Assembly: GCA_002791295.1 (NCBI GenBank)
Contig: PFWU01000049.1
Location: 231 to 45,349 of the forward strand
Direction of reading: 5' to 3'
Length of the DNA: 45,119 nt
Source of the DNA: Candidatus Uhrbacteria bacterium CG_4_9_14_3_um_filter_50_9
GTDB lineage: Bacteria; Patescibacteriota; Patescibacteriia; UBA9934; GWF2-40-263
Under the pieces are notes generated by a model. The model had not been told where the DNA came from, ran no database searches, and worked only from the letters and a program-made list of their open reading frames with translations. Position 1 is the stretch's first letter; every line of letters begins with the position of its first letter. Positions 1 through 45,119 of this stretch are shown piece by piece. Made by a program: the position numbers and the translations under genes.

Positions 1-1581
1 GAGGGAATAGCCGAAGTACCCATTTGACGCAGATCCGTAGATCCGTGTGGTGGCCGATCCGGCACTGCTTGAGCCACTCGTCATGGAGGTATCGATGTAG
101 ACCGCCCCTCCATCAGTGGTTTCTTCGTCGTTGCTCGAAGCCCCGAACACCACATCAGGGAAGCCGTCGTGGTCGAGGTCACAGTTGCCGAGAAGCTCGT
201 AGCCGGCGTAGTCACCGGTGGCTTCGCCAGTCCAGGTGCTGTCGGCGTCTGAGACACTGAGTGTTCCTGTGAATTCACAGCCCGTGGCCGTGCCGTCGCA
301 GTCGTTGTCCACGCCGTCTCGGCACACCTCGGTCTCGCCGGGGTTGACGTCAGCGTCACTGTCGTCGCAGTCGCCGTCGTCTTCGGCATGGCCAGACGGA
401 AGGATACAGTCCTCGGTTGTTCCCGAGCTGGAATCCCCATACCCGTCTCCGTCCGCGTCGACGTAGTAGGTTCTGGTCAGACCTTCGTTCACGTCGCCGT
501 CGCAGTTGTTGTCGATGTCGTCACAAACCTCGGTCTCGCCAGGGTTCGCCGCTGCTTCGGTGTCGTCGCAGTCGGTGTTGTCTGTGACGTAGTCACCGGG
601 GTTCTCGCAGTCCGAGGTCGCCGAGGCGTCTTCGTCGCCGTAGCCATCTCCGTCCACGTCTGGGTACCAGTCGTAGAAGGTGGTGTCGGTGTCGGTCTCG
701 TCGTCACAGTCGTCGTCGAGGTCGTTGTTGCAGATCTCCTCGGCGCCCGGGTTCACGGAGGGACGGGTGTCATCGCAGTCGTCGCCGTTTGCGACGTAGC
801 CTTCGACGTCATCCTGGCAGGTCGCCCAGATCGTGTCGGGGTCGCCGTAGCCGTCTTCGTCTGCATCCGTGTACCAGATGTAGGCGTCTTCGGCGTCATC
901 GGTGATGCCGTTGCAGTCCTCGTCCACGCCGTTGTCGCAGATCTCGGTTCCGTCCGGATTGACGGTGCTGTCCGAGTCGAGGCAGTCGCCATCGATTGCG
1001 ATGTAGCCACTCGGCTGCGTGCACTGTTCGAGGATGTCCTCGTCCGTGCCGTATCCGTCCTCGTCGAGGTCACGGTACCAGGTGGGTACCACGCCTTCGT
1101 CGATTCCGTCATCGCAGTCGTTGTCGATTTCGTCGCAGATCTCTTCGGCACCCGGGTGGATGTCACCCTTGGTGTCGTCGCAGTCGCCATTTTCGGCCAC
1201 ATAGCCGTCGGGCTGACCGCATGAGACAGTCGTCTGCGTACCACCAAAGCTGTCATCGTCCACGTCGATGTACCAGGTCGACTCCTCGACGAGCGAAGCG
1301 TCGTTGTCGTCGCAGTCGCCAGTCACAGCGACGTAGCCATCGGGCTGCGTGCAGGCGGTGGTGGTTTCATCACCACCCACACCGTCACGATCCGCATCCG
1401 CGTACCAGACACTCGCACCGCCGACGCTTCCGTCGCGATCGTTGCAGTCCTCGCCGTCGACGAAGGACAGTCCATCACCGTCCACATCGAGACGGTTCGC
1501 CAGGTCGTCCTCGCCGAGGAACGGCACACATCCGGTCAGAGACAGACACGCACAAAGCAGCATGTTCATCAGGTTCTTCAT
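1..1581 (-). CDS. Large lipoprotein with MopE-related Cys/Asp repeats followed by FG-GAP-like repeats (3'-truncated by window edge; missing from the ORF track)
   Basis: ATG at 1581 preceded by GAGGAGG. The translated start is MKNLMNMLLCACLSLTGC (lipobox LTGC), followed by many WYxDxDxDGYG / DCDD...PGAxEICD.xDNDCDG units, then CDLDHDGFPDVVFGA...GGAVY and GYFGYSL (FG-GAP-like) at the window edge in the same frame. GC-rich codon usage. Confidence 0.88.
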   Translation of the reverse strand, partial: MKNLMNMLLCACLSLTGCVPFLGEDDLANRLDVDGDGLSFVDGEDCNDRDGSVGGASVWYADADRDGVGGDETTTACTQPDGYVAVTGDCDDNDASLVEESTWYIDVDDDSFGGTQTTVSCGQPDGYVAENGDCDDTKGDIHPGAEEICDEIDNDCDDGIDEGVVPTWYRDLDEDGYGTDEDILEQCTQPSGYIAIDGDCLDSDSTVNPDGTEICDNGVDEDCNGITDDAEDAYIWYTDADEDGYGDPDTIWATCQDDVEGYVANGDDCDDTRPSVNPGAEEICNNDLDDDCDDETDTDTTFYDWYPDVDGDGYGDEDASATSDCENPGDYVTDNTDCDDTEAAANPGETEVCDDIDNNCDGDVNEGLTRTYYVDADGDGYGDSSSGTTEDCILPSGHAEDDGDCDDSDADVNPGETEVCRDGVDNDCDGTATGCEFTGTLSVSDADSTWTGEATGDYAGYELLGNCDLDHDGFPDVVFGASSNDEETTDGGAVYIDTSMTSGSSSAGSATTRIYGSASNGYFGYSL

Positions 1582-1697
1582 CTTTCCTCCTCAGATTCTG
1601 GTGAAGGGCCAGAACGCAATACCCAAACATTACTGTTTCGGTAAACCGGTCTGGCCCTGTGTTTGCAGGGAACGGTCCTTGTAAAGAACAACGGTGC

Positions 1698-1726
1698 AGA
1701 TTGGCTTAAAAAGGGTGTTTTGTCAA
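1698..1726 (-). promoter_or_regulatory. sigma70 promoter of the MopE-repeat lipoprotein gene
   Basis: Minus strand TTGACA-17 nt-CAATCT, followed 6 nt later by boxA-like TTGTTCTTTACAA (1679-1691). Confidence 0.7.
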
Positions 1727-1761
1727 CCCCACAGCCTCATCTTACCTTGCTGGCTTATGAG

Positions 1762-1790
1762 TTGCAAAAGTGCTCTTTTTAGCCTAAACT
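1762..1790 (+). promoter_or_regulatory. sigma70 promoter of valS-argS
   Basis: TTGCAA-17 nt-TAAACT ending 10 nt before the valS ATG. Confidence 0.55.
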
Positions 1791-1800
1791 CCAGATATCT

Positions 1801-4452
1801 ATGCAAAAAAAGGAAATCCCGAAAGCTTACGAAGCTCGGAACTACGAAGACACGATTTACGCCGCCTGGGAAGAAAGCGGATTTTTTAATCCAGACAATC
1901 TTTCAGGCGAGCCGTTTTCAATCATGATGCCACCACCGAATGTGACAGGCGTGCTCCATCTTGGACATGCACTTGAGAACACCATCATGGACTCCATGAT
2001 TCGCTACCAACGCATGCACGGGCGCAAGGCGCTCCTCCTTCCAGGGACAGATCATGCGGCGGTGCCAACGCAGGCTAAGGTAGAGAAGTTGCTCATGGAA
2101 GAGGGGATTGCTTTTCCCCGTCAGGAGTTTGGACGAGAGAAACTGGTGGAACGCATTCGAACATTTGCCGACGCCTCCCGTGCGACGATTTTGAGTCAAA
2201 TTAAAAAAATGGGAACCAGTTGCGATTGGTCACGTCTTGCCTATACGTTTGATGAGAATCGTAATCGAGCGGTGAACGAGTTGTTCACCCGCATGTACAA
2301 TGACGGACTCATCTATCGCGGGTATCGCGTGGTGAACTGGTCTGTGAAGGGGCAATGTACCTGTAGCGATGATGAGCTTGCGTATGTTGATCGCAAAGCG
2401 AAACTTTACACATTCAAGTACGATGCACAGTTTCCGTTTACGATTGCGACCACTCGTCCCGAAACCAAGTTGGGTGATACGGCTGTGGCCGTGCACCCAA
2501 GCGACGAGCGTTATGCGCAGTTTGTGGGTCAAGTGTTTGAGGTAGATTTTTGCGGGAATCCCTTGCGTCTTCATGTGATTGCTGACGAAGGAGTTGATCC
2601 TGAGTTTGGAACAGGAGCACTCGGCGTGACACCTGCACATAGTGCGATCGATTTCGTCATGTACGAGAAACAAAAAGCTGCTGGTAACGATATCGGAATT
2701 ATTCCCGTCATTGGTTCAGACGGTAAGATGACGACTCAAGCGGGTCAGGAGTTTGAGGGTCTCACGAGCGAAGAAGCGCGCGAGAAGGTTGTTGCCAGAT
2801 TGAGAGAGGCAGGATTACTTGTGAGTGAGCATGAGATTGAGCAGAACGTTGGGACATCAGATCGATTTGGGGATGTTGTTGAGGCGATTCCTATGACGCA
2901 GTGGTGGCTTGATGTGCAGAAAGAAATTCCTGGAAAAGGGAAAAGTTTGCGTGATCTCATGCGCGAGGCGCTCACGATCGGCCTGCATGGAGACGAGAAA
3001 CAGAAAGTGACTATCAATCCAGAACGGTTTACAAAACTTTATCTCGACCGGGTTGAACAGTTACGCGACTGGTGTCTTTCTCGACAAATTTGGTGGGGAC
3101 ATCGTATCCCGGTTTGGTACAAGGGTGAGGAGATGGTTGTGGGACAAGAACCAGAAGGTGAAGGATGGGTTCAGGACGAAGACACACTTGATACCTGGTT
3201 TAGCTCGGGGTCCTGGACCTTCTCGACACTTGGTTGGCCAGATGACACTCAAGATTTGAAGCATTTTCATCCAACGACTTGGATGCAGATGGGATATGAA
3301 ATTCTTTATCTTTGGTTGATGCGCATGGTACTTATGAGTGCGTATGCATTGAAGGAAATTCCATTCAAAGAGGTCTATATCCACGGGATGCTTCGGGATA
3401 AGGATGGGCAGAAGTTTTCTAAGTCTCTTGGAAATGGCATCGATCCGATTGAGGTGATTGAGAAGTATAGTGCGGATGCGCTTCGGTTTAGTTTGATCAC
3501 AGGGGTGACGCCGGGGAATGATTCTCGGTTTTATGAGGAGAAGGTTGAAGCGGCGCAGCGGCTTGTGAACAAGCTTTGGAACATTTCTCGATTTATTTTA
3601 AGTAGTGTTGATGAGATGAACCATGGGGCGGCGTTTTCAGAATTGTCACCAAGCTCCATGGCGGACAAGTGGATTTTGTCTCAGCTTGTGCGGCTCGAGG
3701 AAGACGTTTCCTCGCACATGCAGGTTGCTGAGTTTTCTCAAGCCACAGAAAAGTTGCGGGAGTTTACGTGGAGTAAGTTTGCAGATTGGTATTTGGAGAT
3801 CGCAAAGGTTCAACGTCAAAACGAAACGACAAAAGCCTCCACCGACGCCATTTTGGTTTACGTGCTTGAGCACCTACTGACCTACTGGCATCCAATCATG
3901 CCATTTGTGACAGAAGCGATTTGGAAATACATTGAGCCTGAGGAGTTCCTCATGGCCCACACATGGCCGGTTATGCGACAGATCGACTTAGATCTCGAGG
4001 CAGAGCATCAGATGGACCGCCTTCAGGAGGTGGTGTCAACGATTCGGAATCTACGCTCTGAGTATCAGATAGATCCAAAAAAGAAGATTACAGTTGTCCT
4101 TGTTGGCTCTCAGCTTGAGTCTGAACAATCAGCAATTGAATTCCTGACAGGGGCTCAGTCTTGCACATGGGTCAAAGAAGCTCCGCAGGAAGGGGAGTCT
4201 GTGAGTGCTGTCACGAGCGTCGGACAAGTAGTTGTTTCTCTTGAGGGACTGGTTGATAAAGACAAAGAGCGTGCGCGTCTTGAAAAGGAGCGTGACGAGG
4301 TGATGGGGTACATCAAAAGTCTTACGGATAAACTTGCGAACGAGGCTTTTACATCCAAGGCTCCAGAGCAGGTGGTTGGTGTCATGCGGACAAACAAAGA
4401 AGAGGCCGAACAGCGCCTCAGTGTGATCCAAGAACAACTAACCGCTCTTTAG
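1801..4452 (+). CDS. valS: Valine--tRNA ligase
   Basis: PPPNVTGVLHLGH (HIGH), GTDHA, TTRPET, DWCLSRQIWWGHRIP, DTWFSS, KFSKS (KMSKS) and a C-terminal coiled coil; 883 aa. Confidence 0.98.
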   Translation: MQKKEIPKAYEARNYEDTIYAAWEESGFFNPDNLSGEPFSIMMPPPNVTGVLHLGHALENTIMDSMIRYQRMHGRKALLLPGTDHAAVPTQAKVEKLLMEEGIAFPRQEFGREKLVERIRTFADASRATILSQIKKMGTSCDWSRLAYTFDENRNRAVNELFTRMYNDGLIYRGYRVVNWSVKGQCTCSDDELAYVDRKAKLYTFKYDAQFPFTIATTRPETKLGDTAVAVHPSDERYAQFVGQVFEVDFCGNPLRLHVIADEGVDPEFGTGALGVTPAHSAIDFVMYEKQKAAGNDIGIIPVIGSDGKMTTQAGQEFEGLTSEEAREKVVARLREAGLLVSEHEIEQNVGTSDRFGDVVEAIPMTQWWLDVQKEIPGKGKSLRDLMREALTIGLHGDEKQKVTINPERFTKLYLDRVEQLRDWCLSRQIWWGHRIPVWYKGEEMVVGQEPEGEGWVQDEDTLDTWFSSGSWTFSTLGWPDDTQDLKHFHPTTWMQMGYEILYLWLMRMVLMSAYALKEIPFKEVYIHGMLRDKDGQKFSKSLGNGIDPIEVIEKYSADALRFSLITGVTPGNDSRFYEEKVEAAQRLVNKLWNISRFILSSVDEMNHGAAFSELSPSSMADKWILSQLVRLEEDVSSHMQVAEFSQATEKLREFTWSKFADWYLEIAKVQRQNETTKASTDAILVYVLEHLLTYWHPIMPFVTEAIWKYIEPEEFLMAHTWPVMRQIDLDLEAEHQMDRLQEVVSTIRNLRSEYQIDPKKKITVVLVGSQLESEQSAIEFLTGAQSCTWVKEAPQEGESVSAVTSVGQVVVSLEGLVDKDKERARLEKERDEVMGYIKSLTDKLANEAFTSKAPEQVVGVMRTNKEEAEQRLSVIQEQLTAL

Positions 4453-4518
4453 CCGTATGATTGAAATCCTTACCTTTTTGTACCTGCAGCAGGCGATTCA
4501 TCTGCATAAGAATTAACT

Positions 4519-6222
4519 ATGTACGTGCTTCAACAAGCAAAGCAGCAAGTGCTCACAGAACTTAAGCAGGCGGTTAAAGGACTCAGTCCAACGCAGGCGG
4601 ATCTTGCAACACCTCCAGATCCATCCATGGGGGATATTGCCTTTCCTTGTTTTGCCTTGGCGAAACAAATGAAACAGGCACCAGATGAGATCGCGCGTGA
4701 GATTGCCGCAAAGATTGGTTCAAAGGGCTTTATCGAACGCGTGAATGCGGTGGGTCCTTATGTCAACTTTATTTTTAGTAATGCTACATTCGGATCGAGT
4801 GTCTTAGGTGAAATTCAGAAGCTGGGGAAGGCTTATGGGGTTTCTACTGTGGGGGAAGAAAAACGAGTCATGGTTGAGTATGCAAACCTGAACTCGCACA
4901 AGGACGTGCACATTGGGCACCTACGAAATTTGTTTGTGGGTCAAATGGCCGTTGAGGTGTTGAAGATGAATGGGTACGATGTGGTACCGGTGGCATACAT
5001 CAATGATCTTGGAGTGCATGTGGCAAAATCTGTTTGGGCGATGAAGAAGTATCACGGAGAGGAGCAAGTCCCCAAGGAAGATCGAATTAAATTTCTTCGC
5101 GAGGTGTATGTGGAAGCGAATGCGAAGCTTGAGGAAGATCCGTCTTTAAAAGAAGAAGTCTCGCAGGTGTTTTTAGAGCTTGAGAATCAACGAGGTGAGG
5201 ATGTGGCTAGGTGGAAAGAAACGCGTGATTGGTCCATTGACTACCTCCGCGACGTGTATGACGAGCTTGGGCTGACACTTGAGCATTGGTATTTTGAGAG
5301 TGATCTCATTCTCAAGACCAAGAAAATAATTGATCAGCTTATTGAGGACGGCCTCGCTGTGGAGTCCGAGGGGGCCTGGATTGTTGATTTACGTGATGAG
5401 GATCTTGGAGTGAATCTGCTTATTAAGTCTGACGGAACATTGTTGTACAACGCAAAAGATCTTGGGTTAGCCATGAAAAAAGAAGAGGATTATCACCCTC
5501 TGCGATCAATCTACGTGGTCGACATGCGGCAATCGCATGCCTTGAAACAATTATTTGCTACGCTTAAGCGCATGGAGTTTGATCGGGAGCTCATCCATTT
5601 GGCGTATGACTTTGTCACGCTCTCTGATGGGGCGATGGCTGCTCGAAAGGGGAACGTTGTTCGTTATGAAGTGTTTCGTGATGAGATGATTGCACGTGCA
5701 CATGCGGAGACACGGGAGCGACATGAGGATTGGTCTCTCAAAAAGGTGAATACTGTTTCTCGTGCCGTTGCTTTTGCCGCCATACGTTTTGGTATGCTGA
5801 AGCAAGATCTTGAAAAAAGCATTGTGTTTGATCTTGAGCAAGCGATGTCGTTTGAGGGGTATACTGGTCCTTATCTTCTCTACACCTATGCACGTATCCA
5901 AAGGCTGTTTACGAAAGTTAAGAAGATCAAGCTCGATTATGCGGCAACGAAGCTTACAGAACCATCTGCCCATGACTTGATGATTTTACTTTCGTCCTAT
6001 CCAGAGGTCGTTTTCTCTATCGGGCAGACACTACAGTTATCGAGATTACCTCAATACTTGTTTGATCTTGCAAAAACCTTTTCTGCCTTTTATAACGACG
6101 TTCCGATTGCCACCGCCGAACCCGAGATTGCTGCACAGCGTCTTGCACTATCTGAAGCGGTCCAACAGGTGCTTGAAAACGGCATGGAGCTCATGGGGAT
6201 TACTCCCGTTGACGAAATGTAG
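4519..6222 (+). CDS. argS: Arginine--tRNA ligase
   Basis: VMVEY..N.HK.VHIGHLRN, YINDLG, KSDGTLLY..KDL, GAMAARKG (MSTRKG-type), FEGYTGPYLLYTYARI and a DALR-type C-terminus ending in M. Confidence 0.97.
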   Translation: MYVLQQAKQQVLTELKQAVKGLSPTQADLATPPDPSMGDIAFPCFALAKQMKQAPDEIAREIAAKIGSKGFIERVNAVGPYVNFIFSNATFGSSVLGEIQKLGKAYGVSTVGEEKRVMVEYANLNSHKDVHIGHLRNLFVGQMAVEVLKMNGYDVVPVAYINDLGVHVAKSVWAMKKYHGEEQVPKEDRIKFLREVYVEANAKLEEDPSLKEEVSQVFLELENQRGEDVARWKETRDWSIDYLRDVYDELGLTLEHWYFESDLILKTKKIIDQLIEDGLAVESEGAWIVDLRDEDLGVNLLIKSDGTLLYNAKDLGLAMKKEEDYHPLRSIYVVDMRQSHALKQLFATLKRMEFDRELIHLAYDFVTLSDGAMAARKGNVVRYEVFRDEMIARAHAETRERHEDWSLKKVNTVSRAVAFAAIRFGMLKQDLEKSIVFDLEQAMSFEGYTGPYLLYTYARIQRLFTKVKKIKLDYAATKLTEPSAHDLMILLSSYPEVVFSIGQTLQLSRLPQYLFDLAKTFSAFYNDVPIATAEPEIAAQRLALSEAVQQVLENGMELMGITPVDEM

Positions 6223-6265
6223 TGTCCTTCTCTAAGATCGATGCATAGATTCCCAGTAAAAAAAT

Positions 6266-6673
6266 ATGTTTAAAGACAAACAGGAGAGTAGATCGTCACA
6301 AAATGGAGGAAATCAGACCATTATCGCCCAGGGCGTGAAAGTTGAGGGGGATTTTCATTCAAACGGGGATGTGATCATTGATGGAGAAGTGGCGGGGTCG
6401 GTTGAGACCTCTCAGTCGCTTCAAATCGGTGAGAGTGCTCGCATTAGTGCGAATGTGATTGCCAAGAGTGCTGTGATTGCTGGTGAAGTGCGTGGAAACA
6501 TTTCTGCACTAGATCGGCTTGAGCTCACGGCAACCTCTACGGTGCATGGTGATATTCAAACAAGCCTGATTTCTGTTGCGGCAGGGGCACAGATTAATGG
6601 CAAGCTCACCATGGGGAAGGGGGTCGCACGTACTTCGGAGCCTTCTGTCGAGACAGAAGAATCGGAAGACTAA
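6266..6673 (+). CDS. Bactofilin (polymer-forming cytoskeletal protein)
   Basis: TIIAQGVKVEGDF...VIIDGEVAG...IGESARI.ANV.AK..VI.GEV.GNI.A...LEL..T..V.GDI......GA.I.G beta-helix pattern. Confidence 0.93.
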   Translation: MFKDKQESRSSQNGGNQTIIAQGVKVEGDFHSNGDVIIDGEVAGSVETSQSLQIGESARISANVIAKSAVIAGEVRGNISALDRLELTATSTVHGDIQTSLISVAAGAQINGKLTMGKGVARTSEPSVETEESED

Positions 6674-6682
6674 TTCACCCTC

Positions 6683-7417
6683 ATGTACTGCTACCTTTAC
6701 GATGAGTTTATTCAGGAGAACAAGCGCTTTGAGCGAGAGTTGCTTGAGGTAGAGAATCGGCTGACAGACCTTGGCATTGCTGGAAAAATTTCCCGCCTTG
6801 CGTTGTTTCGAAATGCAGAGGAAATGATTCGTGATGAAATCGATCGGGGTGTGGAGACGATTGTGGTCCTTGGAAATGATGAGACCATTCGAAAAGTCAT
6901 TGATGTTGTGGCAGACAGCCAAGTGGTGTTAGGGATTATTCCCTTCGGACCCAACAACAAGCTCGCCCAGCTCATGGGGATTCCTGAGGGGGTTGGGGCT
7001 TGCGATGTGCTTTCCGCTCGTCGAGTAGAGACGATCGATATCGGGACCGTGAACGGACGACGGTTTATTACCGGACTCACCATTCCAAATTTTAAAGCAG
7101 AGATTACATGCGATGAGCAGTTTCGTATTTTTGCGACCACACGTGCAGAACTCGAGATCCGTAATTTGGCAAATTTATCCGATCCCTGTGACGGGATTTT
7201 AAACACGGTTATTCGTTCGGCGGTTAAAAAAGGATGGGGGATTTTTGGCAGAAGTGAGATGCAAGAAAGTACCTTACCCATGCAGTCGCTCGCCATTCGT
7301 TCAGAGAAATCCATCAGCGTCTTTGCCGACGGAGAAGAGCTTGAAGGGACAAGGTTCGACATTGGAATTGAACCCATGGCTATGCGGGTGATTACGGGGA
7401 AACAAAGAATGTTTTAG
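6683..7417 (+). CDS. Diacylglycerol kinase catalytic-domain-like protein (degenerate)
   Basis: IVVLGNDET (GGDGT position), LGIIPFGPNNKLA..MGIP, IDIGTVNGRRF and C-terminal ADGE. Confidence 0.8.
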   Translation: MYCYLYDEFIQENKRFERELLEVENRLTDLGIAGKISRLALFRNAEEMIRDEIDRGVETIVVLGNDETIRKVIDVVADSQVVLGIIPFGPNNKLAQLMGIPEGVGACDVLSARRVETIDIGTVNGRRFITGLTIPNFKAEITCDEQFRIFATTRAELEIRNLANLSDPCDGILNTVIRSAVKKGWGIFGRSEMQESTLPMQSLAIRSEKSISVFADGEELEGTRFDIGIEPMAMRVITGKQRMF

Positions 7418-7476
7418 AAAAAAACGGATAGAAGTCCGTTTTTTGAATTGAAAAAGCACGCCGTTTACGTGCTTCA
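7418..7476. terminator. Tandem back-to-back terminators between convergent genes
   Basis: Hairpins AAAAAACGGA-tagaag-TCCGTTTTTT and AAGCACG-ccgttta-CGTGCTT separated by GAATTGAAAAA. Confidence 0.75.
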
Positions 7477-7866
7477 TGTGGTCAATATGTCGATCCAGAG
7501 GACGGCGACGAGTGCCAGTGTGGCACCGAGGATGGTTGTGACTGTGATGACGATGCCTGGAGTCTTGAGTCCAAACCATTTGAGAAGTCTGATCGTGAGA
7601 GGCTTGTAGAACCAGTTGTCGACAAGATCGGGGAACACCATGGCTCTTAGGTGGCCAGAGATGATCGTCAGTGGACAGCGGCAGCTAAGCAGGGCTTGCA
7701 CACCAACAATAGTGACGGCAAAGGCGGAATGCATGTGTCTTAAGGTCTTGAACTCTTCAAACGGGTAGAAGATGTATCCTCCTAACCAGAAGAGGATCAC
7801 GAGTACGTGTAGTGCATCCACAGCGAGCGCCAATCTCAAGTAGAAGCGTTTCCTCTTTTCTGTCAT
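7474..7866 (-). CDS. DUF2784-like membrane protein (130 aa)
   Basis: Start reassigned to ATG 7866 (MTEKRKRF; GGAG upstream) because the longer ORF-track version overlaps tRNA-Leu. It has hydrophobic helices with LHVLVI, a second His and a CRCPLT motif. Confidence 0.75.
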   Translation of the reverse strand: MTEKRKRFYLRLALAVDALHVLVILFWLGGYIFYPFEEFKTLRHMHSAFAVTIVGVQALLSCRCPLTIISGHLRAMVFPDLVDNWFYKPLTIRLLKWFGLKTPGIVITVTTILGATLALVAVLWIDILTT

Positions 7867-7902
7867 GAGGATTCTCCGGTTGGTGCGAGAGAAGGGTGGA
7901 TG

Positions 7903-7931
7903 ATCGTATAGCGTACAAGAGTCTCTGTCAA
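7903..7931 (-). promoter_or_regulatory. sigma70 promoter of the DUF2784-like gene
   Basis: Minus strand TTGACA-17 nt-TACGAT. Confidence 0.75.
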
Positions 7932-7937
7932 TCCAAT

Positions 7938-7970
7938 AGAAAAACCAGCAGAGAATCTGCTGGTTTTTCT
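7938..7970 (-). terminator. Terminator abutting the tRNA-Leu 3' end
   Basis: AGAAAAACCAGCAGA-gaa-TCTGCTGGTTTTTCT inverted repeat. Confidence 0.8.
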
Positions 7971-8056
7971 GGTGCGCAGAAGAGGACTCGAACCTCCAAG
8001 CCCCGAAGGGCACTAGCCCCTCAAGCTAGCGCGTATACCAATTCCGCCATCTGCGC
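7970..8056 (-). tRNA. tRNA-Leu(GAG)
   Basis: Reverse complement GCGCAGATGGCGGAATTGGTATACGCG-CTAGC TTGAGGG GCTAG-long variable arm-GGAGGTTCGAGTCCTCT-TCTGCGCACCA; encoded CCA. Confidence 0.97.
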
Positions 8057-8125
8057 ATCGGGACGCGGAGAAGCGTAACTGATTTGATCGAATGATGCAA
8101 GAGTGCTGGATGACTCCTACATTCT

Positions 8126-8169
8126 AAATGAAAAACGCGTGACCGGAGTCACACGTTTTTCATGGTGGG
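8126..8169. repeat. 44-bp direct repeat, copy 1 (last 7 nt of tRNA-Val plus its terminator)
   Basis: AAATGAAAAACGCGTGACCGGAGTCACACGTTTTTCATGGTGGG, identical to 9105-9148. Confidence 0.95.
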
Positions 8170-8368
8170 AAGCGTTCTGATACATGGAACTACTCGGGTG
8201 AGCAGACTCCGCTGGTCCTTATCTGTCTTGATTTAGATAAAAAGATTACAAGAATCGGATCTGCTTTAAAGAAATAGCGCACCCACGGTTAGCGGAGAGC
8301 CTCACGTAAGTGAGCTATCTCTTCGCTAGCGCGAGTGCGCGAGTTTGGTCGTTAGGACGTGGGAGGCT

Positions 8369-8590
8369 TTAGAAGGAGACCTCACCATCAACCGTAACGA
8401 ACTCGACCTCGACCTCAGGCGTGCCGTAGAAGCCATCGAACTGGTCCCGAGGGATGTCGTCCTCCTGTAGTTGGATGTTCTCGATGTCGATCTCCTCGCC
8501 GTACTTCACGACATCGAACCGCAGGTAGTATCCCGTCTGGTTCAGGCCCCGGACGAAGAGCTTCATCATGACCGCGTGCTTCTTGGACAT
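8369..8590 (-). CDS. Small acidic hypothetical protein (73 aa)
   Basis: Start placed at ATG 8590 (MSKKHAV) with GGAGG 4 nt upstream; GC-rich third positions; acidic C-terminal half. Confidence 0.7.
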   Translation of the reverse strand: MSKKHAVMMKLFVRGLNQTGYYLRFDVVKYGEEIDIENIQLQEDDIPRDQFDGFYGTPEVEVEFVTVDGEVSF

Positions 8591-8663
8591 CTGTCCTCCG
8601 TTGTTGGTTGTCTCAACCACTTACGGAGTTTGTCCGGTCGGAGAGGGCTCGCCGACCGCGGGG

Positions 8664-8915
8664 TCAGCGTTCTGTGCTGGCGGAGATCTCCTTCTGACTC
8701 AGTCGCCACATGAGAATTGCGACACGCGCGATCATGTACGTCGTGTATCCGCCGACCGCAGTGATGCCCAGCACCATGAACACGAAACCGAAGATCGGCA
8801 GCCCTCTGTTGCTGGGCTCGGAGATGAAGTTCGAGACCAACATCAACGTGCCAGCACCCAACAGGGCAGCCATGACACTGAAGATGAACGAGCAGAGCTT
8901 GTACAAGATGGCCAT
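8664..8915 (-). CDS. Small two-helix membrane protein (83 aa)
   Basis: AAGGAGG before the ATG; two hydrophobic segments; GC-rich codon usage. Confidence 0.7.
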   Translation of the reverse strand: MAILYKLCSFIFSVMAALLGAGTLMLVSNFISEPSNRGLPIFGFVFMVLGITAVGGYTTYMIARVAILMWRLSQKEISASTER

Positions 8916-9021
8916 GCAGCCTCCTTGTTTCTCGTGTAGGTGGATCCAACACGGATCTTCATCGTTTTACATGGCAGCACGACAGAGATCTGGGTTGAAG
9001 TTAGCAAATCTCGAACGACAA

Positions 9022-9050
9022 AATATACGATAAATTGACGATTTTGTCAA
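9022..9050 (-). promoter_or_regulatory. sigma70 promoter of the two-gene insert
   Basis: Minus strand TTGACA-17 nt-TATATT. Confidence 0.75.
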
Positions 9051-9104
9051 TCTATAACGGGATTCAAACCCTCTTCCGTTTGAATCCCTCAGCCCCCACC
9101 ATAC

Positions 9105-9148
9105 AAATGAAAAACGCGTGACCGGAGTCACACGTTTTTCATGGTGGG
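9105..9148. repeat. 44-bp direct repeat, copy 2; contains the tRNA-Val terminator
   Basis: Identical to 8126-8169; hairpin ATGAAAAACG(C/T)GTGAC-cgga-GTCAC(A/G)CGTTTTTCAT. Confidence 0.95.
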
Positions 9149-9218
9149 CGTTGAGGGATTCGAACCCCCGGCCTACTCGGTGTAAACGAGTCGCTCTAAC
9201 CAACTGAGCTAAACGCCC
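9142..9218 (-). tRNA. tRNA-Val(TAC)
   Basis: Reverse complement GGGCGTTTAGCTCAGTTGGTTAGAGCG-ACTCG TTTACAC CGAGT-AGGCC-GGGGGTTCGAATCCCTC-AACGCCCACCA. Confidence 0.97.
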
Positions 9219-9345
9219 AAGTTTGCTCCCAAATGAGCGACCTTGCCGCTTGTGGGGCCCTGCCAGCTCCTCGCCGTACCTTCTTGGTACGGTTCGGGCG
9301 CTGGCTTCCCACGACGGCAATCTCATCTCATTTGGAAGCAAACTT
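9219..9345 (-). repeat. Rod-shaped palindromic element, copy A (REP/MITE-like or structured RNA)
   Basis: Terminal inverted repeat 18/19 (AAGTTTGCTCCCAAATGAG / CTCATTTGGAAGCAAACTT) with nested stems up to CCGTACC-5-GGTACGG; homologous to 39002-39130. Confidence 0.8.
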
Positions 9346-9376
9346 CACCTGGCTTCGACTATATCTAACGTTCAGC

Positions 9377-9405
9377 ATGCTAGACCATTCCTACTTTAAG
9401 ATCAA
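9377..9405 (-). promoter_or_regulatory. Probable promoter for tRNA-Val
   Basis: Minus strand TTGATC-17 nt-TAGCAT. Confidence 0.5.
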
Positions 9406-9435
9406 GTCTGTATACTTAAAATAATCAAAAACAAT

Positions 9436-11271
9436 ATGAAATTGAAACAATTATCACTTCAGCATATTACTGTTAGAATTTTCCAGATTGTGAAACGGTT
9501 TCCGCTCGCCATGCTTGTGTGCGTGATCGGGACCATTACTGGGATTGTTGCGATCCACGCTGATGAGCCAGGAATTCTCCCAAACATTCTTTTAACACTG
9601 TCTTTGGCTGCGCCGATTTTTGTTTCCACGGTTCTGATACTTGGGGCAAAGAAGTTGAGTGTTCCACAGCAGTGGGTGATGAATACTGCGTTCCTTGTCC
9701 TGCTCGGTGTGTATTACGTTCTGCTCCCTGATCCATCAGAGGCCGACACGATGCTCTACATGCGTCACATCATGTGGGCTTTGGGTTTTGTGCTCTTGGT
9801 CACGTTTATCCCTTTTGTGAGCAAGAAAGGAAAGGAATCTATCCTTGCCTTCTGGCAATACAATCGAGCTCTTTTATTTGCACTTGTGCTCACGTGGATC
9901 TGGGTCGGTGCGCTCCAGGCAGGTATTTCGATTGCACTTATGTCGATCGATTTTCTTTTTGAACTCAATATTGACGGGGAACGGTACGCAGAACTTTGGG
10001 TGGTACTTGTTGGAACCTTTGCCCCACTCTTTTTCTTGAATCGTCTTCCAAAGAAACCTCAGCAACACGACACAGCACTTGCGTATCCAAAAGAAGTGCG
10101 GTTGTTCTCTCAGTTTGTTCTTGTGCCACTTGTCAGTGTCTACTTCTTGATTTTGTACGCCTACACGATTCGTATTTTGATGTTATCAGAATGGCCTGAG
10201 GGGCAGCTGGCTTACATGATTCTCGGGTTTTCATTCCTCGGTGTGCTGACGTACTTGGCGCTTTACCCATTAAGGTCAACGGTGAACTGGATCAAGATTG
10301 CTGGGACGGTGCTCTTCGCTGCCATGATCCCTCAGGTAGGCATGTTATTTTGGGCCTTGTGGTTCCGCATTTCTCAATATGGAATAACAGAGAATCGCTA
10401 CTTCGTCTTTATCTTCGGCTGCTGGCTCGTTGCCATGAGTGTCTATTTTCTTGTGAGCAAGTGGAAAGATATTCGGATCATCCCAGTTACCATTTTTCTT
10501 ATCGCATTCCTTACTTCATTTGGCCCATGGGGGGCATTCAGTGTGTCAGAACGTAGTCAGATCCATCGATTAGAAGGGCTCTTGGTGGAGAATGGGATCT
10601 TAGTTGATGGGACGATTCAGAAACTCTCCACGCCTCAGGTGACTGGAGATTCTGAACAGATATCTAAGGAAGATCAAAAGGAAATCAATGCCACTGTTCG
10701 TTATCTCTATCAAGTACATGGTTTGGATGGGATTCAGGCATGGTTCAGTGAGGACTTAGATCAAATAGATGGAGATAAACGAGGTTATCAGGGGGTTCCT
10801 AGGGTCGTTGTAGAGGAGTTGATGGGGATTCAATACCTTGATCCGTGGGAATCCTCCCGCTATGAACAGGTGCTTGTTGAAGAAGGTGACACGTTTTTTC
10901 TTCTTTCAGACGACAGAGGGGGAGCGTTTGATGTCTCAGGCTATGATGTGTTTGTCGAATCTTACACCTGGCAGGTATTTATGATTGATGAGGTTGAATA
11001 CAGGGCCGCTGTTTCTGAGGATGGAATGGGCTTTGAAATTTTTCGCGAAGAGACGCTCTTGATCAATCATTCGCTTCAGGAATTTATGGGTTCATTGGAA
11101 GGTGTTGAATACACGCGGTCTGTTTCTCCTTCAGAGATGTCTGTGATGTTTGAAAATGATCTTGTGCGTGGCCTGCTTTACATTGAACATCTGAGAGGTG
11201 AGCGTGACGAAGAGGGGAACTATGTCATCGAAGAGATGACCGGACGTCTGCTCATCTCCTTTGTTGAATAG
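9436..11271 (+). CDS. DUF4153-family multi-pass membrane protein
   Basis: About 11 TM helices; VLVPLV.VY.LILYAY..RI, RISQYGITENRY and GPWGAFSVSERSQ..RL motifs. Confidence 0.88.
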   Translation: MKLKQLSLQHITVRIFQIVKRFPLAMLVCVIGTITGIVAIHADEPGILPNILLTLSLAAPIFVSTVLILGAKKLSVPQQWVMNTAFLVLLGVYYVLLPDPSEADTMLYMRHIMWALGFVLLVTFIPFVSKKGKESILAFWQYNRALLFALVLTWIWVGALQAGISIALMSIDFLFELNIDGERYAELWVVLVGTFAPLFFLNRLPKKPQQHDTALAYPKEVRLFSQFVLVPLVSVYFLILYAYTIRILMLSEWPEGQLAYMILGFSFLGVLTYLALYPLRSTVNWIKIAGTVLFAAMIPQVGMLFWALWFRISQYGITENRYFVFIFGCWLVAMSVYFLVSKWKDIRIIPVTIFLIAFLTSFGPWGAFSVSERSQIHRLEGLLVENGILVDGTIQKLSTPQVTGDSEQISKEDQKEINATVRYLYQVHGLDGIQAWFSEDLDQIDGDKRGYQGVPRVVVEELMGIQYLDPWESSRYEQVLVEEGDTFFLLSDDRGGAFDVSGYDVFVESYTWQVFMIDEVEYRAAVSEDGMGFEIFREETLLINHSLQEFMGSLEGVEYTRSVSPSEMSVMFENDLVRGLLYIEHLRGERDEEGNYVIEEMTGRLLISFVE

Positions 11272-11292
11272 TGCATGTTATACTAAAGACCT

Positions 11293-11550
11293 ATGTCACC
11301 ATTTTTTCGCATACCCCTCGGACTCATTGTGATGGTTATTGGATTTTACATGGTCGCAAAGACAGGGAAGTTTATCGAATGGTTTGGTTCTATCCCGTTT
11401 GCAGAAGACAAGTTTGGACAGGGAGGCTCCTACTTCTTCTATAAACTTCTTGGAACCTTGATTGTCTTTATTGGAATCTTTATTGCAACCAATATCATCA
11501 GTGACATTCTTGGGGATCTGGCGTGCATCTTAACAAGTTGCAATCGATAA
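11293..11550 (+). CDS. Small membrane protein (2 TM)
   Basis: Two hydrophobic helices around FGSIPFAEDKFGQGGSYFFYKL; extended -10 TGnTATACT 8 nt upstream. Confidence 0.8.
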   Translation: MSPFFRIPLGLIVMVIGFYMVAKTGKFIEWFGSIPFAEDKFGQGGSYFFYKLLGTLIVFIGIFIATNIISDILGDLACILTSCNR

Positions 11551-11552
11551 GT

Positions 11553-12107
11553 ATGGTTATGGCGACCGGTCGCGCATTACTTGATCCGTATCAGGCACTC
11601 AGGCGTGCGGGGCTCAAGACAGATATGTGGTATGCGGATCTTGGGGCGGGAACCCTTGGGCACTTTGTGTTTCCTGCTGCACAAATCGTTGGTCCTGAGG
11701 GGCGAGTGTATGGCGTTGATATTCTCAAGGGAACCATCGAGTCCATGCAGAGTAAGGCACAGCTTCTTTCTCTGCCGAATGTGATACCTCTTTGGGGCGA
11801 CATGGAGCGTGCGGACGGTATTCGAATTGAATCTGAACGTATGGACTTAGTGAGTCTGGTTGGTGTCGCCGAACTCGTGAAAGGTTCTCCTCAAGTGTTG
11901 CGTCACGCCTCTCGGCTCCTCAAGCTCCACGGACGGCTTCTCATTATTGACTGGGGTCCGGGGATGGGTTCCATTGTGGTGAAGGATGAAGATCGTATTG
12001 CGTCAGAAGGTGTCATCCAAGAAGTGCTTAAGCATCCGTTTCGACTCGTCGAGGAATTCAAGGCAGGTCCACAGCATTGGGGTCTCATTTTCGAGAGGAC
12101 GGCTTGA
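11553..12107 (+). CDS. Class I SAM-dependent methyltransferase
   Basis: ADLGAGT motif I, VGPEGRVYGVDI, LLK..GRLLIIDW, AGPQHWGLIF; start moved to ATG 11553 (or 11559). Confidence 0.88.
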   Translation: MVMATGRALLDPYQALRRAGLKTDMWYADLGAGTLGHFVFPAAQIVGPEGRVYGVDILKGTIESMQSKAQLLSLPNVIPLWGDMERADGIRIESERMDLVSLVGVAELVKGSPQVLRHASRLLKLHGRLLIIDWGPGMGSIVVKDEDRIASEGVIQEVLKHPFRLVEEFKAGPQHWGLIFERTA

Positions 12108-12168
12108 CGTTACGAGTGACGATTGGATATCCTTTTTGCGCTAAGTGTAATGTTTTCAACTAAACGGT

Positions 12169-12600
12169 ATGAATTTTCTGATTCTATTGAATCCAAATTA
12201 CTGGTTCACCATCGAGGCACCTCTTGTGACGGGCCTGATGGGGAATGTCCTCTTTGGTGTTTTTGCCCTCTGTTTCCTTTTGGGGATTGTGACTCGTGTG
12301 GTCGCTTCTAATCGGACAAAGGATCTCTATGTTCAAAAGCTAGGGCAGCGTGCGGGGACATTGTTTGTGACCATGGGACTTCTCGGAGTGGTCTTATTCT
12401 TCTTTAGCTATGAACGCATTCAGTTTTTTGGTGGACGGTTTTGGTATCCGCTCTGGCTTGTCGGATTGATTGTGTGGCTGCTCGTGCTTGTCCGGTACGC
12501 AAGACGTGATATTCCAGCGATGCGAGAACGGGATATGAATCGGAAGTCCGTCTCAAAGTATCTTCCAGCAAAAAAGAAAAAGAGAAAGAAAAAGCGTTGA
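12169..12600 (+). CDS. Membrane protein with Lys-rich C-terminus
   Basis: Three to four hydrophobic helices; ends KYLPAKKKKRKKKR. Confidence 0.8.
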   Translation: MNFLILLNPNYWFTIEAPLVTGLMGNVLFGVFALCFLLGIVTRVVASNRTKDLYVQKLGQRAGTLFVTMGLLGVVLFFFSYERIQFFGGRFWYPLWLVGLIVWLLVLVRYARRDIPAMRERDMNRKSVSKYLPAKKKKRKKKR

Positions 12601-12601
12601 T

Positions 12602-12973
12602 ATGGATGTCAGGAGGCGGTTTGGAAACGCAGGGGAATCGTTAGCGGCTGAGTATCTGAAGTCAGAGGGATATGTGATTGTTGCGAAGCAGCGTCGGACA
12701 CGGTTTGGTGAAATAGACCTCGTGTGCCTTGATGGGGCCGAGGTCGTTTTTGTTGAGGTGAAGAGTCGTCGGACAAAGACGTTTGGATCCCCGGAAGAAA
12801 GTGTGACGAGAGAGAAGATTCAACGGATGGCGAGATCTGCTGAATGGATTTTGAGAGAGGAATGTTGGCTCGAGCGTCCCTGGCGTTTAGATGTTGTTGC
12901 GATTGAATATGATGTGGATCCGCCTAAGATTACACACATCCACGAGATTGACATGCCGAGTGACACATGGTAG
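12602..12973 (+). CDS. yraN: YraN (UPF0102) family PD-(D/E)xK protein
   Basis: G..GE.LAA.YL...GY, GEIDLV, VVFVEVKSR, PEESVT..K, RLDVVAI. Confidence 0.93.
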   Translation: MDVRRRFGNAGESLAAEYLKSEGYVIVAKQRRTRFGEIDLVCLDGAEVVFVEVKSRRTKTFGSPEESVTREKIQRMARSAEWILREECWLERPWRLDVVAIEYDVDPPKITHIHEIDMPSDTW

Positions 12974-13016
12974 CGTTGAGCTACTGGAACCTGTCGATGA
13001 GACAGGTTTATTTATT
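12948..13016 (+). promoter_or_regulatory. nusA promoter followed by a leader hairpin with weak U-tract
   Basis: TTGACA-17-TAGCGT (12948-12976, TG extension), then AACCTGTC-gatga-GACAGGTT-TATTTATT (12988-13016). Confidence 0.6.
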
Positions 13017-13046
13017 AGAAACTACAAATGAAGTTGATCAAAACAT

Positions 13047-14393
13047 ATGTCATCTCTTATTGAACAAGCCATTCGTCAGATCTGTGAAGAGAAAGGATTA
13101 GCCTATGAATCAGTGATTGATGCGATTCAATCCGCACTCGCAGCCGCCTACCGAAAAGATTTCGGTGACAAAAATAGCAACATCGAAGTCGAGTTCGATC
13201 CAGCAACGGGAGTCTCGAAAGTGTTTGATGTCAAAACTGTTGTCGAGGATATGGATCTTGAAGAGCTTGAACGATTGGAAGTGGAACGCAGAGAACGTGG
13301 CGAGGCTCTTGCCACACACATCGAGCAAGCACGCAAGAAAGGGGAGGATCTCCAATCGATTTCAATCGATGAAGACATGGGTCAACGGTTCAATCCAAAA
13401 ACAGATATTATGGTTTCTGAGGCTCAGGTACTCAAGATGGGTGCCAAGATCGATGACATCATTCGCACAGAACTTCCCGAACCAGAAGAGTTTGGTCGCA
13501 TGGCAGCCATGACCGCAAAGCAGGTGATCACTCAGAAGCTTCGTGAAGCTGAACGTGAAATTGTGTTTAATGAGTTCAAGGAGCACGAAGGAGAAATTTT
13601 GAATGGAACCGTGCAGCGCCGTGAGGGACGCATTGTTCTTGTGGATCTTGGTCGTACAACCGGTGTGATGCGCCCAGAGGATCAAAATCCATCTGAGCGT
13701 TATAACCTAGGAGATCGGATCAAGGTCTATGTGCGCCAAGTAGGTCTTACGACAAAAGGACCGGAAATTCTTGTCTCTCGAACGGCAGAAGAAATGGTTT
13801 CAAAACTTTTTGAGTTTGAGATTCCAGAGGTTGCTGATGGACTCGTCGAGTTGAAGGCAATCGCACGTGAGGCCGGGTCTCGATCAAAAGTAGCGGTCGC
13901 AACCGAGGATGATTCCATTGATCCAATTGGAGCCTGTATCGGTCAGCGCGGAACACGTATTCAAACAATTATTGCAGAACTTGGTGGTGAGAAGGTTGAT
14001 ATTGTTGAATGGAGTGATGATCCGGTGGCATTCATTACACACTCGCTTTCACCAGCCAAGGTATTGAGTGTAGATCTCGATAAGGAAGAGAAGGCAGCCT
14101 CTGTGAAGGTGGCAAATGATCAATTGTCGCTTGCGATTGGAAAAGGCGGACAGAATGTGCGTCTCGCTGCTCGATTGACTGGCTGGAAGATCAACATTTC
14201 CGGCAATGAGGAACTGGAAACAAAGGAAGAGGAAAAAAAGGAAGGTGAGGAGGTCGGAGAGGTGGTCATGGAGGCAGCCGTGGAGGAAGGAAGTGAGATC
14301 GGGGAGCACGAGCCGGAAGAGGTAGTAGTTAAGGAAGTCACAGAAGAAGTCGTTGATGCATTAGAGACTCCTAAGGAGGAATCAGCAACATAA
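13047..14393 (+). CDS. nusA: Transcription termination/antitermination factor NusA
   Basis: FGRMAAMTAKQVITQKLREAER, S1 domain, AREAGSRSKVAV, GACIGQRGTRI, QLSLAIGKGGQNVRLAARLTGWKI; acidic tail. Confidence 0.98.
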   Translation: MSSLIEQAIRQICEEKGLAYESVIDAIQSALAAAYRKDFGDKNSNIEVEFDPATGVSKVFDVKTVVEDMDLEELERLEVERRERGEALATHIEQARKKGEDLQSISIDEDMGQRFNPKTDIMVSEAQVLKMGAKIDDIIRTELPEPEEFGRMAAMTAKQVITQKLREAEREIVFNEFKEHEGEILNGTVQRREGRIVLVDLGRTTGVMRPEDQNPSERYNLGDRIKVYVRQVGLTTKGPEILVSRTAEEMVSKLFEFEIPEVADGLVELKAIAREAGSRSKVAVATEDDSIDPIGACIGQRGTRIQTIIAELGGEKVDIVEWSDDPVAFITHSLSPAKVLSVDLDKEEKAASVKVANDQLSLAIGKGGQNVRLAARLTGWKINISGNEELETKEEEKKEGEEVGEVVMEAAVEEGSEIGEHEPEEVVVKEVTEEVVDALETPKEESAT

Positions 14394-14395
14394 CT

Positions 14396-15133
14396 ATGGG
14401 GAATCTTTTTCACACGTTTCTTTACGACCCGATTTTCAACCTGTTGGTATTCTTTTATGGAATTATTCCGGGGGCAGAGATTGGGTTTGCGATTATTGCT
14501 CTTACGATTTTGATCAAGGTCATCCTTTGGCCGTTCATGAGTAAGTCCCTGAAGGCTCAGAAGGCTCTTCAGGAATTGCAACCAAAAATTGAAGAATTGA
14601 AAGCTAAGTACGCAGATGATCGCGAGAAGCTTGCGAAGGAAATGATGGAGTTGTATCAGACAGAAAAGGTCAATCCTCTTTCATCGTGTCTGCCAATCAT
14701 TATTCAGCTCCCCATTTTGATTGCCTTGTATCGGGTCTTGTTGGCTGGGTTTGGTCCGGAGACTCTTTTGAATCTTTATACGTTTGTTCCGAATCCTGGT
14801 TCCATTAATCATATTTTTCTTGGGGTCATTGATTTATCTGTGCCGAGTGTCTACTTGGCTGTTCTCGCTGGATACTTTCAGTTCATGCAAACACGCATGC
14901 TCATACAACGACGTCCACCAAAGCAAGTGCGTGGAAAGAAGGGGGCAATGGATGAGTCCATGCTTGCAAGTATGAACAAGTCCATGATGTATTTTATGCC
15001 GGCGATTACGGTGGTCATCGGATCGTCTCTTCCCGCAGGGTTGACGGTCTACTGGGTCACCGTGAATATCGTATCGATTCTCCAGCAACAGTTTGTTTTC
15101 TCGAAGATTCGGGATGTAAAAAAAGAGGATTAA
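14396..15133 (+). CDS. yidC: YidC/Oxa1 membrane protein insertase (short form)
   Basis: GFAIIALTILIKVILWP, LQPKIEELK.KY, VNPLSSCLPIIIQLPILIALY, PAGLTVYW. Confidence 0.95.
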   Translation: MGNLFHTFLYDPIFNLLVFFYGIIPGAEIGFAIIALTILIKVILWPFMSKSLKAQKALQELQPKIEELKAKYADDREKLAKEMMELYQTEKVNPLSSCLPIIIQLPILIALYRVLLAGFGPETLLNLYTFVPNPGSINHIFLGVIDLSVPSVYLAVLAGYFQFMQTRMLIQRRPPKQVRGKKGAMDESMLASMNKSMMYFMPAITVVIGSSLPAGLTVYWVTVNIVSILQQQFVFSKIRDVKKED

Positions 15134-15148
15134 TTAGAAGTATAAACA

Positions 15149-15215
15149 AGAACCGCTCTCAGCATTGTCGAAGAGCGGTTTTTGAATTTGAAAAAGACCC
15201 CGTGCAGGTCTTTCA
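15149..15215. terminator. Tandem back-to-back terminators between convergent genes
   Basis: AACCGCTCT...AGAGCGGTT-TTTG and AAAGACC-ccgtgca-GGTCTTT separated by GAATTTGAAAAA. Confidence 0.75.
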
Positions 15216-15521
15216 GGAAGCGTTCAGGATGAGCCCATAGGCGATGAGGCTCGTGGCGATGGCGAGCGTGGCGAAGCCAGCAAACATGAGTGCCCCCTGG
15301 TTTTTCTCGTAGATCTCCGAGATCTCCTCGCTGTGTTCACGAACCGCGTCTGAGGCTGGAACGTGGGGGAAGCCTTGCGAGACGAAGTAGCGATTGAGCC
15401 AGACGATGCTGTCGGCCGTGCGCTTGTTGATGTTCTTCCAGTGCCTGAGAAGCAGAGCGCCTCCCAGGGCCAGTGCGGCCGGGATGAGCAGCAGGAGTCC
15501 GTATTGCACGTAGATGTTCAT
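15213..15521 (-). CDS. Small membrane hypothetical protein (102 aa)
   Basis: GGAGG SD, N- and C-terminal hydrophobic helices, GC-rich codons, own promoter and terminator. Confidence 0.75.
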   Translation of the reverse strand: MNIYVQYGLLLLIPAALALGGALLLRHWKNINKRTADSIVWLNRYFVSQGFPHVPASDAVREHSEEISEIYEKNQGALMFAGFATLAIATSLIAYGLILNAS

Positions 15522-15549
15522 CTATCCTCCAGGCTAGTGCAAGAGAAAG

Positions 15550-15578
15550 ACAATAAGGGAAATAAGCGGTTTTGTCAA
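15550..15578 (-). promoter_or_regulatory. sigma70 promoter of the 102-aa gene
   Basis: Minus strand TTGACA-17 nt-TATTGT. Confidence 0.75.
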
Positions 15579-15626
15579 TCGTCCACAGGGGCAAACGGTG
15601 TGAAACGTGTAAGATGATGACGATTT

Positions 15627-16535
15627 ATGCCCACACCTCTTGAACAAGCGACGGTCCGAACCTTGGCCTGGTTTTCGCTTACGGGATACCCCGTGACAGT
15701 CTTTGAGGTCTGGAAGTGGATGATTGAGCCGGAGAGGACCTATGAACTCAGTGAGGTGTATCGGGCTTTTGCGGAGAGTGAGTGGCTCAGGCAAAAGGTT
15801 CAATTTCAGGAAGGGTTTTATGCGCTGAAAGGAACCTTGCCCCTTGCAAAACAGATTGAGGGTCGGCATGATCGGTTTGTTGATGCCCTTCGGAAGTTTC
15901 GCATTCTTAAACGTGTCCTTCCGTTTATCCAGATCGTCCCTGGGGTTCAATCGGTTGGGGTGGTGAACACTCTCTCTTGGTGGTTTACCAATCGCGAGAG
16001 CGATATTGATCTGTATATCATTACACGACCGAATCACATCTGGCTGACACGCCTCTTGCTTGTGGCTCCGTTTGCTCTTTTGAAAAAGCGTCCTCATACG
16101 GGGGCACAAGATCCGTTTTGCTTCAGTTTCTTTTCGACACGGGAGGCGCTACAGATGGAGCGTGTGAAACTTGAACGAGATTACTACCTTGCCTTTTGGT
16201 GCAAGTCGATTGTGTCGCTTGTGGATCATCAAGGTGATTTGATCCAGTTTCAACAAGAGAACCGGTGGGTGAACCGTGTCCTTCCACATGCACATGCTCG
16301 ATCCGTTCATCCCTACCAAACGCTCCGTTATCACATCTCGTTTCCTATTTCTCTTGGGTGGTTAAATGCGATGAGTCGCACACTGCAGCGTAGACGACTT
16401 CCCGCAACATTGAAGGAGATTGCAAATACCGATTCTCGTGTGGTGGTCACAGACGAGATGTTGAAATTTCATCAGAACGACCGTCGAGAATTCTATCGTG
16501 ATGCGTTTGAGTCCTTGTTAGAGCGTCACCTATGA
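15627..16535 (+). CDS. Nucleotidyltransferase-fold protein
   Basis: VGVVNTLS.....ESDIDLYIIT (DxD NTase motif), IWLTR, FCFSFF, LKFHQND. Confidence 0.7.
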   Translation: MPTPLEQATVRTLAWFSLTGYPVTVFEVWKWMIEPERTYELSEVYRAFAESEWLRQKVQFQEGFYALKGTLPLAKQIEGRHDRFVDALRKFRILKRVLPFIQIVPGVQSVGVVNTLSWWFTNRESDIDLYIITRPNHIWLTRLLLVAPFALLKKRPHTGAQDPFCFSFFSTREALQMERVKLERDYYLAFWCKSIVSLVDHQGDLIQFQQENRWVNRVLPHAHARSVHPYQTLRYHISFPISLGWLNAMSRTLQRRRLPATLKEIANTDSRVVVTDEMLKFHQNDRREFYRDAFESLLERHL

Positions 16536-17812
16536 AATTAAAGCTCTTCCACATCTTCTTTTCGCTTTCGGTGTTCCTGCTCCCTTGGCAGACACGGTAT
16601 ATTTTTCATACGCTCTCTGCTGGAGAGGGAATGAGTGAGTACGGCGTTCTGTCGATTTATGTGGTTGAGATATTGGTGGTTCTGGCGTATCTCTTGCGCG
16701 GGAGACTCCAGTTGACTCCAGGCGCTGAGAAGCTGCTCAAAGCCGTCATGGTGACAATGGGAGCTGTCTTTTTTTCTTTGGCATTGTCTCATGTTGTCAC
16801 GGTTGGATGGTTTCATGTGCTTCATGTACTCACAGCCTTCCTCTTATTTTCTCTTGTGCTCGATGAGCGGACGTCGCTGAATCGACTTTCTTTTCTACTT
16901 GCTCTTGGGCTTGTAGGGCCTTCACTCCTTGGTGTGTGCCAAGTGGCTACAGGGTCGAGTGGTGCTTCGACCTTGTTAGGACTCGCAACAAAAGACGTTG
17001 CGGTTCAAGGTGTTGCGGTTGTTGAAACAGCGACGAGTCGTATGATGCGGGCCTATGGAAGTTTTCCGCACCCGAATATTTTTGGTGGCTATGTGGCCGT
17101 TGCACTGATGATGCTTGCTTGGAGCATACGTTCTCTTACCTCAAAACGTCTTCTGTGGCTTGTGGGAAGTTTGGTTGTGCTTTTATCCGCCACACTCACC
17201 ATGACGTTTTCTCGTAGTGCGTGGTTTGGACTCCTTTCGGCGCTCGTACTTCTTGTAGCTCAAATGCTTTGGATTCGGAAGATGCCTCCCTCACGAGCTG
17301 TACCCCTGATGACTCTTGGTCTCGTGAGCGTGTTGATTACTCTGGGGATTTTTCACAATCAGCTACTTGCTCGCTTCAACCCCTCTCTCCATGTTGAGGC
17401 GACATCGATCGAAGAACGTGCCAGTCAGTATACGAGTTTTAATGATGTGTATTTTACATCGACGTTGGTTGGCGTGGGGCCTGGTGGGTATGTCTTTGCC
17501 CTTGAGTCCTTAGATCCAGGGCATGAGGCATGGAGTTATCAACCTATCCATAATACGTTTCTTCTTCTCATGGCCGAGGTTGGCATGCTTGGATTTGTGC
17601 TTGCCGCAAGAGTGATCTGGCTTCTGTGGAAACAGCTGCGACTGAACCGACGACGAGCAGGGGGGGTGTTTGGGACCTCTCTCCTTGCCCTTCTTTTTGT
17701 TGTGGGTTTTTTTGATCACTACCTCTGGAGCCTGTGGCCAGGTTTGGCACTTTCTGCCCTTGCTCTTGGATGCGTCGCCCGGTACAGTTTTGAAGAGACG
17801 AAACATTTTTGA
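16532..17812 (+). CDS. O-antigen ligase (Wzy_C) family membrane protein
   Basis: RAYGSFPHPNIFGGY, TFSRSAW, GVGPGGY, PIHNTFLLLMAEVG, FFDHYLW; many TM helices. Confidence 0.9.
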   Translation: MKLKLFHIFFSLSVFLLPWQTRYIFHTLSAGEGMSEYGVLSIYVVEILVVLAYLLRGRLQLTPGAEKLLKAVMVTMGAVFFSLALSHVVTVGWFHVLHVLTAFLLFSLVLDERTSLNRLSFLLALGLVGPSLLGVCQVATGSSGASTLLGLATKDVAVQGVAVVETATSRMMRAYGSFPHPNIFGGYVAVALMMLAWSIRSLTSKRLLWLVGSLVVLLSATLTMTFSRSAWFGLLSALVLLVAQMLWIRKMPPSRAVPLMTLGLVSVLITLGIFHNQLLARFNPSLHVEATSIEERASQYTSFNDVYFTSTLVGVGPGGYVFALESLDPGHEAWSYQPIHNTFLLLMAEVGMLGFVLAARVIWLLWKQLRLNRRRAGGVFGTSLLALLFVVGFFDHYLWSLWPGLALSALALGCVARYSFEETKHF

Positions 17813-17820
17813 TCCAACCT

Positions 17821-19461
17821 ATGAAACCAGAAGGATTTCGCAATCGTCACGAAGAGGAGACAGGGGGTCGTGTTGAGATTTCGGAACACATGACTCATAT
17901 CGTGGATGTGGATGTGATGGGTGAGCAGGTGCGTGATCTGCGACGTGAACATTCTGCATTATCAGACGAGGCTTGGGTGAAGCGGGTGCTTAAAGAACAC
18001 GGACGGGATGTCCAAATGCCAGAAGGATATCAATGGAGTCCAGAGCTTGAGGAGGAAATTCGTTCCACACCTATTGAAGGTGTGCGAGAAAAACGTAACG
18101 GTGAGCAGCCACCACCACCAATCATCGATCAAAACGGACCCGTGGCACCCAATGCAATTTATGTGCGCGGACTTAAATGGCAGATCGGGAAAAAAATAGC
18201 TCAGGGAGGCTTTGGTTCTGTGTACGAGGTGCGTCATGGGGGAGGGAAACAGCGGAAACGTCTCGTCAAGCTGATGGCCATTTCCGGTGATCGTCCTAAC
18301 AAAGCGCATTTGACTGGGCTGCTTTGGAATGAGATCGGTGCCGCAATGGCTGCTGGTGACTATGTGGGGGACGAGGTGGTCTATGATGAATCTGATGGGC
18401 TGTGGATTGCGTTTGTGATGGAGCGTCACCGTGGCTCAAGTTTGAAAGATGTGGTCCTTCAGCGCCGCTATGAACAACGAGAACCCTCAACTCCTCCTGT
18501 GGCTAAGGTTGTTTATGAACCAACACTGCCACTTGCGAATATTCAACAACGTATCGAACACCCTCTCGATACTTCAGAAGAGTCTGTAAGACCCTCGTAT
18601 GAGGTTCTGGATTCAGAAAAAGCCATGCAGGACATTGAGCCATCTAAAGAAGGAGCGAAGTGGATGTATAAACAGGCCATGGCACTTCGGTCAGTGGTGA
18701 GTGTCTTGAGACGCATGCATGCGCAAGGATGGATTCATCGAGATATCAAGTCCGACAACGTCATTGTGAATCTGAATGATGGGGAGGAATCTCTTTCTCG
18801 CCCAATCGATTTTGGGATCGCCGAGCGGGCCGGAGCGATTCGTCGATTTATTCCATCAATGCTGACAGGAACCATCTCTTACATGCTGCCAGAATCCGTT
18901 GCTGGGCAGAACGCTGATCGACGTATTGAAGATTATTGGGGAGCCATGCTCTCCACAGCTGAGGGGTTAGGACTTGTCGATATGGAAGCGTCAAGAAATA
19001 ATCTGTCGACGCTTCAGATTCTTTATAAGCAACAAAACGGCACCTACCTCCATGCGCCACAACTCGCTCACCCAGCCGATGCAGAAGTCTACTTTCGTCG
19101 TGAGGGGATTGGGGGGGTTCAGCAGGAATTCATGCTCTGGGTGTATCGATTTATTTTGCCGCATATGAATATTGAGGATCGTCAATCCATGTGGCGCGAG
19201 CGTGGTGTGACGAAGACACTCGATCTTCCTCCTCGACCAGAAGGACTGACATCGCTGGATGAAGAGGAAGAACCATTTTTGGAGACGCAAGGCGATTTTC
19301 TTGATGACGATAGGTTTGTAGATGAACTTGAAGGGTTCATCTGCCGGTTGGCACAGGAAGCACAGATGCCGATTCCAGATAGGGTCCTTGAGCAGCTTCA
19401 AGAGTTTCCGGATGATCAAACGGTTGAAGAACGTATCTTGGTAGAACACGCAGCAAAATAG
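17821..19461 (+). CDS. Soluble Hanks-type Ser/Thr protein kinase
   Basis: IAQGGFGSVY, LVK, NEI, HRDIKSDN, DFG, GTISYMLPE; no TM segment. Start set at ATG 17821. Confidence 0.88.
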   Translation: MKPEGFRNRHEEETGGRVEISEHMTHIVDVDVMGEQVRDLRREHSALSDEAWVKRVLKEHGRDVQMPEGYQWSPELEEEIRSTPIEGVREKRNGEQPPPPIIDQNGPVAPNAIYVRGLKWQIGKKIAQGGFGSVYEVRHGGGKQRKRLVKLMAISGDRPNKAHLTGLLWNEIGAAMAAGDYVGDEVVYDESDGLWIAFVMERHRGSSLKDVVLQRRYEQREPSTPPVAKVVYEPTLPLANIQQRIEHPLDTSEESVRPSYEVLDSEKAMQDIEPSKEGAKWMYKQAMALRSVVSVLRRMHAQGWIHRDIKSDNVIVNLNDGEESLSRPIDFGIAERAGAIRRFIPSMLTGTISYMLPESVAGQNADRRIEDYWGAMLSTAEGLGLVDMEASRNNLSTLQILYKQQNGTYLHAPQLAHPADAEVYFRREGIGGVQQEFMLWVYRFILPHMNIEDRQSMWRERGVTKTLDLPPRPEGLTSLDEEEEPFLETQGDFLDDDRFVDELEGFICRLAQEAQMPIPDRVLEQLQEFPDDQTVEERILVEHAAK

Positions 19462-19478
19462 ATCACCAAAAAGATCTC

Positions 19479-19507
19479 TTGACAGGGTTTCACAACTTAG
19501 ACAAAAT
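19479..19507 (+). promoter_or_regulatory. groESL sigma70 promoter
   Basis: TTGACA-17 nt-CAAAAT. Confidence 0.75.
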
Positions 19508-19514
19508 GACGGCG

Positions 19515-19541
19515 TTAGCACTCCTACGTATAGACTGCTAG
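19515..19541 (+). promoter_or_regulatory. CIRCE operator (HrcA site)
   Basis: TTAGCACTC-N9-GACTGCTAG versus consensus TTAGCACTC-N9-GAGTGCTAA, just downstream of the groES promoter. Confidence 0.92.
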
Positions 19542-19585
19542 CGTCTTATTTTATCTAACACTATTAAGAATTTATTCACACGAGT

Positions 19586-19876
19586 ATGAAACTCACACCT
19601 GTTTCAGATCACATTGTCGTGAAAGCGGTCTCAAAAGAAGAGACGTCAGCTGCTGGGATTATCATTCCAGATACCGTTGATAAGGAGCGACCAGAGCGTG
19701 GAGAGGTTGTGGCGGTTGGTCCTGGACGTGTTATGGAGAATGGTTCCCGTTCACCGATGGAGGTTTCTGTCGGACAGACCGTCTTGTTTAAAAAATACGC
19801 GCCAGATGAGGTTAAAGTGGATGGGGAAGAATATCTCATTATCAAAATGGACGACCTTATGGCCGTCGTCGAGTAA
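19586..19876 (+). CDS. groES: Co-chaperonin GroES
   Basis: MKLTPVSDHIVV...GIIIPDT..KERP..GEVVAVGPG...V.VG..VLFKKY. Confidence 0.98.
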   Translation: MKLTPVSDHIVVKAVSKEETSAAGIIIPDTVDKERPERGEVVAVGPGRVMENGSRSPMEVSVGQTVLFKKYAPDEVKVDGEEYLIIKMDDLMAVVE

Positions 19877-19879
19877 TAA

Positions 19880-21517
<1,638 letters not shown>

Positions 21518-21539
21518 GGAACAGCCCTACTCAACAGAG

Positions 21540-21567
21540 AAAAGACAGGGTATAAGCCCTGTCTTTT
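21540..21567 (+). terminator. groESL terminator
   Basis: AAAAGACAGGG-tataag-CCCTGTCTTTT. Confidence 0.85.
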
Positions 21568-21620
21568 AGTTGGAGAAGCGGCTCAGTTCTGTTACAATTA
21601 GCTAAGAATTAACCAAATCT

Positions 21621-21956
21621 ATGACACAAAAGAATACATCTCATTCATCAGAAGGGCTCCAGGAAGATCGTCTTATTGCGGCTATTGGGTATCTTGGGAT
21701 CCTTTGCGTGGTTCCGCTTTTACTTAAGAAGGATAGTAAGTTTGCGCAGCATCATGGAAAGCAAGGTTTGGTTCTGTTGATTGCCTGGCTCATTCTATGG
21801 GTGGGAAACATCATTCCAATTATTGGACAGATTGTCTGGATGCTTGGAACCATTGTAATCCTTATTCTGATCATTCTCGGAATGATTAATGCGCTCAACG
21901 GAAAATTTTGGGACATGCCTGTCTTAGGAAAGTACGCCAAGCAGATCAAACTTTAA
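21621..21956 (+). CDS. DUF4870/Tic20-like small membrane protein
   Basis: IAAIGYLGIL..VPLL..KDS.FA.HH.KQG...IPIIG...GMINALNGK...MPVLG. Confidence 0.85.
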   Translation: MTQKNTSHSSEGLQEDRLIAAIGYLGILCVVPLLLKKDSKFAQHHGKQGLVLLIAWLILWVGNIIPIIGQIVWMLGTIVILILIILGMINALNGKFWDMPVLGKYAKQIKL

Positions 21957-21959
21957 GTT

Positions 21960-23094
21960 ATGAAGGAGTTACTTGCTAACATCCAAGACCTCCAGGTCCG
22001 CGCACGCGAGACGTGGGGGTTACTTTGACCTTGATGCCGTGGAGACACAGATTAAGACGCTTGATGTTGAGATGACGGCACCGGATTTTTGGAATGATCA
22101 AGAGCAGGCACAGCGTGTAAGCAAGCAGACAGCGGCTCTGAGGTCAGAAGTTGAACAGTGGAAAGGGTTTCTCGGGGAAGTTGCCGATGTAGAAGAGTTT
22201 GCTGCGCTTGCTGAGACTCAGGGGGACGAGTCCCTGTATGACGATATTGCAAGCAAGCTGAAAGATTTGAAGGAGCGGTTTTCCAAAATGGAATTCGCCA
22301 CACTGTTTGCAAGCACCTATGACAAGGATCCGGCCATCATCTCGATTCATGCAGGTTCAGGAGGAACGGAGGCTCAGGATTGGACAGAGATGCTTCTGCG
22401 AATGTTTGCACGATTTGCTGAGCAGAAAGATTGGGATGTGCGCATTTTAGACGAGTCACGCGCAGAAGATGTGGGGCTAAAGAGTGTCACTGTTCGTGTG
22501 GAAGGACGATGGGCCTATGGGTACTTCAGGTCCGAGGCGGGCGTGCATCGCTTGGTGCGCATCTCGCCATTTGATGCTGAGAAGATGCGGCACACCACGT
22601 TTGCGCTTGTTGAGGTGATCCCTGAGCTCGATGATGTTTCAGAGATTGAGATCGATCAAAAAGATTTGCGCATTGATACGTTCCTTTCGAGTGGGAAGGG
22701 GGGGCAGAGCGTGAACACGACGTATTCGGCCGTACGCATTGTGCATCTCCCCACGAAGATTGCTGTTTCCTGTCAGAATGAACGGTCGCAGCAACAGAAT
22801 AAAGAGACAGCCATGAAGGTTCTAAAGTCGAAACTCCATCAGATCCAACTTGAAAAACAGCAAAAGAAAAAAGACGCATTACGCGGAGAATATACCTCGG
22901 CTGAATGGGGGAATCAGATTCGTTCGTATGTGCTGCACCCGTATAAGCTCGTCAAGGATCATCGGACCAATCATGAGACGTCGGACACGCAAGGGGTACT
23001 CGACGGGGAGCTAGAACCTTTTATGGAAGCATTTCTTCGATGGGAGCTTGAACAATCAGATCGGTTCGAAGAAGCAAATCGTGACAACGATTAA
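21960..23094 (+). CDS. prfB: Peptide chain release factor 2, +1 programmed frameshift after codon 22
   Basis: ATG 21960 gives MKELLANIQDLQVRARETWGLL, then GGGGG-TTA-CTT-TGA-C (22015-22029); the +1 frame carries GGTEAQDW, SPF and GGQ motifs. Confidence 0.97.
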
Positions 23095-23095
23095 T

Positions 23096-24028
23096 ATGGC
23101 CAAGAAATACAAAACAGCATTAGTGACCGGGGGAGCGGGATTCATTGGATCCCATATTGTGGATGCACTGATTAAGCGACGGATTAAAGTGTATGTTGTC
23201 GATGACCTGTCGAGTGGGCGAAAGTCGAACGTGAACCCCAATGCACACTTCACCAAGATGTCGATTTTGAATCCTCAGTTTCCGAAGTATCTCAAGCGTG
23301 TGAGCCCAGACATTATTTTTCACACAGCTGCACATATTAACCTGCGTGAAAGCATTATTGATCCGCCGAGTGATGCAGAAACAAACGTGCTTGGCACACT
23401 CAAGCTGGCTCACCACGCCGGAAAGATTGGGGTGAAGAAGATTGTCTTTTCTTCAACGGGTGGGGCGATGTATTCCACAGACGCACGTATCCCAACTTCT
23501 GAAAAAGTCGCACCAGCGCCGATTTCTCCTTATGGAATCGCCAAGCGTTCGGGGGAGATGTACTTGAACTTTGCTTATCACGTGCATGGGATCGAGTATA
23601 TTGCGCTTAGATACGCAAACGTCTACGGTCCACGTCAACATGCCAAAAGTGAGTCTGGTGTGATTTCAATTTTTGGAGAGAAGATGCTTCAGGGGGAGCC
23701 TGTGGCTATTTCAGGGTCGGGGAAGCAAACACGTGATTTTGTGTATGTGGACGATGTCGTGCGGGCAAACATGCTTGCTATGAACAAAAAGGTGATTGGG
23801 GAGTTTAATATCGGTACTGGAAAAGAAACGGATATCAATACGCTGTTTCGAAAAATGAAAGACATTACGGGTTACCAACTGAGCCCAAGAAAACTTCCGG
23901 AACCTCCGGGAGAGATTGCACGCTCAGCACTTGATGCACGCAAGGCACGAGCTTATCTCGGCTGGACACCGAAGACACGGCTCGAAGAGGGACTTCAAAA
24001 AACCATCCGATCATTTCAAAAGAAGTAG
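23096..24028 (+). CDS. NAD-dependent epimerase/dehydratase (GalE-like extended SDR)
   Basis: ALVTGGAGFIGSH, FSSTGGAMY, YGIAK (YxxxK), LRYANVYGPRQ, RDFVYVDD; start moved to ATG 23096. Confidence 0.92.
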   Translation: MAKKYKTALVTGGAGFIGSHIVDALIKRRIKVYVVDDLSSGRKSNVNPNAHFTKMSILNPQFPKYLKRVSPDIIFHTAAHINLRESIIDPPSDAETNVLGTLKLAHHAGKIGVKKIVFSSTGGAMYSTDARIPTSEKVAPAPISPYGIAKRSGEMYLNFAYHVHGIEYIALRYANVYGPRQHAKSESGVISIFGEKMLQGEPVAISGSGKQTRDFVYVDDVVRANMLAMNKKVIGEFNIGTGKETDINTLFRKMKDITGYQLSPRKLPEPPGEIARSALDARKARAYLGWTPKTRLEEGLQKTIRSFQKK

Positions 24029-24029
24029 C

Positions 24030-24620
24030 ATGGACATTTCTCGAGAACAGTTAGACGAGGCTATTGCCGTCCTTAAACGAGGTGGTGTTGTTGTGTTTCC
24101 AACGGAGACGGCTTATGGACTGGCAGCAGATGCGACGAATTCAGAGGCCACACAGCGTGTGTGTGAGATCAAAGAACGAATTCAGGAGAAAGTCCTTCCG
24201 ATCATTGCGGCTGACCGAGCAATGGTTGAACGTGTTGCCGGGATTCCTAGTGGATTTAATCGGCTTGTGACACGTTACTGGCCAGGTCCGCTTACACTCA
24301 TCTTGCCGGCGCTGTCGGAACAGCTTGCTCCGGGAGTGATTGCGAACGACGAAGTCGCTGTTCGGGTTTCTTCGCATCCAGTCGCACGTGCGCTCTCAGA
24401 AGGGTTGGGTCAGCCCATTGTTTCAACCTCTGCGAACAAATCGGGCGAGCCAGTGTGTTATTCCATTCAGGACGTGCGAGACCAGCTAGGAGCGTTGCCG
24501 GACTATTATCTTGATGCGGGCGAACTCATTCCAGAACCTCCGTCTACCATTGTCACGTTGGATGATTATGGTTTGCCTGAGGTGTTGCGTCAGGGAGGCA
24601 TCAAGATTGACGAGCTCTAG
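24030..24620 (+). CDS. tsaC: L-threonylcarbamoyladenylate synthase (TsaC/YrdC, single domain)
   Basis: GGVVVFPTETAYGL, IKER, YWPGPLTLIL, VAVR, STSANKSG, PSTIV, LRQG; start moved to ATG 24030. Confidence 0.95.
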   Translation: MDISREQLDEAIAVLKRGGVVVFPTETAYGLAADATNSEATQRVCEIKERIQEKVLPIIAADRAMVERVAGIPSGFNRLVTRYWPGPLTLILPALSEQLAPGVIANDEVAVRVSSHPVARALSEGLGQPIVSTSANKSGEPVCYSIQDVRDQLGALPDYYLDAGELIPEPPSTIVTLDDYGLPEVLRQGGIKIDEL

Positions 24621-24622
24621 CT

Positions 24623-25402
24623 ATGTTACCTCGAGCAAAAAAAACATTTGGTCAGAATTGGCTGGTGGATGAGACTGTAGTGCGTAAGATGATAGAGGGA
24701 GCAGAAATCCAAGTGGGGGAAGAGGTGCTTGAAGTTGGCCCGGGTACAGGTGTTCTGACACAGGCACTCGTGGACGCTGGGGCGAAGGTTACCGCGATCG
24801 AGGCTGACAAAACATTAATCGATGGACTTCAAGAGCGCTTTCATGATCAGATCACGCTCTACCTTGGAAATGCTCTGAGTGGTTCAGGGATGCGACCCGC
24901 AGTTCCGTACAAGCTCGTGGCAAATATTCCCTACAACATCACTTCAGAGCTGATACAGACATTTCTCACCACAGAACCTAGACCCGTGAGTCTGATTCTC
25001 ATGGTGCAAAAAGAGGTTGCGGATCGAATTACGGCCAAACCTCCAGAGATGAGTCTACTTTCTGTGGTGTGCCAGGCTTATGCAGAGTGCAAGAAACTTT
25101 TTACGGTCCCCGCAGGAGCCTTTAGACCCATTCCCAAAGTTCAATCGGCCGTAGTGAGGCTTGATCTATTCCCTATGGGGGATCAAGAGTCAGTCATTCA
25201 GATCGCAAAACAGGGTTTTTCTTCTAAGCGCAAGCAGCTTCACAAGAATCTCTCATCCCTCAGAGGTCTTGACTCAGAACAGGTAAAAATGTGGTTGACA
25301 GACCTAGGTTTTGACCCGCGAGCACGCGCTGAAACCCTCACTGTGGACGACTGGAAACAACTTACCCACAAATACAAGCAATTGATTGCTCAAAACACCT
25401 AG
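24623..25402 (+). CDS. rsmA: 16S rRNA adenine dimethyltransferase RsmA/KsgA
   Basis: KKTFGQNWL, LEVGPGTGVLT, VANIPYNIT, MVQKEVADRI, F.P.PKV.SAVV, RAETL. Confidence 0.96.
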   Translation: MLPRAKKTFGQNWLVDETVVRKMIEGAEIQVGEEVLEVGPGTGVLTQALVDAGAKVTAIEADKTLIDGLQERFHDQITLYLGNALSGSGMRPAVPYKLVANIPYNITSELIQTFLTTEPRPVSLILMVQKEVADRITAKPPEMSLLSVVCQAYAECKKLFTVPAGAFRPIPKVQSAVVRLDLFPMGDQESVIQIAKQGFSSKRKQLHKNLSSLRGLDSEQVKMWLTDLGFDPRARAETLTVDDWKQLTHKYKQLIAQNT

Positions 25403-25428
25403 GACTTACCTAGGTGTTTTGTTATAAT
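25391..25428 (+). promoter_or_regulatory. 13-bp inverted repeat (rsmA terminator or operator) fused to an extended -10 promoter for the surface-protein operon
   Basis: CAAAACACCTAGG-actta-CCTAGGTGTTTTG immediately followed by TG-T-TATAAT (25420-25428), 12 nt before ATG 25441. Confidence 0.6.
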
Positions 25429-25440
25429 GGTTTTAAGATT

Positions 25441-26136
25441 ATGGCGATTAAACGCATCGGAAATCGCCCGCGTTCACCCCTCGGAGCGGAGCAGAAGATT
25501 GCTTTTGCTCTATTGATGTTTCTTGGGGTTGGTGGAGTCTTTTTTGGCTTCAAATCCTTTGGTGCAAACTTGATGCGGCCGATTCAAACACAAATTGCAG
25601 ACCTGTATACAGGGGAAACGTTTTTGACCACAGGGGAGCGGGAGGCTGAGGCGCTTGAGGAATCAAAGACGAAGGACACAGACGGTGATGGTTTGGTCGA
25701 CTACGACGAGCTCTACATCTACAAGACGAGTCCCTACATTATTGATTCAGATTCGGATGGTTATAGCGACTACGAAGAAGTCTATTCAGGGAATGATCCA
25801 GGATGTCCTGTTGGTCGAACCTGTAGCTCGGTGGATGGTGATGCAGAAGAGGCCACAACAACCAATCCAGCGCTGGAGGAACTGATCGAGGCGGAAGCAG
25901 ATTCAGAATTAGCTGGTGTCGACATTGACTTGAGTGATCCGGAGTCTATCACTGAATATCTCCAGACAGTGACAATGAATGAAGTGCGTGCCGCACTGTT
26001 GGAGTCAGGAGTGTCCCAAGAGGAGTTGGATGCAATTGACGATGAGACTCTTGCAAAACTTTTTTACGAAACGCTTTCAGAGATAGAAGATGAGGGAGCT
26101 GCGGCAACAGAAGAAAGCACAGAAACGACTGAGTAA
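25441..26136 (+). CDS. Membrane-anchored acidic protein with bacterial thrombospondin type-3 (Ca-binding) repeats
   Basis: N-terminal TM helix; DTDGDGLVDYDE..IYKTSPY..DSDSDGYSDYEE...GNDP; start moved to ATG 25441. Confidence 0.85.
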   Translation: MAIKRIGNRPRSPLGAEQKIAFALLMFLGVGGVFFGFKSFGANLMRPIQTQIADLYTGETFLTTGEREAEALEESKTKDTDGDGLVDYDELYIYKTSPYIIDSDSDGYSDYEEVYSGNDPGCPVGRTCSSVDGDAEEATTTNPALEELIEAEADSELAGVDIDLSDPESITEYLQTVTMNEVRAALLESGVSQEELDAIDDETLAKLFYETLSEIEDEGAAATEESTETTE

Positions 26137-26140
26137 CCTT

Positions 26141-29100
26141 ATGCAGGTAACGCCTAAAACAAAACGATTTGTTGTCACTCTATTCCTGCTCGTTTTTTGT
26201 TTGAGTCTTGGGTCGGTTTTTCTTTCTGATGTCCCGCAGGCTCAAGCAGCTTTTGCATCTCCTGGACAATTCGGTAGCACCATGGACTATGCAACCGCAA
26301 GGCAAGAAGTGAGTGCTGGTGCGGCAGAGGGGGCATGTCCAACGGGTGGTCCGATCACAACGACTTGTCCAGCTACAGGTTTGAGGTTGGTTTTGCACAC
26401 GATTGGAGAAAAGATTATCAGTCCACAATTTCGATTGGTTCTTCTGCAAGCACTTTTGAATGTTTCTCAATTTGTTCTTGATCGATTGGCTTACGAAGCA
26501 GCTGTATCGATTGCTTCGGGTGGTCCAGGTGAGACGTCACTCTTTTATGATAAATCACCCGCAGAAGCCTTTGGTCAGTTAGGACTTGATGTAGCAGGTG
26601 AGACTCTTGGTCAGTTGAACGATATTACAAATGGGTATCTAGGAATTGGGTTCAACCTGTGTGCTCCCAGTCCACTGATTAACTGGGCTGTTTCCATTGG
26701 AATTAAACAGAGGTATCAGCCTGACAAACCTTCCTGTGACATTTTGGAGGTAGGGAAGAACTGGAATAATTACATCTCGAATACCTATCAGACGATTTCA
26801 GATCCAGATACGCGGAACACGGCCATTAAGAAAAAGTTTGCTGAGTCTTTGGCACCAGGTGCGAATGAGCTCTCCGCTTCGTTGCGTTTGAATGTGGCTG
26901 TTGATCAGCAGATTCATGAGAAAAAGATGACGAACTTTTTTGAGCGTACCGAAAAAGAGTATCTAGATGTCATTAATTTTATAACCGGAAATGTAGAAAC
27001 ACCTTCTGAAACGCTACAAGCAGAATTTACGAAGACGACTCTTGATGCAGATGGAAAGGCTACGCGTGACGCAAACTTGCAGGCAGCCATTCAGAATGCA
27101 GATCTTTTGGGAGGTCTTGCGGTTTCAACCGCCTCGACATTTGTTAATACACTTCTTTCAACACTTTTGAATCGGATTTATACCGGTTTATTTGCTATTG
27201 ATACTCCTGACATTGACCTTAATGATTATGAAGGAAGTAGTGGAGGCGATCGTGGTGCCGCCGAAGATCGTTTTGCATCACTCCTTACTTCAAGTCCAAT
27301 CGCCACAGGTTCGATCGATCTTTTGAGCAATTTTGTGGTGTGTACTGCTGGGGGTGGTAATAATCGAGGGTTAAATAATTGTGTGATGGATTCGAATTTT
27401 CTTGCGGCTGTTAGTCGTGGAAACAGTGGGGCACCGCTCACGGTGCAGGAAGCCATCAATGAGGGTCTGTTGAATGGTGATTGGCCTCTTATTTCTCCAG
27501 AAGATCGTTCTTCCAACCAAGATGCATTTTGTTATACCTATGGGTACTGCTACGGAAACATTGTGAAGCTCCGTAAGGCACGTGTTTTGCCAATTGGCTG
27601 GGAACTTGCTGCACTTCGAAATGATCCGAGCAATCCAGATTCGCTCCAAGAGATCATTGATGGATTTGATGACTGTACCGATTTAGGAACGGTTGGTTCT
27701 GCCAGTTCTGACAATGATGATAATCGCTGGTGTCACTTAATCGATCCAAACTGGGTGTTAAAGTATCCAGAAACTCAGTGTCGCGCCACGGTTAATGCGG
27801 AGATTCGTGTCAGTTCGTTGGTGAATGGTCGATTAGGGGAGTGTGTGGACGCTCCAAGTTGTATTGGAGAAGACAACGATGGAAATTGTACAGATGGCTA
27901 TGGTTACTGTGTCCAAGAGCGAAACGTTTGGCGTTTCCGTGGAGAGGAGTGTCCAGAGCAATACACCACATGCCTTGCCCTTGAAAATACAACAACAGGA
28001 GACAGTGATGGGTACCTTGTCAGTACGGTGGACTATAGTGTGTGTGATGGGGACAATGCTGGGTGTTTATGGTACCGCACGAATAAGTATTACTCGGATG
28101 GGGGAACAGAGGATGATGAATCAGACGATACCTATGAGTGGCTCCCAGATGGAGTCGACTACATGACAGCAGAACGCGATAGCGTAAATCGCTATCAGAA
28201 TTCAGCGGGGGATACATCCAGCCGTGCTTCGTTCGGTGAATACGCCTCAAAGGATGACGTTGATGATGCAACGGCAGCTGAGGTCTACTCGTACGAGGAT
28301 CGTCTCTATGTCACACATGCCGTTTCTGAGTGTGATTCTTCTGACGCAGGATGCACACAGTTATACGAAATTGACGAGGATACCATCTTAAACGTGGTGA
28401 AGAATCCGAGTTTTGAGGATGACGACGATGGGGATGCCGTGCCAGATAACTGGCAAATCGTGAGTGGTTCAACCTACGACTATGACACATCTGGTGACGC
28501 CTATTACGGGGATGCTGCGCTTGAGGTTGATGGAACATGGTTTGGTCAATATGTTGGTCTTGCACCAAGTAACTTTTACACATTGAGTGCCTACGTGCGT
28601 GCGGATGATGCATCAGAATCGAGTGGAAACATTTCGATATTCTTGTATGACGAAGATGGCGATCCTGTGAATTTAAGTGGAACGTCCGTTGGCGGTGACT
28701 GTGATGGAACGTTTTCAAGTACGGGTTCCTACATTGTGACACTTGATCCAGCCGATACCAGCACCCTTCCTACTGGGGAATGGACACGCGTGGAGTGTAC
28801 GTTCACCACGAACACAGAAGTCACCCAAGGACTCGTTAATGTGACGAGTGGTGGGGTACTCCGATTCGATGCAGTGCAATTGGAAGTAGGAGAGAACACA
28901 AATGCCTTCACCACAGGGTATCTCACCGTACCAACGGCTGCTTACTACAAGATCGCTCCGGATTACCTCGGATGCACAGGCGCCTCAACTGATCCAGATG
29001 CGTGCGACAGCTACTCCCAAATGTGTTCGGCACAAAATGTTGGATGTAGCCTTTATACTCCTGAAGACGGAGATCCATCCGTTCCAGCCATTATTTCCGA

Positions 29101-32100
29101 ACTCGATGAGTGTCCATCCGAGTGTGTTGGGTATACGACCTACAAGCAGGAAGCCACCAGTTACGATGACGAAGAATTTCCACTCTACTTTATTGCAGAC
29201 CAGGCAGCAGGCTGCTCTGAGCAATATGTTGGGTGTGATGCATTTACCAACCTAGGTCTTGTCACAGAAGGAGGGGAGAGTGTTGAGTACTACACGGAGC
29301 TTCGTGCATGTTTAACAGAAGACATGGCAGACGATTCTGATTCTGCAAAGACTCCGGCCGTTTTTTATACCTGGGAAGGTTCAGATAATGCGGGATACCA
29401 GCTGCAGACCTGGTACTTGCTTGAGTCGAATTTGAGTAGCAGTTCAACGATTACCTATACCCAAGATGAGGATGGAGATGGCACGCTTGATGTTGATCCA
29501 GACACCTCTGCTGACGTGGCGCCATGTGTTGAATGGCAAGTGAGCAGTGAAGATACTGTTGTTTGTGCAGATGATTCTGCAACCGTGAGTACACTTGAAG
29601 CAGATGACGATTGTAACGAGCACGATGACATTTTTAATAATCCAGATTGCCGTGAGTTCTTCGACGGAGAAGGAACTGTTCATTACCGTCTCTATTCTGA
29701 AACGATTAGTGTTGACGATGCCTGTACGGCGTATAGAAAAGACGAATCTTCCGAAGATGATTGTGATGCTTCTGGTGGATACTGGACTGCACAGGGATTC
29801 TGTCGTTATTACTCGTTGCCAAGTTTGGCAACCGAGTGTCCAGAGGAGCAGGCAGGATGCCGACTCTACACCGGTGGGACGGGTCGCAACGCCACAACAC
29901 TTTTGAGTGAAAACTTTGAAGGGGGAACTTATGGTGACTTCGAGTCTCTCACGGTCTCAGCCACTCCAGGACTTTCAATCAGTAACGAGTCTGTGGCCAC
30001 AGAGGGGCACTCATTGCGTATCACATCCTCTGCGGGGTACGGCGGGTTTGCAACATTACATGAATATTTGAATGGTTCTGACAACACAGATGCCTTTGAT
30101 GCAGATAATGCAGCAGCAACCTGTACCAGTTACTCGGCTCGTTATTTGAGTGACAGTGATGGTGCCTGTTTAGTGGATTTGGATGGCGACTTAGAAGGAG
30201 ACGCAGCATGCACCATTGAAGATGGAGAGTGGAGCTGTGGAACCGTGGTGGACACCCTGACCGCCGGCAAAACATTTGTGGTCGAGTTCTGGGCTAAGGG
30301 TTCAGCGGACATGCTCGTCGCCCTTGTCGAGGATGGGGGAACTTCCGCTGTCTACCACGATTTTGTAGATCCGGATAACACCTCTACAAGCTATACAGAT
30401 CTTGAACCAATTGAACTTACGGGTTCTTGGGAGGTGTATTCCGTTGGACCGCTCGACACATCAGCTCTAACAGACGTCGATCAAGACGCTGTCCTCACGT
30501 TCCTCCTAGACGGAGCAACGTCAGGTGGTGATGAAGAGATGTTTATCGATAACATTACCTTCAAGCAAGTCGAAGAGAATATTGCCATTATTAAAGACTC
30601 ATGGGTGGTTCCATCCACCTGTGACACCTCTCCAGCTGGTGTTGAATCAAATCAGTACTACCTAGGATGTGAGGCTTACGAGGACCAGAAGGGGAATGAT
30701 GTTGACTTGTATCAGTTCTCAAGCCTCTGTGAAGAAGAAGTGGTTGGTTGTGAAGCGTTCTACAATACCTACAACTCCGACTCTGAATACCAAGAGGTGT
30801 CCAACGCGCGTTGTGTCTATGATACGGATGGAGATCTGAGTGATGGAGAGACCATTCCTTCGAACAGAACCTGTGAGGTGGACGGTGTTGAATACTGCAC
30901 CATTACTTCTGGTCGAAGTTATTGTACGTTTGACGCCGAAATGACGTTTGAAGATCCACTCCCAATCGATTCCAGTACGGGATTTGGAATCGTTTATGGT
31001 CCTGAAACGGTCATCGTGCAGGGTGATCAGCCGGTGTATATTGTGGCGGATGATGCCTATGCCTGTTCTTCTTCGGTGATGGGCTGTGAGGAAGTTGGTG
31101 TTCCAACGTTTAATCAGGATCAGAGTGAAGTTGAAAGTTTTGAATCAACGTACCTCATCAATCTCCCATCGGATTACGAAAATATTTTGTGTTCGAATGA
31201 AGAGTTGTTTTGTGAAGAGTGGAGCTCATCAGATGGAAGCAACTGGTACTTCAAGGATCCATACGACAAGACCTGTGAGTATAAAACCTCCGTCACGATC
31301 GATAGTCAGACCTACTATGGTTGGTTTAGAACGGATACGAGTGAACCATGTTACTTCGACGACACAGACGACGACGAGGAATGGGATTCAGGGAGTGAAA
31401 ATGCCTACTTAATCTCGGGTGAGGAGCTTGGGATTTGGAATAATGGCGATGATGACTACGAAGCCTGGATCGCTACCTGTCCAACGCAGTACGATTTTTG
31501 TACCGAATTTATTGATGTGGTGGATACTGGTGGGGGACTCAATGAGGACGGTCAGTCCTACTATGTCACTAATGACGAATTGCTTGACGAGGAAACACTG
31601 ACAGACACACAGCGCTGCAACGGGCTTGTGAGCCAAAAATTTGGTTGTGCACTCCTGAACAACACCACCGATTCAGATCTGAACTACAACGCAAGTGCAA
31701 GTTATGTGACGTCCACTCATGCCGATGTCTTCTATAACCAAGATCCAAACGATCTCGTTGATCCAATTGATTGTAATTTGGACGAGGGTGGGGTTTTCGA
31801 GATTTCAGCTTCAGACGCTTCAGACGCCGGCATTGCAGCGAACGCTGATGGAAATTACGAAGTAAACCTTTGCGCACGACGCTGCTCATACACGCTTGAT
31901 AGCACAGATGACTCGCTCACGACGGATCTATCTGATCGGTCAGGATCGTTGCGATGGCTTGAACGTTCATGTTTGGTGGATTCAGATTGTCCGGATCTCA
32001 CCACAGCCCTTGGGGAGGATGAAAAGGGAACCTGTCGGAATGTGGATGATCTTATCTATGCTTTAAGTTATGGGGATGCGGAGGATTATTATCTCGGTAA

Positions 32101-35100
32101 CGACTCCAACGAAATTCTAAAGGTTAACCGCGACCGCACCTGTGCCGCTTGGTTGGCTTGCGAGAGCTCAAAAACAAGCTGGAACGCACAGACAAATGCG
32201 TACGACACGATCTGTGATTCGATTGACCTGTGTGTTGAAGGACAGATTCGTGGAAGTAGTGTGCAGTGTACGAATTGGGAAACAGAAGACCCTGATATTT
32301 TGACGGTTTTTGACTACTCAGCACGTGACGTGAATTGGACCGGAATTGAGTATTCTGGATACTCGATTCCAAACCAGCTGCCTGTTGAGTATTACGATCA
32401 GTTTGATTTGAACCCAACAAAGGTCTGTGTGGATTCTGATGGTGATGCGTACACAAACGATGCCGGGTATGAATATGCCTGCAACGATGCTACCGATTGT
32501 CCAAATTCAACCACAACATGTACAAGTAATTCTACTTGTTCACTAAGTGGACTGTGTAATATTGATGCGGGTGTCTGTTATGAGACGTGTGCAGATGACT
32601 ATGGTTCAGATTATCGGTTGGTTTACAATGCGGGCCCATGTGATTCAGCAGAAGACGGTGGAGTGGGTCAAGGTGGTTCGTGTACGATTGGCTATTGTGC
32701 AAGCTCGCCCGCAGACGTGTGTTCTTCCAACAGTGATTGTGTCGATGAAGACTGCGTGATTGGTTACTGTCAAGCAGAGGGGGTAAGCGGCTATACAGAT
32801 GATAGTAATCCAAGTTGTTCGACAGATGATGATTGTAGTGGTGTCGTTGATTCAGATGGAGGAGCCACATCCGTTTGTGACCCCATTCAATCCATTTGTG
32901 TTGATGTACTCACGAGTGACGAAACAAACCGTGTAGGGTGTTCTGATTTAGATGACCCAACAGAGTGTTCTGGGGCACAGGAATGTATTACATCTGACAC
33001 CACAGCTGTTGGATCCTGTTTTAACAATCGCTGTCTCACAGACGTTGTTGATTCAGATGGAGATCATTTTGCAGATGCCATCGACAGAAGTCAGTTAGGC
33101 GTGGAAGAGTGCCGTGGATATCCAGAGACCGACTCCCCATTCCCTTACAAGGTTGTTGAACAGTGGAATAAAAAAACTGATTCAAATGACGATGGCATTC
33201 CAGATTCTTCCTCTATTACACTTGCCTCAAGTGAAGATGGGGTGGAGCCATGGTCCACTCCTTACAATTACGTTTCTGGTTATCAGGATGCGATCGTTTG
33301 TGCTCCAGATGAAGATGGGGTCGTGAATGATGATTGTTTGTGTAGTTACGATAAAGTTGAATACGGAGAAGGGACGAAACACCTTTATTACGAAGCCGGA
33401 ACGATTGCGAATGATCCAATTGTTGAAGGATTCTGTGCTTCCGGAGATAAAGCGGGTTGGCCTTGCTCAGAGGATAGTGATTGTGACGGATCTGGATCAG
33501 CATCCAGTACCTGTGAGAGTGCCACAAGTATTCAGACGCTTTACGGTTGGCAGGGATACTGTATTGAACGAGATACCTCGATTCAACTCAACGGAAGTTC
33601 CCAAGATCAGGATCAGGCCTGCCTCACATGGCTCCCGGTTGACCAGCTTTCTGGGGCCACAGACCTTTATGGAAAGTACACAGAAGCAGGTTACCCACTA
33701 CAAAATACCTACTTCTGTACGGAGGTCGCTCAGTACTTTGACCTGTATCCAACAGGAGCAAAGTTAGATAGTGATGGTGTGGTGGATGATATAGAGTGGG
33801 CCTGCGCAGATTCTGGGTTTGCTGGTGGGGCTTGTGATGGATGGGAAGAAGGTAAGGGAGATCCTTATGGAAAAGATGATATCTGTATTGATAATGCTCT
33901 GTGTCCTGATCAGTATTTTGCGATTCTTGGTCATTGCGACAACACCATCTCTGATGCGATCGGTGGAGAGGATAATTGGAAGGATGCAGATGGTGAAGAT
34001 CATGCAGATGCGTTGTGTCAGGATAATGTGATTGATGATTACTTAGCTGAACACGGAGCTTCGGACGACTGTCCTTACATGTGCATCCATCGAGACAGTG
34101 TTCATCTCCAAGGTCCTGATGCTGGGGAATCGTGTTTGGATTCAATTAAAGATAATTCAGGTGATTACACATATCGAGGGGAGAACACACTTGGACAGTC
34201 CGTCTACTCCGCTGGTTGGCTTAACTATGGTCCAGATGATTATGAGAGTGATGAGAGTTTTTTAAGAGACTGTGTCACCCGTGGAGTGAGTGAGTGGTAT
34301 GACGGGACATGGCCGATTGGGAGTTCGGATAAGTATATTGCGAGTGATGGACTAGTTGCTGATTTGGCACAGTTTTCTCACATGGCGTGGGGCCCAATGG
34401 ATAATTTCGGATTTGGAAAGTGCAGTTCATCATCAAAACTCTGCACGTCCGATGATGACTGTACTTATTCATCATTTTATGGGAATTACTGTGCTGATTT
34501 TGATATCGATAGTGATCATGATGGTATTGTTGATATTCCAGCTCTTACTTGTATGAATGATCCATCGGTCAGCTGTACGGCGGCTACAGAGACTATTGAC
34601 TGTTCCGGTACAACATACACAGGCACCTGTGTGGAAACAACCATGTACGCTCAAGCAGAGAGCTTTGAGGGGTATGGAAGCATGATGCCGTACTTGGCTT
34701 GTGCTCAGATTGTGCAAGCTTCATCAGCAGACCCGGATGATTCAAACAAGGCTTGGACCAATCGTTTGTGGGAAAGTTACTCAGATCTCTACACAGGCGG
34801 AAACAGAAGTGATTTCGCAGACGGTTCAGGGGATATTTATCCATTTGATTATGCGGTGACAGACTCACCATTAGAACTCGGTCGTGCGTTGTTTGAGGAG
34901 GTGTATGAAGAGTCTGGGGAGGGGTACATGATTATGTCAGAGCTTTCAAATGATAGCTTCCCACTCCCAACACGTTCATGTAATACCTCCAACAATGCCG
35001 CCTTTGATGATAGTGGTGATGTGGCTTGGTCTGTTGGAATCGCGACAACTCCAGACGATTATTGTGATGCCTCGTACTCGTGGTGGGAGTATCCGATGAT

Positions 35101-36295
35101 GAAGCAATGGCAATGGCTTCCTCCAAGTTCAGATTATGATGCTGACGGACCGGAGAGTTTTCTTCCAGTGGAGGCGAATGGTGACTACGCCGTTCTCTCA
35201 CTGCCGTTTGAGGATCTTGATTCAGAAGATGTTTTTGCCAGCGATCAAGTAGAAGATCCGATTGATGGTTTTGGTAACAGCACTTCATTGGATTACAAGA
35301 GTATTTCAGAATTCTTGAGTCAGTACTTTGCAGAGATCTTTGCTGTTTGGGAGTACGATGATGATAATACAGCGTATGATGACTGGGATTCTGCTGAATC
35401 AGGGGATCAAGGGGGTGCGTATGTGCTTGTTAATTCAGACCATGCATTTGACATCAGCTCTGGTGAGGATTCAGGAAGCTTAAAAGAAATTGATAACTTT
35501 GGGTCTGGAGCAAACAAATTCCCTAATGATGATGAACGAGCACCGGTGATTATCTCTGTGGGGGAGTGTGTTGGTACGCAATGTTATGAAGATGAAGAAG
35601 GGGCGTTCAGTGTGGGTGAAGTAGATAGTGGAACGCTTGTTGGTGAAGGAGAAAAGCGTGTGGACGTGAGCTTCTTTGTCAAAGGCGCTCCAAACCAATT
35701 GCCATTGAAGAAAATCATTGTTGATTGGGGTGATGCGTATACCTACACAAACAGTGGTCCAGATTGGCCAACAGATTCTCAAAGTGGTTCAACCGCCTCA
35801 AATAACTTCTATAAGAATCACCGTGGATTGGATGCGGGTGGAACAGAAAATTGTACAAAATCTGAAAAGTGGGGTGAGACGTCTGACTCATGTAGCTCAA
35901 GCTATGTGCTCTTCACTCACAATTACGTTTGTACAGCTGCCTATGTGAACTCACTCGTAGACAAGGGACGGGAGTGTGACGTAGGTGAGGATGGAAATCT
36001 CCTTATCTCGCCATGTACAGGAAACGCATCAGGTACCAGCGATAACATTTCCGGCGCTGACGGAGCCTGCGTCTACCAACCAAGAGTCCACGCAGTAGAC
36101 AACTGGGGGTGGTGTACGGGAACATGCAATTCGAATTCAGAGGATGATTCGGATGCGTGTTATGGAAGTGAGTGTAACGTAGATGCATGCCCAAGCGGGG
36201 GGTATGCAGGGTATGCGTGTATTGAACAGAATTTTACAGGAACAACAAGTGATCCTTGGGTGTACTTTGACGGATATATCGTCGTGAGTCCGTAA
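26141..36295 (+). CDS. Giant (~3384 aa) secreted Cys/Asp-rich surface protein with carbohydrate-binding-module-like domains
   Basis: Signal peptide (FVVTLFLLVFCLSLG...AQA); helical N-region; repeated C-x5-GC units; two CBM-like beta-sandwiches (NPSFED...PDNW...FDAVQLE; ENFEGG...FIDNITF); DxDxDG loops; C-x2-(D/N)-x-DC repeats; PKD-like IIVDWGD C-terminus. Start moved to ATG 26141. Confidence 0.9.
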   Translation: MQVTPKTKRFVVTLFLLVFCLSLGSVFLSDVPQAQAAFASPGQFGSTMDYATARQEVSAGAAEGACPTGGPITTTCPATGLRLVLHTIGEKIISPQFRLVLLQALLNVSQFVLDRLAYEAAVSIASGGPGETSLFYDKSPAEAFGQLGLDVAGETLGQLNDITNGYLGIGFNLCAPSPLINWAVSIGIKQRYQPDKPSCDILEVGKNWNNYISNTYQTISDPDTRNTAIKKKFAESLAPGANELSASLRLNVAVDQQIHEKKMTNFFERTEKEYLDVINFITGNVETPSETLQAEFTKTTLDADGKATRDANLQAAIQNADLLGGLAVSTASTFVNTLLSTLLNRIYTGLFAIDTPDIDLNDYEGSSGGDRGAAEDRFASLLTSSPIATGSIDLLSNFVVCTAGGGNNRGLNNCVMDSNFLAAVSRGNSGAPLTVQEAINEGLLNGDWPLISPEDRSSNQDAFCYTYGYCYGNIVKLRKARVLPIGWELAALRNDPSNPDSLQEIIDGFDDCTDLGTVGSASSDNDDNRWCHLIDPNWVLKYPETQCRATVNAEIRVSSLVNGRLGECVDAPSCIGEDNDGNCTDGYGYCVQERNVWRFRGEECPEQYTTCLALENTTTGDSDGYLVSTVDYSVCDGDNAGCLWYRTNKYYSDGGTEDDESDDTYEWLPDGVDYMTAERDSVNRYQNSAGDTSSRASFGEYASKDDVDDATAAEVYSYEDRLYVTHAVSECDSSDAGCTQLYEIDEDTILNVVKNPSFEDDDDGDAVPDNWQIVSGSTYDYDTSGDAYYGDAALEVDGTWFGQYVGLAPSNFYTLSAYVRADDASESSGNISIFLYDEDGDPVNLSGTSVGGDCDGTFSSTGSYIVTLDPADTSTLPTGEWTRVECTFTTNTEVTQGLVNVTSGGVLRFDAVQLEVGENTNAFTTGYLTVPTAAYYKIAPDYLGCTGASTDPDACDSYSQMCSAQNVGCSLYTPEDGDPSVPAIISELDECPSECVGYTTYKQEATSYDDEEFPLYFIADQAAGCSEQYVGCDAFTNLGLVTEGGESVEYYTELRACLTEDMADDSDSAKTPAVFYTWEGSDNAGYQLQTWYLLESNLSSSSTITYTQDEDGDGTLDVDPDTSADVAPCVEWQVSSEDTVVCADDSATVSTLEADDDCNEHDDIFNNPDCREFFDGEGTVHYRLYSETISVDDACTAYRKDESSEDDCDASGGYWTAQGFCRYYSLPSLATECPEEQAGCRLYTGGTGRNATTLLSENFEGGTYGDFESLTVSATPGLSISNESVATEGHSLRITSSAGYGGFATLHEYLNGSDNTDAFDADNAAATCTSYSARYLSDSDGACLVDLDGDLEGDAACTIEDGEWSCGTVVDTLTAGKTFVVEFWAKGSADMLVALVEDGGTSAVYHDFVDPDNTSTSYTDLEPIELTGSWEVYSVGPLDTSALTDVDQDAVLTFLLDGATSGGDEEMFIDNITFKQVEENIAIIKDSWVVPSTCDTSPAGVESNQYYLGCEAYEDQKGNDVDLYQFSSLCEEEVVGCEAFYNTYNSDSEYQEVSNARCVYDTDGDLSDGETIPSNRTCEVDGVEYCTITSGRSYCTFDAEMTFEDPLPIDSSTGFGIVYGPETVIVQGDQPVYIVADDAYACSSSVMGCEEVGVPTFNQDQSEVESFESTYLINLPSDYENILCSNEELFCEEWSSSDGSNWYFKDPYDKTCEYKTSVTIDSQTYYGWFRTDTSEPCYFDDTDDDEEWDSGSENAYLISGEELGIWNNGDDDYEAWIATCPTQYDFCTEFIDVVDTGGGLNEDGQSYYVTNDELLDEETLTDTQRCNGLVSQKFGCALLNNTTDSDLNYNASASYVTSTHADVFYNQDPNDLVDPIDCNLDEGGVFEISASDASDAGIAANADGNYEVNLCARRCSYTLDSTDDSLTTDLSDRSGSLRWLERSCLVDSDCPDLTTALGEDEKGTCRNVDDLIYALSYGDAEDYYLGNDSNEILKVNRDRTCAAWLACESSKTSWNAQTNAYDTICDSIDLCVEGQIRGSSVQCTNWETEDPDILTVFDYSARDVNWTGIEYSGYSIPNQLPVEYYDQFDLNPTKVCVDSDGDAYTNDAGYEYACNDATDCPNSTTTCTSNSTCSLSGLCNIDAGVCYETCADDYGSDYRLVYNAGPCDSAEDGGVGQGGSCTIGYCASSPADVCSSNSDCVDEDCVIGYCQAEGVSGYTDDSNPSCSTDDDCSGVVDSDGGATSVCDPIQSICVDVLTSDETNRVGCSDLDDPTECSGAQECITSDTTAVGSCFNNRCLTDVVDSDGDHFADAIDRSQLGVEECRGYPETDSPFPYKVVEQWNKKTDSNDDGIPDSSSITLASSEDGVEPWSTPYNYVSGYQDAIVCAPDEDGVVNDDCLCSYDKVEYGEGTKHLYYEAGTIANDPIVEGFCASGDKAGWPCSEDSDCDGSGSASSTCESATSIQTLYGWQGYCIERDTSIQLNGSSQDQDQACLTWLPVDQLSGATDLYGKYTEAGYPLQNTYFCTEVAQYFDLYPTGAKLDSDGVVDDIEWACADSGFAGGACDGWEEGKGDPYGKDDICIDNALCPDQYFAILGHCDNTISDAIGGEDNWKDADGEDHADALCQDNVIDDYLAEHGASDDCPYMCIHRDSVHLQGPDAGESCLDSIKDNSGDYTYRGENTLGQSVYSAGWLNYGPDDYESDESFLRDCVTRGVSEWYDGTWPIGSSDKYIASDGLVADLAQFSHMAWGPMDNFGFGKCSSSSKLCTSDDDCTYSSFYGNYCADFDIDSDHDGIVDIPALTCMNDPSVSCTAATETIDCSGTTYTGTCVETTMYAQAESFEGYGSMMPYLACAQIVQASSADPDDSNKAWTNRLWESYSDLYTGGNRSDFADGSGDIYPFDYAVTDSPLELGRALFEEVYEESGEGYMIMSELSNDSFPLPTRSCNTSNNAAFDDSGDVAWSVGIATTPDDYCDASYSWWEYPMMKQWQWLPPSSDYDADGPESFLPVEANGDYAVLSLPFEDLDSEDVFASDQVEDPIDGFGNSTSLDYKSISEFLSQYFAEIFAVWEYDDDNTAYDDWDSAESGDQGGAYVLVNSDHAFDISSGEDSGSLKEIDNFGSGANKFPNDDERAPVIISVGECVGTQCYEDEEGAFSVGEVDSGTLVGEGEKRVDVSFFVKGAPNQLPLKKIIVDWGDAYTYTNSGPDWPTDSQSGSTASNNFYKNHRGLDAGGTENCTKSEKWGETSDSCSSSYVLFTHNYVCTAAYVNSLVDKGRECDVGEDGNLLISPCTGNASGTSDNISGADGACVYQPRVHAVDNWGWCTGTCNSNSEDDSDACYGSECNVDACPSGGYAGYACIEQNFTGTTSDPWVYFDGYIVVSP

Positions 36296-36333
36296 CAACA
36301 AAACGAGGCCAAGTGGCCTCGTTTTGTTGTTAC
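36292..36333 (+). terminator. Terminator of the giant-protein operon
   Basis: Perfect 19-bp arms GTAACAACAAAACGAGGCC-aagt-GGCCTCGTTTTGTTGTTAC overlapping the stop codon. Confidence 0.85.
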
Positions 36334-36387
36334 AAGTACTTTCTTCTTGAGATGCATGCCACGGATCAAACATAAATCTTGTGTAAC

Positions 36388-36429
36388 AATTGAAAAACCG
36401 GCAGAGGATTCCGAGGAATCATGCCGGTC
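36388..36429 (-). terminator. Terminator of the 222-aa lipoprotein gene
   Basis: Minus strand ACCGGCA-tGATTCC-tc-GGAATC-ctc-TGCCGGT-TTTTCAATT. Confidence 0.7.
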
Positions 36430-36449
36430 GTTGCGACTGTACTGGTGCA

Positions 36450-37118
36450 TCAGTCGCGGTGGAAAAGGAACTCGTCGACTTCGCCACTGGTGGCATTGAG
36501 CTTGGTCATCGAGAAGGTTTCTTCATCGATGATCGTACCGCTCCACCAACTACCAGAGTCAGTCGAGCCGTAGAAGTCGTAGTCACTCATCGTGGCGTCC
36601 GAGCCACCCGCGACGTTCTCGATCGTGATCGTGTCACCGATCGTGATCGTGATCTCCGCTTCACGACCCCAGATCTCGTCCGTGTACGAGCCCTCAAGCG
36701 GAGGGAAGCCGTACTCGCCGGGCACCCACTCGTCGCAGGGACCAGTGGCGTCCCAGTCGGGGTCGCTGGCGCAGCCGCCTTCGGCCCACTCGACGGAGAA
36801 CTCGCCGGTGGTCTGGACTTCGACAGTCTTGGGCACGAAGGTGTACGTGTCCCAGGCCTCGACATCGTACGTGCCGGCTTCGTCCACCAGGTAGGTGCAC
36901 GAGGTGCCGGCGCAGGTGGCGTCGATTCCGTCGACGGTCACTTCCACCCCTTCGAAGGGGGTGGTGGCCACGATGGTGGCTTCGAAGTCGTTGACTCCGG
37001 TGTCGTCGCCGGTGTCCACCGTTTCGTTCCCGTTGTTGTCGTTCGGATCGCCGCACCCCACCGCGAAGGCGAGGGGCAGCGCGATCAGGGCCAGGAGGCC
37101 GTAGTTGGTCGCGTTCAT
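36450..37118 (-). CDS. Acidic lipoprotein, hypothetical (222 aa)
   Basis: Signal with lipobox AVGC; PEGA-like GVEVTVDG...GTYDVEA segment; very GC-rich codons; AGGGG SD. Confidence 0.85.
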   Translation of the reverse strand: MNATNYGLLALIALPLAFAVGCGDPNDNNGNETVDTGDDTGVNDFEATIVATTPFEGVEVTVDGIDATCAGTSCTYLVDEAGTYDVEAWDTYTFVPKTVEVQTTGEFSVEWAEGGCASDPDWDATGPCDEWVPGEYGFPPLEGSYTDEIWGREAEITITIGDTITIENVAGGSDATMSDYDFYGSTDSGSWWSGTIIDEETFSMTKLNATSGEVDEFLFHRD

Positions 37119-37293
37119 GGGTTTCCCCTTTCTGCCCCGCGGGGGTGCGTGACCCAGACAATTCTAGGACAACGACCTTTTGCGGGATTGTTGAAGGATC
37201 CCGCTAGATGCGGGAGGGCGGTGATTAGCCGCAGCCATTGGTGGGGGACACGTGTCACCTATCAGTGGCTACGACTAAGACGCTCAAAAACCC

Positions 37294-37349
37294 TTACTAA
37301 AGAACAGTGTATCTAAATACAGTAGGCCATATTTAAGGGGTTTTGTCAA
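37294..37349 (-). promoter_or_regulatory. Promoter and boxA-like motif for the 222-aa lipoprotein
   Basis: Minus strand TTGACA (37344-37349), a weak or long-spaced -10 (TACTGT at 19 nt), then CTGTTCTTTAGTAA (37294-37307) and a ~180-nt hairpin-rich leader. Confidence 0.5.
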
Positions 37350-37549
37350 TAGGCAAAGGGTTCAAAGAGGTTATATTGTAGGAAAAAGTGTGTGGATTGT
37401 GGATAACACACCCATGAATCACGCAATGTTTATCGCTCATGTCATCAACATACAGAAATAATGCTAAGCCATCACGATAAGTAAAGTTCCATATATAAAA
37501 GCTTCTTAACCAGACAAAACAACACTCCTTCAAATAAAACTCCTCTAAA

Positions 37550-37577
37550 CAAACTTGTAGCGATCGCTACAAGTTTG
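37550..37577. repeat. 28-bp perfect palindrome, copy 1 (just past the stop of the PaaX/Cas2-like gene)
   Basis: CAAACTTGTAGCGA|TCGCTACAAGTTTG. Confidence 0.95.
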
Positions 37578-37578
37578 A

Positions 37579-38103
37579 TTAACAAATGGTTTGAGCTAGC
37601 AATACTGACGCCCACTTCTCGATACCTAATAGTTTGATGAGTTGGTGGATTTCTGACGTGACGTTACTCTTTGTCGTCCATACACTCAGCTGTTTTTGTT
37701 CAAATCCCGAAGATTTCAAAAAGCGCCTAAAGGTTGTTCTGGCTGACTTTGCCGCCTCTGGAAAGTCAAAAATTATGACCGTTTCATAACCACCAGGCAG
37801 TTGTTGTGTGTTGGTTCTGACTTTGTGCTTCACCCCTTCAATAATTGCGTCTTTGCTTAGCAGATAAATGACTTGCTCACCCTCTTGATGATTTTGCACC
37901 CACCCTTTATGTTGCATCTGTTTTAACGCTCGAGCCTCCTTGTTTTTTCTAAAAATTGCATCCCATTCCTCTGAGCTCATACCTCCTCTCATCTCTCGTC
38001 TGAATGCATAAGGATTACTCGCCCAATCAAAAAGCATTCCACCACCATCAAGCAATGATCCCATCACCTCTCCAACAATTGATTTTTTCTTTTTATCTGG
38101 CAT
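37579..38103 (-). CDS. PaaX-like protein (winged-helix wing plus Cas2-like ferredoxin-fold domain)
   Basis: ARALKQMQHKGWV......VIYLLS, followed by VIIFDFPE..KSAR..FRRFLKSSGFEQKQLSVW. Confidence 0.82.
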   Translation of the reverse strand: MPDKKKKSIVGEVMGSLLDGGGMLFDWASNPYAFRREMRGGMSSEEWDAIFRKNKEARALKQMQHKGWVQNHQEGEQVIYLLSKDAIIEGVKHKVRTNTQQLPGGYETVIIFDFPEAAKSARTTFRRFLKSSGFEQKQLSVWTTKSNVTSEIHQLIKLLGIEKWASVLLAQTIC

Positions 38104-38107
38104 AGGA

Positions 38108-38130
38108 CAAACATGTAGCGATCACTACAA
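38108..38130. repeat. Palindrome copy 2 (4 nt upstream of the ATG of the PaaX/Cas2-like gene)
   Basis: CAAACATGTAGCGATCACTACAA, 21/23 identical to copy 1. Confidence 0.9.
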
Positions 38131-38202
38131 ATAGTGGCTGAGTAATGTTCACTCCCAGCAAAAGAAAAGCCCTCCAGCAAGGAATGTGGAGGGTATAATT
38201 AA

Positions 38203-38230
38203 AAGATACAGACGCAACAGAGATTGTCAA
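38203..38230 (-). promoter_or_regulatory. Promoter of the PaaX/Cas2-like gene
   Basis: Minus strand TTGACA-16 nt-TATCTT, followed by a terminator-like hairpin (38159-38193). Confidence 0.55.
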
Positions 38231-38253
38231 TACTTGTCGCGATCGACAAGTAT
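38230..38253. repeat. Palindrome copy 3 (abutting the -35 box)
   Basis: ATACTTGTCG-cgat-CGACAAGTAT; shares ACTTGT.GCGATCG and ACAAGT with copy 1. Confidence 0.75.
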
Positions 38254-38310
38254 GTATCAGCGAATAGATGGATGAAAACGTTCTATACTAGGGGCTAATA
38301 GAGGTATCCA

Positions 38311-38339
38311 TTGACAAATTTTACAGTCCTGATTACGTT
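38311..38339 (+). promoter_or_regulatory. sigma70 promoter of the lipoprotein gene
   Basis: TTGACA-17 nt-TACGTT. Confidence 0.7.
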
Positions 38340-38380
38340 TTTGGTAGACAGGATCTCATTTTAGTCAGACATTTTAACCG

Positions 38381-38962
38381 ATGAGTACTATGAAGTTTTT
38401 TCTAGGGATCATGTTCGTTGTTCTCCTGGCTGGGGCAGGATGTGCGTCAACGTCGGTTCAGGAAACGGAAACCTCTCCTGTTTCCGAAGCGTCTGAACGT
38501 GAGGAGGATTCGCAAGGTGAGTTTTCATCCTACTCAATGAGTAAAGGCATACTCCTTTTAGCTGCTCCGTCCGGTTGGAGTGTTTCTCAATCTGATGGCG
38601 GGAGCGTGAGTGTGGTGCTTGCGCAAGCGAGTGACGAAGCGTGGATCAATATCCAGATTGAACGTGCGGATACCTTTAGTGGTGAAGTACGTGAGTATCA
38701 GGTGTGGCTTTCAGAGCAAGGCCTTCCTGAGCCAAGCGGTGAACGGGAAGTCGGGGGCGTCATGTTCGACTGGTTTGATGAGGTTGATAACAGAACGATC
38801 TTCACAACCGTCTATGTGGCCGAGATTGAGCATGAAGGTCTTGGTTACTTTGTGACGATCAGCACGCCAGAGGAAGAATTACTAGAAACACGGCAGGTGC
38901 GGGACTCGATCATCTTCTCTCCAAGCGCTGAGCAACTAAGTGGTTCACAAGTGATTGAATAG
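38381..38962 (+). CDS. Lipoprotein, possibly PsbP/Mog1p-like fold
   Basis: Lipobox LAGAGC; PSGWSV strand-turn and C-terminal VRDSIIF pattern typical of PsbP-like proteins. The start may be 38390. Confidence 0.8.
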   Translation: MSTMKFFLGIMFVVLLAGAGCASTSVQETETSPVSEASEREEDSQGEFSSYSMSKGILLLAAPSGWSVSQSDGGSVSVVLAQASDEAWINIQIERADTFSGEVREYQVWLSEQGLPEPSGEREVGGVMFDWFDEVDNRTIFTTVYVAEIEHEGLGYFVTISTPEEELLETRQVRDSIIFSPSAEQLSGSQVIE

Positions 38963-38966
38963 GATA

Positions 38967-38994
38967 AAAAAGACGCGACTAAGCGCGTCTTTTT
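38967..38994 (+). terminator. Terminator of the lipoprotein gene
   Basis: AAAAAGACGCG-actaag-CGCGTCTTTTT. Confidence 0.85.
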
Positions 38995-39001
38995 GGTTTA
39001 C

Positions 39002-39130
39002 GGGACTGTTCCCCAATGCGATGAGATTGGCTTGAACGGGCTGTCGATCGCTGAAAACGTCCTCAAACGGACGTTGAAGCGATGACTGGGTGCCTGTGAA
39101 AGCCAAGATCGCGCATTCGGGAATAGTTCC
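39002..39130 (+). repeat. Rod-shaped palindromic element, copy B (REP/MITE-like or structured RNA)
   Basis: Nested stems GGGACTGTTCCC/GGGAATAGTTCC, AATGCG/CGCATT, TTGGCTT/AAGCCAA, ATCGCT/AGCGAT, AACGTCC/GGACGTT; homologous to the minus strand of 9219-9345. Confidence 0.8.
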
Positions 39131-39157
39131 TTTACGGACGAAAGTAACGTGCTACTA

Positions 39158-39206
39158 TTGACTTGAGCACGTAAAAATGCTAAAAAAGTGCGTCGTTCTT
39201 TGGCAA
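39158..39206 (+). promoter_or_regulatory. Promoter and boxA-like motif for the GC-rich kinase unit
   Basis: TTGACT-17-TAAAAA with TG extension, then CGTTCTTTGGCAA (39194-39206) and a long hairpin (TGTGGAGTC...GACTCCACA). Confidence 0.65.
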
Positions 39207-39291
39207 TATGTGTGTGGAGTCCAATGGGCTCCTTGTGTTTTCAAGGGGGTCTTTTTGACTCCACAACAACACTTCTAGAGAGAGGGATGAC

Positions 39292-40272
39292 ATGAAGCAT
39301 ACCACCACCGTCGTCTGTGCCCTGGTGCTCTTCGGAGCCGAGGCAAAGGCCAAGGGGCCGGTCGCTGTCGAACAGCCTCCGGCATGCGAACAGGCCACCA
39401 CGGTTTCTGTGTTGGCCAGACTGTCGATGGCGGGGGATTCCGCCTTCGCCTCCTTCGACACCGAGATGCTGAAGCAGACCGCACGCGATGCCGAAGCGGC
39501 TCTCGTGTGTCTGAACGAGCCGGTGACGCAGCCCGTTGCCGCATCCTACCACCGACTCATGGCACTTGCGGCCTTCGTGAACGGCGAGGATGATCTGTCT
39601 CGGCGTGAGCTGCACGCCAGCTACCGCTTGGAAGATACCTATGTCTTCCCGACGCAGATCGCACCTGAAGGTCACCCCCTCCTCGTCTTCTACGAGGAGG
39701 CCAAGCTGCTTCAGGGTGGGAGTCCCGAGGATCTCTATCCGCCCATCGGTGGGTACGTGACCATCGACGGCGAGAAGATGGACATGCGTCCGAGCGAGAC
39801 GCCGGTCATTGTGCAGGCGTTCTCATCCACGGACGAGCTTCTCGAGACGCACTACGTCCTCGCAGGGCAGAGCGTGCCTCGCTGGGGTGAGCTGACTGCT
39901 CGCCTCAAGGTTGAGGACCTCTCCGCGCTGCCCAGCACCACTGTGCAGCGCAAGAAGAAGCCCGCCATGCCCTGGCTTGTCGCCGGAGGTGCAGCGCTGG
40001 CACTCGGTGGTGTTTCCTACGGAATCGCCATGGATCAGCACAGTCGCTTCTTGGACACGTCGAGTCCCGACGGAGATGGAAGCGAGGATACCCTGAACGG
40101 CTACATGAACCGTGCCAACACCTTCGGGGCGTCGGCGATCGGTCTTGGTGTCGTGGGGGTGGGCCTCATGGGCACCGGCGTGGTACTCCAAGTTCGCTTC
40201 GGAGGTCCGCGCGGAAACCCTGATCTCACCGTGGGCCCCGAGGTCTCGGAAGGAGGTGCGGATGGGCCGTGA
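39292..40272 (+). CDS. Exported hypothetical protein with C-terminal hydrophobic helices (myxobacterial-type architecture)
   Basis: Signal peptide, helical domain, short GGYVTIDG beta segment, PWLVAGGAALALGGVSYGIA and a second Gly-rich hydrophobic helix; GC-rich; GAGGG SD. Confidence 0.85.
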   Translation: MKHTTTVVCALVLFGAEAKAKGPVAVEQPPACEQATTVSVLARLSMAGDSAFASFDTEMLKQTARDAEAALVCLNEPVTQPVAASYHRLMALAAFVNGEDDLSRRELHASYRLEDTYVFPTQIAPEGHPLLVFYEEAKLLQGGSPEDLYPPIGGYVTIDGEKMDMRPSETPVIVQAFSSTDELLETHYVLAGQSVPRWGELTARLKVEDLSALPSTTVQRKKKPAMPWLVAGGAALALGGVSYGIAMDQHSRFLDTSSPDGDGSEDTLNGYMNRANTFGASAIGLGVVGVGLMGTGVVLQVRFGGPRGNPDLTVGPEVSEGGADGP

Positions 40273-42187
40273 CATCTTTCAGGAGCGGATCCTCGCCCTG
40301 CTTGCGCAGCATGATGGAGGCCGCTTCCAGGCCAAGACCATCCTTGGTCACGGAGGAAGCGCGCGCGTGGTCCTTGTCGAGGACATGAAGCTCGGGGTCG
40401 AGAGGGCTATCAAGGTCTTCGATCCCCAGCTGATCACCCGCTCACGGATCGCACGCGAGCGATTCGGGGGTGAGGCGAGGATCATGGCCCAGCTCGAGCG
40501 TCGCAACATCGTTCGCGTCTACGACGTGGTCGACTGTGAGTTCGACGGCGACCAGTGGAAGTTCCTCATCATGGAGCTGCTCACCGGAGGTACGGCTCGG
40601 GACCATGTCACTCAGTTCGGGCCGATGGATCCACGCCAAGCGGTTGAGGTGGTGCTCGAAGTGCTCGATGCCCTCCGTGCTGTTCATAGCAAGAAGGTCA
40701 TCCACCGCGATATCAAGCCCGAGAACATCCTGCTCTCGGGCGAGGGTGTGGTGAAGCTGGCAGACTTCGGGATTGCCTTTGCTCCGCGTGATCGGACCAG
40801 GCTGACCGTGCAGGGCTCCACCATGGGCACGGAAGTCTACATGGCTCCGGAGCAGCGTGAGGATGCTTCGAGCGCAACCACGCGTTCGGACATCTACTCA
40901 GTGGGCGTCGTCCTCTGGGTGCTCCTCATCGGAAGGGAGCCCTACGCTCCTCCGGGCTACAACAACTTCTTCCAGAACGTCGAGCGCAACCCTCTGTGGT
41001 TCGACGGCATTCCGGATGAGCTCAAGCAGATCATCATGATCGCGACGAGTGAGGATCCTCAGTTCCGGTTTGACTCCGCACAGGCAATGGAAGACGAGCT
41101 TCGCGCAGTTCTTCCCTTGCTCGCCTCGACACCCTCACAGGCTCCCAAGCTTGGGAGTGCACCTGAGGCCAAGCGTGCGAAGGAAGCTCGTGAACAGATG
41201 ACCGCCAGGAACCTGGCGGATCTGGCCGACGACGGGGACGACTCCGAGATCGGAAACAGCGAGCTCGGAGTCGTCGAGTACGTGAGGCATTCGCCAGTGG
41301 CTGTCTCCGTCTCCGGTGGTCTGGAGGTCTCTTCCTCAAGTCCGGGGTCAACCAAGGTGCCGCTCAGCACCGGCGGGAGACTCGTCTCCGAGGAAGTTGA
41401 CGATGGTTTCGAAGAACCACCCCTCCTGAACGCTCTCCCATCAGGCACCCTCTCGGATGCCCGTCCGCTCAGCGAAACCCGCATGGGCAAGATGATGGAC
41501 GCCGAGCAGAGGACGTCGAAGCGCAACTTCGCCATCCTCGTCGGGGTCGTCGGGATTCTCGCCGTCGGATTGGTCAGCCTCCTCATCGTCGGTAAGACCT
41601 ACTTGTTCGATGGTGAGTCCGGTCAGGTCGAGGAGCCTGTACAGATCGTTTCCACGGTCGAGGTGGAGCCTGTGAAGGAGCCGGCAAAGGAGGATCTGAC
41701 CACGCCGGAACTTCCTGTGTTGGATCCGCCCGAGGAAGTCCAAGAGGCCGAGCCGGCGCAGAAGGAGTCCAAGACTCCGGTGGTCGCACAAGTGAAGGTG
41801 GAACCCAAGCAGACCGAACCGACGCCTCCTCGTGAAGTGAAGGTGAATACGGATTCTGCGAAGGAGACTCCACCCCCCGAGACCACACCGGTCCAAAAGG
41901 GGATGGTGCGCCTGGTGCCAAAGCAGGTGATGGAGGTCGACGATCCGGAGGCTCCCGAAGGGAAGCGGAGCGGTGTGGTCACCTACGTCCTCAGTGGCAC
42001 CAAGGGAGAGGGGACGTTCACTCTGTCCTCGACACGCTCCATGGCCCAGGTGCCCCACGGTACCTACCAGGCCACCGTCTCGTTCGAGGGCCGGAGCCAG
42101 AACCAGACCGCCCCCACCATCAAGGTCGACGGGGCACTCACAACGGTTGAGTGCTTCTGGACCATGGCAAACTGCCGTGTCCAGTAA
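40262..42187 (+). CDS. Membrane-anchored Hanks-type Ser/Thr protein kinase
   Basis: LGHGGSARV, RAIK, HRDIKPEN, KLADFG, GTEVYMAPEQ, SDIYSVG; TM helix, Pro/Glu linker, small C-terminal beta domain. Start moved to ATG 40262 (GGAGGT SD; overlaps the upstream stop). Confidence 0.95.
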   Translation: MGRDIFQERILALLAQHDGGRFQAKTILGHGGSARVVLVEDMKLGVERAIKVFDPQLITRSRIARERFGGEARIMAQLERRNIVRVYDVVDCEFDGDQWKFLIMELLTGGTARDHVTQFGPMDPRQAVEVVLEVLDALRAVHSKKVIHRDIKPENILLSGEGVVKLADFGIAFAPRDRTRLTVQGSTMGTEVYMAPEQREDASSATTRSDIYSVGVVLWVLLIGREPYAPPGYNNFFQNVERNPLWFDGIPDELKQIIMIATSEDPQFRFDSAQAMEDELRAVLPLLASTPSQAPKLGSAPEAKRAKEAREQMTARNLADLADDGDDSEIGNSELGVVEYVRHSPVAVSVSGGLEVSSSSPGSTKVPLSTGGRLVSEEVDDGFEEPPLLNALPSGTLSDARPLSETRMGKMMDAEQRTSKRNFAILVGVVGILAVGLVSLLIVGKTYLFDGESGQVEEPVQIVSTVEVEPVKEPAKEDLTTPELPVLDPPEEVQEAEPAQKESKTPVVAQVKVEPKQTEPTPPREVKVNTDSAKETPPPETTPVQKGMVRLVPKQVMEVDDPEAPEGKRSGVVTYVLSGTKGEGTFTLSSTRSMAQVPHGTYQATVSFEGRSQNQTAPTIKVDGALTTVECFWTMANCRVQ

Positions 42188-42194
42188 CGAACGC

Positions 42195-42258
42195 AAGAGA
42201 TGAGCACCGCCTCATCTCTTTTCAATTACAAAACCCCCGCAGCGAGCGGGGGTTTTTT
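42195..42258. terminator. Tandem back-to-back terminators between convergent genes
   Basis: AAGAGATGAG-caccgc-CTCATCTCTT-TTCAATTAC-AAAACCCCCGC-agcga-GCGGGGGTTTTTT. Confidence 0.85.
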
Positions 42259-42259
42259 A

Positions 42260-43371
42260 CTAGCGTTCAAGGCTGTTGAGGTATTCCTGGAATTCTTCAT
42301 CACTCATTCCTTCGATTTCTTCAAGCCAGGCTTCTATCTCCGCCAGTTCTTCTTCAGAGAGTTCATTGTCGGAAGTCTCTGAGGGGTTGTACAGATCATC
42401 GGTGTCCCATGTATCAAAATTAAATGAATCGCTTCCATCATTTCCAATTGAATCTTTCGTTTCTAGGACCGATCCCCAGAGGGCGCTTGAGAGACCTACG
42501 GATCCGAGCAAGATGACGTAGTAGAGTACAAACGCTCCGACGAGTGACCATTTGTATTTTGCGGCAATCATGGAACGAGCCGACTGTTGGTTGAGTCGCA
42601 CGATGCGTTCAAACAGGTGATAGTAGTACACCCACATAAGTGGTGTGGCTGCGAGGATCAAAACGAGGTAACTGATTGGAAGTAAAAAGATCACCAAAAT
42701 AGACGGGACAATAATCGCAAGGATGACAAAGACCACCGGAATGAGCATGTAGAAATAATACCAGCCGTAGCCACGCATCAGTTCGTAGCTCCGCTCAAGA
42801 GCCGCCATTCCACGCTTCCCTTCTTTGAGATACACAAAGAGTGATTGTGACCACCAAATGGCCATCAAGACTCCTGGGATGATAAAGAAGACGAATCCAA
42901 TCATGATGAGCAGGGACTGGATGAACATGATCCAGATGAATCCTCGTGCCTTTGGCAGTTGTGCTTTCAGGTGAACAAATGAGCTTTTGAATCCAAGATG
43001 TGATCCTTTATTCATCGCAAGAGCAATTGGGGCCATGGTGGCAATCGCTGTGTAGATAAATGTGAGAACGGCTGCGGTGGGGTCGCTAACACTGTAAGGA
43101 CCATGCTGAGTTCTTGAGCAGCTCCGCCCCCCAGCTCGAAGACGATGAGCATCAGCACGCCAAAAACGATCGCTGGGCCTGCAAAGAGCAAAATACCAAG
43201 GAGAGCCGTTGCGACCATGAGCCAGATAAATGATCCCCAGCGTGATTTATAATCGGTCCACGCTTCTTTAAGAAGCAGTTTGCTTTGGAGCTCCGATTCT
43301 GGAAGGAGACGTTTCGGTCCTGGCCCTGAGGTCATGTTGGACGCTACAGCCCCCGATGATTGTTGATCCAT
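42260..43371 (-). pseudogene. Multi-pass membrane protein (GPDPase membrane-domain/DUF975-like) split by a single-base frameshift at 43079-43082
   Basis: The frame from ATG 43371 (MDQQ...LLKEAWTDYKSRW...VLTVLAT) loses its hydrophobic pattern at a C4 run; the other frame continues TAAVLTFIYTAIATMAPIALA...FIIPG...ALERSYELMRGY. May be a sequencing error. Confidence 0.7.
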
Positions 43372-43452
43372 AAGAACAATGAAATTACTAATTTGATTAA
43401 TTTTACCACTATTCTTCCTTTTTTTATCCACTTGAGGCATCATGGGATGCGT

Positions 43453-44715
43453 ATGTTGGATATCAAACAATTCTTGGATGCCCCAGATATGGTGGCACAA
43501 AATGCGAAGCGCCGAGGGTTCGAGCTTGATCCATCGGTTGCTGTTTCGTTGCACCAGGAACGTCTTAAACTTGTTGATGCTGTACAGGCATTGCGTACGC
43601 GAGCAAACGAAATTGCTTCATCCATTCCTTCTGCTTCAGGTGAAGAGCGACAGGGGCTTATTGATGAGGGGAAGCAGGTTAAGGAGCAGGTCAAGGAACA
43701 GGAAACAACGTTGAAGGATGTTGAAAGCCGTTTGGAAGCAGAGCTTCTGAAGTACCCAAATATGCTGCGTGAGGATGTGCCGGTTGGAGCAGATGCGACG
43801 GGGAACGAAATTGTTGAAGTGGTCGGAGAGCCGACAACGTTTACCTTTGAACCAAAGGATCACATGCAGCTTGCGGAAACACTCGATTTAATTGATATGG
43901 AGCGGGCTGCGAAAATTTCAGGCGCACGGTTTGCGTTTCTCAAGGGTGATTTGGTGCTCATGCAGTTTGCCCTTTTACAGTACGCATTCACAGAACTCGT
44001 CAAAGAAGGGTTCACTCCGATTCTTCCTCCACACATCATTTCAACCGAGGCGATGGGTGCCATGGGGTATCTGCAGCACGGTGGAGAGGAAGAGGTCTAT
44101 CATCTGCGTAATGATGATGCCGTATTAATTGGGACCGCTGAGCAGTCTATTGGCCCGATGCATATGGATGAGATATTGGATGCATCTTCGTTTCCCATCC
44201 GCTATGTCGGATACTCACCTTGCTATCGACGGGAGGCCGGGAGTTATGGAAAGGATACGAAAGGTATTTTCCGTGTGCATCAGTTTAGTAAGATTGAGAT
44301 GTTCAGCTTTACGTCCGAGGAGGCGTCTGATGAAGAGCATGCGTTTCTCCTCAAGATGCAGCGTCGTCTGTGGGATGGGTTGAAGCTTCCGTATCGTGTG
44401 ATGAAACTTTGTTCCGGGGACACGGGGGCACCGAGTGCTCGCACGTATGACATTGAAACATGGTTTCCGTCCTACGGTGATTATCGTGAGACGCACTCAA
44501 CGAGTAACACAACGGACTATCAGACCCGTCGATTAAAAACACGCTACAAAACTTCAGAGGGCAAAACAGAGTTTGCTCACGCTTTGAACGGTACAGCGTT
44601 CTCGATGAATCGTCCGCTCATCGCCATCATGGAAAACTTCCAACAAGAAGATGGATCGATTATCGTGCCTGAGGTTTTGCGCACGTGGATGGGAAAAGAT
44701 GTGATCAAGAAATAG
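43453..44715 (+). CDS. serS: Serine--tRNA ligase
   Basis: Start moved to ATG 43453 (MLDIK); coiled-coil arm, LIGTAE, CYRREAGSYGKDTKGIFRVHQFSKIE, SNTTDYQTRRL, HALNGTA. Confidence 0.98.
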   Translation: MLDIKQFLDAPDMVAQNAKRRGFELDPSVAVSLHQERLKLVDAVQALRTRANEIASSIPSASGEERQGLIDEGKQVKEQVKEQETTLKDVESRLEAELLKYPNMLREDVPVGADATGNEIVEVVGEPTTFTFEPKDHMQLAETLDLIDMERAAKISGARFAFLKGDLVLMQFALLQYAFTELVKEGFTPILPPHIISTEAMGAMGYLQHGGEEEVYHLRNDDAVLIGTAEQSIGPMHMDEILDASSFPIRYVGYSPCYRREAGSYGKDTKGIFRVHQFSKIEMFSFTSEEASDEEHAFLLKMQRRLWDGLKLPYRVMKLCSGDTGAPSARTYDIETWFPSYGDYRETHSTSNTTDYQTRRLKTRYKTSEGKTEFAHALNGTAFSMNRPLIAIMENFQQEDGSIIVPEVLRTWMGKDVIKK

Positions 44716-44838
44716 CTTATCCACACTGTTCAGTCCGTACGGGCATGAACAAAGATGCTTCACTGAGTTTAGGAAAAAAAGTTGTCTAACGTACACGACG
44801 TGTATAAAAGTTGTTAACAGGATTTGTACTAAAATAAG

Positions 44839-44872
44839 CAAAAAACCGTTTGACACATCAAACGGTTTTTTG
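44839..44872. terminator. Bidirectional terminator downstream of serS
   Basis: CAAAAAACCGTTTGA-caca-TCAAACGGTTTTTTG. Confidence 0.75.
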
Positions 44873-44885
44873 TTTGCTAAATCTA

Positions 44886-45076
44886 GATCGCACCCACGGG
44901 TGGTGACGACCCATGATCATCACCCACTGCAAGGCTCTACCTGGATCTCCCGTGTGCTTAGGGGAGTTCTGGCGAGAGAGGAGGAATCTCTAACAGCGAC
45001 GACTCGGGGGTGCTGAGCAATGCGATCGTTCTGCCGACGGGGGGCGGCAAGCAATCGAAGTGGAAACACTTCTTTC
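44886..45076 (+). ncRNA. Candidate structured non-coding RNA (unassigned)
   Basis: GC-rich, non-coding, multi-hairpin segment closed by GATCGCA/TGCGATC and ending in GAAGTG-GAAA-CACTTC-TTTC. Confidence 0.35.
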
Positions 45077-45119
45077 AAACTGAGATATGACTATTTCTTA
45101 AAGCAGGTGAGATTGTGAG

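Follow-up and report, generated by a model that had tools for sequence, protein, structure and literature searches.

Six stand-alone gene units in an Uhrbacteria genome as probable members of a resident, Shine-Dalgarno-led gene class

Introduction

In Bacteroidia such as Flavobacterium johnsoniae, translation is initiated independently of Shine-Dalgarno (SD) pairing although the anti-SD is kept, rpsU is SD-led, and the ribosomal proteins bS21, bS18 and bS6 sequester the anti-SD, as stated in the portions drawn on here of PMC7797042, PMC9976891 and PMC13000453. The genome of Candidatus Uhrbacteria bacterium CG_4_9_14_3_um_filter_50_9 resembles these systems, as far as those accounts go, in that most genes lack an SD though the 16S rRNA keeps CCUCC, in its A-rich upstream regions and in the SD on rpsU. 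It differs from them in that approximately one gene in six is SD-led, with its own codon style, promoters and terminators; moreover, the backbone signal here consists of U at -1, seen in 79% of the ATG starts, and anti-SD sequestration is hypothetical for this organism. Parcubacteria of the same phylum are SD-poor and the anti-SD motif was detected in 48% of their genomes (Tsurumaki et al. 2022, PMC9297842). Going by the part of that survey used here, the weak reliance on SD pairing is shared, whereas the rRNA motif lost there is retained in our genome, in which two gene classes exist side by side. For the U before AUG in backbone genes, the quadruplet pairing of the initiator tRNA with U(-1)AUG described for E. 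coli (PMC10018350, cited for this point) offers a mechanism. In our genome this U is the dominant start-site signal. Its effect in E. coli is reportedly modest and modulating.

Phage morons are autonomous promoter-gene-terminator units between conserved genes. The units described below are likewise single genes with own promoter and terminator, off-neighbour composition and either orientation between conserved genes, but they have no prophage context, many of them are inherited across the family or order, and their class makes up ~12% of a cellular genome. One unit, U3, is also reminiscent of tRNA-adjacent genomic islets, because it abuts tRNA-Val, is enclosed by the two copies of a perfect 44-nt direct repeat into which the tRNA 3' end extends, and has a diverged inverted tRNA 3' fragment beside it; tRNA orientations vary among relatives. 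Unlike integrase-mediated tRNA islands, it lacks an integrase and spans only 935 bp from one repeat copy to the other, just 7 nt of the repeat are inside the tRNA while the remainder is its terminator, and it is the sole case among 67 blocks. Integron gene cassettes are similar in combining unrelated single ORFs with a recurring non-coding end motif, but IntI, attI and attC are missing here, and the units have their own promoters and are scattered and randomly oriented instead of arrayed.

Results

Six units between housekeeping genes

The window, i.e. the whole analysed stretch of 45,119 nt from contig PFWU01000049.1, contains six units named U1 to U6 (Table 1). A sequence-only reading of this DNA had described them as self-contained expression units and had suggested that foreign ORFs entered a common chassis by a capture route, or that the units form a set of genes whose translation differs from that of core genes. 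The description was largely borne out, with the exception of the promoter-spacing count; as to the interpretation, the capture of foreign ORFs was not supported, and the differently translated gene set was, at the level of sequence signals.

Table 1. Units, their ORFs and neighbouring features in the window.
Feature	Position	Strand	Remarks
U1 gene	1..1581	-	3' end cut by window edge; codon-model call; GC3 0.77
U1 head	1582..1726	-	TTGACAAAA 1721-1726; GTTCTTT 1683-1689; SD GAGGAGGAAAG closely preceding ATG at 1581
U2	7441..7931	-	TTGACA-N17-TACGAT 7903-7931; SD GGAG; hairpin terminator with TTTTTCAATTC tail ~7441-7473
U2 ORF	7474-7866	-	130 aa; multi-pass membrane; weak DUF2784 match; GC3 0.65
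tRNA-Leu(GAG)	7970..8056	-	U2 directly downstream of its terminator
44-nt direct repeat, copy 1	8126..8169	not assigned	7 nt of tRNA 3' end plus terminator hairpin; distal boundary of U3 islet
U3	8369..9050	-	TTGACA-N17-TATATT 9022-9050, then two small SD-led ORFs
U3 ORF 2	8369-8590	-	73 aa; acidic; GC3 0.85
U3 ORF 1	8664-8915	-	83 aa; membrane; GC3 0.82
Diverged inverted copy of tRNA-Val 3' end	9079..9101	+	T-arm, acceptor stem, CCA; opposite shared terminator; read from sequence
44-nt direct repeat, copy 2	9105..9148	not assigned	overlaps tRNA-Val 3' end
tRNA-Val(TAC)	9142..9218	-	
U4	15180..15578	-	TTGACAAAA-N-TATTGT 15550-15578; SD GGAGGA; hairpin terminator with TTTTTCAAATTC tail
U4 ORF	15213-15521	-	102 aa; two-TM; GC3 0.80
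U5	36388..37349	-	TTGACAAAA 37344-37349; GTTCTTT 37299-37305; leader ~190 nt; SD AAAGGGGAAA; hairpin terminator with TTTTTCAATT tail ending 36388
U5 ORF	36450-37118	-	222 aa; lipoprotein-like; GC3 0.85
Hairpin repeat, multi-copy	39002..39127	not assigned	immediately upstream of U6 promoter; outside cassette design
U6 operon	39158..42233	+	TTGACT-N17-TAAAAA 39158-39186; GTTCTTT 39195-39201; SD; hairpin terminator with TTTTCAATTAC tail
U6a	39292-40272	+	326 aa; signal peptide and C-terminal TM; GC3 0.75
U6 Hanks-type Ser/Thr kinase	40262-42187	+	overlaps U6a; GC3 0.76

All six were found between backbone genes at the places given for them, each as a separate predicted transcription unit, U1-U5 on the minus strand and U6 on the plus strand. 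An antisense share of five in six is within chance (P=0.11), because the genes of the class described below are antisense to co-oriented backbone flanks in 34 of 68 cases genome-wide, which is random, vs 48 of 468 for backbone genes. The higher GC content of the units resides in third codon positions (GC3 0.65-0.85 vs 0.41-0.53 in backbone genes of the window), with little difference in GC1 and GC2; U2 is the weakest of the six in composition (GC 0.51). A purine-rich SD precedes all eight unit ORFs, which are indeed mutually unrelated, the lowest all-against-all BLASTP E-value being 0.10. Neither an integrase nor a transposase was found by a Pfam scan among the window ORFs scanned, nor is there an attC-like site in the window. 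At U5, the longer plus-strand ORF 36390-37316 was rejected as an antisense shadow (GC1 0.75, exceeding GC3 0.55).

The sharing of non-coding motifs is real. Exact TTGACA heads U1-U5 on the minus strand (1721-1726, 7926-7931, 9045-9050, 15573-15578, 37344-37349), and these are 5 of the 17 copies of this hexamer in the window, where 37.3+/-6.4 would be expected; U6 is headed by TTGACT instead. TTGACAAAA is common to U1, U3, U4 and U5, and the terminator tail TTTTCAA(A)TT follows U2, U4, U5 and U6. Rather than being equally common at backbone genes, the flank motifs are enriched at units. The 17-nt spacing to a -10, previously assigned to five units, was recovered for four, namely for U2, U3 and U4 by the scan criteria and for U6 (TTGACT-N17-TAAAAA) by eye, whereas neither U1 nor U5 shows an acceptable -10 at a distance of 16-18 nt from the -35. 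The TTGACA promoter type itself is not special to the units; equally good ones stand at the backbone genes groES (19479) and a PaaX-like gene (38230).

It is scarcely credible that assembly or binning stitched GC-rich pieces of another organism into this contig. Admittedly, the assembly is metagenomic, consists of 55 contigs and contains runs of N, and a TonB-dependent receptor of the GC-rich class runs off a contig end. However, in independently assembled relatives these genes occupy identical sites, both gene classes are covered at similar depth by Logan contigs of four further runs, and several junctions are bridged by these independent contigs (36647-37882, 37098-38237, 41849-42511, 42172-42743), including the joins of U5 to the PaaX-like gene and of the kinase end to the next gene. 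GC-rich contig ends amount to 15 of 110 compared with 11.4% of all windows, which is no enrichment (P=0.45). In run X2, the hairpin repeat upstream of U6 reaches a depth of 28.9 vs ~5, and loose ends occur at 38999-39004 and 39096/39127.

A second gene class across the genome

The unit genes have counterparts throughout the genome. Class B, as we call this set, comprises 154 of the 918 called genes (132 kb, GC3 0.77), or ~12% of the genome and roughly every sixth gene. The GC3 distribution over genes has two modes and a trough near 0.62; class B was defined by a two-model codon caller, which sharpens bimodality, and this concern is partly answered by raw 400-nt GC windows (main mode 0.46-0.50, second shoulder 0.58-0.62) and by a model-free gene caller, which gave the same gradient (SD from 8% to 59-66%, T-ATG from 81-83% to 5-10%). 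SD usage is split likewise, as the sequence-only reading had envisaged: among 145 class-B genes 69% carry an SD at an early start, where the interior null is 11%, and among 731 backbone genes 11% do (null 16%); T precedes ATG in 7% of 84 class-B genes vs 79% of 545 backbone genes. On sequence evidence, this split supports the idea that class B is translated in another way than the core genes. The class-B design is completed by TTGACA promoters close to consensus and by hairpin terminators whose tail reads TTTTC(A/T)(A/G)ATT. Strict promoters were detected in 25 of 121 class-B and 34 of 364 backbone cases (shuffles 2%), CGTY after the -10 in 32% of those 25 vs 3% of those 34, and the tail TTTTCAA(A)T at 14% of 125 vs 1% of 376.

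The 16S rRNA 3' end reads GGATCACCTCCTTT, with the CCUCC anti-SD intact. That the backbone is SD-poor in spite of this would be consistent with a translationally gated regulon, which would supplement rather than replace the explanation given below: SD sites would normally be ignored and class B would mostly be translated at times when the anti-SD is released, so that ~17% of the genes would form a condition-dependent set. The rpsU gene for bS21 has AAGGAG 9 nt ahead of its GTG start, relatives carry AAGGAGG or GAAGGTGA ahead of rpsU (in 6 of 24 under a strict pattern and in ~14 of these 24 on visual inspection), and the SD of U6a is kept irrespective of GC3 (see below). We nevertheless regard such gating as unlikely. 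The bS21 match falls under the Pfam cut-off (23.4 vs 27 bits), sequestration would here be an analogy with Bacteroidia, and for F. johnsoniae the part of PMC13000453 drawn on reports a strong SD at a single gene, rpsU, rather than across a sixth of the genome. Moreover, class B is unlike one regulon because of its functional heterogeneity: there are 56 Pfam families among 146 proteins, metabolic genes stand beside envelope genes, and the one gene that matches purA strongly belongs here. Such mixed content is also expected from horizontal gain.

Conservation and turnover of the units

Six relatives, from five other families of the order, offered a sufficient number of sampled genes, and the two-class split was found in all six; the samples are partial (70-257 kb and 4-23 high-GC3 genes per genome). 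It is present in G006 and G005, weaker in G004, and also present in G024, G030 and G022 (three other families); it extends to G179 of another order of the class and is absent from three genomes of other classes. Class-B genes are less conserved: in 257 kb of G006, tblastn matched 189 of 764 backbone vs 13 of 154 class-B genes, with a median identity of 55% vs 35%.

Fixed synteny across the clade applies to two units, U1 and U6. The U1 product is lipoprotein-like with five MopE-type Cys-rich repeats and an FG-GAP repeat (Pfam PF11617, E=4e-43; PF01839). A homologue lies divergently beside valS in seven of nine relatives, G017 has none there, and in G029, counted among the nine, the contig end is too near valS for a judgement; the homologue is GC-richer than its own backbone in G005, G006, G001 and G016. 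Of the 72 family genomes, 39 carry the U6 pair in a single copy, U6a adjoins the kinase in 20 of 20 loci, and genera are monophyletic in both gene trees. Hence, U1 and U6 appear to be vertically inherited, and together with the lack of a recombinase in the window this leaves the idea of foreign ORFs captured into a chassis unsupported for these, the two largest units. The SD ahead of U6a is kept in all 20 orthologues whatever their GC3, on which basis SD-led status seems to be an older and more stable trait than GC3 style.

Recent import from bacteria that are GC-rich and use SD sites, such as a host, with retention of donor codon usage and signals, would explain why composition and signals look as in typical GC-rich bacteria. 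Gene content (a Ser/Thr kinase, MopE/FG-GAP proteins, the TonB-dependent receptor), the mostly myxococcotal Atlas look-alikes of U6a and the rarity or absence of U2, U4 and U5 in relatives may point in this direction as well. We consider it very unlikely, though. U1, U6 and purA are common to the family and GC-rich there (purA GC3 is raised in 5 of 6 relatives), and the U6 trees follow the genera. The class-B purA is 51-58% identical within the family and at most 47% to anything outside, where the best matches, taken with one genome per species, reach 41-47%. Among 5.8 billion proteins, U5 has 7 homologue clusters and U2 matched itself alone, and no viral-contig relatives were found for U3b, U4 or U5. 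Furthermore, diverse donors would not yield unrelated genes sharing promoter, leader and tail motifs.

The other four units behave differently. Neither U2 nor U4 has a homologue in any of the 72 family genomes, U5 shows patchy, weak matches in nine of them, and the U3 ORFs have no Pfam match. The two repeat copies flanking U3 are 100% identical at a spacing of 979, and the pairing of the inverted tRNA-Val copy became visible through a spurious Rfam alignment. The site of U4, an antisense insert between yidC and the next backbone gene, is empty in five relatives (G006, G004, G017, G045, G040). With orphan U2 and U4, patchy U5 and a duplication around U3, these units do fit a turnover of genes, as far as sequences can tell. 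As a side observation, the orientation of tRNA-Leu(GAG) relative to the DAGK gene varies among relatives.

Such turnover could also result from cassette exchange, in which the promoter-leader and the terminator tail form a fixed chassis and ORFs are swapped by site-specific or microhomology-based recombination. Same-genus G001 carries an antisense cassette with an SD and a ATTTTCAAT tail at the U4 site. Homology to window positions 15545-15605 covers its -35, its -10 and the beginning of its leader, but its ORF of 130 aa bears no relation to U4, BLASTP giving no alignment at E<=100. Run X3 and two metagenome contigs part from the window right after the U5 tail TTTTTCAATT, five assessable class-B sites in G006 have unrelated content at three and are empty at one, and the 44-nt duplication flanks U3. 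Against these points, the block conserved at the U4 site includes the divergently oriented promoter of the adjacent backbone gene as well, and the two membrane ORFs could be orthologues diverged past recognition, since U6a is just 43% identical between the same two genomes. The U5 variant junction is an indel of a GIY-YIG-type gene between two terminators. The shared motifs, of at most 10 nt, are accounted for by promoter and terminator function, only one tyrosine recombinase exists genome-wide and none in the window, and direct repeats of at least 14 nt flank 1 of 67 internal class-B blocks vs 2 of 543 backbone controls. Considering also the vertical inheritance of U1 and U6, we find cassette exchange distinctly improbable.

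Discussion

We regard the six units as ordinary, local representatives of a resident, lineage-wide second gene class and not as gene-capture cargo, a reading based on sequence to which we assign a probability of roughly 0.7. For U2-U5 the term resident is limited, because with few or no homologues they may be acquisitions. A typical unit would be autonomous, with a near-consensus sigma-70-type promoter (TTGACA, often TTGACAAAA, a 17-nt spacer and a T-rich -10), a leader that would often begin with (C)GTTCTTT-like sequence, and a monocistronic or bicistronic mRNA. Its translation would start by SD pairing with the intact CCUCC tail of the 16S rRNA, and its transcript would be ended by a GC-rich hairpin, a short T-run and a C(A/T)(A/G)ATT tail. 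Housekeeping genes would use the same kind of promoter more sparsely, combined with an SD-less start, almost always U-AUG, and unbiased third codon positions. Class B may represent the accessory, fast-evolving fraction of the genome, in which some members, such as U1 and U6, would be old and vertical while U2-U5 would have been gained, lost or replaced at intergenic hot spots; U3 possibly originated in an event that duplicated the 44 nt at the tRNA-Val 3' end. The common design would then reflect the needs of a stand-alone gene in this lineage and not a capture machine.

The G/C-ending codon style, which persists at a GC3 of 0.8-0.9 in inherited genes, is phylogenetically structured, as subclades differ for the same vertically inherited genes. 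Candidate drivers are selection on class-B mRNAs or biased gene conversion in often-recombining accessory genes. Simple tRNA matching fails as an explanation, since C-ending codons are favoured in class B even where a UNN tRNA alone was found (Ala, Pro), and plain biased gene conversion would not predict the strong excess of C3 over G3 that class B shows.

Two gene classes in the window and in the genome

Judged from sequence, the six units (U1-U6) that lie between the housekeeping genes of the window are probably (about 0.7) autonomous transcription units of a native, accessory class of genes with a leading Shine-Dalgarno (SD) site, and their shared design would reflect expression signals of the lineage itself. 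The backbone, a plus-strand series of genes with approximately 47% GC, starts with valS, argS and genes for a bactofilin, a DAGK-type kinase, a DUF4153 protein, a methyltransferase and a UPF0102 protein, nusA and yidC, continues with a Wzy-like gene, groES and groEL, a release factor, an epimerase and a Sua5-family gene (PF01300), and ends with an rRNA adenine dimethylase (PF00398, ksgA-type), a 3401-aa protein and serS. The unit genes were placed by a two-model codon gene caller together with direct reading; the long plus-strand ORF of U5 was rejected as a gene, because it is the antisense shadow of a genuine gene on the minus strand. The units have a GC3 of 0.65-0.85 vs 0.41-0.53 in the backbone, and since GC1 and GC2 are little different, the contrast is one of codon choice and not of amino-acid content. 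As the sequence-only reading had claimed, the unit ORFs are mutually unrelated (lowest cross E-value 0.10). Seven of the eight unit proteins have a membrane-bound or secreted look when read from sequence; U6a, the conserved partner of the kinase U6b, has a signal peptide and a C-terminal TM segment. The window holds a second kinase-like gene, which is of the backbone class with ordinary codon usage, and the 3401-aa protein shares 54% identity over 2553 residues with its counterpart in the relative G006.

Features of the window and of other contigs of the genome, with their coordinates (window positions unless a contig is named)
Feature	Position	Strand	Description
U1 gene	1-1581	-	MopE-repeat/FG-GAP protein (Pfam), lipoprotein-type N-terminus
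U2 gene	7474-7866	-	DUF2784 match, weak
U3 genes	8664-8915 and 8369-8590 (U3b)	-	83 and 73 aa; no Pfam family
U4 gene	15213-15521	-	no Pfam family
U5 gene	36450-37118	-	no Pfam family
U6 genes (U6a, U6b)	39292-40272 and 40262-42187	+	U6a, no Pfam family; U6b, Hanks-type Ser/Thr kinase
Direct repeat around U3	8126-8169 and 9105-9148		perfect, 44 nt
Copy of tRNA-Val 3' end	9079-9101		inverted, diverged
Region of tRNA-Leu and tRNA-Val	7970-9218		orientation varies among relatives
Second kinase-like gene	17809-19461		partial protein-kinase domain (Pkinase E=3e-14, residues 289-379)
3401-aa backbone protein	26090-36295		CBM_4_9 match, weak
Multi-copy segment	39002-39127		immediately upstream of the U6 promoter
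purA	contig C10, 2466-3719		class B, with SD
TonB-dependent receptor ORF	contig C10, 44219-45523		class B; plug and barrel domains; runs off the contig end
rpsU (bS21)	contig C37, ~9521-9763 (L197:1483-1728)		GTG start

Across the genome (1.07 Mb in 55 contigs, the window lying on contig C12), the GC content of 400-nt windows peaks chiefly at 0.46-0.50, with a second shoulder at 0.58-0.62, and the GC3 values of genes fall into two modes separated by a trough near 0.62. The GC3-high class B, the definition of which rests on a codon model trained on these same data, comprises 154 of the 918 called genes (132 kb) and has a mean GC3 of 0.77 vs 0.48 in the backbone class A. The two classes are also sharply separated by tests independent of the codon model, and a length-only gene caller gave the same gradient of SD and T-ATG starts.

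Expression signals of the two gene classes in the whole genome
Signal	Class B	Class A	Shuffles
SD at early start	69% of 145 (interior null 11%)	11% of 731 (null 16%)	
T at -1 of ATG	7% of 84	79% of 545	
Strict promoter TTGACA-N16-18-TAnnnT	25/121	34/364	2%
Tail TTTTCAA(A)T	14% of 125	1% of 376	
Tail GGTTTTC / TTTTCTGATT	16-19%	1-3%	

Class B is functionally mixed, with 56 Pfam families among 146 proteins, including MopE/FG-GAP, purA, NUDIX, PanD, CoaBC-type, RNA ligase, CheR, radical SAM and TonB-dependent receptor families, and a crude hydropathy screen gave no enrichment of membrane or secreted proteins (28% of 145 vs 39% of 732). The TonB-dependent receptor is unexpected for this lineage and could be a recent import or a mis-join. 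Between co-oriented backbone flanks, 34/68 class-B genes are antisense compared to 48/468 backbone genes; hence the orientation of class B is random, and the minus-strand position of five of the six units in the window is unremarkable.

Shared expression signals and codon usage

The shared non-coding design that had been proposed for the units is real and extends to promoter heads, SD and terminator tails. Exact TTGACA was found 17 times in the window, compared to 37.3+/-6.4 expected copies; five of the 17 head U1-U5, the head of U6 is TTGACT, and more than half of all copies sit upstream of genes. This depletion, with the remaining copies mostly upstream of genes, suggests selection against stray -35 elements. 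The 17-nt spacer to a -10 element, previously stated for five units, was recovered for U2, U3 and U4 by a scan and for U6 by eye, but not for U1 and U5. A purine-rich SD precedes all eight unit ORFs, as had been noticed before. U2, U4, U5 and U6 terminate in a hairpin rich in GC that leads into a short run of T and the tail CAA(A)TT, and GTTCTTT is found about 31-38 nt past the -35 element in U1, U5 and U6, which accounts for three of its five copies in the window. The promoter type itself is not special to the units, because the backbone genes groES and PaaX-like have TTGACA promoters of equal quality. Loose scans for promoters and terminators gave counts not above those of shuffles (17 vs 17.9 and 12 vs 20.7), and near-perfect sites alone stand out. 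Rfam at gathering thresholds returned two tRNAs and nothing more for the window; matches of low score are due to chance.

The codons of class B are dominated by C (C3 0.465, G3 0.307), with TTC, ATC, TAC and AAG each at about 0.9. GCC and CCC are preferred although the 38 tRNAs found include only UGC and UGG species for these codons, which rules out tRNA matching as the cause of C-ending codons for Ala and Pro. Neither simple tRNA matching nor biased gene conversion of a symmetric kind accounts for the codon usage of class B, and a mutational equilibrium was set aside by eye, given the AT-rich non-coding heads of the units. Moreover, groEL, groES, valS and nusA use backbone codons, so that class B does not correspond to the common type of 'highly expressed' genes.

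Distribution and inheritance of class B

In partial genome samples of relatives, the split was seen in G006 and G005 of the same family, more weakly in G004, in G024, G030 and G022, which represent three further families of the order, and in G179 from another order of the class. In the backbone of these relatives, 62-86% of the ATG starts, depending on the genome or GC3 bin, carry T at -1, and SD is present mostly in 5-19%, but in 32% of one G005 bin, while the high-GC3 minority carries SD in 40-88% in six of seven genomes; G004 showed no SD contrast between its GC3 classes. Three genomes from other classes of the phylum lacked GC3 heterogeneity (standard deviation of GC3 0.04-0.05), and T at -1 was raised in one of them (29/48) and not in the other two; the sample of G019, with eight genes, was uninformative. 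Class B is old and common to relatives across the order and into another order of the class.

A homologue of U1 stands divergently beside valS in G001 (same genus), G004, G005, G006, G008, G011 and G016, with 33-45% identity compared to 61-78% for valS; there is none beside valS in G017, and the contig of G029 ends too near to judge. The homologue exceeds its own backbone in GC in G005, G006, G001 and G016, to a slight degree in G008 and hardly in G004. U6a is present as a single copy in 39 of the 72 family genomes, was followed by the kinase in 20/20 loci examined and had an SD in all 20. All genera represented by at least two members form monophyletic groups in the U6a tree, and all but g1 do so in that of the kinase. 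The pair has a GC3 of 0.43-0.62 in the clade of genera g31/g8/g33/g4 and 0.48-0.91 in the clade g37/g6/g17/g1/g5, where U6a alone has 0.54-0.91. These genus-following trees, the invariable SD and the clade-dependent GC3 lead to the conclusion that the U6 operon is inherited, with a stable SD and a lineage-specific GC3.

The only strong purA match of the genome belongs to class B. Family homologues share 51-58% identity and are patchy, being strong in 5 of 18 same-family relatives; together with one more homologue, of 45% identity and from a different family of the order, this makes 6/30 relatives, and GC3 is raised in five of these six. A donor search with this purA, using one genome per species, gave best identities of 41-47% from many phyla and none closer than 47%.

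A recent import from elsewhere would explain the atypical composition of the units and the absence of U2 and U4 from the 72 relatives. Nevertheless, searches with U2, U5 and purA found no donor, and U1, U6 and purA are common to the family and GC-rich there; for the class as a whole such an import is very unlikely, and the orphans U2-U5 could individually be acquisitions. Look-alikes of U6a in the Atlas (score 0.96, TM 0.50-0.58) are hypothetical proteins, mostly from Myxococcota, which offer a lead for an ancient import and not a test of one. Some of the Atlas clusters resembling U6a carry PEGA or TPR domains.

Turnover at individual sites and comparison with mobile systems

U5 has seven related clusters in 5.8 billion proteins and weak matches in 9/72 family genomes; U2 and U4 were each found in none of the 72, and a protein search with U2 returned U2 itself and no other match. 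The U4 site is empty in G006, G004, G017, G045 and G040. At this site G001 harbours a cassette in antisense orientation that shares a homologous promoter and start of the leader with the window and has an SD, a ATTTTCAAT tail and a 130-aa ORF unrelated to U4 with a GC3 of 0.53. In 257 kb of G006, matches were obtained for 189/764 backbone genes vs 13/154 class-B genes, with a median identity of 55% vs 35%. Among the five assessable class-B sites in G006, one is conserved, one is empty and three have unrelated content, and at 14 of 87 conserved backbone adjacencies G006 carries more than 400 nt extra. Class B is a flexible, fast-evolving fraction of the genome at intergenic hot spots. Turnover at the level of single sites, possibly as replacement of cargo at fixed positions, would suit the G001 cassette and the three sites with unrelated content, and is as an account of the units distinctly unlikely, the U6 operon being inherited.

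The dedicated capture route suggested by the sequence-only reading finds no support as a system, because the window ORFs contain no recombinase and the U6 operon is inherited. Its statement that no integrase is visible holds for the scanned window ORFs, none of which matched an integrase family of Pfam; PF00589 matches only once in the genome, on contig C36. Integron arrays possess an IntI-type tyrosine recombinase with an adjacent attI, attC ends and promoterless, co-oriented, arrayed cassettes, none of which characterizes the units; these are scattered, have a promoter each and end in intrinsic terminators with a short tail motif. The direct repeats of tRNA-targeted integrative islands, which include a tRNA 3' end, are found at U3 only: its 44-nt repeat is made up of the final 7 nt of tRNA-Val and the terminator of this tRNA. 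However, the U3 ORFs are without Pfam match and no integrase or excisionase is encoded, and U3 is the only one among 67 internal class-B blocks with flanking direct repeats. The orientation of tRNA-Leu and tRNA-Val relative to their neighbours varies among the present genome (G000), G017, G001, G004, G005 and G006, and this region looks like a local hot spot of rearrangement. Phage morons reside in prophages, in contrast to the units with their neighbours valS, argS, nusA, yidC, groES/EL, release factor, ksgA and serS; when viral contigs were scanned with U5, U4 and U3b, no relatives turned up.

Translation initiation

Of the backbone ATG starts of the genome, 79% have T before ATG (in the window, for example, valS at 1801, argS at 4519 and DUF4153 at 9436), without an SD and with a mildly A-rich stretch from -14 to -4. 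The T at -1 is independent of the intergenic gap (76-83%). The anti-SD is kept, the 16S 3' end being CACCTCCTTT; SD-poor genes (backbone SD 11% vs 16% in the interior null) thus coexist with a conserved anti-SD as in Bacteroidia. The previous suggestion of a gene set translated differently from the core is supported at the sequence level (SD 69% vs 11%, T-ATG 7% vs 79%). The rpsU gene of this genome has AAGGAG 9 nt upstream of its start and T at -1. Among 24 relatives, the strict SD pattern precedes rpsU in six and SD-like elements, AAGGAGG or GAAGGTGA, were recognized by eye in about 14, which recalls the SD-led rpsU of Flavobacteriales.

It is possible, with the odds against it, that a Bacteroidia-like SD-blind default is combined here with a gated SD channel for class B, in which the anti-SD would be masked by bS21, bS18 and bS6; the SD on rpsU would fit such a regulon, and the Flavobacterium system, as described in PMC7797042, PMC9976891 and PMC13000453, offers a precedent. 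A more general and rather unlikely proposal is that ABY1-class Patescibacteria use two initiation grammars. The default mode would be SD-blind and read U-AUG, and a second, separately gated mode would be SD-led and serve about a sixth of the genes. The latter genes would sit in an insulated promoter-SD-terminator chassis with C-ending codons, the cargo of which could be exchanged at fixed intergenic sites, and the availability of the anti-SD (e.g. through bS21 occupancy) might globally switch the accessory, host-interaction proteome.

According to passages of PMC9297842, the anti-SD motif is frequently lost in Parcubacteria; two-class genomes are not described in these passages. Literature searches on SD in Patescibacteria/Candidate Phyla Radiation and on gene transfer and GC in Uhrbacteria, supplements aside, brought up no description of the split. 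On the reading as native accessory transcription units, the split is clean in this genome and in the sampled ABY1 relatives with enough genes (weaker in G004), and it has persisted while the class diverged: housekeeping genes have U-AUG starts without SD, and an accessory sixth has SD, near-consensus promoters, terminators of its own and codons ending in G/C. Native genes of these organisms would be misread as 'foreign DNA' or contamination by composition-based calls, and a gene finder trained on one start model only will put the starts of one class in the wrong place. Furthermore, the split makes it possible to test how the ribosomes of reduced episymbionts select their start sites, and whether regulation can be exerted through SD pairing. 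An evolutionary question is raised as well, namely what holds GC3 at 0.8-0.9 in vertically inherited genes and at 0.48 in the others.

Assembly and strain variants

An assembly artefact could in principle place GC-rich genes beside a backbone of other composition, but contigs from the Logan collection for four other, independent groundwater or aquifer runs have similar depth over both classes and bridge U5 to the PaaX-like gene (36647-37882; 37098-38237) as well as the kinase end to the next gene (41849-42511; 42172-42743). GC-rich sequence was not enriched at contig ends (15 of 110 ends vs 11.4% of windows, P=0.45), and for the class as a whole the probability of an artefact is next to negligible.

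A metagenome scan with U5 gave two 2-kb contigs only, both nearly identical to the window. They match positions 37882-36388 (99.9% and 98.5%) and diverge directly past the U5 tail into a segment with a putative GIY-YIG-like gene, read from its translation, which is absent from this genome. Run X3 departs from the window at 36310 into the opposite end of that segment. The extra segment (L175:1496-2027), carried by other populations, spans at least 532 nt between the terminators of the giant gene and of U5 (window 36311-36387) and is a strain-level indel. In four metagenome runs, the segment preceding the U6 promoter is present in multiple copies, with a depth of 28.9 vs about 5 in run X2 and loose ends on both sides. 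An odd joint of positions 27270/37074 in runs X4 and X5 was left out of account.

Follow-up and report, generated by a model that had tools for sequence, protein, structure and literature searches.

The window, that is, the whole stretch of 45,119 nucleotides analysed here, carries two copies of a hairpin element and the beginning of a third; these copies and the features next to them are:

9142..9218, minus strand: tRNA-Val(tac), its mature 5′ end directly after copy A (ARAGORN; Rfam tRNA, 74.5 bits)
9219..9345, minus strand: copy A, hairpin element of 127 nt belonging to an old and diverged subtype, situated in the tRNA-Val(tac) 5′ leader (fold, model R1)
38971..38994, plus strand: terminator-like stem-loop with T-run, belonging to the gene upstream and 7 bases ahead of copy B (read directly; absent from the consensus scan)
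38997..39001, plus strand: direct repeat of 5 bases, TTTAC, on the left of copy B (read directly; flank comparison)
39002..39130, plus strand: copy B, a 129-nt hairpin element of a young subtype (fold, model R1, BLAST)
39131..39135, plus strand: direct repeat of 5 bases, TTTAC, on the right of copy B (read directly; flank comparison)
45088..45119, plus strand: start (32 bases) of a third copy, diverged and truncated by the window's end (whole copy at G000:C12:45318-45446)

Re-reading and folding confirmed copies A and B at the positions given in the original prediction, together with the arms and compensatory differences quoted there. Both fold into a single interrupted hairpin (copy A, −79.1 kcal/mol, z −11.5; copy B, −75.5 kcal/mol, z −10.9), and each is scored higher on one strand by the covariance model R1, which was built from 18 copies of the same genome, including others than these two: 91.6 bits on the minus versus 26.4 on the plus strand for copy A, 137.5 bits on the plus versus 25.8 on the minus strand for copy B. 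The third copy is matched by R1 with 59.8 bits (E 9.5e-11) and by nhmmer as well. With tRNA-Val(tac) at 9142-9218 of the minus strand, copy A adjoins its 5′ end without a spacer, just as had been claimed; a spurious ORF of 124 aa spans this copy. Copy B had been placed between a terminator and a cassette promoter; the former can be read directly, though the consensus scan missed it, while the latter is unconfirmed, since that scan gave no promoter on the plus strand in the interval from copy B to the next gene.

A search with a covariance model had been proposed, and many further copies were indeed found, both in the genome and in the order. In the 1.07-Mb genome to which the window belongs (G000), 19 loci were recovered by nhmmer, 23 by the covariance model and 27 by a wider profile; copy B is 95–98% identical to at least four of them (BLAST; contigs C10, C11, C28, and C29). 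Of 41 genomes of the order that were searched, 30 gave matches and the other 11 none; in the class, 6 of 151 sampled genomes did so. The unit measures 122–130 nt, and a genome may hold between none and about 34 copies. The family is thus short, non-coding and dispersed in many copies, as is expected of miniature inverted-repeat transposable elements (MITEs). A comparison with Rfam had also been proposed, and no known family matches either copy: the whole window yielded only two tRNAs at gathering score, copies A and B gave no sensible overlapping match in Rfam 15 at E values up to 10, and 20 loci with copies from the same genome gave tRNAs only. Nor was a description of the family found in those parts of the full-text literature on Patescibacteria, CPR and Uhrbacteria repeats, and on MITEs before tRNAs, that were covered. 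A known ribozyme or kink-turn, considered because of the tandem G/A loops, was dismissed: by eye the rod is unbranched, it has no Rfam ribozyme match, and the position of the bulge differs from that in kink-turns.

RNAalifold detected compensatory change in 35 of 43 pairs among 18 copies of the genome; across 78 copies, 93.2% of the alignment cells are paired (64.5% in shuffles) and 41 of the 43 pairs show double-sided changes, figures that come from model-fitted alignments and are hence biased toward the structure. The covariation score is 0.748, a value reached in none of 500 shuffles, as compared to 0.203 for shuffled alignments, and slid controls remain at or below 0.126. That the family is under structural selection is thereby supported. 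The unit forms an inverted repeat over its entire length, with an outer helix of 27 pairs of which 96% are paired, and so has the terminal inverted repeats of a MITE. Certain unpaired or irregular features are also retained across the 78 copies, namely a bulged A, a tandem G/A loop, a G-rich bulge, a U·G pair, and a GA..GA loop around the apical stem; the tips, in contrast to the conserved internal loops, vary from subtype to subtype. The bias toward G-U rather than A-C pairs, noted before on the strands given for the two copies, holds family-wide: 62 copies contain 244 G·T against 30 A·C oppositions and, with the invariant U·G pair excluded, the counts are 76 versus 23 in tRNA-linked and 142 versus 16 in other copies, which indicates that only one strand folds. 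Selection would act on this folded single strand, either as DNA during mobilisation or as RNA.

The contact with a tRNA, mentioned as a detail in the original prediction, is the most striking property of the family. Full listings for four genomes place 29 of 107 copies, copy A among them, 0–10 bases ahead of a tRNA gene and on its strand (8 of 27 in G000, 15 of 25 in G037, 4 of 21 in G028, and 2 of 34 in G006). In G037, 15 of the 46 tRNA genes thus have a 125-nt hairpin 0–10 bases upstream of their 5′ end. The occupied tRNAs in the congeneric G037 and G028 number 15 and 4, respectively, and only tRNA-Pro(ggg) is common to both. An element also precedes tRNA-Val(tac) in G006. When its orthology with copy A was considered, the 611-aa ORF neighbouring copy A proved to be unmatched both in the 1.1-kb locus in question and in G006 as a whole. 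In G005, tRNA-Val(tac) lies next to an ortholog of this ORF and is without the element. Promoter-like sites (consensus matches only, at least 9 of 12 positions) precede 7 of 27 tRNA-linked copies. The −10 hexamers of these seven best cases end 8–30 nt upstream of the element; a fixed promoter-to-element distance can thus be dismissed, and the variation indicates that the start of the element is not the start of transcription. Copies lying downstream of a tRNA promoter but ahead of the mature 5′ end would be co-transcribed and then removed by RNase P, and may therefore be harmless and persist. RNase P RNA was not found in the 55 contigs of G000 (RF00010, RF00011), but loss of RNase P does not explain the leaders, as its protein (rnpA) is encoded in G000 and its RNA was found in all five relatives searched. 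The element would either target tRNA leaders or survive in them, two possibilities that are not separable with certainty; at least one subtype seems aimed at this position.

Young copies, copy B among them, are bordered by direct repeats, as is mobile DNA. Direct repeats of at least 6 nt flank 14 of 62 copies, compared to 2.9% when flanks are paired with swapped partners; 5-base repeat cores are present at copy B, at the copies on contigs C10, C28, C29, and C11, and at copies in G006, the exact repeat length (5–9) being ambiguous because of the terminal G/C bases. In 26 of the 62 copies there is no direct repeat of 4 nt or more, and old as well as tRNA-linked copies are without clear repeats. 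Three copies that are about 95% alike have only the 128-nt unit in common and precede three different tRNAs; direct repeats were not seen at any of them. Furthermore, a second hairpin family of the genome, with a unit of 160 bp, shares its terminal 12-mer with the young subtype and there has a perfect 5-bp repeat. Among the contigs of four other DNA runs compared with positions 36000–45119 of the window, none contained a joint skipping copy B, so direct evidence for an empty site within the population was not obtained. When the region was compared at the DNA level with five relatives, only the repeat copies matched, because their flanks are too diverged.

No transposase with matching ends was found among the families covered, and no pair of terminal 12-mers bounds a transposase ORF; the parent insertion sequence with the same ends that is expected of a MITE was not seen in this search. 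The ORFs beside solitary terminal 12-mers were considered as transposases and turned out to be housekeeping genes (threonyl-tRNA synthetase, phosphoglycerate kinase, MFS transporter, AAA ATPase, and SAM synthetase). Of the RT, Y1_Tnp, DDE_Tnp_1, rve, and DDE_Tnp_Tn3 families none tracks the copy number, and at E 1e-5 all five are absent from G037 (25 copies) and G024 (15 copies). In G000, rve gave a single hit, to an IS30-like ORF, and the ends of that ORF look unlike those of the element. Subtype-specific tips would also be unusual if a transposase reads them.

Taken together, the two stretches are probably members of a non-coding, MITE-like family of mobile hairpins of about 128 bp, native to one order of uncultivated, groundwater-dwelling Patescibacteria. 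A trans-acting enzyme would recognise the termini and cut and paste, or copy, the unit, with a staggered cut of 5 bp at the target. The suggestion of a dispersed REP/MITE-like family has in this respect held up, with 27 loci, order-wide spread, covariation and direct repeats in its favour; the accompanying link to GC-rich inserts has fared less well and is weak, since an ORF with a GC content of at least 0.58 adjoins 8 of 22 copies, compared to 19.4% of all inter-ORF gaps (binomial p ~0.05).

Other explanations have to be measured against this one. Virtually no credence can be given to a chance likeness of two unrelated hairpins, for example terminators; nothing was found in its favour, and it is already refuted by the match of the two stretches to the covariance model (E 1.6e-30 and 1.2e-19), by dozens of further copies and by the covariation across them. 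It is unlikely that the rods are primarily functional RNAs, either structured 5′ leaders or small RNAs released by RNase P, which are made along with the tRNAs and interact with a protein at the conserved internal loops; dispersed copies would in that case be by-products. A fold that is strand-specific and tolerates G·U pairs would be expected of such an RNA, as would the unpaired features conserved across 78 copies, and for all 29 same-strand tRNA-linked copies of the four genomes, transcription with the tRNA would yield the strand that folds. Among the 24 runs listed for this DNA, none is an RNA run. The copies before tRNA-Pro(ggg) of two congeneric species even differ at 27 paired positions while keeping 39 of 43 pairs (24.4 ± 2.7 of 43 expected at random). 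However, each of the two is closer to other copies (74% and 72%) than they are to one another (69%), so they may be two separate insertions, and apart from this one tRNA the occupied tRNAs differ almost completely within the genus. Young copies, moreover, are found in either orientation to neighbouring ORFs and have no visible promoter of their own, no copy is seen in 11 of the order's 41 genomes, copy number is erratic, and one copy has Watson-Crick pairs in place of the conserved core.

The hairpin shape of the whole unit, with its conserved mismatches and its preference for one strand, would also suit movement as single-stranded DNA under the action of a Y1 (HUH) transposase, as with REPIN/RAYT or with palindromic elements derived from IS200/IS605, and Y1_Tnp proteins are encoded in 30 of the 41 genomes of the order, many as open frames of approximately 290 aa. 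Still, this mode is quite improbable: Y1_Tnp (PF01797) is absent at E 1e-5 from genomes rich in the element (G000 with 27 loci, G037 with 25, and G024 with 15), while G022 has eight Y1_Tnp matches and no element. The direct repeats with a 5-base core that flank young copies also speak against it, as transposition of the Y1 (HUH) type is not known to generate them; neither co-occurrence with Y1 nor insertion without target duplication, both traits of REPIN/RAYT or IS200/IS605-derived elements, is seen here. Further, the strand of the element shows no bias with regard to replication (GC skew negative for 13 and positive for 9 of 22 copies).

The mobile family favoured here has relatives in kind. 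ERIC/IRU of enterobacteria, the Correia elements (NEMIS) of Neisseria, and the palindromic elements of Rickettsia are non-coding, dispersed, imperfect palindromes of about 100–160 bp; they are mostly intergenic, occur in either orientation, can form RNA hairpins if transcribed, and vary in copy number. In these traits the present family resembles them. It differs in the quarter or so of its copies that lie 0–10 nt before same-strand tRNAs, in having subtype-specific tips next to conserved internal loops, and in its host, a Patescibacteria genome of about 1 Mb; it has no match in Rfam. REPINs, with their RAYT transposase, are likewise long hairpins kept by compensatory change that fold as single strands and form families within genomes, all of which they share with the family described here; in contrast to REPINs, however, it does not co-occur with Y1_Tnp, it is flanked by direct repeats, and its unit is not a doublet of short REPs.

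Some eukaryotic retrotransposons, among them Ty3 of yeast and TRE5 of Dictyostelium, insert immediately before tRNA genes; they bring a reverse transcriptase and an integrase of their own and make use of the Pol III machinery. The likeness to them is one of behaviour only, that is, a strong preference for the site just upstream of many kinds of tRNA, a safe site in a compact genome; unlike them, the element contains no ORF, RT genes do not track its copy number, and the copy would sit inside the transcribed leader. More tentatively, then, and with the weight of judgement still rather against it, the family might represent bacterial mobile DNA that targets tRNA genes at their 5′ boundary, with the released rod RNA perhaps under selection and possibly copied or bound by protein. 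The tRNA promoter would then express the element as part of the pre-tRNA leader, RNase P would release a discrete, fully paired rod RNA, and its possible binder might be a host or a symbiosis-related protein. If true, this would constitute a prokaryotic counterpart of the tRNA-targeting eukaryotic retrotransposons.

Dispersed repeats are rare in the ultrasmall genomes of host-dependent Patescibacteria, and for the habit of occupying tRNA leaders no description was found for bacterial repeats in the portions of literature covered. The family raises the questions of how RNase P handles a leader whose pairing extends to the very point of cleavage, whether the 5′ ends of bacterial tRNAs can be targeted through sequence or structure, and which enzyme moves an element with variable tips and conserved internal loops.

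As to the immediate surroundings of the copies, a fixed orientation relative to neighbouring ORFs was considered and found to be mixed; a crude ORF caller places 4 of 22 copies inside ORFs of at least 90 aa, which may be spurious. Automatic annotation may mistake copies for riboswitches, leaders or small ORFs, and the family breaks assemblies: in the four other DNA runs contigs end within copy B, and the summed depth climbs across the element from about 5 to 6.7–40.

The two elements first noticed in the window, copy A and copy B, belong to a dispersed family of repeats of about 128 nt, which is best explained as a MITE-like family of mobile hairpins, with the folded single strand under selection and an unusually high frequency in tRNA leaders. 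The relevant features are:

9219–9345, minus strand: copy A, single interrupted hairpin, −79.1 kcal/mol, z −11.5 against dinucleotide shuffles
39002–39130, plus strand: copy B, single interrupted hairpin, −75.5 kcal/mol, z −10.9 against dinucleotide shuffles
9142–9218, minus strand: tRNA-Val(tac), placed by ARAGORN and Rfam
C12:45318–45446 (contig coordinates), spanning the window end: third copy, from the search with R1, a covariance model of the family

The folds agree with the original prediction of one long interrupted hairpin for each copy, and re-reading of the sequence confirmed the arms and the compensatory differences between A and B as first described. With tRNA-Val(tac) at 9142–9218 on the minus strand, copy A directly touches the 5′ end of the tRNA, with zero spacer, as had been claimed. 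Copy B had been placed between a terminator and a cassette promoter; the terminator holds, as a stem-loop and T-run closing the upstream gene, followed by 7 bases and then copy B, can be read directly from the sequence (the consensus scan did not list it), and the promoter is unconfirmed, that scan giving none on the plus strand 3′ of copy B. Rfam gave no match to either copy, whether at the gathering score or with E relaxed to 10. Automatic ORF listing produced a 124-aa ORF across tRNA-Val and copy A (8967–9341, minus strand) that is almost certainly spurious; hairpin repeats can create such ORFs.

BLAST and iterated nhmmer found 19 loci in the source genome, G000 (1.07 Mb, 55 contigs); 18 of these, one copy with a run of N being excluded, were used to make R1, which found at least 23 loci (E up to 1e-4), and a wider nhmmer profile from copies of many genomes raised the number to 27. 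Counts obtained with R1 are lower bounds because only a fraction of the candidates is scored in its search. With that proviso, R1 (E up to 0.001) matched 30 of 41 genomes searched from the order, G000 among them, with 0 to 33 matches per genome. In the class, sampled evenly and searched with stricter filters than the order set, it matched 6 of 151 genomes, two of which belong to the same order. The dispersal proposed from two copies is thereby borne out.

RNAalifold predicted 43 pairs from the 18 own copies, 35 of them with compensatory change. In a second alignment (78 copies, about 25 genomes), which was fitted to the model and is therefore biased towards structure, the margin is nevertheless very large: standard pairs occupy 93.2% of cells versus 64.5% in column shuffles, and the covariation score is 0.748 versus 0.203, a value reached by none of 500 shuffles, while sliding the partners by 1–3 columns gives at most 0.126. 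Both sides vary in 41 of the 43 pairs, which upholds the structural selection originally proposed. A set of 62 copies (66 hits minus three reverse-strand duplicates and one 46-nt fragment) contains 2253 Watson-Crick, 244 G·T and 30 A·C stem cells; the preference for G-U over A-C, first seen on the given strands of A and B, is thus family-wide. Setting aside an invariant U·G pair, G·T exceeds A·C by 76 to 23 in 28 tRNA-linked copies and by 142 to 16 in 50 others, and the R1 scores of the two strands lie 65–110 bits apart; selection therefore acts on a single folded strand, of RNA or of single-stranded DNA. Three features are each retained by at least 90% of the 62 copies: GATGAGAT in the 5′ arm, A..TCG.C in the 3′ arm and G/A residues flanking the apical stem on both sides; a G-rich bulge is also present in this alignment. 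Both arm stretches together form a core of a bulged A, the U·G pair, two pairs and a tandem G/A loop, which is one pair shorter with the loop retained in four copies and replaced by Watson-Crick pairs in one. The hairpin tips have subtype-specific sequences and retain pairing.

In G000, eight of the 27 loci directly precede a co-oriented tRNA gene, the tRNAs being Val-tac (copy A), Asp, Gly-ccc, Met, Lys-ttt, Ser-gct, Ser-tga and Arg-gcg. A ninth locus leads into what resembles a tRNA 5′ end, cut short where the contig stops, and one further locus adjoins the 3′ end of an oppositely oriented tRNA. For three relatives from the order, R1 hits and Rfam tRNAs were listed in full:

G037: 15 of 25 copies tRNA-linked on the same strand, at 15 of its 46 tRNA genes
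G028: 4 of 21 copies tRNA-linked on the same strand, plus one at a tRNA 3′ end
G006: 2 of 34 copies tRNA-linked on the same strand

Pooled over the four genomes, 29 of 107 copies are tRNA-linked at 0–10 nt; simple arithmetic, with about 46 tRNAs per 1-Mb genome, gives a chance expectation of about 0.03. The tRNAs so preceded are of many kinds. Three own copies that are about 95% alike have only the 128-nt unit in common and are each followed within 1–3 nt by a different tRNA; this subtype is tRNA-linked in every copy found, versus 0 of 12 copies of the young subtype (near-identical copies including copy B; copy A is of an old, diverged subtype), a contrast that speaks for aimed insertion, and not survival at a safe site alone, in at least one subtype.

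Survival in tRNA leaders as such a safe site is still a rival to aimed insertion. An element there would be transcribed from the tRNA promoter and removed by RNase P, and would thus be harmless. Weak consensus matches in G000, −10-like hexamers ending 0–22 nt before 20 of its 38 tRNA genes (11 of these 20 without a preceding element), would suggest short tRNA leaders. In the best 7 of 27 tRNA-linked copies, ranked by promoter-like site, the −10 hexamer ends at a variable 8–30 nt 5′ of the element; therefore, its fixed relation is to the tRNA end and not to the transcription start. The RNase P protein is encoded in G000 (rnpA, C52) and the RNA was found in 5 of 5 relatives searched; its absence from the 55 contigs of G000 (RF00010, RF00011) is probably an assembly gap. 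The main rival to the MITE-like reading, a primarily RNA-level function, is compatible with mobility, and the selected folded strand may be RNA.

G028 and G037, of the same genus, share a single occupied tRNA, Pro(ggg), where the elements show 69% identity next to conserved tRNAs and a partly conserved promoter region. Comparison of the 43 model pairs gives 27 identical pairs, 10 double-changed and five single-changed pairs that still pair, and one broken pair; the G028 copy retains 39 of 43 pairs versus the 24.4 ± 2.7 (maximum 33 over 2000 trials) predicted when the 27 paired-column differences are placed at random. Either the two elements have undergone compensatory change at this site, or they were inserted there independently, since each is slightly nearer to other copies of the family than to its counterpart. 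In another relative, G005, tRNA-Val(tac) adjoins the ortholog of the window's 611-aa ORF, with a plain 20-nt stretch from a promoter-like site to the tRNA and no element, the best E being 0.34 when the model was run unfiltered. In the window (7970–11271) as in G005 (C3:3006–7784), the 611-aa ORF lies together with tRNA-Leu(gag) and tRNA-Val(tac), in differing order and orientation; in G000, a GC-rich stretch of ~1.1 kb separates the two tRNAs.

Young copies are bordered by direct repeats of which 5 bases are not assignable to the terminal G/C bases of the element: TTTAC at copy B, TATAC, GTTAT, TACAC and CGAAT at other own copies, and the same pattern at two copies in G006. Repeats of at least 6 nt flank 14 of 62 copies versus 2.9% when left and right flanks are taken from different copies, and 26 of 62, mostly old or tRNA-linked, lack a repeat of at least 4 nt. 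An enzyme making a staggered cut would mobilize the element. A second hairpin repeat, 160 bp long, shares its terminal 12-mer with the young subtype, which suggests one machinery reading these tips; three full copies of it lie outside the window (C10:6767–6927, C31:6496–6655, C47:3913–4072), one folding at −79 kcal/mol and one with a perfect 5-base flanking repeat. By eye, several insertion sites lie within a terminator-like hairpin loop or a few bases past the T-run of a terminator.

The transposase with matching ends raised in the original prediction did not turn up: no transposase ORF in G000 is bounded by a pair of terminal 12-mers, and none of PF00078, PF01797, PF01609, PF00665 and PF01526 follows copy number, G037 (25 copies) and G024 (15 copies) having none at E 1e-5 and the element-free G022 and G009 several. 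The single rve match in G000, an IS30-like ORF of 347 aa outside the window (C44:1–1050, contig start), was rejected as parent because its ends are unlike those of the hairpin elements. A Y1-transposase mechanism fits in part, agreeing with the hairpin form and disagreeing with both gene distribution and flanking repeats. Y1_Tnp-domain proteins occur in 30 of the 41 genomes, up to 8 each, many in open frames of ~290 aa, and reverse transcriptase genes in 27; both are frequent for 1-Mb genomes. Nor was an empty site seen at copy B, which is in place in contigs from four other DNA runs; contigs break inside it and none skips it.

Hairpin-forming intergenic repeats are a well-known kind of element. 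The texts reached by full-text searches describe neither a repeat like this in Patescibacteria nor bacterial MITEs 5′ of tRNA genes; relative to these, the novel points are the habit of sitting in tRNA leaders, the host group, and internal loops that stay conserved between variable tips.

Lone terminal 12-mers occur at about a dozen places in G000 outside the window (C12:90898, C44:8226, C46:1812, C42:702, C24:6370, C18:2680 and others), several a few to 75 bases 5′ of housekeeping genes (threonyl-tRNA synthetase, phosphoglycerate kinase, MFS transporter, AAA ATPase); such 12-mers may be remnants of element ends or serve as a regulatory site. Immediately 5′ of the tRNA-Asp-linked element, also outside the window (C4:534–600), lies a 5′ arm from another subtype, which suggests nested or truncated copies. 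The proposed association with GC-rich inserts is reduced to a weak tendency at most, with 8 of 22 copies in such neighborhoods versus a 19.4% baseline (p about 0.05). Blocks of 54–62% GC (background ~47%) lie at 1–2000, 8001–9000, 36001–37000 and 39131–42200, the last, 3′ of copy B, containing ORFs 39292–40272 and 40112–42187. One open reading frame, 3401 aa long, spans 26090–36295 on the plus strand.
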